From the NCBI GenBank assembly GCA_051294375.1, contig CM119264.1, forward strand, positions 15,272,355 through 15,336,354: a DNA stretch of 64,000 nt, in the 5' to 3' direction. Both the position numbers and the translations under genes were made by a program. The stretch comes from Paraspadella gotoi. Lineage: Eukaryota > Animalia > Chaetognatha. Of the stretch, positions 1 to 64,000 are shown one piece after another. The stretch's first letter is position 1. The number at the start of each line of letters is the position of its first letter. Below the pieces are notes generated by a model. That model searched no databases. It was given only the letters and a program-made list of their open reading frames with translations, and was not told where the DNA came from.

Positions 1-850
1 ACGAGTCTTCATCAGTAAGCAAATTTCAATAAACCAAAAATTTCAAACATTAGTTTGAGAGAGAGATAGAGAAAGAGAGAGAGTTTCCAACAAAGAATTG
101 AGTAAAGGATAGTGGTCAGATGTGAGGACAGGTGAAAGTAGGGAAAGAGAGAGTAAATGATTTTGAAATTGGTGAAAAGAGAGAGAGAGAGAGAGAAAGA
201 CACAGGGATCAATACATTAGGCAATGTACAACAGTGAAATTTTTTTAGAAAAACTAAATATTTAATAAGAGTAATAATAAATTAATTATTATCTGATGAT
301 TGTTAGTTTAATAGAAGGGAAACTGAAATAGAAGAATAAGTGATGAGGGATAGATAACTTAAAGATAAGTGAAATGGAAAGGCAAGAAAAGAGCTCAAAA
401 TGAGCTGCCCCCCCCGGCCAGGCAAATGTGGGACGTTAACGATGTCGTCGGGTCATTTTGAGCTCTTACCTTACCATTTCACTTATCTTTAACTTATCTA
501 TCCCTCATCACTTATTCTTCTATTTCAGTTTCCCTTCTATTAAACTAACAATCATCAGCTAATAATTAATTTATTATATTTAGTTTTTTTTTAAATTTTT
601 CACTGTTGTACATTGCCTAATGTATTGATCCCTTGTCTCTCTCTCTCTCTCTCTCTTTTCACCAATTTCAAAATCATTTACTCTCTCTTTCCCTACTTTC
701 ACCTGTCCTCACATCTGACCACTATCCCTTACTCAATTCTTTGTTGGAAACTCTCTCTCTCTCTCAAACTAATGTTTGAAATTTTTGGTTTATTGAAATT
801 TACTTCCTGATGAAAACTCGTACCACTAAGAGTCGAAATATGTTCAATAA
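1..850. mobile_element. Head-to-head inverted pair (~400-bp arms) of Penelope-like terminal repeats, each ending in a hammerhead core
   Basis: 1-405 is the reverse complement of ~452-821; CTGATGA..ACTC/GAGTC-GAAA at 807-842; related fragments at 3290-3470, 9019-9160, 12490-12950 and 19700-20200. Confidence 0.72.
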
Positions 851-898
851 TAAAAATAAAAATTGCTATTCCGACGATTTTTTCGTTTCATCTCTAAA

Positions 899-1622
899 TA
901 GGACTAAGCTCTGACGAAACCAAAGCCCGAGGTTTTTTTAATATATTCTTATGCCGGCCAAGGTAGAATGATGGCAATATTGTTAATATTAAGTTTCAAA
1001 AAAATCCAACCATAAATATAGAAAATATTAACCAAAATCTTTGGAAAATCCACCCCTTCTTTGGAAGATTTTCGCCATAGAAGATTTTTCCCGAATCTGA
1101 CTCCCGGTTGAAAACTCTTAGAATTCCGATCGTTAGCTCCTCTTTTACTTTTACTTTAAAAAAATTTCACCAAAATAGACTAATTCACTTTATCATGATC
1201 GTATCATATCAAAATAGCCAAATAAAATGTAAAGAAAAATTTTGAGAGCCCTTCAGACACTTTGCCAAAGGATTCCAAAAATTAGACCTCATTTGTTAAA
1301 CAGGAACATACCTCAGTCACGTTTATATCGTTTTCAAGGAAAAAAATCCCTTTCATTTCTATATAAAATCAGAGATGGAAAATTTTTCCATCGAGAAGCA
1401 GTCTATTTGTTCTGGCTTGTTTGATATCAAGATGATGATGATTTGACAAGAGAAAAAAAATGCGAGCCCTTCAGATGCAACAGGATCGGAATCAAGTGTT
1501 TTTACATCGATATTTTACCAGAATTTTTACCAGGAGCGTTTATATTGTTTGGTAGTCAGATTTGAACGAAAATCTCCATTGAAAAAGTCTTCCTCGATCT
1601 CTAAGAACGACGTAGACTCCTA
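899..1622 (-). mobile_element. Family B ~720-bp non-autonomous DNA transposon (TAGG...CCTA)
   Basis: Reverse complement of 52456-53177; flanks do not form a TSD in this copy. Confidence 0.8.
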
Positions 1623-3333
1623 TTGGCTCCACGTACGATCGACGTCTTTTAGACAACGAAATCTGAACTTCATTAATTACCATCTTTCTTGATCTCATTA
1701 GTTAGTATGAAGCTTACTTCATTTAAAAAAACGGTAGTCTCAAGTTATCTCCTTCTTATCACTTAGAACTTCCCAGGTAAATTTCTATGAGTTAAAAACA
1801 CGGTAAGACATGGTTTCTTCAATGATTGTTTATCTAATCTCATTAACTTCGTAATTTTAATATAAGTATGTTCGAATTTTTATGTTATAGATAATTTTTA
1901 AAGATCAAATTCCTCATAAGAATCTTCACGTCTTTTACTTACATAAAAGTTTTTAGGTAAGACGCCACATTATCTGATACAATTTTTTTTTCTTCATACG
2001 CTTTCCCTGATTCTTTTTCTTCACTTCTTTCTTCTCTTTCTTTATATTTTCCTCTTCCTCTTTCCTCCCTTACTTCTCAATCTGTCACTTACCATTTTTG
2101 GCCCCTACCTTTTTCTGCCATTCATGCACTTTCCTCACCTTTTTTTCTCCTTCTCTCTTTCCCTTTCTTTTCCCCTCTTTTTCTTTCCAATTTTCCCCTC
2201 ATTTCCTACCTTTTATTTGTCTCACTATTTTTTCCCCCCATTTGCCTATTTTGTTTTGCCTTTGGCCCCCTATTTCATTTTCTCCCCTTCTCCTTTTCTT
2301 GTTTCTTTCTTTCTCTTTTTCCTCTCACTACGTTTACATTGAGCCATATCAAAGAAAATCTTTAATATGCATTATAAGAAAGAATATTAACGGTAACGGA
2401 GGTTTTTATTTCAATTTTGGTTGCCTAGCAAATTTAGTAAATCGACAGATTTTGCGGAAAATCTTTCCGCAAAATCTGTCGATTCTGAGAAAAAACAAGT
2501 CCTGACGCTTTCCATTGGCTTAAAAGGATGCGGTTTTTTTTGTTTTATCAACGTCAGTAAGTACCCCATCTTTTAAAACTAATAAAAGAGGTGAAAATAT
2601 TTTCTTTATCATAAATAAATGCAAGTCACAAAAAGTCACAAATTAAAATTTGTCTTTAAAAATTATTTGTGGCTAAACGAAAAGAGTTTTTTTGATAATT
2701 TTGTAGGTGTTAAAAGCTTATTCTGTGGACTGTATTTTCTGTTAGTTTAAGCCAATTTAAACTATTTTGTTTAATAAATTATATAAAAAAACTAAAACTG
2801 CGACTTTTTGACTTGTCAACTTTAAAATTAATTCATAAGTGAACTATGAATGCTATAAGGAAAATATTTTACTCAAGGGTGAAGAAGATCAGGAAGAAAG
2901 GAATTCCAAAATAAACAAATTTTCTCAACTTTCCTTGGCATTCAAATTTGAAGACGAAAGTGAAAATGGACAAAAATGGACATAGATTTTTTTTTCTAAA
3001 AGTTGCAAAAATGTTACTCTTATATGATTAGAAATAGCTGGAGATGGTTTTAACCAATCAGTATTTTGGCCTAATTTATATTATGGTGCAAATTAAATTA
3101 ATTTTGTTAATAGTAACTGAACAATACTGGAAAAAGTAGTTTTTTCTCTGAATGCGAGGATCGTAAGCAGAGGCTATTCTAAACTATTTTAAATAGCAAA
3201 AAAGAAAGTCAAAATACATTTTTATTCCAAAATTATGTTATTAAGTTGGTCAAAATTCAGGAAAATTATAATTTTAAGCCAAAAATTAACAAAGTCTGAT
3301 TTTATTTTTGCAACGTATTTTATTTTTACAAGA

Positions 3334-3374
3334 GCAGACATGTTTCGGCTCACAATACGAGCCTTCATCAGCGC
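3334..3374 (-). ncRNA. Minimal type I hammerhead ribozyme (Penelope-type)
   Basis: GCG-CTGATGA-A-GGCTC-gtattgt-GAGCC-GAAA-CATG-TC^TGC; palindromic helix III ACATGT. Confidence 0.75.
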
Positions 3375-4302
3375 ATATGAGTTGTGAACTTGATACAAGT
3401 TTTTAGTTAAAGAAAGAGAGAGAGAGGGTTAAAGGTTTCCAACAAAGAATTGAGTAAGTGGCTATATATTATGTAAGCTAAATATGGCTTTTATAAAATT
3501 TTAATAATTTGAGTTGCTTTTACTCTTTTATGTTTGTTCCACTTGAATAGTACCTTATATGCTGCAAAAATCGCCATTTTCGACAAAGAAGATGAAACTG
3601 TACAGAAAAATGGTTATCAACATCGAATTCTACAGACTTCATTACACTAAAATAGCTATGTACCTTTTTTTTTTACCTATTTTTAAGCGCAAGGGAGCCG
3701 GCCAAACGCCTACGATCCCAATCCGCAAGATGGAGTCATTCCGGTGCCGGTACCTTACGGACGTCAAGCTCCCTTTAAACCCCAACAGGGTGGGAGCCAT
3801 TTGAAACGTTTTCGAAAACCAATCGCTCAATCCATTGAATTTTGAACGTTGATTTTTTAAACATGGTCAATTTATCATTATTTTGATTTGTTGTTCTTAT
3901 CATAACTATTAAACTTTTTTTTTGCACACATGTGCATTCGAGTTTATTTAATATATATGGTAGAAAATTCAAGCAAATTTTGATGAGGTTTTCAGGGGAG
4001 TTATATTTTTCGCACTATGAAAATGGCAGATTACCGCTTAATTACCGTAGGCAGATCCAACATTGTTTGCTCAAACTTGTTCAATAATCTTTAATATTAA
4101 AACTAAACAAATATTAAAGATTTGACTTACTTGTAAATCTTCTGGTAGAATCCTCTAGCTTGATTATAGCTTGTCTTTACTTGTTTTTAAACTTGATTTT
4201 TTAACACTCAATTTTTGTTTGTTTCGATTTTATGATCTAACTAAATTTTATATTTATATTGATTAAATATTTACACTTGTTTTTTCTCTCATCTTAATCC
4301 TT

Positions 4303-5200
4303 TTTATCGAGCCATGACCGGCGAAGCCGGTTCAGGCTTGATTTTGTTTCGGGTCAGCTTCTTTTGTGACGTCGTCGTCGTCCGTCACGCTTTTTGTATA
4401 AAAACTACTACGCTTTTATAGGTTTGGCTGTGACTTACCGGTTTTTTTTAAATAAAAATTATTATGAATTATGATAAAGTTTTACAAAAGTGTGCGATCA
4501 TAGTAAGTTAAAAATTTAGATATGGCTTTTCATCTTGAAATAGCTGTGATATTTTTATATTACATTTGGATTTAAGTATTTTTTGTTTGAATTTCCACTT
4601 CATTATGATTTACTGCAATATGCAAATGAGATTAAAGTACTCATTATAATATCCAAATTAGTATATAGAAATGCTTTAATCTAATTTACATATTGCAGTA
4701 TATAATATTGAAGATGAAATTCAAAAATTTTTATAAAAAAATATAATAAAAATGGGAACTCAAAATATCTTTTTAATGAAAAGCTATATCTTAATTTTAA
4801 TACAAATAAAAATAAAATCTTTTACAAGCTGCGATTGGAAAAAATTGGAAAAATTTCTAATTGTAAACAATTGTAACATATTTTTGCCTTTCTTTTATTT
4901 CTTTAAATTATATATATATTTTTTTTTTTTAGAAAAAACGAGTTCAGTCTCTGCAGTGACTGTACAGCGGCCTTCCAGCAGCTGTCCAGCTTTTTTCTCT
5001 CTGTCTGTCTCTCTCTCTCTGTGTGTACGATTTCTTGCGTGATCGTTCGTTTTTTGAAAAATTCTGATTATTTTTTCCTTCTAAAAACTTTTATTATCAC
5101 CATTATCCCAAATTTACATCCAAGATTTTTGTGGATTTATTTTAGAAAAAGTGAAGAATAACTCATATGTCAGAAATTTTACGCTTCTCTCCATCTCTCT
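4303..5200 (+). mobile_element. Helentron/HINE-like non-autonomous repeat; inverted copy at 49230-50066
   Basis: T-run start, subterminal hairpin CCGGCGAAGCCGG, (CGT)n microsatellite; long reverse-complement match to the 49-50 kb copy. Confidence 0.55.
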
Positions 5201-6126
5201 CCGTCTCTAACATGATTGTTATTAAAGAAAAAATATATAATAAGCAAATAGCATATTTAATACAGATTTACATTGCCAGAAGAAATCTTTTCATACTCTG
5301 TCCAATGTTGTTGATCGAAAAACCTTTCACAATTTGAATATGCCGGATTGTATGCTATATGCCGATCATTTTTTTACTGCCTATTTTTGCCGGTTTATGG
5401 TTTAACTACCAAACAATGTATCTAGTTATCAAGTTCCATTAGTGAGGCAGTGATGAAGTTGAAATGTATGTCCATTTTCTTTGTTTCATATCGATTCAAG
5501 TATTTTTTGTTTGAATTTCCACTTCATTATAATTTACTGCAATATGCTAATTAGATTATAGTACTTACTGCAATATCAAATTAGTATATAGTAAACTATA
5601 TTTAATTTGCATAATGCAGTAAATCATAATAAAGTAGAAATTCAAACAAAAAATACTTGAATCAATATGAAACATGTGATTTTAAAAGTACTTGATGATG
5701 ATGATGATGATGATTATTACAAATAAAAATATACACTTTTACAATGTTCAATTGAAAAAATTTTAACAATTTTCAATTGTAAACAATTGTAACTTTTTTT
5801 GTCTTTCTTTTATTTTTGGAAAAAGTTTTAATTAGCAAACTTATAAGGCAATGAAATTTAATTCTATACAAAACCTCGTGCGATTCACGACAAACACTCT
5901 GGCGTCCACGATGAAATCATTTGAAAAGGAAAATTTTTTCTTAAAAACGAGAGAAAATGATAATTTTAGAGTCTTCATCAGCATCTATTATTTCTTTAAA
6001 TTATATCTCTTTCTTTTTTTTGTTTGAATTTCTTTCTAATTATTTTTTTAGTCACTTTTTTTTTCACCACCGTCACTTGGCGACGAGTAAACGAGTTCCG
6101 CCTATGCAGCGTCTGTTCAGCTTCTT

Positions 6127-6157
<31 letters not shown>

Positions 6158-8695
6158 TTCTCTCTTTACGATCTCTTGCGTGATCGTTCGTTTTTTGAAA
6201 AATTCTGATTATTTTTTCCTTTAAAAACTTTTATTATCGCCATTTATTCCGCGCTTTTTTTTTTCAATACAAAATCCCAAATTTATATCTGAGATTTTCG
6301 TGGATTTTTTTGAGAAAATGTGAAGAATAACTTACTTGACCTGGATTTCGTGGCCGTTGCAGGGCAACGAGTAGACAATGTCAAGGAACATGACCTAAAA
6401 ACGCGTTTTGATGGCAATGGAAACGTTACGTGTATAATAGGATTAACTTGACCGAGATCACGCCGCCGTTGCGAGGCAACGGATAACTGATATAATTGGA
6501 AAGAAATACGGTTTTTCTTTTTATTTTTCTCTCTCTCTCTCTCTGATTATTTTTTTCCTTCTAAAAACTTTTATTATCACCATTTATTCCGCGCTTTTTT
6601 CTCTTTACCTGGATTTCGTGGCCGTTGCGAGGCAACGAGTAAACAATGTCAAGGAACATGACCTAATAACGCGATATTATTATTATTATTTGGAAGTCAA
6701 AAATATCATAGTCGTTAACTGAATATTTTCAACTATATATTTTGTTAATAGGGATTATAATTTTTCAATGTACAAAAAATTTCTTATATGGCTTCTTTTT
6801 CTCTCTCTCTCTCTCCCCCTCTCTTTTTTTTCCTTTTAAATACTTTTATTATCGCCATTTATTCCGCGCTTTTTTCTCAATACAAAATCCCAAATTTACA
6901 TCCGAGATTTTCGTGGATTTTTTTCCTAAAAATTCTGATTATTCTTTATATAAACGAGAGAGACCTAATAATGCGTTTTGTTGGCGGGAAAACTGTCCAG
7001 CCTCTTTCTCTCTCTTTCACTCATACACGCATTTGTTTGTTTTATTTATGATGAATGATTCATCGCGTCAATGAATTACTATCATCACATCAATGAATGA
7101 TTATCATCATATCAATGAATGATTATCATCATATCAATGAATGACTATCATCGCATCAATCATTTGATTATCATCACATCAGTCATTTTGTTATCATCGC
7201 ATCAATTATTGGTTATCATCGCGTCAATATTTGGTTATCATCGCATCAATATTTGGTTATCATCGCATCAATATTTGGTTACCATCGAAAGCGGCTCGAT
7301 CCTTATGCTTTTAAGATTTTTTTGCAAGGAACGGTAAATTTTAACAAGTTTTATGGCTTTTTCTGGCCCAAATCTATTTCTTATTTTGGACCAAACAAAC
7401 CCAAATGTAGAAAACCATCGTTCTATGGAGGCTGAGCTGGCACGGCATGTATGAAGAGAAACCATAAAGGTACCGAAGGCATGCAGGCCATTATTTTCAT
7501 CATGTCAGAAATATTCACTGTTTTTTCTTTCATGATTTTCCACCAATCTGCTAAGAGTAGGCAGAAACATATGCTGAGCCTGAGGAAAGTATTCTCTTTT
7601 CTTTAGCTTATAGCTAAAATAATGTTGCAAGAAATCTTCATTTCTTTCAACGAGCCATGATTCTGCGCTATTTACCTGCGAAGAATCTAATTCTGAAAAT
7701 TTTTTTTTATAACGATGATATGTCAGATTAGCTAAAAAATGGAAAGGTTCTGTTGCTTTTTCTAATCTTTTTCAAATCGCTATCCGATAGGGGAGAAGAA
7801 TGTCATCATTGAGAAGGCCCAACCAGATGCTTATTGAATCAGAAAGAAGACAAGAATCATTATGAATTCTATCCAAAGCAATACTGAACATTTTCATCTG
7901 ATCAAGCAAATGGGTCGCTTCACGGGTGATGCTGATATTTTTAATTATTTTTCCAATATTTGGCGGCATATCTTGCATTATTTAACTTCGGATTTCTAAA
8001 TATAAAGAATGGTTTTTTATGAAATTGGTACAACTAGAGTTCCGATAACCGTTAATAGTTAACGGTTATTAACGGTTAAAATTGATTTTAACTTAACCGT
8101 TAATATATTTATTTTAACGGTTAAATTCGGTTAATTTTCAAGTATGATTATTGTTATTTTTTGTTATGAAAACTTTGATTTTTTTAAGAGAAAAGTTTTT
8201 TTCCTGTCCTCTCTTATTCTCCTCTCCCTTTCTCACTATATTTTTCCCCTTCTCTCTCTTCTATATTTTTCCCTTTTTTTTTTTTGGTTATTTTCAACCC
8301 TTTTAATCTTTTTTCTATCCTAATCTCTAATCATTTTTTCTGCCCTTCCAGTATTTTTTTTACCTACTTTCTCCTAATTGTTTTAGTTTTTCCTTTCAGC
8401 TAATTTTATACATTTACATCAAAGAATATTTTGAAATATGATATGCATCTGTATATATTTTCTTGCAAATAAAATTCTTACATGCAATAATATTCTATTT
8501 TACTTTTTCTTTCCCTTTTTAAAATGAACAAAGTAAATAAAATAAAACCGAATGAATGAAAAAATTTTAAAAAACTAAAAAAAAAATTATTAGAAAACAT
8601 TTAAAAAATGGAACAATAGAAGGAATAAATCTTTGAAAAGACATTAGGGCTAACTTAAACTATCTTTCAATGATTATATAATATAAAATTGAAAC

Positions 8696-8929
8696 TGAAG
8701 AGACAGTAATTAATGTTATGTGTCAGTGACAAAACCGTTCAATATAAGCAGTCCCTGAGCTTCGGATCAGGCTGTAACACCATGTTACAGGCGGGTTAAG
8801 CGCCCCGTCCCTCTTAACTGCTAGGCGGCCACCGAGCTAAAACCCCGGACCTTTGGGTTGGGAGGCGAATGACTTGCCTCTGGCACCAATGGCCGCTGAT
8901 GAACGGTTGGAGGATTTTAGTCAACCATA
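8696..8929 (-). mobile_element. Solo LTR, family D (TA...CA): 72-nt tRNA-like module (8825-8896) followed by a twister
   Basis: TSD AAAC (8692-95 / 8930-33); acceptor-like stem GCGGCCA/TGGCCGC. Confidence 0.85.
8747..8822 (-). ncRNA. Twister ribozyme, family D (U8798^A8797)
   Basis: AGCAGT(P5)-GAGG-GA-CGG-GGCGCT-TAA-CCC-GCC-TGTAAC/GTTACA(P3)-G-CCTGA-TCCGAAGC-TCAGG-GACTGCT(P5). Confidence 0.8.
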
Positions 8930-10289
8930 AAACAAATATTTATTAATTAATAACTCTTATGATCAATCGATCATTCAACCATTCAATTAATAAATTGATA
9001 TTCATAATTAAAAGAAAAAGTTTATTTGTTTATAAACAACGGGTTTTTATACCAAAAAACGGACATGTTTCGACTTTTCCGAATCTACATCAGCCCGTGA
9101 GAGTCGAAACATGTCCGTTTTTTTTAAAATAAAAGCCGTTGTTTGTAAACAAATAAACTTTGCTTTCACTTATCTATAAAAGCAACGAAAAGAAAGTCTT
9201 AACACAATATTCATAATTATATTTATGGTCATGGTTTATGAAAGACTAACAACAGAAAACATGCTTTCAAGAAACTAACAACTATAAAAATAATGAGGAA
9301 GAGAAATAGAAAAAGCGAAAGCGAAAGTAAGAAAGAGAACAAAATATACAAAATTATGATTACATTGTGCTTTTTCTTTCATTATCTTTTTTCATATTTT
9401 AATTATGATATGAGTCAAAAGAAAGATTTATTATAATGCTATATTTGATTAGCTGATGGGTAGATTCAAGATAGTTTTCTCAAACCAATTTTCTCATTTA
9501 TCAACTATAATGTGTACCTCATCTATCTGAAATAGAAGATAAAGACGATTCAGGAGCCGGAGTTAAGGAGAAAATACCATTAAATACTTTAATTAGTTTT
9601 AAATATTAATATTTTAAATTTAAAGTTAAATTATAAAATTAACCGATTTTAACGGTTAACCGTTAAAAACGTTAGTTTTAACGGTTAAGCGAAGTTCCTT
9701 TAAAATTAACGGTTAACGGAACCCTAGGTACAACCAATATATAAGTTTCGGAGCACATTATTTCTGAATTCCATCTTGTTTAATTTGGAATTTGGGGCTT
9801 CAAACCACCTTTTTTTTAAAAAAGACCATGAGCCATATGTACATTTCTGAAATATTTTTGAACCTCAACGATTTTTTCATGATAACATTTACAGTTCATG
9901 TTATGTGCAGCACATCCCTATGTCAGCATTCCTGGATACTTGTCCTTCAAAAAATCCCTCATTTTAACCATTTTTGCTTCTTAATCTGTTACAAAGTTAC
10001 TAACAGTAACACAGAAAATATTTTTATACAGATCTGTTAAAAAAGTTTAAACTTTGAACCCCCTACTATCTCGCTTGTCTGTCGTCCTATTAATTAAAAT
10101 TTGGGTTCATTTGAAAGCCAAGACAAATATCTTTTATCCGAGCCAATGACGAGGTTTTTAGGCTAAATATTATAGAAGCTGTGCTAAAATAAAAAACAGG
10201 ATCGAAATTTTGTTTTACAATTTTTTTTTTATTGCGGAAAAAAAAAAACAGCTGATCCCCAAAAGGAAAGCTGCAATAGTTGAGCTTTG

Positions 10290-11460
10290 GAAGGGGGGGT
10301 TTGTCAGGATATAGGATCGCCAAACAGTTTTATTTCCCTTTCACAACCATCTGCAAAGTTGTCAACAAATTTGAAGCAACAGGACACCTTGGACGAGCTG
10401 TTGGAAGCAGGCGGCCTTGCATGTCCACTAAGGCGGGCCAAAATTGATCACTTTTTATAATTAAGAGTTCTGTAATATAAAATTTATTTGTCCATCATAT
10501 ACTTAATCAATATTTAATATCACTTTTTTAACTAGCGAAGCACATTATAACATTAAAGCATTTAAATATTTATCAATGCATAAGCAATTCAATTTTTTTT
10601 TCTAAAAATTTTATTTTTAAGAACGGATTCGGATAGCCCAAAGTATAATGCGTTTTTTAATATTTTGATGATCAGTGGGTCAAATAATGGAAAAACTCTT
10701 GAAAATCATCATCGTCGTACTATAATTTTTATAGTTTTTGCTAATTTTAAGCAACAAAACAAAAGCAATTTGAAATCTTGTAGTAATATTTTTTATTTAT
10801 TTTTTTAATCTCTACCCAAATCCGTTTTTAAAAATTCTGCTTTTGAAAAAAAAATTTTTCAAGATTTATAGTAATACGATAAATTCTTCTATATTATTAA
10901 CTATGTATAAAATCTTAATTTTTTTTTAATTTCGTCATCCCACGGGGATACTCTAACGTTATTTATATTACAGAACTCTTAGTTTTTACTTTATTCCGCC
11001 CTATTGTCCACGGAGAGTGAGAACGATGACGTGGATACTGGATAGTGGATATTCTCGCAATTCAAGATTGTAAGGCTTCTGCAAGCCAGTTGGGAAAAAA
11101 ATGGAGAGAAGAGGAAGTGTTGCCAGTCGTTCAACAATGAATGGGCGGTTTTTCATGGAGGATAGAGCTCTTGAATACAAAGCTAAAACCACTCAAAAAT
11201 GTCATGAAGAAAATGGGATCGAGGTGCTCAAAGTTGGCCCGGAAACTCACCAGACTGCAACTTCATCGAAAATGTTTGGTCAAGGATGAAAAGGGATATT
11301 TTGCAGTATAACGCCATGACAGTCAACAAAATCTAAAAAAAATTTAAAATGAATTTGGGGAGCTGAACCCTTCATATTTGTGCAGCCCCTACAACTCTCT
11401 CCCTCATTGCAGGGAGGTGGTGCTGGAAGCAAATAGTGGTCTGACAACGTATTAACTGAG
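10290..11460 (+). pseudogene. Tc1/mariner transposase relic, with an inserted TIR element (~10462-10981)
   Basis: TICKVVNKFEATG...GSRRP (HTH) and FMEDRA...WPGNSPDCNFIENV (DDE); inner IR AAGAGTTCTGTAATATAAA. Confidence 0.75.
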
Positions 11461-11890
11461 TCCTAAAAAGTACTACTTTCCTTCAAATAACGAAATAAAA
11501 TGCTTGGTTCTGATAATATATCCAGAAGTTAATAAGAATGATAATTTTATTCACAAAAGGTTTACCCAGAGCCTTATAACTTTTATTGATACTTTACAAT
11601 ATAAAAAAAATCTACATCTACAGCATCAATATTTTTAATACCACTCTTTTTTTAACATATGAATTAAGATTCATCCTTGAATCTATCCTTATGAAAATTA
11701 TGCAATAACCATTTGACTTAAGGCAGATATTTCTTATAATAACGGTTTAACTCAAAAGGTAATAAAAAAGAACTGAAAATGAGTATAAATGAGAAGTATT
11801 TTCTTTTGCATGGAACTTGTATTTTTTGTCATATATAAATGAGACAGCTCATATGAATTACAAGAGGCTAAAGTTTTTCGATATCTAAAT

Positions 11891-11896
11891 TTTATT
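11891..11896 (-). promoter_or_regulatory. Candidate polyadenylation signal AATAAA of IGHMBP2
   Basis: About 105 nt downstream of the stop codon; the AT-rich context makes this weak. Confidence 0.4.
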
Positions 11897-11999
11897 TATC
11901 AAATCTTACATGAAAATGCCGAAAAATAGCTGGAAAGTAATCGCGACAAATTTTTTTATCATGGTAGTTTTAACACAGACAAATTATTATTTCCATGCT

Positions 12000-12107
12000 T
12001 TATTTTCTTTCAGCGACTTTAGGTTTTCTCGATTGTTCCATATCATTTAAACGCGCTTCCAACTTTCGATGAATGTGCACTCGTTCTGTCGGATCCATTT
12101 CTTTGTC
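12000..12107 (-). CDS. IGHMBP2: IGHMBP2 last coding exon (DKEMDPTERVHIHRKLEARLNDMEQSRKPKVAERK*)
   Basis: ctaacag|GAC, phase 0, TAA at 12002-12000; resembles the C-terminal helix of metazoan IGHMBP2 (DPxxRxxLxRxL). Confidence 0.85.
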   Translation of the reverse strand, partial: DKEMDPTERVHIHRKLEARLNDMEQSRKPKVAERK

Positions 12108-14129
12108 CTGTTAGGGGGAATAAACATCAGACTTGTAAAACTGATGGATTATCAAACTACGGTAAATTTAAATGAGGACATGCAGCCACAAATCCATAGG
12201 AAAAAATTATCTTGACATAATTATTATTTTTAACCGAATTTCTGGAAAACGCGTTTGCAATTTGGGTAGTCAGATTTGAACGGAATTCTCTATTAGAAAA
12301 ATGTTGAATTTTTTTTAAAGCGAGATTCTCGTCTACATAATTATCATTTTTTATTTGGCTGGAATCTGAAGACTGAAGAGTAGGGTGAAGTAAAAGTTTG
12401 GAATCAAAATTTAGCAGTTATATTTTGAAAACAATCATATTAGTGAATACTAATCTGTAATTATTTTTTCTTATACATATATATTAACCCAGTCAGCTTA
12501 TTTTGTATATACTATATAGTATATAGCAGACATGTTTCGACTCTCTACTCTTAACAAGTATTTCTCTTTAACATTAAGTTTGAGAGAAAGAGATAGAAAG
12601 AGGGAGAGTTTCCAACAAAGAATAGTGGGATAAAGGATAGTGGTCAGATGTGAGGACAGGTGAAGGTAAGGACAGGGGAGGAGTGAGTTTGGTGAAATTT
12701 GAAATTAAGAGAGAATGGGAGAGAGAGAGAGAAAAAATCTTGACATTTGACAATATACAATAATGATAAAGGAAGAGAAAAATAAATTGGCAAACTTAAA
12801 AATTAGACTAAAAATAATAATGGTAATAATGAATAAATTAATTAAAGGTTGAAATTTAAATGGAAGAATAAGTGATGAGGGATAGGTAATTAAAGAGTTA
12901 GTGAAAATAAGATGAGAAAGGAGCTCAAAGTGAGCTGGCCCCAAGACCTTTCCATATATGAAAAGTTTTAAAATAAAAAAACGAGTATTGTAAAAAAGGT
13001 GCCCATACATCATATGAATTTTTTGAACATTTTTTTTATTCTATTTTTTTGTTATCTATTCATGATTTATAGTTAATAATAAAGACTATTGTGAAGAGTC
13101 GATTTAGTTTTGAAATAAATAGAATTTTTAATTCATCTTTGATTTTAATTCATTTCATATCTTGTATAGTTGATGAATTTATCAACAAGTCGGATCTATT
13201 CTTAAATTAAGCAAGCTTAATATAATTTTCTAAGTCTTTTACAACCTTTGATTAAGCAATGTATTTAACACAAATTATAATTCAACTCAGTTCTGGATAA
13301 CTAGCTTGACAAAGGTCATGAATGAAAAAAATAGAATAACTAGTTAGGCACAGAGTTGATTGGAAGGCCTGGTTTAGGGTTGGGAAAGAGGCCTGTGGGT
13401 GATGTGTCGAAGGTTGTTAGGTTTAGGATTAAGGCATGAAGAAGTACGGGAGGCCCGGGTTTGGGTTGGGGGAGAGGCACGGAGTTGAATGAAAGGCCCA
13501 GCTGAGGGTTGGGGGAGCGGTTAGGGTTGAGGCACTAGGATGTACGGGAGGCCCGGGTTGGATAGGCATGGAGTTGAACGGGAGGCCCGGGTTAGGATTG
13601 GGGGAGGGGCCCGTGGGTGATGTGTTCATCCCCATGCCTCAACATCAGCTGCGAGCCTCTCCTCTAACTCGCGCCTTTCATTATATTCGCAACTTTTATC
13701 ACTGGCGAGGCACTGAGAAAGCTTGTATAGAGAGACCTGCAGGTAAAATTCCCGCTCTTCTCCGGACCCACCAAACTCCTACACTGACCTCCAGGTTAAA
13801 CTCCCGCTCTTCTCCGGACCCACCAATCGCCTACACAGAAAGCTTGTATAAGCTTGTATATTGTATAAAGTATACTGTATATTGTATAGAGAGACCTCCT
13901 GGTTAAGCTCCCACTCTTCTCCGGACCCACCAGTGGGGGTACTGGCGATATCGCCATGGCGACATCACTATCTGAATATACTACGACTAGAAACTACTCT
14001 AGAAAAGTTTAAATCTATGATTAATTATTATGATTATAGATTAATCAATTTAATCAATTCACAGACAAAGGTCTTGAAGTCCGCCCTTCATCATCATGGT
14101 TAATATTAATTATTCAAGCAAGGGCTTAC

Positions 14130-14851
14130 CTCGCTTAAACTTTTAGAGTTTGTTTTCTTAGTTGTTACAGCACTTGCCTTTCTTGGAGTCTGCTTGGCCT
14201 TTATACGTGCATTGTCGCCGCAGCCATGAATCTCAGCCATGTGATGCTTTAAGCAAAATCGCGCAGTACAAAATTCACACGTCTGACCTAAGACTTGTAT
14301 CTTAGCTTTGCAACCGTCGAAGTTACATACGTTGTCTCTCAGGCGAGCCAATTTAATTAATTCGTCGAAATCCTCGCTACAACCGTCTCTTAAAGGATCA
14401 GGACGTTTTGCTAAATATTTTTTCTTTTTAACAGATTGTTCCCATGCTACAGCAGTACTATTGGCAGCTTCAGCACTCTGCGGTGCTAACAACCGTTGAC
14501 ACTTTAGTCGATGTAAAGCGAAATTTTGGAGTAAAACCAACTTTTGGCAAGTATCACAAGTCCGATCCGATTTCTCTTCAGGATTTTCCGATTCAGTGAG
14601 TTCTTTTAAATGGTTATTTTTTAAATCCTCCTCTTCCAATTTGACGTAGCTTTTTTTCTTCTTATTCTTTTTCTTGTTTTTCTTATCGAATACTGTTAGG
14701 TGATTTGGGTCTTGATCACTTGTAAGGTGAGTGGATGATTTAGATGTGGTCGGCTTATTTTTTCTTAAAACAAGACGCCTCGCAGCACCTTCACCAACGC
14801 TTTCGTGGAAGAGACCTTTTTTGCTGGCAACCTCGTGCACGATCGCTCGTT
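14130..14851 (-). CDS. IGHMBP2: IGHMBP2 exon: R3H domain (ERAIVHEVASKKGLFHESVGEG..R) and AN1-type zinc finger (CNFDGC...CEFC...FCLKHHMAEIHGC)
   Basis: aacag|AA completes GAA; GAG|gtaagc donor; ORF track 14106-14840. Confidence 0.93.
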
Positions 14852-14884
14852 CTGTTCGACGTTAATTAAGCATTACATTGAATA

Positions 14885-15826
14885 CAGAAGGCTTCATATT
14901 ATAAAATGAGGTACCCGCATTTTTTGTGACCAGAATCTGTTCCCACCAAACTACCTGATCGAATTTCATGAATTTCAAATTTACATATAATAATTTATAA
15001 TTTACCTGATCGAATTTCATGAATTTCAAATTACATATAGAGTCCTAATGACAATATAAATAGAATTTTGATATTCAACCCCTGACAAGAGATACAGGGC
15101 CCTGGGGGGCCGAAAAAAAAGCTACAAATTTGTTTCCCATTTTTTAGTAGCATTGACGTTTTAAACACATAAAAAACATTTTAGAACTAAAATTGATAAG
15201 TTTTCAATAATTAAGCATGGTTTAAAGATGCATGGTTCATAGTTTTACTTCCAATTTTCCCAAATTATTTCAAATCTGATTTGAACTGCTGATGTTCATG
15301 AAGCTGAAAATTAAGGTAAATTATTATTTTTGTGATAATAAATGTTTTTGTGGAAGTGTAAACATTTATGCAACTTCAGAAAAAAAATTTTGACAATTTT
15401 TTGCCCCTATGGTTGACCCCTCCGGGGGCCCCATATCTCGGCTCAGGGGCCAAATATTGAAATTCTCATAGGGATCGTTCATACCAAATTTTAATAAATT
15501 TGGTCCAGTAGTTTTCTCGGAACGGGTTCTGGTCACAAAAAAGGGGTACTGTGGTGGTATATTCACTCCACCTCACGTCCACAATACCATTGGCTCCGAG
15601 GGGGAACACACTATCCCAGGAGTTGTGTTCCATCCACAGTCCTAACGAATCCCTCTGCGTTGGCAAAGCGAGACCGTCCTAGGGTAACCGCGCCAGTGAC
15701 TGGATGTGTCACTGAGGGTCGGAAGCCCACAAAGCCAACAGTGAGATGCCCTATCCCAATGGGAATCACAGGCAACACAACACGGCTGTTGCCATAGTAC
15801 CTCATTTTATAATATGAAGCCTTCTG
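14885..15826. mobile_element. Tc1/mariner-type MITE forming most of an IGHMBP2 intron
   Basis: TA-CAGAAGGCTTCATATTATAAAATGAGGTAC perfect IR at 14883-14914 / 15797-15828, continuing inward past the inserted LTR. Confidence 0.85.
15550..15796 (+). mobile_element. Solo LTR, family A, inserted in the TIR of a Tc1-type MITE; twister at 15659-15739 (U15685^A15686)
   Basis: TSD GTAC (15546-49 / 15797-800); same twister core with one P4 mismatch. Confidence 0.87.
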
Positions 15827-15859
15827 TAAGCATTAATTAAAGGTATTCCAAAGACCAAC

Positions 15860-16344
15860 CTTTAGGCGTCAGGCTCGGCGAAAATTCAAAAACATTAAGT
15901 TGATCGTCCTCTGCAAAATCTTCAACCATCTTTAAAAGGTAGTTGATAGGCGAGGGTTCGCTTACTTCGATCGATGACAAAGTCGGTATAAGATTTTCTA
16001 CTTTTCGCGGTGTTATCGAGGGCTTTTCAGACATCTTGTTTCCCGTAAGCTTTTTCGGAGACTTTTTTTTAGCCCTCTCCGAGTCTGGTTTGAAGTTTAT
16101 TTCAGATTTTTCGGCGTAGGAAACGACGCCTTCTCCAACTGGTATTAAACCAGCGTCAATGAACTCTTGGGCCGATTTAACGTCGCCAACACTTTGTATG
16201 TGGTCTAGGAGTGATTGGATGAAATGGTGAGTACCGACAGTAGAAGAATCGCAAACGACAGTAAGGTGACGTCTTGCGCGCGTCACGGCGACGTTCAGAC
16301 GACGATCTTCAGAAAGGAAACCCACTTCCCGAGAAGAGTTTGAC
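15860..16344 (-). CDS. IGHMBP2: IGHMBP2 exon (SNSSREVGFLSEDRRLNVAVTRARRH...FSPSLTPK), motif VI and start of R3H
   Basis: tttag|G and AAAG|gttggt; 485 nt, phase 2/1; RRLNVAVTRAR motif. Confidence 0.93.
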
Positions 16345-16386
16345 CTAAACAGATTAAGTTTAGGTTAAACTTAATTTGTTTGCTGA

Positions 16387-17185
16387 AACAAGTTTGAGCA
16401 AACAACATCGGATCTGGCTACGATAATTAAGCGGTAATAAGCTAATCTGATGATAAATCGCGGTAATATTTTCTGACTTTCAATTTGTGATCTTAACAGA
16501 TCATAACAAATCGTAACATAACAAATCATAACAGAATTCTTGATAAATATCTGAAAAAAAAAATGCATAATTTGCATTTGGTCAACTGGCATAATTTGGT
16601 CAACGAGCATAATTTGGTCAATCAGTCAATCAATCAATCATTCAATCAGAGAGAGATAGAAAGAGAGAAACTTTAAAAAATTCAAATAAATGTACATTTT
16701 TGTTTTCTAATTTAAATTCTTCCACTCCTACAATTCCATCAAAAATTTATATCCAGCTTAACCACATAATTTCCTACCCGCAAACAAAATTTCATTTAAA
16801 TTTATCTATCTAATTTTTAATCAATATAATAATTATGTGTAAATATAAGTAAAAATACTTGGAGTAAATTTGACTTTTGTTTTTTCCATTTAAACTCATT
16901 TCCACTCGCACGATACCATCAAAACTTTATATCCAGCTCAATAACACACTTTCCTACCCACACACAAAATTTCATTCCAATCAATCCATCCAATCACGAG
17001 TAATTGGAGGTGGGACCGACCTTCAGACAGACAGACGGACGGACTGACTTTTTTTGCACAATTTATCATAATTCGATGTTCTGACATGATTTAAGTCAGT
17101 GCCCGACAAGATTAAGGGGGGGACCGACGGACCGACAAAGTGGGTTATAGAGTAGGAATCTGCTTATAAGCAGATCCGACTAAAA
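16387..17185 (+). mobile_element. Helentron/HINE-like repeat (AAACAAGTTTGAGCAAAC...GACAGACGGAC...AGCAGATCCGACTAAAAA); fragments near 4040, 18800, 24500, 25900, 47090 and 50100
   Basis: Shared terminal motifs, GACR microsatellite and 3' hairpin; classification by analogy only. Confidence 0.5.
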
Positions 17186-17279
17186 ATCAATAATTATTAT
17201 AATATGGGAATTAGGAAAATATGGGACCCATAGCGCAAAAAAAATAATTAGAATCACATTCTTTTGCGCAGTACAAGTA

Positions 17280-17903
17280 CAGTCCTGTGCAAAATAAAGA
17301 GGACACCCAAAAACATTATGAATAAAAATCAAGTTTGATTCCTTTAAAATGAAAGATATTATAAATGAATAAAATTATTGAATGAATAGAATTATTGGTA
17401 TAAATTTGGTTAATCCATAGCTATCCATTATGAAGCAGTAATTTTTAGTAATTACTGAGTTACCACTACTAAGTACTCAAACAGAATCTTAAAGCATAAA
17501 AAAATTTAACTATTTTTAATCTCTTATATTTAAGGTACTGTAGCTCTGTCATAACTGGACCAATCTTTTTTTAAATTATACAATACACATACTTTTTTTT
17601 CATATTTAAAAAAAATATATAAATACAATGCCCATAAATTAAGGCTAAAAAGTATTTTCGGTTTTTAACAAATCTTCAAAAATGTTTTTTTGAAACGACG
17701 AATGACAAATTTTTTTTTACCACTTGTCTTTCAGGATCTATAGCTTTTGAATGCTTGGTCCATTTTTTTTAAAACTTATACATAAGGATTTTTTATTTCA
17801 AAATCTATATTTATCATTCATAATTTTTTAAAAATATGTGCTTAAAACGAGTGCTACTTAATGTTTGAAGAATGAAGAGTGTCCCTTTTTTTGCACAGGA
17901 CTG
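17280..17903. mobile_element. Tc1/mariner-type MITE
   Basis: TA-CAGTCCTGTGCAAAA...TTTTGCACAGGACTG-TA. Confidence 0.87.
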
Positions 17904-18573
17904 TACAATAGGGTGAAGTGAAAGTTTGGAATCAAAATTTAGCAAATATATATTGAAAACTATCATATTAGTGAATATTAATCTGTAATTATTTTTATTT
18001 TTTTACAAATATAGTAGCCCAGTCAGCTTATTTTGTATATAGTACTACCCTTATATAATGTCAAAATTTCAAAATATTTTTTTTTAAATTCTGAGAACAG
18101 ATTCAGATCCCTCGTTAAAAGTTAATAAAGAAAATATAAATCTTTTTCAAAAATTATGTCATTAAGTAGGTTAAAATTATGAAAAACTATATTTTTTAGC
18201 TCGAAATTGAAAATCGGTATGTTCAATACATTTTTTTACATTTTTAACCAACTTATTGAAAGAATTTTTAAAAAAGAATTATACTTTCTTATATTAACTT
18301 TTTGCAAAGAATCCAAATCCGATCTTAAAATTTAAAAATTTTTATTTTGAAATTTTAGCTTATAATATACTTATTACTATATATAAATATAGCTCACTGG
18401 TAGCCATTAATGTATAAAATTAAAAAATAAATTTACTAAAGTATTTTTATTAGTTTTTATTTTTATATTTTATATGCTAAATTTAAATTTTTAAAATTTT
18501 TATCATTTTCACATCACTCTACTGTACAATGTACAGTGTACATGTTACTTTATTTAATTATAATTATGCTTAC

Positions 18574-18683
18574 CTGACGAGTGAAATGAGAATGGCCTCA
18601 TTTTCCCTTCCTTGGAAACCGTCGACAGTCATGATTTCAATTTTTTCCGACAAAGGCCTAACTCGATTTCGAATGATTTCTAC
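18574..18683 (-). CDS. IGHMBP2: IGHMBP2 exon (VEIIRNRV...TVDGFQGRENEAILISLVR), motif V
   Basis: tacag|GTA and AG|gtaagc; 110 nt, phase 0/2; VDGFQGRE motif. Confidence 0.93.
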
Positions 18684-21600
18684 CTGTATTATTCAAAATC
18701 ACGTTAACAGATTGAAAAAAAGAAAAACAACAACGTCAACGGTAATTCAAATGTGTTGCGCCGAAGTGACTGCCTGATCACGTGTATTTTTCGTGACATG
18801 ACATGAATTTAAATTTTATAAAAAATATTATATAAACTAATTTCCAATTGGACGATTCCATCGAAACTTGATCTACAGCTAAATCATATCCTTCTCAACC
18901 CACACACGAGTAATTGGCGTTCAAAACTAAGGGGAGATATGAATATTTTGTATAATTTATAATAATTTGAAGTTCTGAGATGATCTAAATTTTTTACCGA
19001 CAAGATTTAAGGGTAGGCTTTACCGACAGACAATGTGAATTGTAGAGCAGAGATCTGCTGTAAGCAGATCCGGTTAAAAAATATAGAGAGAGATATACAA
19101 ATAAAAAAAATATAAATAAAACAAACAAACGCAAATAAATACATGAAAACAAAAATATTAAAATTATAAAAGAGCTTGATGATAAGAAACCATATTTAAT
19201 TTATTATCTTCACACCATTACAAACTTTTAAAGGGGTAGGACCATTCAGGGGCGAGACCTTATATCGTGACAAAATTGAAAAAATCATTACTCTCAAGCT
19301 TTTAATGATTATTAAAATCTGAATAAATATTCTCTTAGCTTTTAAACAATACATTAATTGTTTTGAAATTCTTTGATATTATGCTTTTTTTTGATGCAGC
19401 AAAGGCAACTGCTCGCTTTGAATATTAATTGTTAAATCTCATTCTAATACATAAAAATTAAAAATATTTTTGGAAGTACTTATTTGTAGTATATTAATGC
19501 TTCTGGCAAGGTGTACATGCTATCTTGGTTAAAATTTTTTTAAAGTAAGCAGATAAAATTTGGGTAAGTTAATGTTATGGTTTAATTTTTATTGAAACTT
19601 ACTTTTATTAAGAAATTTATTAACGATATTGTCAGATAATTGAATTAATCATGTAAGATTTTTTAATGCATAATAAAAGCATCAAAAATTTAATAAATAC
19701 AAACTAACTAATACACTAACTCTTTACTTACCTATCCCTCACCACTTATTCTTCCATTTCAATTTTACTTCATTTTACTAATTTATTTTTCATTGTTGTT
19801 AATAGTATTAATACTTAGTTAATCTTTAAGTTTACTTATTTATTCTTATTTTCTCTGTTGTACATTACTAAATGTATTAATTTCGTTTCTCTCTCTCTCT
19901 CTCTTTTCATTTTTATAATTTTACTTCTCCTTCCCCCATCCTTACCTTGAACTGTCCTCACATCTGACCACTATCTCTCACTCAATTCTTTGTTGGAATC
20001 ACTCTCTTATATTCTCTCTCTCTCTCTCACTAACACTCAACTTTCACAGAGAAAAATTGTTGTAAAATAACTTCCTGATGAAGACTAAAACTGTAAGAAT
20101 CGAAAAACATGTCCGACTTATCATAAAATTCGTTGTCACATTTCCTAAAACATGTCACATGTCCTAAAACAATGAAATAGAAAGTCTATACATAAAGCTT
20201 ATTCATTATACATACATACATATTTTTTTGTTCAGCTTTGCGGTAGTACTTTATCCCTGCTCCTAAACAGATGGCCCGATTTTAATAAAATTTATGACAA
20301 ACTTATCAGCTTTCAATAAACTTTACATCACTTTTAAATTTTTTTTAAAATTCAAGTTTATAGAGTGATTTTTAAAGTCTGAAATAAAGTGGCGCATTTT
20401 TTCATAATATAATATATAATATAATATATAGTCCTATAAAAAAATGTGCTACTTTATTTCAGACTTTAAAAATCACTCTATAAACTTGAATTTTTTAAAA
20501 AATTTAAAATTGATATATATCTAGTTAAACAAATAGAACTGTCTAAGAGATTTTAAATCTTTAATCTTTAAACCAAGATATTGGCCTTTAAGTAGGGGAA
20601 TCTGGCGTTAAGCGTCCGAGATAAAAATTAGCGAATAAAAAAGTTATTTTACTCACTGAATACTGAATACTTACAAAATACTTAAAATTGATAAAATTAT
20701 TATTGCAAAAACATTGTTCAATCACATGCAATATATCTAGTGCCTTTTTTTTCATTGAAATCGATAGACGTAGACGCGCATAGACGCGATATGCCTTGAA
20801 AGCAAATTGTTTGGTTTGGTTCCACTTAAATTTTGAGCTTTGGCCAAGTCAATTGGTAATAAAAAAATTGATTTTCTTTGATATCTTTTGAACCAAAAAT
20901 GTAGGGAAGTGATTTTTAATTTTTATTAAGAAAATTTTTTTTCACGTGCTGTCATGTAGCAGACATCGTTAGCTTTTGTATGATACCTCACATGATGCAT
21001 TAAAATTATTTTATGATAGCATTATGACATAAGAAGAAAAAATTGTGATAATTTTTTTCTGCCAGGCCTCGTAGACATAGCTAAATCTTAAAATTTCAAA
21101 ATCTGATAATAGTCTTTTAGCCATATGTCAGTAGTTTTTAAATCAGGGGGAACAAAGTTTGAACTCCTAAATTATCATATTTAAATCATATGTTTTTTAA
21201 GGTTCCTACATGAATTTTTAAATTTTTTTTGGTTTTCAACAAAATTATAATCATTATCCTTAGTAATTATATAAACATTTGAGGTATAAAAAATTTTTGT
21301 TTATATCAGAAAGATGCCCCATAATTATGGCTTTAAGAAAAAGGGTCATTCAATTCAACTTCAAAATAGGCTAAAATGGAGTACAAATTCAGAAAGCTGA
21401 GCTCCTGGCGATTCCGAAAATGTATTCACTTTAAGCATTTGATTTATTCTACCCCATTTTATATCGGTTTTAATTATAATATAAAATAAAAGAAACCTAT
21501 CTGAAGAGTTGCAGGTCAAACAAAAAGGCCAATCCATCTGATTTTTTTTATGAATTCTTTATTACTGAATTAGAAAAATGTAATAGAGAGACATTTTTAA

Positions 21601-21907
21601 ATTTCAACTTGTATCCTTGAAAATGAAACGTTTTTAAACTTTAACCCTGAATTCTTTCTAACTGGAACGCGTTTATCAAAATGTCTCTCTATTACATTTT
21701 TACAAATGTTTTTAAGATTGCTAATCAAATTTTTAATTCAATATTATTGCAGTTGTTTAGGCTGCAACTCTTCAAATTCAGTGTAGATTCATTGTAGCTC
21801 GAATTTCTTTACCATCTATTTAACTGAAGATTTTGTTCATGACTGGAAAACCAACAGAGTAACGAGATTAATTGTTTAATTCTCCCCTTCTAAACAATCC
21901 CATACGA

Positions 21908-23610
21908 TGTGATTTCCCTGCGATCAACGCCATCTTGAATTCTGTTATCTTAGATTCACAACGTCTCAGCGTCAACGTCAACGGTCACGTGATATTCATC
22001 AAAATCGTTCCCTGAGACCTTGCCACATATATCAGTAATCACAAAAAAATAAGTTTTTATTTATATTAAACAGTAAGGCGTAGTAAAATTTCTAAATTTA
22101 ACTTTAATTAAAATTCTAAAAGTGAAGAACGAACAACATTATACTAATGAACATTTGTAGCCAATCGAGTGTATTATTTCACTTATGGAAATAAAGTCGC
22201 CGCTCCCGGGATCGAACCCGGACTATCTCTGGCGAGATTCCCAGTCATCAGCCAACCAGACCCCTGGAAATCCAACAACTTCGAATTTAACAAAAAGCAT
22301 TTCAAGATCTGATCATTTGTTTTCTTCATCTCCTGAGATGTCAGAATTATTTAAATCTTTAATATTCTTTTGTTTATAGACTGTTTACTTTTTAATTGTT
22401 AACTGAAGATTCTTCAGTCTGGTTTTTATCTCTTGAAGTTAATACATGTTATTAATTATTACTTCACTCGTTTTTAATTACTAATGTGATAAGTACATTA
22501 AGAAGTCTTATAAACAATTCGAATACCGTTTCACGCCTTCCCTGCGACAACATCTCTTAAAGACTCAAACTCTCACTAATGTCGTCTTAGAACCGTGCAA
22601 CGCCAGTGCCACGCCCTCCGTCACGCTGTGGCGCGCCTACAAGGCCTTACCACACTTGGTGAGACTGACGCGAACGAGACCAACCTTCAAACGGGAGAAT
22701 CCAACGGAAATCAACCTCTTCTGAGGTAAGATTGGGTGAGTGAATGGGAAATTGAGTGATCCACCCAATCCGCTCACACTCTATTAATTTTTCTCCCTCT
22801 CTCTCGCGACAACGATTCGACGGAGATAAAGAGAACGGCATCAATGAGTGGCTCCGATTTACGCTCGCGCCTCCGCTCAGCACAACGCGACGCCGACGAC
22901 GAGGCGGCGCGACTTCAGCTTCCAGTCGGTTTTGGACGAGATCATCGATCAAGATCGAACTCACCTCGACTCGCAGAAACAGCGCCTACTTTCGACTATT
23001 AAGCAGCCGGCGACGATCATTTCGAGGACGCCGTCTAACTAACGGATCAGGAACTGGATCTGCGTGATGAGCGAGCGAGCGAGCCTCAAACAGAAAGCCA
23101 GATCTGCCGGACTTCGACTCGAGTAACATCGAGATCTGGATCAAAAGAATCGAAGCGGCTTATACTCGCGCGGGAGTAACCAATCCAAAAAACAAATTTG
23201 CTTACCTCGAGAGTAAGATTAGGATAAACGTTGATCCAAACATTAACCAATATCTTTTTGGCGAAACCAACGAGACGACTTGGAACCAATTTATCGACTA
23301 TCTGAGAAGAGAATATGGCATCACTCGACGACGACAAGCTGCACATCTTGACGCTATCGACGTCGACGGCATTAAGCCGTCGAAGATGTTGGCCCAACTC
23401 GAGGAACGGACCAAAACTCTTACTATAGATGACGTCAAAAAGGAGAAAATCCTCCGCGAGCTTCCTAGCGAAATTCGACGGCAATTGAAAGACAAAGCGG
23501 ACGACCTCTCAGCCAAGGAACTTTGTCAGCTGGCCGATCGACATTATGAGGTCGACGGGACGCTCAAAATTCGCCAATCATCGTCTCTGGTGAATAACGT
23601 CGCCAGTCAA
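21908..23610 (+). mobile_element. 5' part of a Gypsy element: LTR ~21908-22654, PBS TGGTGAGACTGAC, gag remnant
   Basis: TGTG...CACA ends; gag-like LPDFDSSNIEIWIKRIEAAY...KFAYLESK (~23100-23560); it truncates a family E element. Confidence 0.75.
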
Positions 23611-23939
23611 TTTTGCCTATCTATAAAAACTTTTTATTGCTTTGTGACTAATCATGCAAGGTTTTTTGATTTAACTCTATGTACTTCCATAGTTAGATTT
23701 TGGGTCTAGCATAAGGATCGTCGCAATCGCATATGAAAAATCTGGATTGACGACAAATTTTGATACTAAAAAAAATAAAATTTGAGAAAAAAAAAATTTA
23801 TAAACAGAAAGAAAAAATATATTTTGCAATTACCAATTAAAAAAATAATAAAGTACGAAGAAAATTAAAGTTAGTTTCTTGAAAAAAAAAATTTAATTGT
23901 CAAATATACTGATCAGCAGACGCAGCCCCTCAGGAAAAA

Positions 23940-23979
<40 letters not shown>

Positions 23980-24717
23980 GCCAAATGGTTTTCGGACAAA
24001 TCAGCAACGGCAGCAGCAGAGGTACCCAGAAAAAGAAAAAAGAAATCAAAAGGCAGCAGCAGAAGCAGCAGGAGAAAAGAGAGAAAAAGAATAAGCCCCT
24101 GCAGAGCCAGCTGCAGACTCGTTTTTTCCCTATGAATCAGTGACTAGGGAAAAGAGAGAGGGAGAGAGACATGTAATTAAAAGAGAAAAGAGAGAGAGAA
24201 AGAAATATAAAAATAAAAGAAAGATAAAGATAAAACGTAAACAAAACATATTTAATAACTGTCCAGACTCAATTTTAAGCACATCGATGATGAGAAGCTG
24301 TATATAAATTTTCAGCTTCATACACCCAAATTTAATCATAAAAAAGGCGATCTATAATTTGGAACGCCGATGACAACGACGACGACGCCAGTTATGCGCA
24401 AAAGCATTACAATATCGTCGTAAACCCTTAGCGATTGCGACGATAAAAAATAATTTATTAATTAATTATCTGATCAGCTGCTGACCGCTAATGATCGTGG
24501 CAAGCTCTGGCATTGTTTGCTCAAACTTGTTTTCTCGTGTATTTCCTTTTTATCACAAGAAATGACATGACATGATAAAAAAACTTTTTTGCCCGTATAA
24601 CCAATGAGCAACCAATTATAAGAAAATTATATGCATTTTTAATGTTAGACATACCGACCGACCGATCGACAGACCAAAAAGTGACTTATAGAGTTGCTCC
24701 GTCAGTACATTTTTTAC

Positions 24718-24792
24718 CTGCAAATTGTATGGAGTTATAATCGCAATTTCTTCAGCCTTTACCCCGGAATCAAGAAGATCAGCAACTTGAAT
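24718..24792 (-). CDS. IGHMBP2: IGHMBP2 exon (IQVADLLDSGVKAEEIAIITPYNLQ)
   Basis: ttccag|ATT and CAG|gtaaaa; 75 nt; IxPYNLQ motif; too short for the ORF track. Confidence 0.92.
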
Positions 24793-24930
24793 CTGGAAAG
24801 TAATAACTAGATTATAGATATGAAGTGGGTTAATCTGGGAAATGTCCGCTACAGAATAATAAAACTAGGATATAAAAGTAAGCAGTTATTAATTATACGA
24901 GTATCTAACCATGTTCTATTTGTTCATTAC

Positions 24931-25200
24931 CTTCAAAATTTCGGCCTCGCCCTTATTTCCCTTCGACAACCCGTCGTCGCCTCCATCCGTTTCCCACATG
25001 TCCGTACCCGCCGTGTCTATAAGCATCAACGGAGTCGATGTGACATCATTTTCGGTTACCTCACCGTTGGGACGCAGATGGACCAAAAGATGATGCGCCA
25101 CTGAGGAAGCCGCCACTAATCGATCAGAATATAGGCAACGTGAGGGCCAGCGCATGATGTGTTCATGCATACGGTATTGCGTCGTCAGCATCCGGACGAT
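24931..25200 (-). CDS. IGHMBP2: IGHMBP2 exon (IVRMLTTQYRMH...LIDTAG...SKGNKGEAEILK)
   Basis: ttcag|ATC and AAG|gtaatg; 270 nt; QYRMH motif. Confidence 0.93.
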
Positions 25201-25564
25201 CTGAACAGAGGACGGAGGGAAGGATGTCAAGCAAAATGACAGTAAGACGTATAAGGCAAGCAAGTTTAGCGTAATTTTGGTAGAGTGGTCTTTTTTGGAG
25301 GCGTGGCGAGTCTAATCCAGGCCTGCCACCACGTAGGCATGGTTTATTACGGATAATTTATAGGAGTTTTATTTTCACAAACGAGGAGATAATAATTATT
25401 GAAGGATATTATGATTATAAAAACCGATGGTTTAAAAAACAAAATAAATAGTTCATGAACTTGGGAATTTTGATGTTAGTTTTGAAGACTACCTCGTTTC
25501 ATCTCTCATCTCTTTCCCTTCGATCCCGTGAGGGAAGCCACATCTCTGATTGGTCAAGAGAGAA

Positions 25565-25827
25565 GCACCATCTCTTTTCAACTCGCACCATCTCTTTTCA
25601 ACTCGCACCATCTCTTTTCAACTCGCACCATCTCTTTTCAACTCGCACCATCTCTTTTCAACTCGCACCATCTCTTTTCAACTCGCACCATCTCTTTTCA
25701 ACTCGCACCATCTCTTTTCAACTCGCACCATCTCTTTTCAACTCGCACCATCTCTTTTCAACTCGCACCATCTCTTTTCAACTCGCACCATCTCTTTTCA
25801 ACTCGCACCATCTCTTTTCAACTCGCA
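25565..25827. repeat. Perfect minisatellite, 13 x 20 bp (GCACCATCTCTTTTCAACTC)
   Basis: Identical units with no spacers. Confidence 0.97.
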
Positions 25828-27540
25828 GTAATTATGGGTTAAAATTAGTAAAAATATTCAAGAAAATGTGACTTATATTTTTTTCGAATGGACGGACATT
25901 TTTTTTTTCATAATTTATCATAATTTGATGTCCTGTCATGATTTAAGATAATGCCCGACAAGATTGAGGGGGCGGACCGACGGACCGACAAAGTGAATTA
26001 TAGAAAATTATTTGTTTGTATGGTACGAACTATTACGATCAGTTAGGATAAAAAATTAAAAGAACTATCGTCATCTGATTACTTGCTTAATTATCGTAGG
26101 CAGATCCGACTTTGTTTGCTCAAACTTGTTTTCATTCATTTCGGTTTTATTTCATTTGCTTCTTTGAGAAAAAAAGTAAAATAAGAAAGATTATTTTTTT
26201 TTAGTAACAAAATAGGATAAATATTATTTCATATAAGAATTTGATTTGCAGGAAAATGTATGCAACTATTTGCATGTGCATATATATTATATTTCAAAAT
26301 ATTCTTTGATGTAAAAGTATAAAATTAGTTGAAAGAAAAAAAGAAAAAAACACTGGATGGGCAAAAAAAAGGGAAAAAGTAAAGGCAAAGGGAGAAAAAA
26401 AGGGAAAAAGAAAGCAACAGAAGGAAATAAAGTGAGGGGAAGAAAGAATAAGAGAAATATTAGAATAAAAAAAAATTAAGAGTTGAAAATAAAGGGAAAA
26501 ACGGGGGAAAAATGGAGAAGAGAAAGAGGGGGAAAATATGGTGAGAAAGGGAGAGGAGAATAAGAGAGGATGCAGAAAGCGATGCCTTTTTATTCGCGAA
26601 TAATTTTTTAGTTTCGTTTAGATCGATAGAATCATTTGTTTCCGTTGAATATCTGAATTTGCTCTTCCCCGCGATCAGCTGTTACAAGAGCTAACTAACG
26701 AGCATGTTTCAGTTTAATCTTTCACAAGACTTTTACTCTCAATTCAAACACGTGTAAAAATGAAAAGGAAAATACTTTAAATAATGTTTTGTGTAAATCT
26801 GGAACCCAAATTGAAGGTTAGTTTACATTGGAATTATATTGAATTACTTAGGTTATATATGTTACTTTTAAGTTTAAAGTTTATTTAATACTAATTTAGC
26901 ATTGTCTATTTTTTGTAGTTTTAACTTGAACTTGTCACTCTTCATCTTCTTCACATCACATTGGTTCCTCGCTTACTTGTCTACTTACCATGAATCTACT
27001 TACCCGAGATTGGAAATTGTATCATCTCAAAATGTGGTTACTGTTTCTGCTTTATTACATGGTTCTAAGAATATAAGGTTATAGTTAAGGTGTTTTACAT
27101 GTTAGAACTGTTTGGTTTCCAAAGATACTTATTTGAGAGCAGTTGAACACGGATTTGAATTCAATAATTAATTAGGGCACAAATTAGGGCACTCTCGAAG
27201 AATAGAGATGAAACTTAGATTTGTTTTATTTGCGATAATCTCGGATTATCTAGGTCGCGCGTTAAGAAGCGCTTCAGGGGATGAGGAAAAAATCTTTTAA
27301 ATCTTTTAAAAAAATCTTTTAAAAAAATCTTTTAAAATTTAAAGATTTTATACCAAAAAAAATCATATTTGAAAATTAACGGAAATTCACAGTTAATATA
27401 GTCAGTGTCAACGAAAAGCCTTTCTTAAACTATTGATTTCAAACTAATAAAATTACTACTTTCTAGGGTTTCATTTAATTCTTCGGGTCATTCTTGATTT
27501 TAAAAATCGGTTTGGAATATCTCTGTCATTAAGCACAACG

Positions 27541-28831
27541 CACAGTCATCGAAATATTTTTTTTACTCGGAAAAAGGGTGGTACATCATATGTTAATAAT
27601 TTTTTGTTTAATTTCGTTTAATCCGTCCAGGTGTATCACAAGAACACTGTCTTATGATATCGGGTTGTAAAAATTATTCATATCGGAGATATAAGGCTTT
27701 TCTTTTTTTGGAGCTCACTTTGTTTCGTTATTTGTAGACATTTTAACAATAAAAACCTAATTTTTTTTTACTCATTGTCAATAACTGGATAGTTTGTATG
27801 GACTGAATTATAAATTGCTTGAACAGCATTTTACTGTATATAAGTTTTCAAATACTAGCCTAAAGTCTATATGGAAGCACGCGGAAGCACGGCAATTTCC
27901 ACTGCATTTAATGATGCATCATATCAGGAAGCTCCCATATTTGACTTTTTGTCCGCCGTGTCCGGCATGGTTAATTATAACCAAATGACTTTTGAAATAT
28001 TTTTTTTTACAAAATTCGATACAACTAATTTATTTTGTACAATATTCTTTTAAAAGAAATTTTTAATTTAAAAAAAGAAAAACCTTAGTTCTTAACTAGA
28101 ACAATTATAACACGGAGAAAAAAAAAAAGCAAAAAATGACTCTGTCGAAGTGCTGCTGCGCAGGGGGACGCGTCACTTATTTTTTCGCGTTCAATGTGAT
28201 CAGTCGCTTTCGCTTATTTTTGGCGCTTTTTTCGATTATTATCGGGACTTTCCTTCGATATGACTACTTTTTCATATCGAACTTTAATTCTCACGCTCGT
28301 CATAATGTCTTCACACGACGATCGCAAGAAATCGCGCGACAAATCTGCTTCGACCAAGGGTTTGAGGGATCCTGAGTTGCACATGGGCGCGAAACATTCT
28401 TATATCATATTTCTTATCATCAATTCCATAATCCTCTTTATTGGTTTTGTTTTTATGATGACGCCTAATTTATAAGGCCATGAAAATTTTTTGTGGAAGG
28501 AAATTTAAAATAATATTAAAACTGGAAAGCTGTGATGGAAACTAAAAAACATTTAGATACTTGATTAATTCAATACGAAATTTAGTGTTTAGAATCGTCT
28601 CTTACTGTTTTTATTTAAAAAAAATTCAGGAAATGATCAAAGAAAACCATGATAGAATTATTTTCTCTTTTACCAAATTTAAAAAATCTTACAAACATAT
28701 TTACCATTTTATAAGGTAACGAATAAAGTTTTTTAAATATAACTACTTACAATATAACAACCTACTAAAAATCAACTAATTGCACGATTGGCATAGTTTT
28801 TCCGAGAAAAAACCTCATTTCGATCACTGTG
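27541..28831. mobile_element. Transib-like non-autonomous element
   Basis: CACAGTCATCGAAAT...ATTTCGATCACTGTG; 5-bp TSD CAACG. Confidence 0.85.
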
Positions 28832-29183
28832 CAACGCGCTGTTGCTTTTTCTAAGACTTCAAAATTCGCTATGACAAAAGTTCTTTCAGAGTTTTTGAAC
28901 TAATTGAGCTTAAAAAATCTATTTTAACCATCGCGTTATCTACTTTAACTATTGGCTTAAAAAAAGGAAAATTTTTAAGCTTTTCGCGAGAAGAAATGGA
29001 GCGTAAACACCCATGTCTTAGTTAGAATCAGCGATTTTTTCCTTTAAATCTAAGCGTTATTATCTTCTCTTTCTTTCTCTCTCTCTTTTTTTCTTCTTTC
29101 TTTCTGTCTCTCGTTCTTTTTTTTCTCTTTCTCTCCTTTCTTTCTCTCTTTTTTTTCTCATTTTCTCTTTCTCACAATCTCTT

Positions 29184-29214
<31 letters not shown>

Positions 29215-29236
29215 TTTTTTCTCTTTTTTTGCGTTC

Positions 29237-29563
29237 TGAAGAGACAGTAATTATTATTATGTGTTAGTGCATTGCCAGGTTGAGGCATGTCGCTTGAATG
29301 TGTTGTTGCTGTTGTTCGGAAGTCGGGCTCACCAACAAAAGAGACAGTAATTATTATTATGTGTTAGTGATAGAACCGTTCAATATAAGCAGTCCCTGAG
29401 CTTCGGATCAGGCTGTAACATCAAGTTACAGGCGAGTTAAGCGCCCCGTCCCTGCTAGGCGGCCACCGGGCTCGAAACCCGGACCTTTGGGTTGGGAGGC
29501 GAATGACTTGCCTCCGACACTAATGGCCGCTGATAAACGGTTGGTGGATTTTAGTCCACCATA
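29237..29563 (-). mobile_element. Family D element: 5' LTR (29337-29563; tRNA-like 29459-29530, twister 29388-29456), PBS, ~50-bp internal remnant and 3' tip of the second LTR
   Basis: TSD GTTC (29233-36 / 29564-67); PBS TGGTGAGCCCGAC (29334-29322) resembles the tRNA-Trp 3' end; T-arm CCGGG-TTTCGAG-CCCGG. Confidence 0.85.
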
Positions 29564-29721
29564 GTTCTTTCTTTCTGTATGGCAAGGTTGCCCATAATCT
29601 TTCTTCTCTTTCTTTTTTGAAGAGAACCTCGCGTCGTGACCTTTTTTGATCATTTTTTTTCTCTCGGTCCATTTTCAATGCCGGTCATTTTTTTTTGGTG
29701 ACCGATTTTCAGTCGTTATAA

Positions 29722-30003
29722 GTATAAGGCGATAAGTGGGCAGAAGATGACTATCCGGAATTTCTATAACCCCCTCTAGCAGACATGGAACGGGTCCTGG
29801 GCTTGGAACCAGGCTTGAGGGTTTGCCACGCCCCCAAGGCGGCTTACGGCCGTCCTCACTCTTCCCGCAGGGTAGGTACCGGGTTGGGATTGAACCCGGT
29901 ACCTAGTGGTCATGAGCTGATGGCTTTACTCAATGAGCCACCTGGTCACAACTGAAAGAGTCATGCTTATAGGCGGGGTGAACCTAGGCAATGCCCGACT
30001 ACA
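29722..30003 (-). mobile_element. LTR, family C: A/B boxes (29928-40, 29886-96) followed by a twister (29790-29868, U29846^A29845)
   Basis: GCGGG(P5)-GAGT-GA-GGA-CGGCCG-TAA-GCC-GCC-P3-G-CCTGG-TTCCAAGC-CCAGG-A-CCCGT; left boundary and TSD unresolved. Confidence 0.75.
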
Positions 30004-30151
30004 TAGAACCATTTATTGAATGAACGTCGCGCGTCCGAAAACCGTCATTTTTACGGTTTTTCGCGACTTGATATTGTCACGAATTTGTTTCTTTCTGCTG
30101 CGACTTCGTCACGACAGTTAAAATTGTTTCTTTTATTTCAGAAAAAAATTT

Positions 30152-30559
30152 TGAAAGATCCCCCCTCCTCGACCTAGCGGAGAGGGAGAAGACGGCGCCA
30201 GAAAGTTAATAATAAAGTTTCTTATGCCTTGGGGAATCGTCTTGATATTTAATGGTACCTTAATAAAATAATCAAAGCATATAGATATTCAGCTGTTCTT
30301 ACCGGCGAACAATTGTAATATCTATATGATCACAATTATTCACAAAGGAAAAAGTAATAAGACGCAATAGATCACAAAGTTAAGCGGCTCTTTCTTATAT
30401 CCATTCCAAAACGTGAATGAGAAATGTTTACACTCTTTATACAATATTAAAGTCTTTTATTTACATGCAGCTTCTTTCCGCAGCCGACGGACAGCAGACG
30501 ACGGGCCCCGCTGACCGAACGGGCCGTATTGAATAATAAGTGGTCGTCAGGACTTTACA
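30152..30559. mobile_element. Solo LTR (TG...CA)
   Basis: TGAAAGATCC...GGACTTTACA terminal inverted repeat; TSD ATTT. Confidence 0.65.
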
Positions 30560-31709
30560 ATTTTTGTCACGACCAAGAATAGACGTTTGGACCGTTTGGG
30601 AACTCGCGTTTTACTTTTACTAAACTAGAGATTTAGGCAGCAGAACTTGTCAAACCCTCATTTCTTTTCTTTTTTTCTTTCTTCCTTCCTCTATCCTTTT
30701 TTCTTTCTTTATTTCTTTGTTTTTTTGGTATTATTTATTCTTTAGTTTATGCTCCAAATAATTCGGTAACTCGCGATTTTTGTTTCGATTTTGGTTGCTT
30801 AGCAGATTTAGTAGAGATGAGCATCGTTCGAATCGAAGCTCCGATCAAGATCCTTTATATTTCACTTCTATTCAAAACTGCATAGTCAGGGCCCAAAAAA
30901 ATTATATCAATATGGGCAGATTTCGAAAGCTTGGCGTCTTGGGAAGCCAATGGAGGTAGAGCGCGATCTAAATTCCCATTTTATCATGCCCAAAAATGGT
31001 ATTTAAATAGACTGGTCAGGTCGTTTTTTCCCTATTCCAAGAAAACCTCCTGGCTCTTGAGTAAAAAAGACCAAATCATACATATTAGTACAGTTTTCGA
31101 AACCTTATTGTCTTCTCTACATGATGAAAAAAGCAAAATTAAAATTCTTGCAATCTTAATTGCTTGATAAAGCAATCAAATGAACTGGTTTTTTAGGTGA
31201 AAACTGCATAGTCCAAGCCTTCATTTTTTTTAATTTTTGACACAATTGACAGAAACTGTATTGATTTTACTATTCAAATCAGGTAGAGCGCGGGCTTAAT
31301 TCAAAAGCGTTTTCTCAATATAATGCAAAATTTAAAAAAAGTTCAATAAAAACTCATTAAAAACAAAAATCGTCGCACAGTGTTGCTTGTGAGTCCCAAA
31401 TGCTAGAAAAATAAATTTTTAAATTTTTTATATTATTATATAATATATAAAAATATTTATATAAATATAATTATAGTTTTAAAAATATTTTTTTTATTCA
31501 ATCTGAGAAAGGTAGTACTATATATTATGTATATATATGTATAAAAAATTATATTTTACAATAAAATTAATTAATTTTTTTAAAACTGCGAGTTTTTTTT
31601 ATCATGGTATAATTAAAAAATATAAGATTAAAATAAAATTTTAATTTTAATAAAATATAATAATCATATTAAATATAATAAATTTAAAAAATTTTTAATT
31701 TTTAATAAT

Positions 31710-31742
<33 letters not shown>

Positions 31743-32149
31743 ATTTTTTTTTTTTAATTTTATTTTTTTAATTATAATTATTATTTTTATTATTATTATT
31801 ATTTTTATTAGTATTATTATTATTATAATATTATTATTATTATTTTATTATTATTATATAATCTGATAATAATATATATTTTATTATAAAATAATTTTAT
31901 TTTATTTATTTAAAATTATAAAAAAATATATTTTAATTATTTTAATATTCAAATAAATTTTAAAAAAATTATTTTTATAATTCATATATAATAAAAAATC
32001 TTAAAAGCATAAGGATCGAGCCGCTTTCGATGGTAACCAAATATTGATGCGATGATAACCAAATATTGACGCGATGATAACCAATAATTGATGCAATGAT
32101 AACAAAATGACTGATGTGATGATAATCAAATGATTGATGCGATGATAGT

Positions 32150-35100
32150 TGTAAAGAGAGGTCGTACGAGCGAGCGACTTGGCGTCATATCGTAAACAAC
32201 GATCATTTGTTTATTGTAGTCAAGGAGTTAAAAATCCTCAGTACTGTTTACGCGACGCCAGGGAGCTCCAGCTTACGGACAGAGGAAAACAAAAAGACAC
32301 TCCCGGATGAAGTCCACCAAGTATGATATTGAGATGAGAAATGATTATTTATTGTTTGCTAATTTACTTTGCTTTGAAGGTCTTTAACACTACAATCCAT
32401 TCTACATTGGCGATTACATCATCAATTACGTTACTGACAGTGGAATATTCATCATAGGGACCTTTTTAGGCTGAGGCGTTAAACAGTACTAAATATTAAA
32501 GACTTGTAAATCTTCAACGGGAAACTAATGAATTAAACTAACTCAACAAACTATTTAATTAAAATAAAAATACGCCGAAGCAACCTGGAACTTGGGAGAC
32601 TTTGGCTTCCGAGAACTGGGTCTAAATAATAACATAACCTTGTTCGCGTTCTAGCTGTGAACCGACTGAGGAGTTTGGAGGAACGCGGGAGCCGCCGATA
32701 AGGGCCCTGCCGGGTGCCAAACATTTTTCACTACTCTCAGGGCCGGGTCTATTGTGACCGGGTCATTAAGTTGGGCACACGGCCGAAGCAGAAGCCTACG
32801 CAACGTGAGTTACAAAAAAAATGCCATCATCGCACGGTGGCGACGATGGAACTTTGGCAAATTTGAAAGGGTTTTTTAATAACACATTAAATCAAAATGA
32901 ACGAGGTGTACGAAGGTTCGTAAAAGAATTACAAAACGAACTAGATAAATTCACAAAGCTTTATGACGATGCCAAAGTTCCGTTGGAGGTTAGGGCGGTC
33001 GAGCGGGTCGAATGGGCTCGCGAGTCTGCCCGGACAATGCACATTGAACTGTCACGTTTTATCACTGTTAACCCTGCACTTGAAACCGATCGTGTTAAGT
33101 CACTGTTAGATGATAATCTTGATTGTTCGGTACGGGCACTTTAAGGGCACGCCCTATATTAGTTGTGGGAGCTGAGAACGCCGCGCCAGTTGACGAGGGA
33201 GTTGAGGATACTGTTGAGGAAAATTTAGATATTGAAGGGTCTGTTCATACTATTGCTGCGTCGTCCGTATCCGCGATCCCCCGTATCACCCCACCTCAAG
33301 TTCTAAACCCCTCGCCGAGGTCACGCCGAGTCTCGCGTCGAGCATTGGGTAGCGACGTCGCCTTCAGTGTACACGTCGCCGAAATCCGCCGCAGGCATCT
33401 CCGCGTATTTGAAGCCATCGAACGCCAGCGTCAGATCGTCGAAGCTGGAGGGCGTCTCGGTAACGAAGTCCACTCGATCGTCTCGCGAGACGATCCGTCA
33501 GAGGTTGGTTCTCGACCTAGAGAGAGTTGAAGATGAGCGTCGTGCATTTGAGGAAGCGAAAGAAAAGAATAAAATTGAGAAAGAGAGAAAAAGAGTAGAA
33601 CGTGAAAGCAGAGAAGAGGAGGAAGCTTTGGAAGCGAAAATTAAGGAGGTCCGTAAGAGAAAAGAGGAAAAAATGAGAGAGGCGGAGAAAAGAGAGAAAG
33701 CGATAGAATTCGAATTTCAACAAAAAGGCTATTGAAATAAGAAAGAAAGAGCAGTAAAAGAGAGATTATCACGAATTAGTGGAGACAAGCTCTGAAGAAG
33801 ACCTGTATTCTTGTAGATCGGAGACGGTGGTCGTACGAGGCGTCCCGTCGGAGCGTCGTGAGTCGCCGAAGCGGACGTCATGTTGAGGAGCGCCCGATCG
33901 TTCGATACGCCGCGTCGAGGAACGCTCCGATCGTCGAACGTCATGATGAGGGAACGCCCGATCGCCGCGACGCACGTTGAAGACTTCGCCGGAAACTACG
34001 GTGCCAAAATCGATCATTACTACGGTGAGGGGAGTGAAAGGAAAGGGAGGAAAGAAAAGAAGAAGGAAGATAATTTAATCAAGCTCATGAGGGACTTACT
34101 TGAGGAAAGAGAGAAGCAGAGAATCGACAGAACATTATTGCCGCCGCCGGCCGGCCCGCGTATTCTTCGCCGCCGTGCGCGCCTCGCCGCCGCCCGTTCC
34201 GTCGCGCCGCGATAATTCCGTCCGTCCGCCTGCCAGTTTTGTCCGAATCGCCGCGTTTTGCCGATCGCGCCGCGGCCGCGGATAGTCCCGCCGGCGCCGC
34301 CCGTCGTAATAAACGCCGCCAGTGGTACCAGCCGTTTCGCCGCCGCGGGTAGTAACGCCACAAATTCATTTGACGCCACCGTTAGTAACGCACATGCAGT
34401 GCACACAGAGCCGTCCCAATCGTCCGTGCCGCTCGTGACGCCGCCATTGCTGTCGCCGCTTGAATTGTAACGAGTTGTTGAGGTTTCGAAGTCGTCGGTC
34501 GATGTACAAGGCTGTTCATGTCGAAGCGAGTCGCGGCCGAATCGCCGCGCCCGTGCGTAGAACCGCTCGAGGAACCAACCAGAAAAGAAAGAATCGATCA
34601 AATCATAGTACCACAGCGAGAGGAAGGCACTCACACAACTATGCATATTACAAAACACAGACAGACCAAGCACTGAGTCTTATAGACAAAGCGTCCAAAG
34701 TTAAAATTTTCCCGGAAGGATCGTCGAGTAGACTTTGAGTCGCAGCTTAAAATTTGTTTGAGTCTACTCGAGTAAAGTCGTCGGTGTCACTGACGAATGG
34801 CTTATGTCAGAGTTGATAAGAATATTGTATCGGTAGACGCGGGCATCCATAGTATCACAACATGAGGCGTCGGGAAACCACACTAAGGCTTTGAAGGAGG
34901 TTTAGTTGGCATTGGAAATAGAATTTGGTCGAAAGAACTTTACAGGCGCAACAAATGTTAGAAGATTGTTAAAGGACCAAAGATTTCTGAGAAAGATTTC
35001 GCCGAATCGAGGACTTTCATTTAGAAATGGAAAAATTCTACAAAAGGGCCATAGAGAAAACCGCGCCGCGACGTTCTCCACAGAGAAACATATATCGAAA

Positions 35101-38100
35101 TCAAAATATCTACAGAAAATTCCGTTCTTGCGAATCCGGTAGCAAAGAGGATACGAAGCATGAGTTTGTCGATATTGAAGAGTGAAAATCGAAGAAGGAG
35201 ATCTTGAAGTTGAAGTTCGATGAGTTCCTGGAGATAGTGAAGGAAGTGACGAGATCAAAGGAAACTATGGGAATCTTGAGTGAAGCAAAGTTCGTCGTCG
35301 TCGTCGCAGCCGAAAAGTCGTACGGAGTGAACAACTCCCTAGCGCGAGGACTTACGGAGAAGTCCGTAAGAACCATGTTTCTGTTCGTGCAGCCGCAGCC
35401 ACTCTTAGCTAGAAGGCGACAGTCCGCCGCCAATCGAAGCTTTTCCAATCCCAATTCTGACCCTACAATCACGCTCGCAAGAGGACAAGGCAAATCAAAG
35501 TGTGACTTTTGTGAAAAAGCTCACTTGGTCACAGGGGTTTGGTTCAAAATTCCTGAGTTGACGATTGACGAGAGGGTGAGCTGGATGAACAGAGAAAGGT
35601 TTGTGTCGACCTTTGTTCGGGCGAGGACACATTGCAAGGGACTGTTCCAATCTTATGGTAGGAGTCTACGTCGTTCTTAGAATCGAGGAAGATTTTTTGG
35701 AAGATTTTCGTTTAAAATCTGATACCAACTATGTCAACGGCCCTGGGAAAAATTCGGGTAAAAAAATAGATGTAAAAACACTTCGATTCCGATCCTGTTC
35801 ATCTGAAGGCTTCGCATTTTTTTTCTCTTGACAAATAACCATCATTTTGACATCGAACTATTCGATTCATGGACTGGTCGCGCTCGGAAAATATTTTTGA
35901 CCAGCAATTTTTATATATAAAATTAAAGGGATTTCTCACTTCAATACAATGTCAACGGCATTTAAGGTATGTTGTCATCTTTACAATAAATCGAATCAGG
36001 AAGTCCGATAGCATATGTCTGAAGGGTCTCAAATTTTTCTTTACATTTTATGGTTAATTTAATATGATACGATCATGGTAAATGAATTAGTCCATTTTGG
36101 TGAAATTTTTATTTACAAGTAAAAGTAAAAGAGGAGCTAACGATCGGAAATTCTAGAGTTTTCAACGGAGTCAGATTGGAAAAAATCTTATATGGCGAAA
36201 ATCTTCCAAAGAAGGGGTGGATTTCCAAAGATTTTGGTTAATATTTCTTATTTATGGTCGGATTTTTTTTAAACTTAAAAATAACAATATTGCCATCATT
36301 CTACATTGGCGCGACAAGAATATATAAAAAAAACCTAGACTTTTTTTCGTCAGAGATTAGTCCTACTTATGGGCTGCCAAACGTGGCGGTCAAAGGCATC
36401 ACGCATCCATTCACAGAGAGGAGTCGAATCAGGAACAGAGTTCTTCTTGACTAGCTGCAGCGTACGTGACGACAGGAGCATTTCGACCGATAGTTCCAGT
36501 CGTCGTGAAAAGCGGACATAGGTCGGTCGTTACGTACGCTTTATTAGATAGCGGCGCTACCCGTTCAGCCATGTCATGAAATTAGCGAGAGAATTAGATT
36601 TAGCAACGTACGCAGAATATACAAATTTAACAACTTATGACAAAGTGTCAAGAACCTGGGAGATTATGGTGACATCGAATTGACGAATTTAGAAAATACG
36701 TTTTCAACCGAAATAAGAAAAGTTATGGTAGGAGAGATATTAACGACAGAGACAGACCGACCGACTCGAAACGAAGAAATCGAAGATTATCAGTACATGA
36801 AAGGAGTTGAGTTTATCGAATTGGAAGATGACTCGGTCGAAATGATACTCGACGCGAGATTGGCACATACTTGGGTCGGAGGTGAGACGAGAAAAGGACC
36901 TGAAGGTTTATCCTGTTGCGCTGAAGACAGTGTTCGGGTGGACATTAGTGGGAGCGAGTGAAAACGAAAGCGGGGAAACACATTAGTTGCTGTTCAACGA
37001 CACATGAGCATGAGAAGTTGGAGTATTTGATTGCATCGATGTTTCGTTCATGACTTTTTGATGAGAGGAACTGAGAATATCCGTCTGAGGTGCAGATCTC
37101 CGTCGGCTGAAACAGTTTATGCTTTAGAGCAGCTGGAGAACGAGATTTATTTTAACGAAAAGACCGGTCATTACGTAGCGCCGTCGCCGTGGAAAAAGGA
37201 AGGGAAAAGACTGCCGAGTTTCTCGAAACGATTAAAGACGAGGTGGTGAAAAACGCGGAGAGGCAGAGCGAGGAAGTTGGCGAACAAGATGCGGAAGGAT
37301 CCGTTGCTGAAGGAGGGGGTGTTCCGAACGATGGAGGAGACGATCGAATTGGGCCATGCGAGAAAGGCCGTAGTGGAGCATCCGCCGCCGGGTCCAGCCG
37401 GAATGTTTCGCACCGTTGCTCGTCGTCACGAGAGCGGACAAGCCGGGCAAGTTCAGAATTGTCAAGATGCAGCATCGAGAGTGAATGGGAATGCGCTGAA
37501 TGATCACTTGATTGGAGGGCCGGACAACCTCACTCCGTTAATTGGTATGTTGCTGAAGTTCCGCAGAAAGAGATATACGATTTCCGCAACATCAAGGGGT
37601 TCTTCCATCAAGTCGATTACATCCAAAAGACGTAGCAGCCTTTAGATTACCACTGGTATACAGACAAATCGATGCAGACGTGGAGGTTCACGAGCCGCTG
37701 GTACACGTGTTCGGGGGGAGCGGGCAGTCCAGGGGTCGCGACGTTCGTGCTGCAGTATCACGGGAAAGAAGCTGAGTTTCACTGGAGAATTTTCACCAGA
37801 AGTGATCATCGCGGTTTTTCCTCAAAGTTTATGTGGATGATTATCTCGACGCGCTTGGACGGCATTAAAGAAGCTAGAAAGATTGCGGTTGAGACATGAC
37901 GGAGGCGATGAAGAGAGCGGGTTCGAGCTCACAAAGTGGCAAGCTTCACATCCTCAAATCCTGGTGGACGATCCAGAAGGAGATGAAGAAGAAGATGAAA
38001 CGGCGAACGAAGCAGTTGACGGGGGGTTGGAGGAAGAACTGGAGGATAATCTCGAGGGCTTTGGCCGGGGAATGCAATGCCGGAGGATCCGTCGCTCGAT

Positions 38101-40406
38101 GAACATGATTCTAAAGTTTTGGGAACGGGATACAATTCGAAACGTGATGTTTTCTTGTACGAGTAACAGACAAAGCAGAGAAGAGGCGAAGACGAAGGGA
38201 AAGTCTTGAGCTGGTCGCGTCGGTCTTCGATCCGCTGGGGTTGGTTGGCCGCCGTTCGTGTTGAAAGGGCGAGAATCATATCCAAAAGATATGATGGAAA
38301 GGGCTGGACTGGGACGACAAGTTGCCTGAAGAGTTGTTCGAGGCGTTTGACAAGTGGCGAAATAGAAAATGTGCTTTCTGAAAAGATTAGAATTCCACGG
38401 TGGACGAGCATCTTGATTGGAATGTGTGAAGGACCATGTTGATCGTGTTTTGTGATGCAAGTTACGAAGGTTATGGAGTGGCTATTTACATAAAGAAGGA
38501 GAATAAAGACGGGAGAAAAACAGTCACGTGACATTACTTTTTGCTAACAGCTCACGTAGTACCAGTAAGATGGCAAGAAAAAAATTATAGTGGAGGACCA
38601 ACTTGATCATGGAAGATTCAATGCCAAGACTGGAACTGAACGCGGCAAGATTGGCGGCGCAGACTCGAGACACAATGATAAGAGAAGCGGGTGGAAGAAT
38701 TTGACGAAATTCACATGACGGATTCGATCACAGTAATTCGATGGAATAAGAGACTGGAAGAAACGTTTTAAAACATATGAAAATTTCGATTGAAAACCAT
38801 TTCGACTCCTCTCGAACCAAGTTGAATGGAAATATGTACCATCTCAGAAAACCCAGCCGATTTGACAAGTCGTGGTAGATGCTGATGATGCTGAAAGCTG
38901 GAAAAAGTTTTCACAAAGGACCAGAATGGCTTCGCCGAAAAGAGGAAAGACTGGCCGAGCCACAAACGATTTGACAGTATGAAGAAAAAGAAAGAAGTAA
39001 ATGTGGAATATCAGCGCAATTCATGACGATAGTGAATTTTAGTCCGATGGAATTTAATTTTTTGCCATTCTACCTAGAGAGTATCCGAAAAAAGATGAGA
39101 ACATGAAAAAAGAGGATTGGGTGCTGAAAGTGACGGAAAAAATTAGTATGTGGGTGAAGAAGGTGAAAAGAATTGTTTACTTTGCAAAAGCAGTGAAGAG
39201 ATTGATCGAAAATAGAATTCGAAAGAAGAAAGGAGAAAACGATAGAGAAAAAAGAAATGAGAATGACGGGAGACGAATATAAGAGAGCAGAGTTAAAATT
39301 GATCAAAGCAATTCAAAGAAAAAATTCGAAAAGAAATATTGAATTAATAAAGTTGGGAGTCATGACAGCCGAATTCGCACAGAGAATTGAGAAGTAGAAA
39401 TTCGAGAAATTGTCGCTATGAGTCCGTTCGTCGACGAGGAGGTTTGATGAGGACTGGAGGAGGTTGGGGAACTCGAAAGGGTTATCATATGACGCTAAAC
39501 ATCCATAATATTACCAAAGGATGACGAGAATGTCGACTCACTGATTCGCCATGAACATATCACATTATTCCATTCTGGTGCATGTGCAACATTCCATTCA
39601 CTGAGACAAAGATTTACCTTGTTGGGAGGGAGGCCAGCAGTGGAAAGATCTTCCGCCGGTGTTTGAAGTGTCAGAGAAACTTGAAGGTTCCAACGCCGCA
39701 AAAGATGGCTGAACATCCAGAGTTCCGTGTAAACGAAGCAATTCCATTGAGATAACTGGACTTGATTGTTTTGGTCCGATACCAGTGAAACATGCTGGGC
39801 GGGGTCTGAACAAAAAGAATGTAGTAATATTCACATGTTTAAACTACTCGAGCGGTAGCCTTTGAAATACTAAAGGACATGACATCGCAATCAAATGCTC
39901 AGCGCGCTAAATTAGATTTAAAAATGTTTACCCAGGTGTACGCACATTCATCTCGGACAACGGTACAAATCTCGTAGGAGCGAGCAACGAGATCGAGAAG
40001 CAATTGCATCATCTCCAAAGCAACGAAAAACTTCACGAAATCGCCGCCAAAGGTATTACCTGGACCTTCGGACCGCCAAACGCTCCGCATTGGGGAGGAG
40101 CATGGGAAAGGTTTGATCCGTGAGACAAAAAAGCATATCAACGCCGTCATCCCATCAGAGTTAGACGTCGACACATTCGCAACGATCCTAAGTGAAATAT
40201 CAGGTATTATGAATCGACGCCATTAACATTCGAATCTTCCGATCCAAAAAGCGATATTGCACTATCTCCAGCAAATTTTCTGTATCCATATTTATTTACA
40301 TCGACATCAACAGCGAGCGTGGCGGTCAGTGAAGACCTGCCTTCTATTGTGCGCGGCGAGCGCTCATACCATGGAGCAGCGGCCAGAAGCGATCTCTCTG
40401 GTGGTG
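32150..40406 (+). mobile_element. BEL/Pao LTR retrotransposon, heavily frameshifted, 3' end lost in the gap
   Basis: Gag from 32821; protease YALLDSGA (~36535); RT LNDHLIGGPDNL and FYVDDYL (~37830); RNase H VFDPLGWL, FCDAS, MPRLEL, NPADLTSRG; integrase GLDCFGP, SDNGTN, APHWGGAWE. Confidence 0.93.
35659..36365 (+). mobile_element. Family B element nested in the BEL/Pao element
   Basis: 7-bp TSD CTTATGG. Confidence 0.88.
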
Positions 40407-40506
40407 NNNNNNNNNNNNNNNNNNNNNNNNNNNNNNNNNNNNNNNNNNNNNNNNNNNNNNNNNNNNNNNNNNNNNNNNNNNNNNNNNNNNNNNNNNNNNN
40501 NNNNNN
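40407..40506. other. Assembly gap (100 N)
   Basis: Run of n. Confidence 1.
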
Positions 40507-41205
40507 TTGTTTAATTCTCCCCTTTTAACTTATCCCATACCGTGTTGTAACTTTTTACCTATAATTTTTGAACAAACAGATTGAAAAACAAATCTTTAAA
40601 AAATGTGCTTACCCATTTAACTTAACAATTTTGTTATTTACCCATTTAAAAAAAATTATTGAAAACAGAATGAACACAAATAAATAAGAACTTATTTCTT
40701 TGTGATTACTGATGACTATAATGTATTTCTCGATATATTAGCTCTAACACATCAATGATTACGTATTGTTATGCTGAATGACCTTTCCTCTTAAGATAAC
40801 GCAAAATGATGCGGTTTTTTAAGATTTAACAAGAATAATAACTAGTCCAACTAATTACACTTTAAAAATAAATAAATCTAAAGTCGAAATGAAAAATAAA
40901 CTACAATCACAAAAAATCACAAATTCAAAGACATCTTAGAAATTGTTTTTAAAGAAAACGCATGAAGCTTATTTCTTTATATTACAGATATAATTAGCTC
41001 ATCATGTGGGGAATATTTTGCATTAGTTTCAATTAATTTAAAGAATGTTCAGTTAGTTTAAAATGATGAAATAAAAAAATGCCATTTTTTGACTAACCAT
41101 TTTAAAAAATTCATTGCAGACAAACGGTGAATCATTAACAAAAATGCTTCTACTATGGCAACAGCCGGGTTGCCTGTGATGCCCATTGGGATGGGGCATC
41201 TCACT

Positions 41206-41286
41206 GTTGGCTTTGGGGGCTTCCGACCCTCAGTGATGCCTCTAGTCACTGGCGCGGTTACCCTAGGACGGTCTCGCTTTGCCAAC
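41206..41286 (-). ncRNA. Twister ribozyme in the 3' LTR of the TRIM (U41260^A41259)
   Basis: Reverse complement of the 48991-49071 core, with GA-CCG, TAA and TCGGAAGC intact. Confidence 0.78.
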
Positions 41287-41689
41287 GCAGAGGGAAGTCG
41301 TTAGGACTGTGGATGGAACACTACGCCTCGGATGGTGTGTTCCCCTCTGAGCCAATGTATTTGGCTGAAGGATGGTGGACGTGAGGCGGTGTGAATATAC
41401 CGCCACAGGATCCCCGGGCCAAGACATCACTCAGGTTCCTCAAGCCTGAGAGGTGTCTGCAAGACTGTTACCATAGTGGGAGAGAGAGAAGAGAGCGTGA
41501 GTTGTGGGGGCATAGGCGTTTGTCGTAGCGTACCCCAGGGCATAGGCGTTTGTCATAGCGTACCCGAAGTCGGCAGGGCATAGGCGTTTGTCGTAGCGTA
41601 CCCTGAAAGGTTGCATGTCGATAGTAGGGCTCACCACTTATGGCAACAGCCGGGTTGCCTGTGATACCATTGGGATGGGGCATCTCACT

Positions 41690-41769
41690 GTTGGCTTTGG
41701 GGCTTCCGACCCTCAGTGATGCTCCAGTCACTGGCGCGGTTACCCCTAGGACGGTCTCGCTTTGCCAAC
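41690..41769 (-). ncRNA. Twister ribozyme in the 5' LTR of the TRIM (U41742^A41741)
   Basis: Same core; small homopolymer indels in P1 and P4. Confidence 0.72.
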
Positions 41770-41886
41770 ACAGAGGGAAGTCGTTAGGACTGTGGATGGA
41801 ACACTACGCCTGGATGGTGTGTTCCCCCTTGAGCCAATGTATTTGGCTGAAGGATGGTGGACGTGAGGCGGTGTGAATATACCGCA

Positions 41887-42609
41887 TAGGACTCTAACGT
41901 CGTCTTAGGATGAGGAAGACTTTTTCAATGGAGATTTTTGTTATAAATCTGACTACCACAATAATGTCAACGCCCCTGGGAAAAAATTTCAGGTAAAAAT
42001 AGATGTTAAAACATCAGATCCGATCCTGTTATGCATTCTGAAGGGCTCGCATTTTTGTTTCTCTTGACAAATAAAACCATCATTTGACATCGTGAACCAT
42101 TCAATCAAAGATGGATGTCGCTCGGGTGAAAATATTTTTGACGCAATTTTTATATATAAAATAAGAGGATTTCTCACTCAATACAATGTCCAAACGCACT
42201 TTAAGGTTATGTTGTCATTTTACAATAAACTTCGAATTCAGAATCGATAGCAATATGTCCTGAAGGTTCAAATTTTTCTTTACATTTCATTTGGTTATTT
42301 AATATGGATACGATCATGTTAAAGTGAATTAGTCTCCATTTTGGGTGAAATTTTATTTAAAAGTACAAGTTAAAAGAGAGTAAAGCGATCGAATTCTAAG
42401 AGTTTTTCAACGCGGGTAATTCGGAAAAAATCTTATATGGCGAAATCTTCCAAAGAAGGGTGGATTTCCGAAGATTTTGGTTAATGTTTTCTATATTATG
42501 GTCGGATTTTTTTGAAACTTAAAAAATAGCATTATTGCATCATTCTACATTGGGCCGGTCAAAAGATATCATTAAAAAACTCTGATTTTTTGTCAGGAGC
42601 TTAGTCCTA
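41887..42609 (+). mobile_element. Family B element nested in a family A LTR
   Basis: TSD ACCGC(C)A. Confidence 0.85.
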
Positions 42610-43825
42610 ACCGCCACACTACCCCAGTAGAAAGAACAAAGTCGAACCCAAAAGCGAAGTAAAATTTTTTTCTTTTTCGATCTTCACCTTAAAAATTAGT
42701 GCAAAAACTGAAAATGGACAAAAATGGACAAGATTTTTTGAAGATAAAAATTGCTTAAAAACTATCTTTACTGTATCAAATTTATAAGGGAATGGTTTTA
42801 TTTACCCCATTGTTCGCCACTCTTTGTGATATAGTCCAAAGTATAAAAAATTTGGCATTCATATTTGAATAATAATGAGATTCAGTTCATTTCTTGACAA
42901 AATGCTTTTCGTAGACACTGCCATAAATATATGAAGGGTTAGGTTAAAGCATCACGCATAAAACTGGGTAAAACCGAAAAGGAATAGTTTTAACGTTTTC
43001 CGCGTTGGAATTCGCGATTTAAATTTTCTTCATTTTATTAATTTTCCCTAAACAAATATTTTGTTCGCATACGGCGAATTTAAGAGGATAAAAAGACCTA
43101 ACTGGTTACTGAAATTCATGGATATGTCTCACGGTATGGCCCGCACGAAATGAGAACAGTCTTCTTGAAAATCCTTGAACGTATTTCGTTGTTTTTACTT
43201 TCCTTTTTGATTAAATCTGTCTTTTTATCATAAATTTTAGATTCTATGGAAACCGGATCACAATATTCTGCTGTTTTTTAGCGGCAACTATATCTTAACA
43301 AGATGTTTGCTTTGAAAAAGTTTTTGAGAGTCTCTCTTCTTCTTCTCTCTCTCTCTCTGATTTTCTCTCATTTGCTTTATCCTCCTTATTCTTACTTACT
43401 CTTTCTTACCATGGAAATGATTTGAATTTCGAATGCAATGTTTAATAAAATAAACCAATCTCGATATTTTGTATGAATTATTTAATAAAAACCTTTTTAT
43501 GCAATTGTAATTAGGAATTGTTTGAAAAAAAATTGAGAAAAAAAAATTAAGAAAAAATAAATTTTAAAAAAATCTGAAATTTAAAAAAACGGTAAAGAAG
43601 ATTCCGAAATCTTTTTGTTTACTCGATTGCGAAAAAATATACCCCGTTTTATGTGTGATGCATATATTTTTAACCGTTTATAACCGTTAACGGTTATCTT
43701 AACACTACTCACTGACAAGACCGACCCGAAAATTTAGAGGAGAGGAAGAGGTGAAAAAAAAATAATGGGAGTAAAAAAAAACTGATTTCCCTGGCAGTAA
43801 AAATTCCAATGAATTCGCCACTTAC

Positions 43826-43990
43826 TACATCACTGTCTTGGCGTGCCAAAATCCTTTCCATAAGAGAGGTAGCCAGTCCTTTATTGGCAGCTTCAACTGA
43901 TGTGATGGTTGGTGGAAGCTGCAGATGATCCCCGCTAAGAACCGCTTTCTTTCCTAACAACAGAGGATTCCAACATGACGCTTCGATGGC
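43826..43990 (-). CDS. IGHMBP2: IGHMBP2 exon (AIEASCWNPLL...GDHLQLPPTI...SLMERI), motif III
   Basis: ctgtag|GCC and GTA|gtaagt; 165 nt, phase 0/0; GDHxQLPP motif. Confidence 0.93.
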
Positions 43991-44948
43991 CTACAGGTAA
44001 ATGATAACATAAAAAAAAATCCGAATTATTGATGCGAAAATGAATTTTTGATGTAATAATAATTGATTGATTGATGTAAGGGTAATTGATTGATTGATGT
44101 AATAGTAATTGATTGGTTGATGTAATTTATGTAATTGTTTGATTGATTGAATAAAAATTTATTGATTAATATAATAGTAATTTATTAATATAATAGTAAC
44201 TTATAGTTGCAATCATAACCAATTATTGAATCTATGAAAAGCAATTATTGATGATATGATAACCAAATATTGATACGACGAAAACTAAATATTGATACGA
44301 TGATAATCATTCATTGATGCGATGATAACCTATAATTGATCAATGATAGTCATTCATTGAAACAAACAAATGCGTGTATAAGTAAGAGAGAGAAAAAATT
44401 AATAAAAAAAATCTTTAAAAAAATGAATGATTGATGTAATAGTAATTGATTGATTGATATAATAGTAATTGATTGATTGATATAATAGTAATTGATTGAT
44501 TGATTGATATAATAGTAATTGATTGATTGATATAATAGTAATTGATTGATATAATAGTAATTAATTGATTGATTGATTGATATAATTGAGGGCCATAGCA
44601 TAGTAATATTACTGGGAACTCCCACGAAGTCCGTTCTGGTCAGCGGTGAAACCAGGGTGGTACAGAAGATATAAAAGATAAAAATCACACCACCGCTCCG
44701 AAGATCAGGAGCTGGTTTCCAACGCGACACGTTCAGACACGAAATGAATATATAATGAATATATAATGTATGGGCCCAAAAAAAAGATTGATATCCGATA
44801 CTTTCCTAGTATCAACGGAGACACTCCAGTCTATCGCAGAATGCCAATAATTTTCACTTCATAACGCTCAATCATCATCCAACCGCAACTAATGTTTTTT
44901 TTCTTGATATGTTCTGGTACATAAATTTGATTTGGAATTAAATGGTAG

Positions 44949-45205
44949 TGTGGCAGCAAGACTTAAAGCTGCCTCACTGCTGTCCGTCCTCAGCCTCGTC
45001 TCAATGGCTGAGCAGGCTAAATCATCTCATTCCATCCGTGCGTCCCGGGTTCAATCCCTGGGTATCCCGGTTCTGGCTTAAATGTGACGGTGCCGGTATA
45101 AACATGCCAGTGACAGGAGGCGGTCACTGAGGGTCCGCAGCCCCTACGCCAGTTAGTGAGATACCCCGCGTCCCGGGTATCACAGGCTATCCTCCCGTTG
45201 CCATA
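44949..45205 (+). mobile_element. Solo LTR, divergent subfamily A', with intact Pol III A-box (45005-16) and B-box (45048-58)
   Basis: TGTGGC...GCCATA; TSD GTAG/ATAG; TGGCTGAGCAGG and GGTTCAATCCC. Confidence 0.82.
45073..45152 (+). ncRNA. Twister ribozyme, subfamily A' (U45099^A45100)
   Basis: CTGGC-..-ATGT-GA-CGG-TGCCGGTA-TAA-ACAT-GC-P3-A-GGG-TCCGCAGC-CCC-..-GCCAG; perfect 4-bp P2; pseudoknot flipped relative to family A; one conserved loop A is C. Confidence 0.78.
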
Positions 45206-46489
45206 ATAGATTGATTAATTGATATAATAGTAATTGATTGATATAATAGTAATTGATTGATATAATAGTAATTGATTGATTGATATAATAATAATTGATT
45301 ATTGAAGCGATGATAACCAAACCAAATATGATAGTCGCTCATTGATGCGATGATAGTCGCTCATTGATGCGATGATAGTCGCTCATTGATGCGATGATAG
45401 TCGCTCATTGATGCGATGATAGTCGCTCATTGATGCGATGATAGTCGCTCATTGATGCGATGATAGTCGCTCATTGACATTAATCATTCATCGTAAATAA
45501 AACAAACAATTGCGTGTATGAGTGAGAGAAAGAGAAAAACAAGTTTGAGCAAAATTAATTAATTGATAAATTGATTAATTAACTGATTAATGATTGGATT
45601 AATTAATACATCTTGTATTTACATTTAATAAAAAAATAAAAAATCTTAAAAGCATAAGGACTCGGAGGCAGCTTCTCTTCAGATGGTAACGCGTATATTG
45701 ATGCGATGATAACCAAATATTGATGCGATGATAACCAAATATTGAGACGCGATGATAACCAATAATTGATGCGATGATAACAAAATGACTGATGTGATGA
45801 TAATCAATGATTGATCGCGATGATAGTCATTTATTGATATGATGATAATCATTCATTGATACGATGCTAGTCATTCATTGACGCGATGAATCATTCATCG
45901 TAAATAAAACAAATGCGTGTATGAGTGAAAGAGAGAGAGAGGCTGGACAGTTTTCCCGCCAACGAAACTCATTATTAGGTCTCTCTCGTTTATATAAAGA
46001 ATCAGAATTTTTAGGAAAAAATCCACGAAAATCTCGGATGTAAATTTGGGATTTGTATTGAGACAAAAGCGCGGAATAAATGGCGATAATAAAAGTTTTT
46101 AGAAGGAAAAAAGAGAGAGAGAGAAAAAGATAGAGAGAAACTGGACAGCCGCTGGACCGCTGCAGAGCTGAACTCATTTTTCGACAAATATGAGCAGGGA
46201 CAAACTTTTCCTTTCTATAAAAATAATACAAAATAAATATTTGGGTATAGAGCCATATAAGAATTTTTTTGTACATTGAAAGTAAACTTAAAAATGCATT
46301 TTTTGTTTGAGCATGTTCCCATACTAAATTTTTGATTCCCCCATTGAGAGGGGCTACCCTATTCAGAAGAAAAAAAAAATTGTCGCGATAAAGCTAAACT
46401 CTTTTCAATAATAATGATCCAAAAATTATAATCCCTATTAACAAAATATATAGTTGAAAATACTCAGTTAACGACTATGATATTTTGAG

Positions 46490-48460
46490 ATATGTCATCT
46501 CCCAAATCCTCCGCCCCCGGGGTGGCTCTAGGGCGGCCCCAGGGGCAGACTATTCCAGGGGGAGCAGTAAAATGGTCATTGAGGGGCGCCCCTCTGGATT
46601 GCCTCAGGGGCCGCCCCAGGGGGTTCCCCCTGGGGCCAACATTTTGGGTCTATTAGGGGCGCCCTAATGCTTAGCCCCTGGGGCCAAAAAAAGTCTGCCC
46701 CTGGGGTAACCTTTGGGGAGCAAAAAATGCTCCCCCAGGGGCGAGTTAGGGAGAGAGCAAAGTTTAGATGAGAAAATATACTTTCTGACTATGTTATTGT
46801 ATCTGAGAATATCTCTCCCTATCTGTTACTCTCTTTCTCTCTCTCTCTTTCTACTTTTTTTTTCTCTCTCTCTCTTTCTCTTTCTCTCTCTCTCTTTTTC
46901 TCATTCTCTTTCTTTCTTTTTCTCTCTCTCTAAATTTTTTTTTCTTTCTTTCAAGACTTCTTTCATGTAACTGAATTAAATATACATTTTTTTTCAAATT
47001 TTTGTTAACTTGTTTATTCCTTATTTTATCTAAAAATTATAATATTTGTATTTTTAACCCAATTATTTTATTTTAATTAAAAGATATAGAAACAAGTTTG
47101 AGCAAACAATGTAGGACGTGGCCACAAAAATTTAGTGGTAAAAAGCTAATCAGTCATCTGTCTTCTTTTTTTTCTTACTTTTTAAATTTTTTTTCTGTTT
47201 TTTTTTTTGTTGGATCGACATACTGATGGACTGATAGAGAGATACATAATTTTTAAAATAAATATTCATAATTTGATGTTCAAAAAAGAATTAAATAAAT
47301 CACCAAACTAATAATAGGCAATGACCGACACACCTACTTAGTGAATTATGGAGCCCCACAAAAAATAATAAAAACTATTTATCAAGATTTTTAATTCATG
47401 ATCAATATTATTCCACATCGTGAAATAAAATTTTTTATTTAAGATTTGTAATTAATAATCATCAGTTTGTAGATTGCCTATGATGAACTCACGTTGTTAA
47501 GCAGAGGCTGACGGTTTGAGAGACCAAAGTGAGCAAAACTTTATATCTAGCTCAATCACATACTTTTCTACCCATAAACAAAATTTTATTCCAATCCTCT
47601 ATTTAATTACAAATAATTAGAGTTTAATGCTAATATAGGATTGACTTAAAGTTGATTGAATTATGTAAGTTGATTAAATTATAAAAGTTTACCAAATATA
47701 AAAGTTTACCAATTTATAAAGTTCACCTAATTATAAAAGTTAAGAAAATTATGAAGGTTAACCAAATTAAGTATATGACTAAATTATAAAAAAATTTGTT
47801 GTCAAAACAAATAAAAATTGTTTTTCTCCTAATGCCCAAACAACGAAAATCGAAAGTCTATACATAATGTTCTATCAAAAAAATTACCAAACTTTGCTAG
47901 TTTGACCAAATTGTTAAAGTTAACCAAATTATGAAAGTTGACCAATTATCAAAGTTTACCAAATTATAAAAGTTTACCAAATACTAAAAGTTGACTAAAT
48001 TATATCAGTTGACCAAATTATGTCAGGTGACCAAATTATGTCATTTGGCTAAATTATGTAAGTTGACCAAATTATGCAAGTTGATATTGGTGCAGCTATT
48101 GGTCCATTGATTGATTAATTGAAATGAAAAATATTATTTTTATATTTTATTATAATGAAAGATGAAAAAAATAGATAGAGAAAGAGAGAGAGAAACAGAG
48201 GGAGAGAAAGAGAGGAGAAGAGAGGAAGAGAGAGATAGGAGGGAGAGAGAGCCATTCCAGGGGGCAGGAAAATCCATCCCCCTGGGGGGTGGCTCCGGGG
48301 GAAAGGTTTTTCTAGCCCCAGGGGGATTCCCCCTGGAGTGGCCCTTGGGGCCCCAAAAAAGAGGCTAAGGGGGCCGCCCCAGGCGGTAAAGATTTGCCTG
48401 CCCCGCGGGGCGGCCCCAGCACCGCCCCCGGGGAAGCGATTCTGAAGGATGACATACTTG
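46490..48460. mobile_element. Non-autonomous DNA transposon with GC-rich ~200-bp imperfect TIRs and an internal 18-bp TTGACCAAATTAT-type array
   Basis: TATGTCATC...GATGACATA; duplicated GATATTTT flank; empty site at ~6700; superfamily not assigned. Confidence 0.6.
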
Positions 48461-48868
48461 GATATTTTTGACTTCCAAATATTTTTTTTACTTATCAAAA
48501 AAATTTATTTCCTCATTTTAAAAAATTTTAATCTTGAATGAAATTTTTGATCGTTCTTTTTTAAGGAAGAAACCAGACCGAGGTCAAATTTTATATTTGC
48601 ATATTTAATTAATTTATAAATAGTTATCACAACTCAAATAATTATTATTTAAAAAAAAGATAAAAATGATTAAATATATACACTAAAAATGATTTGATAA
48701 TGTTATAATAGTATAAATTATCTGAATAACAAAAAATGTAATATTTAATTTGACTATATCTCTCTTATCAACTCCTATTTTAGATATAATTTGCCAATAG
48801 TGGGCCAACCGGTCCAAATTTACAATAATAAATAAAAACAATTTTTTTTTGGGAAAAAAATATGATGC

Positions 48869-49123
48869 TGTGGCGGTATATTCACACCGCCTCACGTCCA
48901 CCATCCGTCAGCCAAATCCATTGGCTCAGAGGGGGAACACACCATCCCAGGCGTAGTGTTCCATCTACAGTCCTAACGACTTCCCTCTGCGTTGGCAAAG
49001 CGAGACCGTCCTAGGGTAACCGCGCCAGTGACTGGAGGCGTCACTGAGGGTCGGAAGCCCCCAAAGCCAACAGTGAGATGCCCCATCCCAATGGGCATCA
49101 CAGGCAACCCGGCTGTTGCCATA
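48869..49123 (+). mobile_element. Solo LTR, family A (TG...TA ends), carrying a twister fold
   Basis: TGTGGC...GCCATA flanked by TSD ATGC (48865-68 / 49124-27). Confidence 0.88.
48991..49071 (+). ncRNA. Twister ribozyme, P5-type permutation; predicted cleavage U49017^A49018
   Basis: GTTGGC(P5)-GCGA-GA-CCG-TCCTAGGG(P1)-TAA-CCGC-GC-CAGTGAC/GTCACTG(P3)-A-GGG-TCGGAAGC-CCC-GCCAAC(P5); loop CGG pairs with CCG. Confidence 0.8.
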
Positions 49124-50374
49124 ATGCATGCAATTATATTATTCGGCAAAAGTGCTGCATATATAATAGGTCACACAAGTTGATGTACATGTGACATTGC
49201 CTGCATTATAAGTTACTCTTCCCTTTTTCTAAAATGAATTCACGAAAATCTCGGATGTAAATTTTGGATTTTGTATTGATAAAAAAAATAAATGTCGATA
49301 AAAGTTTTTAGAAGGAAAGAAATAATAAGAATTTTTCAAAAAACGAACGATCACGCAAGAGACCGTACAGAGAGAGACACGCACACAGAGAGACTGAGAA
49401 AGACGGAGAGAGAGCCTGAACTCGTTTTTAAACAATTCAGAAAAGGCAGCGCCTGAAAAAAAAATATATATAATTAAAAAATAAATATAAGAAAGGCAAA
49501 AAATGTTACAATGGTTTAAAATTGGAAATTTTTACAATCATAGGTTGTTAACGATTTTATTTTTATTTGTATTAAAATTAAGATATAGCTTCTCATTAAA
49601 AAGTTCCTTTGAGTTTCCATTTTTATTATAGATTTAAAAATTTTTTTTTGAATTTCATCTTCAATATTATATACTGCAATATGTAAATTAGATTAAAGCA
49701 TTTCTATATACTAATTTGGATACTATAAATATAATGAGTACCATAATCTCATTTGCATATTGCAGTAAATTAAAATGAAGTGGAAATTCAAACAAAAAAT
49801 ACTTAAATCCGAATGTAATAAAAAAATATCAAAGCTACTTCAAGATGAGAAGCCATATCTAAATTTTTAACTTACTATGATCGCACACTTTTATAAAACT
49901 TCATCGTAATTACTAATAATTTTTATTTAAAAAAAAATAAGTCCAGCCAAAACTATAAAAGGGTAGTAGTTTTTATACAAAAAAGCGTGACGACGACGAC
50001 GTCACAAAGAAGCTGACCCGAATCAATATCGAGCCTGAACCGGCTTCGCCGGTCATGGCTTGATAAAAAAAGCATAATCAATTAGTGAAACAGGTTTTTT
50101 TTTTCTATTTAAACTCATTTCCACCGAAACTTGATTTCCAGCTCAATCACACACTTCCCTACCCACATAAAAAATTTCAAGTCAAGCGCCCCATATACTC
50201 ACGAGTAATTGGCTTTCAAAGCAAAGGGGGAGACAGATGGACGGGCATTTTTTTTTTTGGCATAATTTATCCTAGTTCGATGTTCTGCCATGATTTAAGT
50301 CACTTACCGACAAGCTTTTGGGGTGGGACCAACGGACCGACAAAGTGAATTATCGAGTAAGCTGTAAGCAGATC

Positions 50375-51905
50375 TGTGGATAAGGCGCTACACTATCATC
50401 GAAGTTAACGTTAAAATCGGAAAAATTATACTTATGGGATATTCAGATAGCTTATCCAGAATAATTCTTGAAAACTTCAGAGGTTCTTCTCATAAATTCT
50501 TAATATTTTCAAAAAGGACAAAAATGTTTCATATAATTTTTTTACGATTCCTAAAGATGAACCAAACGCTATGCACAGTTTTTTTAGCTTTCTTTAAATA
50601 TTTTTGCCTTACAAATACGGTAAGACTGAAGTTTTAAAGAGAAAATTTGAATTAATAAATTAAGCTGGGAAGTTTATAATACTAACGTGGATTTAACGAG
50701 TAAATTATTTTATTATCAAGTAAACAATTAATGAAAAACATTTTGATTTTCTGAATAAGGAGGTATCGGAATAGAGTTTCAGTAAAATAATAAATGAGTT
50801 TACATTATATAGTTTTTGTCATTTTCGTTACCAAAAAACGTTTTAAATTTTTCTTAAATGGGAAGGTTGATCTTTAAAGCCCGTAATTTTAAAATTAAAA
50901 AAAAAAATAAATAAAATTTTTTTTTCAATGTCTATTTGTTCTATCACAAATCCCATCGTGAGTTCAATGGTTTGCCTCATTTGCCCGATCCATTTCCCGT
51001 TCATTCCTCGATCCTTAGCACTACTCTGTCTTTCTCAATGAATGGTTGCTCTTTTTATTGTTTCTATTCTTTTATTTTTAAATTACAATACATAACTGAC
51101 AATTACATAGGTCGTTGTTGTGGTTCATCAGTTGAAAATTGCTCTTAAAAATGAAATTTACTTTATAAACTAGTCTTATCGAATTGGTGTAAAATAAATA
51201 ATTTTGAAAATCATTTTGGTAATTACTTATGAAGCGGAACTTTGCGGAAGATCTCCCGAATATATCATGTGCGTTATAAAATCAATCAAATTAAATAAGA
51301 ATGATCATGTTTCCACATGTTTTCATATAGTTTTTTAGCTAATTTTTGATACAGTAAAACATTTTTTGAATAATTTTTAATTCATCCATGCTATATATTC
51401 AGTTATTTACTAAGATTTTAAAAAAATTTAAAATGTATCAAGTTCCAAGAATATAGCTCGACAAAGTGAGTCAAAAATAAGGAAAACCCCATATGTCCAG
51501 AAAAACTGATTTTTGAAAACTGATATTACACGAGAGGTTTTTTATGATACTTCTTCAAAGATTAAAAGCATTAATATTATTGTATGATGTACTACCCTTT
51601 TTCCGACTTTAGATGCTAAATCGATGATAGCGCGCTAAGTGGGCTGAAGATGACTATCCGTAACTTCTTTAACCCCCTCTAGCAGCTATGGAACGGGTCC
51701 TGGGCTTGGAACCAGGCTTGAGGGTTTTCCACGCCCCCAAGGTGGCTTACGGCCGTCCTCACACTTCCTGCAGGGTATATACCGGGTTAGGATTGAACCC
51801 AGTGCCTAGTGGTCATGAGCTGATGGCTTTACTCAATGAGCCACCGGGTCACGACTGAAGGGGTCATGCTTAGAGGAGGGGTGAACTTTGCTATGCCCGA
51901 CTACA
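50375..51905 (-). mobile_element. Solo LTR, family C (TG...CA), split by a Transib insertion; twister at 51693-51771 with a G>A change in the 2-bp pseudoknot
   Basis: TSD GATC (50371-74 / 51906-09); closely matches 29722-30003 once 50391-51637 is removed. Confidence 0.82.
50391..51632. mobile_element. Transib-like non-autonomous element, second family
   Basis: CACTATCATCGA...TCGATGATAGCG; 5-bp TSD CGCTA; shares the subterminal TCGGAAAAAGGGTRGTACATCATA with 27541-28831. Confidence 0.83.
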
Positions 51906-52203
51906 GATCCGGCTAAAAAGAGAGAGAGCGACATATATTTAAAAGAGATAGCTGGACACTGGACAGCCACTGCAAAGCTGAACTCGTCTATATATAAAAA
52001 TTGTTTTGTAAATAAAACAAATAAATGAGTGTAGGAATATGAAACAACAATTTAAAAGACCTCAATAATGAGAAGCCATGTCTAAATTTTTAGCTTCCTA
52101 TAGTTATACACGAGCTATTTTCAATGTTAAAACAGGGTAACGACGACTTAGACGGCACAAAGAAACAATACTAAATGATTATCTACGCCCAAAATGGGCT
52201 TAA

Positions 52204-53748
52204 GAAAAAGGGTCATTCAATTCAACTTCAAAATAGGCCAAAATGGAGTACAAATTCAGAAGGCTGAGCTCCTGCCGATTCCGAAAATGTATTCACTTTA
52301 AACATTTGATGCATTCTACGCCATTTTATATCGGTTTTAATTATAATATAAAATAAAAGAAACCTATCTGAAGAGTTGCAGGTCAAACAAAAAAGCTAAT
52401 CCATCTGATATTTTTTATGAATTTTTTATTAGTGAATTCGAAAAATGTAATAGAGTAGGAGTCTACGTCGTTCTTAGAGATCGAGGAAGACTTTTTCAAT
52501 GGAGATTTGTGTTCAAATCTGACTACCAAACAATATAAACGCTACTGGTAAAAATTCTGGTAAAATATCGATGTAAAAACACTATAATTCCGATCCTGTT
52601 GCATCTGAAGGGCTCGCATTTTTTTTTCTTTGTCAAATCATCATCATCTTGATATCAAACAAGCCAGAACAAATAGATTGCTTCTGGATGGAAAAATTTT
52701 CTATCTCTGATTTTATATAGAAATGAAAGGGGATTTTTTTCCTTGAAAACGATATAAATGTGACTGAGGTATGTTCCTGTTCAACAAATGACGTCCAATT
52801 TTGGAATCCTTTGGCAAAGTGTCTGAAGGGCTCTCAAAATTTTTCTTTACATTTTATTTGGTTATTTTGATATGATACGATCATGGGAAAGTGAATTAGT
52901 CCATTTTGGTGAAATTTTTATTTAAAGTAAAAGTAAAAGAGGAGCTAACGATCGGAATTCTAAGAGTTTTCAACCGGGAGTCAGATTCGGAAAAAATCTT
53001 CTATGGCGAAAATCTTCCAAAGAAGGGTGGATTTGCCAAAGATTTTGGTTAATATTTTCTATATTTATGGTGGGATTTTTTTGAAACTTAATATTAACAA
53101 TATTGCCATCATTCTACCTTGGCCGGTATAAAATATATTAAAAAACATGCGGCTTTGTTCGTCAGAGCTTAGTCCTAAATAGAGAGTCATTTTTAATTTC
53201 AACTTGTATCATTGAAAATGAAACATTTTTAAACTTTAACCCTGAATTCTTCATAACTGGAACGCGTTTATCAAAATGTCTCTCTATTACATTTTTACAA
53301 ATGTTTTTAAGATTGCTAATCAAATTTTTAAATCAATATTATTGCAGTCGTTTAGGCGCAACTCTTCAAATTCAGTATAGATTCACTGTAGCTCAAATTT
53401 CTTTACCATCTATTTAACTGAAGATTTTGTTCATGACTGGAAAACCAACAGAGTAACAAGATTAATTGTTTAATTCTCCCCTTCTGAATTATCCCTTACG
53501 TGTTTTAACTTCTTACCTAGAATTTTTTAACAATCAGATTGAAAAACTAATCTTTAAAAAATGTGCTTACCCATTTAACTTAACAATTTGTTATTTACTG
53601 ATTTAAAAAAATGATTGAAAACAGAATGTTTACATATAAATAAAAACTTTTTTTTTTTTGTGATTACTAATGACTATAATGTATTTCTCGATGTATTAGC
53701 TCTAATACATCAAAGATTACGCATTGTTATGCTGAATGACCTTTCCTC
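52204..53748 (+). mobile_element. Family E TTAA-flanked non-autonomous DNA transposon (Kolobok-like); partial copies at 21337-21906 and 40507-40790
   Basis: TTAA-GAAAAAGGGTCATTCA...TGAATGACCTTTCCTC-TTAA; purine-purine termini. Confidence 0.7.
52456..53177 (+). mobile_element. Family B element nested in family E
   Basis: 7-bp TSD AATAGAG; empty site seen at ~21580. Confidence 0.9.
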
Positions 53749-55395
53749 TTAAGCCTGACTGGCGAGATAAAAGCGTGAAAAAAACAACAACGACGATGGT
53801 CACAAAGATAGGGATTGTACAAAAATTTTAAAAATACTGATTTTCTTCATTCAATGGTTTTAAGCCTTATATTAAGCCTAACGAAGTGTACTTTAATAGT
53901 TAATTCCAAGTTTGACTTTTAAATATTTGATTTACGCCAACTGATTTACGTCAATTTGGAGTAACGTTTCTGCCTCCTTTCTGCTGTCAAGGATATTCAA
54001 CAAAAAATTTTGAAAACGCTTTTTTTTAATTAAAAATACATCGTAGTATTGGATTCAGATTTAATTTCTTTTTTTTTACGTGTTTGTTGGCGCTGGTGGC
54101 GTAAAAAACTACGCCAAAACGTATTATTTCCTAGTTACATATGTGGCGTTAATGATTTTTCAAAAAAATTTTAAATATATCATGTTAAATAAGTGTAAAT
54201 GTTTATATTTAAATTTGGAAAAGAATTGTGGCGTAAAATGGCGTGAAATGAAGGCAAAACCGTTTAATATGATATCATGATGTGGCGTAAAGACTTTTTG
54301 TTTATTTTTTAGTAAAAACTACTCGGTTAAGTTGATTTAAATATTTTTCCGGCCTTTTTTATACAGGTTTGGCGTAGAATGGCGTAAAATGAACATAAAA
54401 CTATATTAATATCATTTAATTTTGTTGCGTAAAAACTTTTTTTCATTTTCCAAATAAGCTATTAAGTTAAGATGCTTTTGCATAGAATGGCGTAAATTGA
54501 CATAAAACTGCGTCACTTTATCCCCTCATCTCTTTCCCTTTCCTCCCTTTTCTTTTCTCTTTTATTTTCATACAATCTCCGATACTAAATCGATTATTTT
54601 TTGGTTTTAATTCTTTAAAATCAAAGAAAAACCGAATACCGAAAATAAATCTCAAATCATAGATAAAAATAAACAAAGATACACCACGTAAAAGTCAGTG
54701 GACCAATTTTATTAAAAGTATCAGAAATTGTGGATCAACAATGGTTCTTTAGGTTTATATTTGAACTTGGTTAAAAAAAAGACTATAAATAAAGATATTA
54801 CCCATTATAATAATTATAGGTATCATGTATATTTAGCAAAGGAGGAATTGTTGTAGGCAGAAAAAAGGCATGATAAATCTTAAGATCATAACAAATATAT
54901 TATATCAGTTTCATACATGTTGATGATTCATAGGCCTTAATATACAATACGAAAGATGATATAAAATGACTATACGCCGAACTGCTGCTGGCGCATTTTT
55001 GCGCATCATTTTTGGGAATCAAGAATGATCAATTTGTTGAGAGAAAATCCAGTTTCATCTCCTGTAACCAGAGGTTTTGCGAGGAAAGCCTAGTTTTTGC
55101 GCAACAATAAAAATAAATATTGCTTTCTGTACTATTACAATATTTTCTTATTTGAAAGATTCTTTTTTGGTTTTTACAGTACCCAGATTTAAAAATAAAA
55201 TTTTTCTTTTTAGTATGTTCCATACAGTAAATATTTCAAAAAGCCTTGTTTTTTGGAATCAAATTCCCTATTATTTTTCGGGACCGAATAGAAAAATAAA
55301 AATTTCGTCGAATACTGCTAATCCCTAACAAAGAAGTAGAAGTGAACCAAAATCATGCCGAGACTGGCTTAAGCCCGTCTAGCGAGATAAAAAAC

Positions 55396-55549
55396 CTGGG
55401 CGCATTCGTCGACAATGACAACATCGAAAACGCCATGAAAACGCTTGAGAGGTCCTTCTTCACCACCGGTAGTCGTAGTAGCCAAGACCACATCAACGCC
55501 TCCAAGAATACGCTCAACCGCGCGCGATTCGAGATCACGCAACTCTTTT
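55396..55549 (-). CDS. IGHMBP2: IGHMBP2/SMUBP-2 helicase, most 5' coding exon visible in window (KELRDLE...VVLATTTTG...FDVVIVDECAQ, Walker B)
   Basis: ttttag acceptor at 55551-55550, GT donor at 55395; the DECAQ motif II is typical of Upf1-like SF1 helicases; upstream exons not found in window. Confidence 0.9.
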
Positions 55550-56112
55550 CTAAAAAGCAGAAAAATTATTACCCATTTCATTGCGATGATTGGTTATTTA
55601 AACAATTCAATTACTACCGACACTAAATATGAATTGTATAAATTAATCAAGCTTCGGACTGTCTCGCTTCAACGACGAAGCAGTAGGGTGACGGGATCGT
55701 ACCCGGTATGCATAGTTTGGGGCTGCTTTGAGCGAAGCTTTTACTAAAAGCTTTTATTAAAATCTTCGCTCTCAGCAGTTTCCCATTCAAATATTTTAGA
55801 CCAAGATACGATAGCAGTTTTAGGCGCAACACATTGGAATTACCTTTCTGTTTTATATTGTTTTAAAGTTTTATATATAGGTCACATAATCACAAAGTAA
55901 ATGAAGCATATTTCGAGTAATATTTGGTTGTTTTAGTTGAAACTTTGCAGACAAGTCATAAACCATTGGACGTTTGTCGCACTTATCTTTGATAGTTATG
56001 TAGTCGCGTGATCACTCGGAAATATGGAAATAACGGCGGCGTAGCACATTGAAAAATCCGTTTGTAGAAGATGAAAAATAGTAATAATAAAAGTAAGGAG
56101 GAGGTGAAGAAT

Positions 56113-56438
56113 TGTAACGATGTAAGAGAAGTAGAAAAGGAGTGACACGAGCTCTCTCCTGATCCACTTTTATCATCGCCCGGACCAACTTGATCTTACG
56201 GTCTCCTCAGCCCTTTTGCTGTGTCCAGTCAATCTAAGGTCATTGCCAAAGTTAGGGCAAAGCGACCGTGTTGATTGACCGGCACGGAGAAAGAGGAGAG
56301 AGGAAAGGTTTAGAGAGAGAGAGACCGGTGGTAAGTCGCCTCATCCCCCCCATTAAGTTCGGACCTTAGGGGTTCAAACTGACCCTATTTACAGTTGAGG
56401 TGACTTGTACTACTAGTTAAGGAACAAAGTACATTACA
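56113..56438. mobile_element. LTR-like segment (TGTAA...TTACA)
   Basis: Terminal inverted repeat but no clean TSD; partial inverted copy at 57826-57945. Confidence 0.45.
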
Positions 56439-56798
56439 AATACAATATTGTTTCTCCTTAGGGGAATATTTGGGCAAACAATAAGGTCTAGGAGAAACAA
56501 TTGAGGGGACACACTAAAATGGGGTTTGTCTTCCAATTAGTATTTACATATATTTCTTCTCAAAAAAAAATATTTTGGGGAGAAATTTTACAAATAGGAA
56601 ATAGGGAGCTAAAATAACCAGCTGTTCATGATTTTGTTTTTGATGATTTACTTGCTGTTAGGCAAGTTGTGATTAATTGTAACAGGGACCAACTGGTGAT
56701 GATTTGGTGATAGTGCTGATAACCAGTTATCTAATGATCATGGATCTCGCGAATGACTGATAGATCTTAGACATCTAATACAATATATATCTAGTCCT

Positions 56799-57728
56799 TC
56801 AGAGCCCAGACGATGGTATTGTCTTGCATATGCTTGTCTTTGAGGTTGGAGTTGTTGGTACACCGAATCTGGGGATCCAGTTCTGAAGGAAGGCTGTTGC
56901 TACAGTTGCTGCGGAGATATCCCAGAGGGGAAATGTGTCAGGCCAATGAGTAAAACAGTCTACACAGGTTAGAAGGTATGTGTAACGGCATGAGGTGGGC
57001 AAGGGACCCACTTAAGTCAGTGAGAACATGTTCGAAACGCCTCGACGGTGCTTCAAAAGGTAGTGGAGCCTGGGTGTGTCATTGTACCTTGCTGCGCTGG
57101 CAGTCAAGGCAGGCCTGAGCCCATTTTGCCGCGTCTTTGTTGTGGATGGCATCATAAATTTGACTGCGCCAAGTTGTGGGAACCAAGGGGCGCACCCTGC
57201 CTGAACTGACATCGCAGATGTCAAAGTCTTTCAGGTGAACTATCTTGAATCGCAGGCTGGTTTGGGCGTCCGCCAGGAGTCACTAGATCTCCTCGTCGGA
57301 ACTCTTCACCGGCAAGACTTACCATAGTAGGAGAGAAAGAGCGCGAGTTGTGGGGGCATAGGCGTTTGTCATAGAATACCCCAGGGGCATAGGCGTTTGT
57401 CGTAGCATACCCAAAATCGGCAGGGCATAGGCATTTGTTGTAGCATACCCTGAAAAGGTTGCATGTTCGATAGCAGGGCTCACCACTTATGGCAACAGCC
57501 GGGTTGCCTGTGATGCCCATTGGGATGGGGCATCTGTTGGCTTTGGGGGCTTCCGACCCTCATTGACGCCTTCAGGCACTGGCGCGGTTACCCGAGGATG
57601 GCTTTGGCTTTGCCAACGCAGAGGGAAGTCATTAGGACTGTGGATGGAACACAATGCCTGGGATGGTGTATTCCCTCTCTGAGCCAATGGTATTGGCTGA
57701 ACCATGGTAGATGTGAGGCGGTGTGAAT
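56799..57728 (-). mobile_element. Deleted Gypsy element: family A LTR (57488-57728), PBS, TRIM-type internal repeats and an integrase remnant
   Basis: CDVSSGRVRPLVP...WAQACLDCQRSKV...RRFEHV and GPLP...YLLTCVDCFTHWPDTFPL...FLQNWIPRFGVP; twister catalytic GA is mutated. Confidence 0.85.
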
Positions 57729-58559
57729 TATTAATCATTTTTTTAATCATTTTATTATCATTATTCTTTTTTCTTTGTTTTTGTAATTTAATTTATTTGT
57801 TTTGGAGGCGGTCATAGATACAATAGCCTTCCTTCTCTTATTCGTGCCAGTCAGTCCCGACGGTCACTTGGCCCTACCTTTGGCAATGAATGACCTTAGA
57901 CCTTACCGGACACAGAAATAGGACCAAGGAGACAGTAAGGTCAGTAAGTAAAACTTGAGTTAATTTCAAAGCCAAAACCAAGATCTTTTATTTTAACCTA
58001 TAAAGAGTAGAGCATAGTGAAAGTTAAATACGAAAATTCTAAATGTCAATTATGAACAACTTACCTTCAGTGATTATTGATTTGTAAAAAAAACTAATTT
58101 TATGTTCTTTAATTTTCGTATTAAGCTATACTATCGTTGACGTTTAGTCAAATAACGAGGGTAAATAATAAGTGGAAAGTATTTGGTTGACAATAGTTTT
58201 ATTAATGACGGACAATGATTTGGGTGATGACATGGTAACGATGACACGATGACAAAGGTTAAGACAAAGGTGATGACAATATTAAACAGTTCAATAATTA
58301 TTTGAAGAAGTGTTCTTTCTTGAGTTTGGGTGTAGAGGTGAATGCCTAGAGTTCTCTTAGCAATTTTGACCATCAATCCCTCCGTCGGTTCCTCTGTCGG
58401 TCATTGGTCATTCTAAGGTTGAACTAAGGTCTGTGATTCGTCGGCATTCTGATGATTCGTGAAGGAGACGAGCAATCACATCACTAGGCCAACCAAGTCC
58501 GTTTATAGGTCCATTCCGTTGATGTCACCCCCTCTCTAGTCGACGAGGGGGTGGTCTTA

Positions 58560-60720
58560 GAACACCAAACGAGTCTTTAGGTGTCCATCTGCACACCTCC
58601 AGGTATGCGGGTGATAGAGGGCTGACAATTCCTTGTCTTGAAATGGCTTGTCAGTCAAGGGGTAAAACCGGGTGTTGATGGTGGATGTCTTGGTTTGAAA
58701 AATGATAGCGGGTTCTTGGAAAAAGTGGTTCAATTTTCAGTTCCATTAGTTTTGGAATGTTCTTTGGGAAAGCTGGTGGTTCATTTGGTCTTGAGTGTAG
58801 CACAACTGGGTTTTGAAAAGCAGGTGGAGGCGGTTTATATGGCAGTTTGAACTGAGTAAGGTCTAGGGTTTGGCTTAGAATACTGAGGTTGGATAAAAAG
58901 TTTTTTGTCAAAATGAGCAAAATCTGAGGCAAGGGCATTGACTTTTTCTTCTAAAGTTTTTATTTGGGAATTAATATTATTGAAAACTTGTGAAGGCATT
59001 GATTTATTTTCAGAGGGGACACATTTAGGATTAGAGTTGCAATCAAAGTGTTTCCTTAAATTGTTGTTTTCAACATTTGTTTTTTGTGTTTCGATAATTC
59101 ATTCACTTGAACCTTGTAGTACTACTTGTATTTATGCATTCTTGGCCTGGCAGATTTTTCTTTTTGGGCGTTTGCACTGTAAGTTTGATGAAAAGAAAGA
59201 AGTGCATCCAGGGTATCATTAAGAGCTTTAACTAAGGTGTTGAAGTCTGGAAGTTTGATTCCATTTCCTGCTGGGGAGCCTCTGTTTGCGATGCTGAATT
59301 AGACATTGTGGGTATTAATTTTTCAGCTTCAGTTTGGGATGCAGAATTAGACATTACAGGTGTTGTTTTGTCAGCATTATCTAGAGAGTCCAAAGTTTGT
59401 GTTCTGCAGCTGTCTTGGTACTTACAGTTGTTAAATGTTTAGTACCAACCTCCATATGAATCTCTACTTGTTTTTCTGAGCCCGAGTAATCTTCTTTGAG
59501 CTCATTTTTATTTTCACTCTAATTCTCGCAATTTTTCGATTTTGCAATTTTCCTTTATTTCATCCTCTTGCTGTTCCTTTTTTTTTTCTTCTCCAGGGAA
59601 GGGAGGAAGTGGTAAATCTATTTGATTTGCCTTTTTAATCCAGTCCTTCCACTCATTGAGTTCTTTAGTCATGTTGATGTCACGGCCTTCAGGGTCTACA
59701 ATTAGGCAAGCCTTAACCATAATTTTTGCAATATTGAGGCAACAATTTCTTTCTTCTTGAGAACCAGAGAGATGACTCTCTGATTTTAGACAATCATTCT
59801 TATCTTCAAGAAATTTGAGATATTCTTTTTCTGCCGTTTTCAGTTTTTTTGATGTTTCAGCCAATGCTTTTTGGGCAGTTATATATCCATCTTTTACTAA
59901 GTAAAAAAGAAAATCATGGTTTACATCACTGTATTGCCGTTTTCTAATCTCATAAAAACGTTGGAAATCTTCAATTTCTTCTTGACGAAGGTTCCACCAG
60001 CACTGTTGAAGGGGATTGGAACTTTCTTCCATTAATTCCTCAGGTAGAGCGATATTGAGGCGCGCCTCATTCAGTTGGTATTTATTTTTGTATTTTCTTT
60101 CAAATTCATCCCATTCTTTTTTTTTTTCTCAATTCGAATTTGTAATTCTTTATTTCTTTCTCGTTGCAGTTTTTCTTTCCTTTCTTTTTCTAATTGTTCC
60201 TCTTTTTCTCTCTGCAATAGCTCTGCATTTCTTCGTAATTTATCTGACTCTGCATTGAAGCGAAAGGTATCATTAGAATCGTAAAAGGTAAAAAACAGTT
60301 GAAATTTCTCTTGAAACCCAATCAAATCTTTCCAGTCTTTACCACTGATTAACCAGGAGGTGTTAGATTTGATGACAAGATCATAGGAAGTCCCTGGGCT
60401 TCTGAATGCGAGTCTGGCCTCATTTGTCAATTTGTTTTCAAACAACTTTGCTATTCCCTTGTATGGCCCATCAAGTTGAGGGTTGTCTGAATAATCTTTG
60501 TAGGAGAGTTCGCACTTCTTTGCAATTATTTCATTCTCATTGGCAGATGGTTTGGGGATGGAGTAAGGTGGTGGGATTAAAACAAGCTTAGAAGCGAAGT
60601 GTTCAAAGTTGTTCTGAATATCTACATTCCTTGTCATTTTGACAATGTGGTTCTTTTTTTCAGGGTTTCTTTGCAAAACCATTTTCATGAGGTTTTGTTC
60701 AAGATGTTCTTATTTTTATT
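58560..60720 (-). pseudogene. Frameshifted long gag-like or unknown ORF inside the LTR element
   Basis: ORFs 60071-60688 and 59514-60032 join across an A-run at ~60117-60127; coiled-coil and Pro-rich segments continue to ~58600. Confidence 0.55.
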
Positions 60721-61520
60721 TTTTTATGGATGGTTCGTTGCGATTTCAGGGAGAGGGAGAGAGAGAGAGAGACGATCGATGATCTTTTTCGATTTTCTCT
60801 AGAATTCGGTCAAGAGCGATGGACTGGGCAGCGAGGATTTTTGAGGGGAGAGGGAGAACGTTCGATTCGATTTTCTTTGTTTGGGAGGGATGCTGGGTCA
60901 CGTGACGACGTAGTCCAAAGCACGAGGAAGGGAGAGCGTGGGAGATATAGAATTGTTTTTTGCTTTGAAAGTTAGGGAAATAGTACGTATTTTCAATTTG
61001 TCCTTACAAAAATGTTCTTTTTTTTTCTTTTTTTTTGCTGAGGCTACGTTATTACGCACTCCTGATTTCGCAAAAAAAGTGTTTTAATTTTCAAGTTAAA
61101 GACGTTTATTTCAAATATCAAGAGGGGCCGTTGAAGGAAAAAACTTTGTATTAGTTTCTTTTTTTTTTGTTTATCTTTTTTTATTTTTGAATAAGTTTAT
61201 TTGGGATTGAAAGGAATTTCGGAACGGGAGTTGACGTAATTTTTTTCGAGTAGGGTAGCGTAGTTTTTCGAGTAGGATAGCGTAGTCTCTTCGGAGGAGT
61301 GGGGAGTCGAATCACGACGATGCCAACACGTTGACGTTTAGTCAAATAACGAGGGTAAATAATAAGTGGTAAAGTATTTGGTTGACAATAGTTTTATTAA
61401 TGACAGACAATGATTTGGGTGATGACATGGGTAACGATGACACGATGACAAAGGTTAAGACAAAGGTGATGACAATATTAAACAGATCAATCGGTTCCTC
61501 TGTCGGTCATTGGTCATTCT

Positions 61521-63770
61521 TAGACACATTTGAATCCGACAAAGTTTTAATTAGATAACCAGTCTGGGTGTCATTCTGTTCGTTTTTCCAAGCTCTTTTT
61601 AACTAAAAAAGTTTCATTTAAAAAAAAAAAAACTTTTCGCCCGAGCCAGGGGTGTTGAAGAGTCAAAATATGGAAATTCACCATTTTTTAGTATTTTTTA
61701 CCTTTTTCCAGTTAATTTTTTTAATATAATAATCTTTAATCAAGTTAATTACTTCTGATAATGATTTTAATTTATCCTATTTAACTGTTTTTAAAACCAT
61801 TCATTAAAAAAATATTAGTTTTTAGCTTAAGCCAAGGGTGTTGAAGAGCTAAAATGTTTAAATATTTTTTTTTAAATATTTATAAATCATAATTTATTAT
61901 TTTTTTAAAGATAACTTATTTTAATTATGGTAATGAAAATATTTGATATCTTTAAATGCTTTGAGGCGACTTACCACAGCTTTAAGTTAATCAATTAATT
62001 TAATAATGTTTTTTAAAACTGAAAACCCCAAAAACTTCTATGATCCAAAGCAATTAATTTTAATTTTTAATCACAAAATATAATTGTTATAAGATAAAAT
62101 TATTTAAATAATATTCGGTTATTACTATAAAAAAATTGTTTACTTTATACTATATAAATATAATTATATTTATATTATAAATATAATTTTATTTAAAAAA
62201 TAATTAAAAAAATTATATCTGAATATAAATTTCGTACGGATAAGAGTAATAGTTTGGTTTAACTCTATATACAAATATTTTTTTATTAAATAAAATATTT
62301 TTTCTTTAATATACAATAATTTTTTTTAAAAAAATTGTTTTTTACTTTTTTCATTAAATAATTGTTGAACAAAGTTTTTTTTCTCACTAAATCTAAAAAC
62401 ACAAGGAAAAGAAAGTTATGATTTATAAAAGATTAATTAAAAATAACTACCTCTTATAGTCCGATTCATATATTTAAATTAATTCATAAATTCATTTAAA
62501 TACTATTTTAATATATAATAATATTGTTAATTGTTAATTAATTTACTTGATTAGCAAATTATTAACAAGTTTAAATTATAAACATTGTGTTGAACTTGTT
62601 TATTGCATTTTTAGATTTATAAAGAAAATTTTATGTTAACAAAAAAATTTAATAAATTTGTTAACAATTTTATTTTTATCGTTGTTAACAAATTCATTAA
62701 ATTTTCTTTGTAATATCTAAAAACAACAAAAAAGAAAGGATCAAACAATGAATATGTTAACAAATATTTTTTTAATGAAAAAAAGTTTTTCTAAAGTCTA
62801 AATTAAAATTTTTAATTAAAATATAAATCATTTCTATCCTAGCATCCCACGTAAGTCCCTCCCCTAGCCATAGCCTCCGCTTTGCATCCAAGGCCAAGCA
62901 TTAACCTTGAACCTATCATCTCCCATAAAACTTTTTCCATCTGTAACTTTCCAGTTAGGTATAACTACAACAACCTTGTTGATCATAATGCTCACTTTTA
63001 CTTATTCAACCTGAATTACAATTACCTCAAATGTTAAAACTAAACACTAACCCTTAACCTAATTTTGCTAAAATTGCCATAACAAGAACATTAGTTTCAG
63101 TTCATTCACAAAATTATTATTTTCTATGCGATATCGCATCAAATCTGGATAGTGGATATCATTTGAATAATTATATCTTTGTTGTAACAATTTCATTATG
63201 ATTAAAAAATTTTATGAACTGCTTTGTTTTTAAGATGAATCTTTAAAAAAAACTTTTTAGAAATAGGTCACAATAGTTTTTAATGCTTTTAATTATAAAA
63301 AATTAATTAACTATGTTAATTAACTTAAAAAACCATTTAAAATTTTCAAATATTTTTATGATCATGATTAAAATATGTAATCTTTAAAAAAATAATAAAT
63401 TATCATTTGAAAATATTAAAAAAGACAATTTAGAAATTTTAGCTGTTTAAAACCCCTGGCTTAAGCCCTAAACTAATATTTTTTGTGAATGAATGTTTTA
63501 AAAATAGTTAAATATGATAATTTAAAAGCATTATCATTAGTAATTAACTTGATTAATGATAATTATATTAAAAAAATTACTGAAAAAAGCTAAAAAATAC
63601 TCATAAAAGGTGAAATTCCATATTTTGGCTCTTTAACACCCCTGGCTCGGGCGAAAAAGTTTTTTTTTTTTAAATAAAACTTTTTTAGTTAAAAAGAGCT
63701 TGGTAAAACGAACAGAATGACACCGAGACTGGTTGTTTATTTAAAACATTGTCGGATTCAAATGTGTCTA
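61521..63770. mobile_element. hAT-type non-autonomous element with ~340-bp imperfect TIRs
   Basis: TAGACACATTTGAATCCGAC...GTCGGATTCAAATGTGTCTA; 8-bp TSD GTCATTCT/GTCATTCG; empty site visible at ~58407. Confidence 0.87.
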
Positions 63771-64000
63771 GTCATTCGAAGGTTGAACTAAGGTCTGTGA
63801 TTCGTCGGCATTCTGATGATTCGTGAAGGAGACGAGCAATCACATCACTAGGCCAACCAAGTCTGTTTATAGGTCCATTCCGTTGATGCTATGATGGAAA
63901 AAAAAAGTGTCGCGGTTTGGAAAAGCCAGTTAATTTTATTGTCAAATGTTTTTTGGCTAATAAACAGAGATGTGGAAGCGATCGATTTTTCCGCCGCTGC

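Follow-up and report, generated by a model that had tools for sequence, protein, structure and literature searches.

Locus and LTR families

The window analysed here, a single stretch of 64,000 nt, contains an animal-type IGHMBP2 gene, in and around which lie ten short long terminal repeat (LTR) copies of four families, referred to as A, A′, C, and D. An initial annotation had proposed these copies and families; all ten were recovered in place, and identity comparison confirmed the grouping, with 85–97% identity inside families and 71–78% over about 100 nt between A and A′. No alignable identity was detected among the LTRs of A, C, and D, and the sole shared stretch is a 17-nt B-box match between A′ and C. 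The features are as follows.

8696..8929, minus strand: family D solo LTR; target-site duplication (TSD) AAAC; its twister fold, 8823-8742, would be cut after U8798
15550..15796, plus strand: family A solo LTR; TSD GTAC; twister fold 15658-15741 (U15685), one P4 mismatch
29237..29563, minus strand: family D element; TSD GTTC; 5′ LTR 29563-29337, short internal part, last 33 bp of 3′ LTR
29720..30003, minus strand: family C solo LTR without TSD; B box at about 29896; its twister fold, 29860-29797, would be cut after U29846
41154..41886, minus strand: family A two-LTR non-coding TRIM; 733 bp; no TSD; 5′ LTR missing its first bases
41639..41886, minus strand: 5′ LTR of this TRIM; twister fold 41770-41688
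41408..41638, minus strand: internal region of this TRIM; 231 bp; primer-binding site (PBS) TGGTGAGCCC from 41636
41154..41407, minus strand: 3′ LTR of this TRIM; twister fold 41287-41204
44949..45205, plus strand: family A′ solo LTR; TSD matching in 3 of 4 letters; A box at about 45005, B box at about 45048
45072-45156, plus strand: family A′ twister fold; every core pair present; predicted cut after U45099
48869..49123, plus strand: family A solo LTR with TG...TA ends and TSD ATGC; its twister fold, 48990-49073, would be cut after U49017
50375..51905, minus strand: family C solo LTR; GATC on both sides; split by a 1.24-kb insertion (50391-51632)
56811..57280, minus strand: remains of a Gypsy integrase immediately after the family A leader; broken by frameshifts, one stop, and an internal gap
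57488..57728, minus strand: family A LTR, 5′-truncated; twister core decayed, with GA, T1, and P2′ lost

The earlier statement that most copies carry 4-bp TSDs also held: the duplication is exact at five of nine insertion events (15550, 48869, 8696, 50375, and 29237-29563) and matches in three of four letters at 44949, and none was found at the family C copy near 29722, at 41154-41886, or at 57488. The previously proposed family C copy at 50375 proved real, extending to 51905 with its duplication on either side of the split LTR. Elements of this kind are very abundant, and many contigs leave the repeat where the LTR at 41154..41407 ends.

Two of the elements are TRIMs below 1 kb, the 733-bp one at 41154..41886 and the 327-bp one at 29237..29563. 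The former is non-coding and carries a PBS and a twister motif in both LTRs, which are 96% identical; its predicted cuts, after U41742 and U41260, lie 482 nt apart, and 4-bp TSDs are known from other copies. Its internal region contains three short tandem hairpin repeats, and the purine tract before the 3′ LTR is weak, a five-purine run in this single copy versus long tracts in autonomous relatives (n = 18). When folded as a circle, the 482-nt unit is no more structured than shuffled sequences (55% paired, z = −1.2 vs 60 shuffles). In the shorter, family D element, a tRNA-like unit (29529-29459), a twister (U29439), and a PBS at 29334 follow one another.

tRNA-like unit upstream of the twister

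A tRNA-like unit with A and B boxes had been placed directly upstream of the twister, and this description stands for part of the families. The B box is present in A′, in both C copies, and in the D copy at 29337 (with one extra T). It is absent from the two A copies tested, as had been noted, and also from the D copy at 8696; the 48869 LTR of family A has an A box near 48922 and no B box. ARAGORN detected no tRNA in the tRNA-like units of the window, and the Rfam tRNA model gave 14.4 bits (gathering 29) on the D unit at 29459-29529. Judged from these letters, the unit is degenerate, and the putative Pol III module appears intact in part of the families only, its B box being gone from A, the commonest of them.

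Twister fold

The four families share the order P5′-P2′-GA-NNN-P1-TAA-P2-GC-P3-P4-T-NNN-(N)AGC-P4′-P5, which agrees with the Rfam P5 consensus and with the order tabulated in PMC8501958. This order and the pseudoknot triplets are as first described: CGG/CCG in A, CCG/CGG in A′ and D, and TCC/GGA in C, so the letters vary among families and the pairing is kept. GA and UAA are retained in nine of ten copies, the exception being the core at 57590, and both pseudoknots (3 bp and 2 bp) are complete in eight of ten. Three of the ten twisters are damaged, namely 15685 (P4 mismatch), 51749 in the split family C copy (T2 mismatch), and 57590, the decayed core of the 57488 copy. Covariation, which had been claimed for the helices as well as for the triplets, was borne out in that the pseudoknot (T1), P2, and P1 carry compensatory changes between families; when A is compared with A′, both partners differ in 5 of 23 pairs, which belong to P2, T1, and P1, a count that compares two lineages only. 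The P2 stem is complete in A′ (4/4 pairs) and imperfect in A (3/4) and in C and D (2/3 each). Twisters are reported to tolerate P2 flaws (PMC11662667).

A structural descriptor of this fold gave seven matches in the window, where 60 block-wise dinucleotide shuffles averaged 0.1 and never exceeded 2. Other loci, 957 kb in all, gave two matches, both outside LTRs. The window matches include all four cleavage positions named in the initial annotation (U49017, U45099, U8798, and U29846) and lie on the sense strand wherever a PBS defines the strand; the predicted cut falls at LTR position 125–158 in seven of seven LTRs measured. Covariance models, which had been suggested as a check and whose lack of support was to count as a refutation, gave a mixed outcome, with matches at the predicted places in C and A, all below threshold. 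Briefly, an Rfam scan of the whole window returned no twister; local scans returned Twister-P5 at 16.3 bits (gathering 37.6) on family C 29720..30003 and twister-P1 at 15.2 bits (gathering 67.2) on family A at 49023-49066, and no twister match in A′ or in D 8696. P3 is missing from the Rfam P5 model, which presupposes a loop on P1. A model built on A and A′ scored D at 17.0 bits, under the best control match (18.3), and missed C; for most copies, a single core has a minimum-energy fold other than the twister. Taken together, a P5-permuted twister fold inside true LTRs, with PBS, 4-bp duplications, and a two-LTR copy, is supported at the level of sequence.

Palindromic P1

In all four families, P1 is a palindrome without a loop and of a different sequence in each (TCCTAGGG, TGCCGGTA, GGCGCT, and CGGCCG), the chance of each being 0.8–2.3%. 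Computed energies are −8 to −11 kcal/mol for the P1 homoduplex versus +2.7 to +5.6 for the hairpin. This recurrence of the palindrome in differing letters points to a ribozyme made of two copies, for which dimeric hammerheads with palindromic loops offer a precedent (PMC6765202, PMC7229834). When two copies were co-folded, the swapped double twister formed in A′ and, for the most part, in C, two of the four families only. P1 has been found dispensable in twisters (PMC11662667), so the palindrome does not by itself imply dimer dependence.

A candidate Gypsy helper

The LTR of the 57488 copy is followed by a PBS (57485) and a leader, both the same as in the 733-bp TRIM, and these continue straight into integrase-coding DNA at about 57300; gag, protease, RT, RNase H, and a second LTR are all absent from this copy. 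The broken integrase piece, the only such coding sequence between or behind the LTRs of the window, where no intact gag-pol was found, has 57% identity to the Gypsy Pol P0092; of 80 loci with relatives of P0092, 63 encode the CHCC motif of Gag. All three LTRs that have an internal part possess a tRNA-Trp-type PBS. A tRNA-Trp PBS of the same letters, a 4-bp TSD, and TGT...ATA/AAA ends are described for the CsRn1 clade (PMC2582038). Among 80 CsRn1-like loci of other eukaryotes, 50 of them from one assembly, none has a twister in its LTR, and none of 18 CsRn1-like LTRs has a B box. Because of the Trp-type PBS, the 4-bp TSD, and the integrase remnant, a helper of the CsRn1 clade is probable, an assignment based on PBS, TSD, ends, and the identity to P0092.

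Proposed interpretation as an animal LTR retrozyme

The features above fit a model, to which we give about an even chance, in which both LTRs of an element are cut and the released 482-nt unit is circularised and reverse-transcribed, as in an LTR retrozyme, here in an animal. The abundant non-coding elements, with their twister fold at a fixed place after a tRNA-derived head, would be transcribed from a tRNA-type promoter in A′, C, and D and by read-through in A, which has no B box. The RNA would then be cleaved at U^A in both LTRs, probably by a strand-swapped pair of twisters joined via the palindromic P1. Dependence on a dimer would delay cutting until the second LTR has been transcribed, and would leave a circle with one ribozyme stable. 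A host tRNA ligase may close the unit of about 480 nt. Priming by tRNA-Trp would be followed by synthesis through the ligated junction, which would stand in for the first strand transfer because two cuts leave no terminal repeat, and a CsRn1-clade Gypsy would likely supply reverse transcription and integration. Loss of the B box in the commonest family would be compatible with this scheme, as two cuts could release the unit from any transcript.

A twister-based LTR retrozyme was also what the initial annotation had inferred. Its structural part, a twister fold in true LTRs with PBS and TSDs, is upheld. The candidate helper clade, the integrase remnant behind the 57488 LTR, and the loop-less palindromic P1 come in addition to that annotation. 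One trait of retrozymes, a highly paired unit RNA, was not seen in the predicted circle (55% paired, no more than shuffled sequences). The reading is further weakened by the weak polypurine tract, the missing B box of A, the missing TSD of the two-LTR copy, the low or absent Rfam scores, the poor cross-family model scores, the imperfect P2, and the outcome of folding single cores and pairs of copies.

Unlikely, and the strongest of the alternatives, is that the twister stands in for a Pol III terminator in a TRIM of Helenus type and that only the 3′ LTR copy is effectively cut. The RNA would then start at the tRNA head of the 5′ LTR, end where the 3′ LTR is cut, retain about 100 nt of terminal repeat, and undergo ordinary strand transfer, with no circle. 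Many published Helenus LTRs show, by eye, a T run just after the tRNA-like part, the place that the twister occupies here, and no run of four T occurs in the A, A′, or C LTRs or anywhere in the 733-bp TRIM; the longest A run there is likewise 3, however, so that the missing T runs are weak evidence. A ribozyme that requires a partner would spare the first copy until the second is made, but a symmetric dimer makes two cores and gives no obvious ground for sparing one, and family A lacks the B box.

The family A LTR, PBS, and leader that lead directly to integrase-coding DNA near 57300 would also be expected if an autonomous CsRn1-clade Gypsy itself carried the twister in a family A LTR, the TRIM and the 57488 copy being deletion derivatives of it. 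This is rather improbable: the evidence is a single decayed copy with one LTR, which could equally have arisen as a TRIM–helper chimera through a switch of template from one RNA to the other, and the CsRn1-like loci surveyed, most of them from one assembly, have no LTR twister.

A little more doubtful is that tRNA head and twister form a passenger, a SINE-like or Penelope-derived module with no role in replication and a fold that is inherited or inactive. SINE insertion is the origin proposed for Helenus LTRs (Kojima 2024, PMC10886601), minimal hammerheads of Penelope type also occur in the window, and the Rfam scores are low. Against this, four diverged families keep the catalytic letters, both pseudoknots, and the palindromic P1 through compensatory changes, and such conservation requires that the fold was under selection while the elements themselves evolved. 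That LTRs rich in GC and hairpins resemble a twister by chance, for which the lack of a gathering-level Rfam match and a cross-family model test not above background might speak, is very improbable given seven matches against 0.1 in composition-matched shuffles, all on the sense strand where a PBS defines it and at a constant place in the LTRs of the four families.

Should the retrozyme reading be true, LTRs cut by ribozymes would have originated repeatedly and from more than one ribozyme class, the widespread twister would gain a second defined job, and there would be a natural dimer-dependent twister, a kind not found described in the literature. A standing question, whether LTR reverse transcription can use a circle instead of an R repeat, becomes testable; the candidate helper clade is identifiable here, and the elements are very abundant. 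More broadly, and tentatively, since we place it somewhat short of an even chance, these elements may be true LTR retrozymes of animals: Gypsy-dependent TRIMs with a tRNA-derived promoter and a dimer-gated twister in each LTR, the two LTRs jointly forming a switch that would excise a unit RNA for circularisation. The ribozyme class may be exchangeable in them; a hammerhead-like motif stands at the same place in two published wasp Helenus LTRs. If so, LTRs with a tRNA head plus a ribozyme would be an overlooked recurring class, possibly with coding Gypsy elements that pass through a circle among its members.

Comparison with known systems

With the type-P5 twister (Rfam RF02684, in clan CL00120 with twister-P1 RF03160), the LTR twisters share the order, UAA, GA, GC/GC, three-pair pseudoknots, and the L4 pattern. 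They differ by adding P3 beside P5, by a P1 that is a loop-less palindrome of 6–8 nt, and by a 3′ side of P2 of just 3 nt in C and D. In the available parts of the literature, twisters are tied so far to non-LTR elements. Perere-3, an RTE non-LTR element of Schistosoma mansoni, likewise has twisters (T-variant) serving a retrotransposon, but these are of P1 type at the LINE 5′ end with P1 completed by the target site, whereas here a P5-type twister lies mid-LTR (PMC8501958). In Penelope-like elements and in amphibian non-LTR retrozymes, dimeric minimal hammerheads also have one helix shortened to a palindrome, through which two tandem copies can pair and cut (PMC6765202, PMC7229834); they are of another ribozyme class, and the twisters here reside within true LTRs with a PBS and an integrase-type TSD. 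The CsRn1 clade of Ty3/Gypsy resembles the present elements in PBS letters, TSD length, TGT...ATA ends, and a related integrase (PMC2582038), and differs in LTRs with neither B box (0/18) nor twister (80 loci), the elements here having a weak purine tract and no intact gag-pol.

Helenus (TRIMp3; Kojima 2024, PMC10886601) is similar in being a TRIM of less than 1 kb in animals, with an A/B-box tRNA-like unit in the LTR (here degenerate, and with a B box in part of the copies), a PBS, a 4-bp TSD, and an inferred Gypsy helper; for Helenus, too, Pol III transcription is putative. After the tRNA unit, many Helenus LTRs have a T run and those here a twister, and family A here has no B box. The available part of that paper mentions no ribozyme for Helenus, no twister was seen in its animal consensuses, the supplement having been searched for six motifs, and by eye these show no sequence relation to the present LTRs. 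Two wasp Helenus-2 consensuses contain, by eye, an unannotated hammerhead-like motif at the place of the twister. The initial annotation knew of no description of a twister combined with a tRNA-like LTR, and among the papers searched none was found that describes a twister in an LTR.

In the literature as available in part, LTR retrozymes are a matter of plants and hammerheads, and animal retrozymes are described without LTR, PBS, or PPT. The plant LTR retrozymes (Cervera, Urbina, and de la Pena 2016, PMC4918200) are the precedent for the proposed design. They have a type III hammerhead and a plant host, whereas a twister fold and an animal host are found here; a Met PBS versus a Trp-type PBS of the CsRn1 clade and a tRNA-derived LTR head; LTRs of 300–400 bp and a unit of 600–1000 nt versus LTRs of 230–285 bp and a unit of 482 nt; and a unit RNA about 70% paired versus 55% in the predicted circle. 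Both are non-coding, with a self-cleaving ribozyme motif per LTR, a PBS, a 4-bp TSD, and Gypsy-type ends, and in both two cuts would yield a unit RNA without an R repeat. The ribozyme-cut LTR design was found described in plants only, where it is built on another ribozyme.

Genomic Setting and Anatomy of the LTRs

The window is AT-rich, animal-type DNA that carries exons of IGHMBP2/SMUBP-2, whose best matches are crustacean, fish, and mollusc proteins with 43–66% identity over part of one exon only; several LTR copies lie between these exons, on either strand. The ten short LTRs measure 227–284 bp each and sum to 2522 bp. The features to which the text refers are the following:

14106–43990 (approximately 14100–44000), minus strand: IGHMBP2/SMUBP-2 exons, with R3H and AN1 zinc finger at 14109–14861
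41886–41154, minus strand: TRIM, a non-coding family A element with two 96% identical LTRs and an interior of 231 bp
57280–56811, minus strand: broken integrase remnant behind the 57488 LTR; the TRIM's primer site and leader run into it

In a public DNA run labelled with the same organism, the depth of the family A LTR is hundreds of times that of its flanks (this depth is a sum and does not give a copy number), and contigs depart from the repeat exactly at 41154 (145 contigs) and at 41407–41408 (119 and 44). Depth this far above the flanks, together with many contigs leaving at the same points, marks the family A LTR as a dispersed repeat of high abundance whose ends are fixed. The initial annotation credited most copies with 4-bp target duplications; counted per insertion event, five of nine have an exact duplication, one agrees in three of four letters, and three have none. 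The motif TGGTGAGCCC, a tRNA-Trp primer site, stands two bases 3′ of every LTR that has an interior (3/3; 41639, 57488, and 29337), and motifs of this type occur nowhere else in the window. The TRIM's purine tract comprises only five purines and is weaker than those of 18 autonomous relatives.

In the leader of the TRIM, three short tandem repeats that can each form a hairpin (41492–41608 and 57338–57455) are candidate packaging signals, and compensatory changes between families A and A′ keep hairpins at the LTR 5′ extremity and near the 3′ end, outside the twister (48869–49123; 44949–45205). Two candidate signals were rejected: a contig of run X11 with the order internal part, LTR, internal start, read as a circle, since collapsed LTRs in an assembly graph give the same order, and the absence of a T-run, which is not distinguishable from chance. 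Elsewhere, a family C LTR is split by 1.24 kb of inserted DNA (50391–51632), which has terminal inverted repeats of 11 bp starting with CACTA and shows what looks like a 5-bp duplication. The GC-rich stretch 32800–40500, ending at a 100-N gap (40407–40506), holds several broken ORFs that resemble a decayed coding retroelement; Pfam gave no convincing match for five ORFs and two short frames tried there. Two neighbouring ORFs at 59514–60709 (minus strand), 204 and 212 aa long, likewise have no Pfam match.

The Twister Fold

A descriptor of the P5-permuted twister returned seven matches in the window, all inside these LTRs, as compared with 0.1 on average, and never more than 2, in 60 shuffles in 250-nt blocks; the P5 and P1 descriptors combined gave two matches in 957 kb of control loci, neither in an LTR. 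The order of elements is that of the table in PMC8501958 and of the Rfam consensus line. When the ten copies were parsed, GA and UAA were retained in nine, both pseudoknots were complete in eight, and P4 had three to five pairs in nine, with the predicted cut falling at LTR position 125–158 in the seven LTRs measured. The letters of the T1 pseudoknot triplets differ from family to family while their pairing is kept, which bears out the covariation originally proposed for them. For P2–P5, the same proposal stands for two P2 pairs: in an alignment of four A copies with the single member of A′ (the fifth A copy, which is decayed, was excluded), five of 23 pairs changed on both sides, the others lying in T1 (one) and P1 (two). 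In this alignment 94% of cells pair, against at most 47% in slid controls, figures that are not a probability because only two lineages are compared and the structure was read from the same sequences. From five whole A/A′ LTRs, RNAalifold predicted P5, three P2 pairs, and P3 unprompted, together with covarying hairpins at both LTR ends.

Covariance models speak less clearly, and the annotation's suggested check against the Rfam twister models succeeded in part. Scanned locally, family C matched Twister-P5 (16.3 bits, E 1.1; gathering 37.6) and family A matched twister-P1 (15.2 bits, E 1.6; gathering 67.2), both below gathering; neither the whole-window scan nor local scans of A′ and D 8696 returned a twister. 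Part of the score is lost because the Twister-P5 model lacks P3 and expects a P1 loop. P2 is imperfect, with three of four pairs in A and two of three in C and D; flaws in P1, P2, and P4 of twisters are described as well tolerated (PMC11662667). A cross-family model built on A/A′ recovered a sixth A copy in the window and ranked both D copies next (17.0 and 11.9 bits), but the better D score does not exceed the best control match (18.3 bits) and C was missed, so this result is not counted as twister support. Single-core minimum-energy folds, in which pseudoknots are ignored, are mostly unlike the twister fold, and the folding z-scores of whole LTRs are uninformative on strand because the antisense is equally low. 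The twister-in-LTR feature is real, and these motifs very probably are, or recently were, active twisters.

A Palindromic P1 and Possible Dimers

Each of the four families has a self-complementary stretch between T1′ and UAA that could not accommodate a loop (TCCTAGGG, TGCCGGTA, GGCGCT, and CGGCCG); such a stretch arises in random draws with a frequency of 0.8% (8-mer) or 2.3% (6-mer). The P1 homoduplex is computed at −8.3 to −11.0 kcal/mol and the hairpin at +2.7 to +5.6. Co-folding of two cores yielded a strand-swapped double twister for A′, with P5, P2, and P1 between strands and P3 and P4 within them, and largely so for C; A and D gave none. A parallel is offered by the palindromic, dimer-dependent hammerheads found in Penelope-like elements and in amphibian retrozymes (PMC6765202, PMC7229834). 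Activity of the monomer is compatible with this arrangement because P1 is dispensable in twisters. The window also contains three hammerhead-like cores of the minimal type I form found in Penelope-like elements, at 807 (plus), 20075 (plus), and 3371 (minus); the last has a clean stem II, and its stem III is replaced by a CATG palindrome.

The tRNA-Like Head and Helenus Elements

The tRNA-like unit with A and B boxes, described as having lost its B box in family A, proved partly as reported: the B box is present in A′, both C copies, and D 29337, and the two tested members of family A show an A box and no B box. As a tRNA the unit stays below threshold (14.4 bits for D 29529–29459; gathering 29), and ARAGORN found no tRNA in the window. 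An LTR headed by a tRNA-like unit is also the layout of Helenus elements (PMC10886601); A′, C, and D appear to fit the Helenus definition, A only partly. The available text of that paper names no ribozyme in Helenus. In its supplement, no twister was seen by eye in the animal consensuses, and five twister L4 strings sought in the whole file occurred four times, always in internal regions and never in an LTR, although line breaks can hide matches. In Data S1, two wasp LTRs (Helenus-2_SyJa-LTR and Helenus-2_SyUm-LTR) carry, by eye, a motif resembling a type III hammerhead, unannotated and immediately after the B box, with core letters, three stems, and a long loop–loop pairing; both elements have a Trp-type primer site.

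Possible Mechanism and Relation to CsRn1

Cuts in both LTRs of the TRIM would free a 482-nt RNA without terminal repeat, in which the primer site and the interior lie between the 3′ portion of one LTR and the 5′ portion of the other. For plant retrozymes it has been proposed that the RNA is circularised and that a Gypsy enzyme then reverse-transcribes it around the circle (PMC4918200), and RtcB is described as ligating animal retrozyme RNA in vitro. A similar working here, with two cuts, a circle, and Gypsy reverse transcription, is the likeliest reading by analogy, and we hold it with evenly balanced confidence. With the palindrome, cutting would wait until the second LTR is made, and a circle holding a single ribozyme would stay intact; release by two cuts would work from any transcript, in keeping with the absent B box in the commonest family. 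Against this stands the pairing of the predicted circle, which amounts to 55% (z = −1.2). That the twister instead takes the place of a terminator, with cleavage confined to the 3′ LTR, seems rather improbable.

Slightly less probable again is a parent in the form of a coding Gypsy with twister LTRs. The broken integrase remnant either arose from a coding element by deletion or is chimeric with the helper. Its Pfam matches are weak and below cut-off (rve, E 4e-4; H2C2, E 0.01), and over 85% of its length a 66-residue piece is 57% identical to a full Gypsy Pol. Among the best 80 of 281 loci related to that Pol, 50 of them from a single assembly, 63 have a CHCC Gag motif and 52 a Trp-type primer site. 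The CsRn1 clade of Ty3/Gypsy is marked by a tRNA-Trp primer site, as in these LTRs, 4-bp duplications, and TGT...ATA ends (PMC2582038). None of these best 80 loci has a twister in its LTRs and none of 18 LTRs examined has a B box; therefore the module of tRNA-like head and twister is not a general CsRn1 trait. No related Gypsy loci were found among viral contigs. A gag-like ORF at 23071–23709 (plus strand) weakly matches DUF7041, shares 21–26% identity with CsRn1-like Gag, and has no adjoining LTR. A twister carried as a mere passenger module is unlikely, and chance resemblance is highly improbable.

Comparison with Known Systems

The exact pattern of the A/A′ core has no match in viral or metagenome contigs. 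The original view that the combination is undescribed in print agrees with full-text searches of the accessible literature, which yielded neither an LTR twister nor a dimeric one. This negative does not extend to Repbase, Dfam, the first descriptions of twisters and of dimeric hammerheads, or much of the subscription literature and preprint supplements, and large twister candidate lists in supplements could hold such motifs without context. The available portions of PMC7761336, PMC10085705, and PMC12859917 contain neither. We could not find in print the combination in which three known parts are joined here. LTR retrozymes are presented as mainly plant elements with type III hammerheads, twisters going unmentioned in the accessible text (bioRxiv 10.64898/2026.07.22.740005). 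The proposed assignment as a twister-based LTR retrozyme is retained for the working, which is most likely that of the plant elements, and not for membership: since both the host and the ribozyme differ, these are not LTR retrozymes as defined.

Follow-up and report, generated by a model that had tools for sequence, protein, structure and literature searches.

A P5-permuted twister fold with a self-complementary word in place of P1 in LTR units of the chaetognath Paraspadella gotoi, and its possible cleavage as a dimer

Reports on helix P1 of twister ribozymes include a review according to which P1-less twisters cleave at almost the wild-type rate (PMC5408937), a description of P1 as dispensable with SHAPE data showing that it breathes (PMC6101554), and a study that calls cleavage by P1-less twisters inefficient (PMC8501958). 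Such constructs leave the case described here unsettled, because they have free ends and not a 6-8-nt tether. Among other self-cleaving RNAs, the axolotl hammerhead has one pair and a palindromic tetraloop at the cut, and is described as weak as a monomer and efficient as a dimer (PMC7229834), and the hatchet ribozyme is described as forming a palindrome-driven swapped dimer that is as active as the monomer and not needed for activity (PMC6561176). LTR retrozymes are presented as hammerhead-bearing and mainly of plants in a preprint of July 2026 (10.64898/2026.07.22.740005), and the LTR model given for CsRN1 elements includes AATAAA (PMC3601003). Here we describe twister folds with a self-complementary word in the position of P1; all positive evidence for them comes from one window, the 64-kb stretch of Paraspadella gotoi DNA (64,000 nt) analyzed as a whole.

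A twister fold and its copies in the window

The motif at 48991..49071 (+) has a twister fold, which a reading of the sequence and a descriptor assign to the P5-permuted form with P3, in the segment order of type P5. From 5' to 3', the stretch comprises a P5 strand, a P2 strand, GA, three T1 bases, an 8-nt word and TAA, followed by the second P2 strand, GC, a 7-bp P3 hairpin, a P4 hairpin with the loop TCGGAAGC and the P5 partner. The strands of P5 (48991-48996/49066-49071) coincide exactly with the outer ends assigned in the preliminary description. Inside them lie, all on the plus strand, P2 (49000-49003/49020-49023, with a C-A mismatch at the core end), the catalytic GA (49004-49005), T1 (49006-49008/49052-49054), the self-complementary word in the P1 slot (49009..49016), T2 (49024-49025/49057-49058), P3 (49026-49032/49040-49046) and P4 (49048-49050/49059-49061); the twister consensus, as given in PMC8501958, predicts cleavage at the U/A step between 49017 and 49018. 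The assignment draws on sequence, descriptor, pair counts and a weak partial Rfam twister-P1 match.

Descriptor scans and blastn revealed ten copies in four families within the window (five A, one A', two D and two C). A P5 of 5-7 bp encloses the fold, in the type-P5 layout with P1 closed on one strand. The U/AA strand, the catalytic GA and an L4 with an AGC end were present in 9/10 copies; the decayed A copy at 57.6 kb has lost the catalytic GA, and in the A' copy a C replaces the first L4 adenine. T1 was CCG/CGG in A, CGG/CCG in A' and D, and GGA/TCC in C, and T2 was GC/GC in 8/9 intact copies. P4 had 3-5 bp across the copies and 2 bp in the one with its word at 15677. P2 consisted of 4 bp in A', 3 bp plus the C-A mismatch in A and 2-3 bp in C and D; the mismatch lies beside the catalytic G in 4/4 intact family A copies, and the weak 3-nt P2 strand of C and D is likewise found in the phage loci L236 and L238, which Rfam scores as Twister-P5.

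T1, P2, P3 and P4 were compensated across families, with differing letters and maintained pairing. Between A and A', both sides had changed in 5/26 pairs, and in none of six slid controls; with four related sequences, this comparison is descriptive and statistically weak. As DNA, only A and A' could be aligned (78% over 106 nt); matches between any other two LTRs were short and local at most, and copies inside one family were 87-97% alike. A covariance model built from three A copies and A' recovered the remaining A copies as well as the two of family D (E 6e-4 and 0.095), and gave no match to family C. The P4/L4 and T1 letters of A, A' and D are common to bacterial twisters scored by Rfam.

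Rfam itself returned no match at gathering level in the 64-kb window and no twister at E up to 1, the matches up to that value being four chance matches of microRNA type. When a 151-nt stretch was submitted alone, a partial twister-P1 match was obtained (15 bits, E 0.86) that covers P3 and P4, and RF02684, whose score threshold is 37.6 bits, gave no match at E up to 10. Since Rfam misses the motif, more motifs of this kind are likely hidden in animal genomes. Judged by their sequence, these folds are likely to self-cleave at the U/A step.

Self-complementary words in the P1 slot

The words between GA-NNN and TAA, all located as in the preliminary description, were TCCTAGGG (A), TGCCGGTA (A'), GGCGCT (D) and CGGCCG (C), and the replacement of P1 by a 6-8-nt near-palindrome proved correct in 4/4 families. 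In family A, TCCTAGGG occurs at 49009-49016(+), 15677(+) and 41268(-), and a form with one extra G, TCCTAGGGG, at 41751(-); the decayed copy (57536-57617, -) has the broken word TCCTCGGG. The A' word lies at 45091(+), the D word at 29445(-) and 8804(-), and the C word at 29852(-) and 51755(-). With G-U pairs allowed at outer positions, 8/10 copies were fully self-pairing, the exceptions being the copy with the extra G and the broken one.

The central tetramers (CTAG, CCGG, GCGC and GGCC) all differ, and all four are Watson-Crick palindromes. The central two bases were self-complementary in every family, in three states (UA, CG, CG and GC), and the change from UA in A to CG in A' is compensated, though these bases are neighbors on one strand. 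Each word occupies exactly the P1 slot, beginning directly after T1 and ending directly before U-1, and its outermost positions pair in 4/4 families. With random draws at the composition of each LTR, and the four families taken as independent, the chance of palindromy in all of them was 3.7e-8 unconditionally, 1.6e-5 with selection limited to the pairs lying outside a tetraloop, and 3.9e-3 if a stem closing a 2-nt loop was granted. The symmetry of the words is therefore beyond chance. Only the comparison between families (n = 4, one window) is informative on conservation, because the copies within a family are too alike. A protein site at the DNA level was considered for the word and rejected by inference, because symmetry rather than sequence is conserved.

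Energies were calculated with a nearest-neighbor model from which both pseudoknots were omitted. An intramolecular P1 within the core cost +1.0 to +4.0 kcal/mol relative to the open loop in 4/4 families, whereas the strand-swapped dimer, which is nested, lay 11.7-16.3 kcal/mol below two monomer cores, so that in this model the intramolecular P1 is disfavored and the swapped dimer favored. The duplex of each word with its own second copy amounted to -8.3 to -10.9 kcal/mol. The earlier statement that a hairpin would need a 2-nt loop was wrong, as a tetraloop plus one pair (C and D) or two pairs (A and A') can be drawn, though these hairpins are unstable. The stable intramolecular P1 hairpin of type-P5 twisters was thus not found; at four phage loci scored by Rfam as Twister-P5, the P1 hairpins span 20-30 nt, and P1 in the Rfam consensus is 8 bp long. 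In unconstrained co-folding, the palindrome duplex appeared for A' and C and did not appear for A or D. The minimum-energy folds of the monomers differed from the active fold in all four families, and in that of the two-LTR RNA the two words were not paired.

LTR units and their genomic setting

The units that house the copies measure 234-282 nt, and their cut sites lie 125-159 nt in from the start. The fold at 48991..49071 lies in a solo LTR of family A (48869..49123, +; 255 nt) with TGT...ATA ends and an ATGC target duplication, placed antisense in a host intron. A further solo LTR of this family (15550..15796, +; ribozyme 15659-15739) has a GTAC target duplication. A two-LTR element of family A (41154..41888, -) carries ribozymes at 41690-41769 and 41206-41286 and a primer-binding site (PBS) at 41636; its LTRs are identical at 242 of 248 aligned bases with 9 gap positions, its internal part measures about 220 nt, the distance from cut site to cut site is 482 nt, and no clean target duplication was found in its flanks. 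This small non-coding element, with a ribozyme in both LTRs, has the layout of an LTR retrozyme. The decayed ribozyme (57536-57617, -) belongs to a 5'-truncated LTR of family A (57488..57728, -), which is followed by a PBS at 57485 and, about 210 nt behind it, by co-oriented, broken remnants of a Gypsy-type integrase (56802..57279, -). Pfam matched these remnants to Integrase_H2C2 at E 0.01 and to rve at E 4e-4, neither of which reaches the cut-off, and they have 65% identity to the integrase-core protein P0001; the intervening stretch of about 210 nt is partly common to the small two-LTR element. Since this LTR runs into co-oriented integrase remnants, a protein-coding element is the likely origin of family A, with recombination between elements as a possible alternative.

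The A' copy (ribozyme 45073-45153, word TGCCGGTA) is in a solo LTR (44949..45205, +) with TGT...ATA ends and the flanks GTAG/ATAG. Family D is represented by a solo LTR (8696..8929, -) with a GTTT target duplication and a ribozyme at 8744-8822 with the word GGCGCT, and by an element at 29237..29563 (-) with a GAAC target duplication that consists of an LTR, a PBS at 29334, a short internal piece and a 34-nt 3' LTR tail; the P5 of its ribozyme (29389-29463) has a deletion. The two family C copies lie in an LTR-like unit with TGT...ATA ends (29723..30003, -; ribozyme 29790-29868, word CGGCCG), at which no clean target duplication and no adjoining PBS were found, and in a second unit (51627..51905, -; ribozyme 51693-51771) with a T2 mismatch. 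Family C is provisionally filed as an LTR by size, ends and layout.

Unit ends were TGT...ATA in A, A' and C, and TAT...TCA in D. An exact 4-bp target duplication was present at 4/8 insertions checked, with 3/4 bases in one or two more; among these eight, none was found at the two-LTR element or at the family C unit ending at 30003. A tRNA-Trp-type PBS, TGGTGAG/CCCC (TGGTGAGCCC), lies behind two A LTRs and one D LTR, and none was seen beside the A' or C copies, which are solo. The poly(A) signal A(A/T)TAAA was absent from 10/10 LTR units. With reference to the A/B-box consensus, a B-box/T-loop-like motif (GGTTCRANYCC, 0-1 mismatch) occurs 39-51 nt upstream of the cut in A', C and one D copy, at 45048(+), 29886(-), 51789(-) and 29468(-), and is absent in A; each occurrence has a null P of 0.02-0.05, and the 13 occurrences in the whole window do not exceed chance. 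In A, A' and D, A-box-like words lie about 45 nt further upstream; a T4 run is missing from the two-LTR element. These sequence features hint at a possible tRNA-type internal promoter in the LTRs. The predicted 482-nt circle is 55% paired, below the 70% cited for metazoan retrozymes. Behind the family A PBS, there are three 30-38-nt repeats (41492-41608 and 57338-57455, both -), each with a similar predicted hairpin and a ACGACAAACG-type loop, and these predicted hairpins may form a packaging or protein-binding array.

Eight of the ten copies are housed in an apparently intact IGHMBP2-like helicase gene on the minus strand (12003-55554, beginning beyond 55.5 kb) with open exon frames and repeat-filled introns; its product has AAA_12, R3H and zf-AN1 domains and best matches of 56-58%, to a hemichordate and an annelid. 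Five of the eight intronic copies (4/7 insertions), including the two-LTR element, are on the sense strand of the gene.

Other elements were observed in the same window. A Gypsy-type remnant (22530-23600, +) has TGGTGAGAC at 22657 as a related PBS, and one of its frames is Gag-like by a match to DUF7041 below cut-off (E 7.5e-4); neither descriptor nor model found a twister upstream of it, and therefore either not every such LTR has one or this LTR is truncated. A tRNA-like stretch with a perfect B box (22200-22270, -), undetected by ARAGORN, is perhaps a SINE head. A GC-richer, broken element at 33000-38500 (+) matched no Pfam family in the four frames tried, and its frames recall Bel/Pao retrotransposons. 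The hammerhead core pattern was absent from the twister LTRs; elsewhere in the window, minimal cores like those of type I hammerheads (CTGANGA...GAAA) were found at 807(+), 20075(+), 3371(-) and about 9085(-), followed by a short near-palindrome such as ACATGT. We take these cores to resemble those of Penelope-like elements, and from their sequence the P. gotoi genome seems to hold dimer-type hammerheads as well.

Pairing between copies, alternatives and known systems

Since the fold has a self-complementary word for P1, it probably cuts best when two copies pair, and such pairing is the simplest reading of the symmetry. The best reading of the whole is a dimer-assisted twister that would trim the RNA of an LTR element, comparable, among twisters, to double hammerheads and to plant LTR retrozymes. 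The proposal that a P5-permuted twister with a palindromic P1 pairs between copies with a strand swap and cuts once per LTR is, in our judgment, somewhat favored over its negation. Transcription through the element would give an RNA with one ribozyme per LTR, provided that it starts upstream of P5 and reads through the 3' LTR. Each core would be assembled from the 5' half of one fold and the 3' half of the other, and the words would form a P1 duplex shared between the two cores; with both active sites completed, both U/A steps would be cut, releasing unit-length RNA (482 nt for the small element). The partner most easily met would be the second LTR on the transcript itself or another, co-packaged genome, and a lone copy would cut more slowly rather than not at all. 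A host ligase could then close the cut-to-cut RNA to a circle, a step proposed for retrozymes in PMC7761336 and PMC7229834, and the tRNA primer site could serve to start its reverse transcription, on the model put forward for plant LTR retrozymes. One benefit may be that a circle or a solo LTR would not be quickly re-cut, because it has only one copy.

Several observations argue for dimer assistance: the absence of A(A/T)TAAA from 10/10 units, set against the CsRN1 LTR models with AATAAA (PMC3601003); palindromy in 4/4 families with different letters, together with modeled energies that disfavor the hairpin and favor the swapped dimer; and, by analogy, the long P1 of the phage Twister-P5 loci and of the Rfam consensus, along with the hammerhead precedent. 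Against it stand the reported dispensability of P1, the weak P2, the A and D co-folds and the two-LTR fold without word pairing, the failure of the A/A' model to match C, and the lack of any family member found outside the window. A further objection is that a two-LTR element predicted to cut is tolerated in sense orientation within a helicase gene whose frames are open: tolerated sense copies in introns fit slow monomers and misfit an active two-LTR element, unless cutting in the intron is harmless or the copies are blocked. The twister fold, the LTR location and a P1 symmetry kept with changed letters are in line with the dimer ribozyme of the preliminary description, and the strand swap agrees with a nested dimer favored by 11.7-16.3 kcal/mol. 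The dimer as obligate is unsupported, because P1 is reported dispensable (PMC5408937, PMC6101554) and the hatchet dimer is described as unneeded (PMC6561176), and so is cleavage of two-LTR transcripts only. We likewise regard as doubtful a stricter scheme, in which a strictly dimer-gated twister sits in autonomous CsRn1-type Gypsy LTRs, it acts as a counting switch for which both LTRs or two co-packaged genomes must meet, polyadenylation and terminal redundancy are replaced by cutting and circularization, and an animal LTR lineage is copied from circular RNA, possibly with a tRNA-type internal promoter.

Alternatively, the ribozyme may cut as a monomer, with the palindrome kept as a signal by which two genomes dimerize or are packaged, since after a cut in the 3' LTR the word would stand at the very 3' end of the RNA. 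Retroviral dimer-initiation palindromes are a familiar likeness for such a signal. This account explains the palindromy and is compatible with a dispensable P1, the word duplex of -8.3 to -10.9 kcal/mol would suffice at high local concentration, and the hatchet product is described as dimerizing via a palindrome that catalysis does not need (PMC6561176). However, the exact filling of the P1 slot, with outermost positions pairing in 4/4 families, is what a shared P1 needs and not what a terminal signal needs, and the hatchet palindrome is described as non-conserved (PMC6561176), so that we consider this account unlikely.

A monomeric twister with a minimal P1 hairpin of one or two pairs, closed by a tetraloop with pairing end bases, would make palindromy a by-product; the 6-nt linker could, by P1 geometry, be closed as one pair and a tetraloop, P1 may breathe (PMC6101554), and the four families, from one window, perhaps have a common ancestor. 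The self-complementary central two bases in 4/4 families, at a chance of 3.9e-3 even if a 2-nt loop is granted, and the unfavorable hairpin energies make this quite improbable. A twister-derived fold that is non-cutting or blocked, and that serves the LTR as an RNA structure or pairing element, would accord with the Rfam result (a 15-bit partial match and nothing at gathering level), with the weak P2 and the monomer minimum-energy folds unlike the active fold in four families, and with tolerated sense copies in introns. It is very unlikely in view of the catalytic G, the next A, U/AA, both pseudoknots and L4, which all four families retain, only A and A' among them aligning as DNA; the 3-nt P2 strand also occurs in the Rfam-scored twisters L236 and L238.

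Searches in other sequence collections gave no further member of these families. The A-type pattern yielded 96 loci in viral contigs, of which 3 passed the descriptor and none was like these families; the D-type pattern yielded 4 loci, none passing. In 33/64 parts of the metagenomes, 118 loci were found and 12 passed, and the 4 of these 12 run on Rfam had no match; the A/A' model, run on 100 of the 118 loci, gave 5 matches, all from one bacterial P1-type twister family. GTDB genomes yielded 12 loci, with one P1-type twister and no P5 type with a short P1, and integrase queries found no relative in viral contigs. The seemingly palindromic linkers of the tandem phage twisters L225 (132-231), L237 and L239 were rejected, being two P1-type units in tandem. 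Two Lachnospiraceae loci, L247 and L251, contain twister-like words in P5 order with an 8-nt, AT-rich, non-palindromic linker; they are probably not twisters, because they have no Rfam match and a poor P4; if they were twisters after all, they would speak against a dependence on the palindrome.

If the dimer-assisted reading is true, twisters have converged on the dimer-dependent, palindromic mini-helix design of hammerheads, the conservation of a supposedly dispensable P1 has a reason as a control point, and LTR-borne ribozymes extend from plant non-autonomous elements to an animal Gypsy clade. Replication of LTR elements through circles would then become testable with 80-nt RNAs, and fast cleavage under the control of a 6-8-nt word would lend itself to use as an RNA switch.

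The type-P5 twister, as described in PMC5408937 (RF02684), has the same segment order, catalytic GA, U/AA, T1/T2, P2, P4 and optional P3 and P5; it differs in having an 8-bp P1 hairpin where the present folds, which lie in animal LTRs and are not scored by RF02684, have a 6-8-nt palindrome. In the Perere-3 T-variant twisters of Schistosoma (PMC8501958), an animal retrotransposon also carries a twister with an irregular P1, but these are of P1 type, lie at the 5' end of a non-LTR element and have P1 completed by the target site, and the consulted text of that study describes no palindrome or dimer. According to PMC2582038, the CsRn1 clade of Ty3/Gypsy elements (PwRn1, AgCR) has the PBS TGGTGAGCCC found here behind two A LTRs and one D LTR, TGT...ATA ends, which occur here in A, A' and C, and a 4-bp duplication, which is exact here at 4/8 insertions checked. 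The units described here differ in having an LTR ribozyme and no AATAAA; a ribozyme is unmentioned in the text of PMC2582038 available to us. Plant LTR retrozymes, as described in PMC4918200 and PMC7761336, likewise have one ribozyme per LTR, a 4-bp duplication as at part of the insertions here, a Gypsy-type PBS, many solo LTRs and small non-coding two-LTR elements. The present units differ from them in having a twister instead of a type III hammerhead, an animal host, a tRNA-Trp-type instead of a tRNA-Met PBS and one copy joined to integrase remnants, and their circles are only predicted. In the dimer-cleaving type I hammerheads of newt and axolotl retrozymes and Penelope-like elements (PMC7229834, PMC6765202), the helix at the cut is also described as one or two pairs with a palindromic tetraloop that can be shared as a duplex, and the reported axolotl geometry is that of families C and D (PMC7229834); ribozyme class and helix are different, helix III being needed and twister P1 reported as dispensable, and their hosts are non-LTR elements. 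The palindromic minimal helix at the cut, a trait of dimer-cleaving ribozymes, is present in the folds described here. Among the titles and first abstract lines listed by full-text searches, none reported a dimeric or palindromic-P1 twister or an LTR twister, though such sequences may be present in the alignments that supplement Roth 2014; a palindrome-gated dimer design, known for hammerheads, did not turn up for twisters in this literature.
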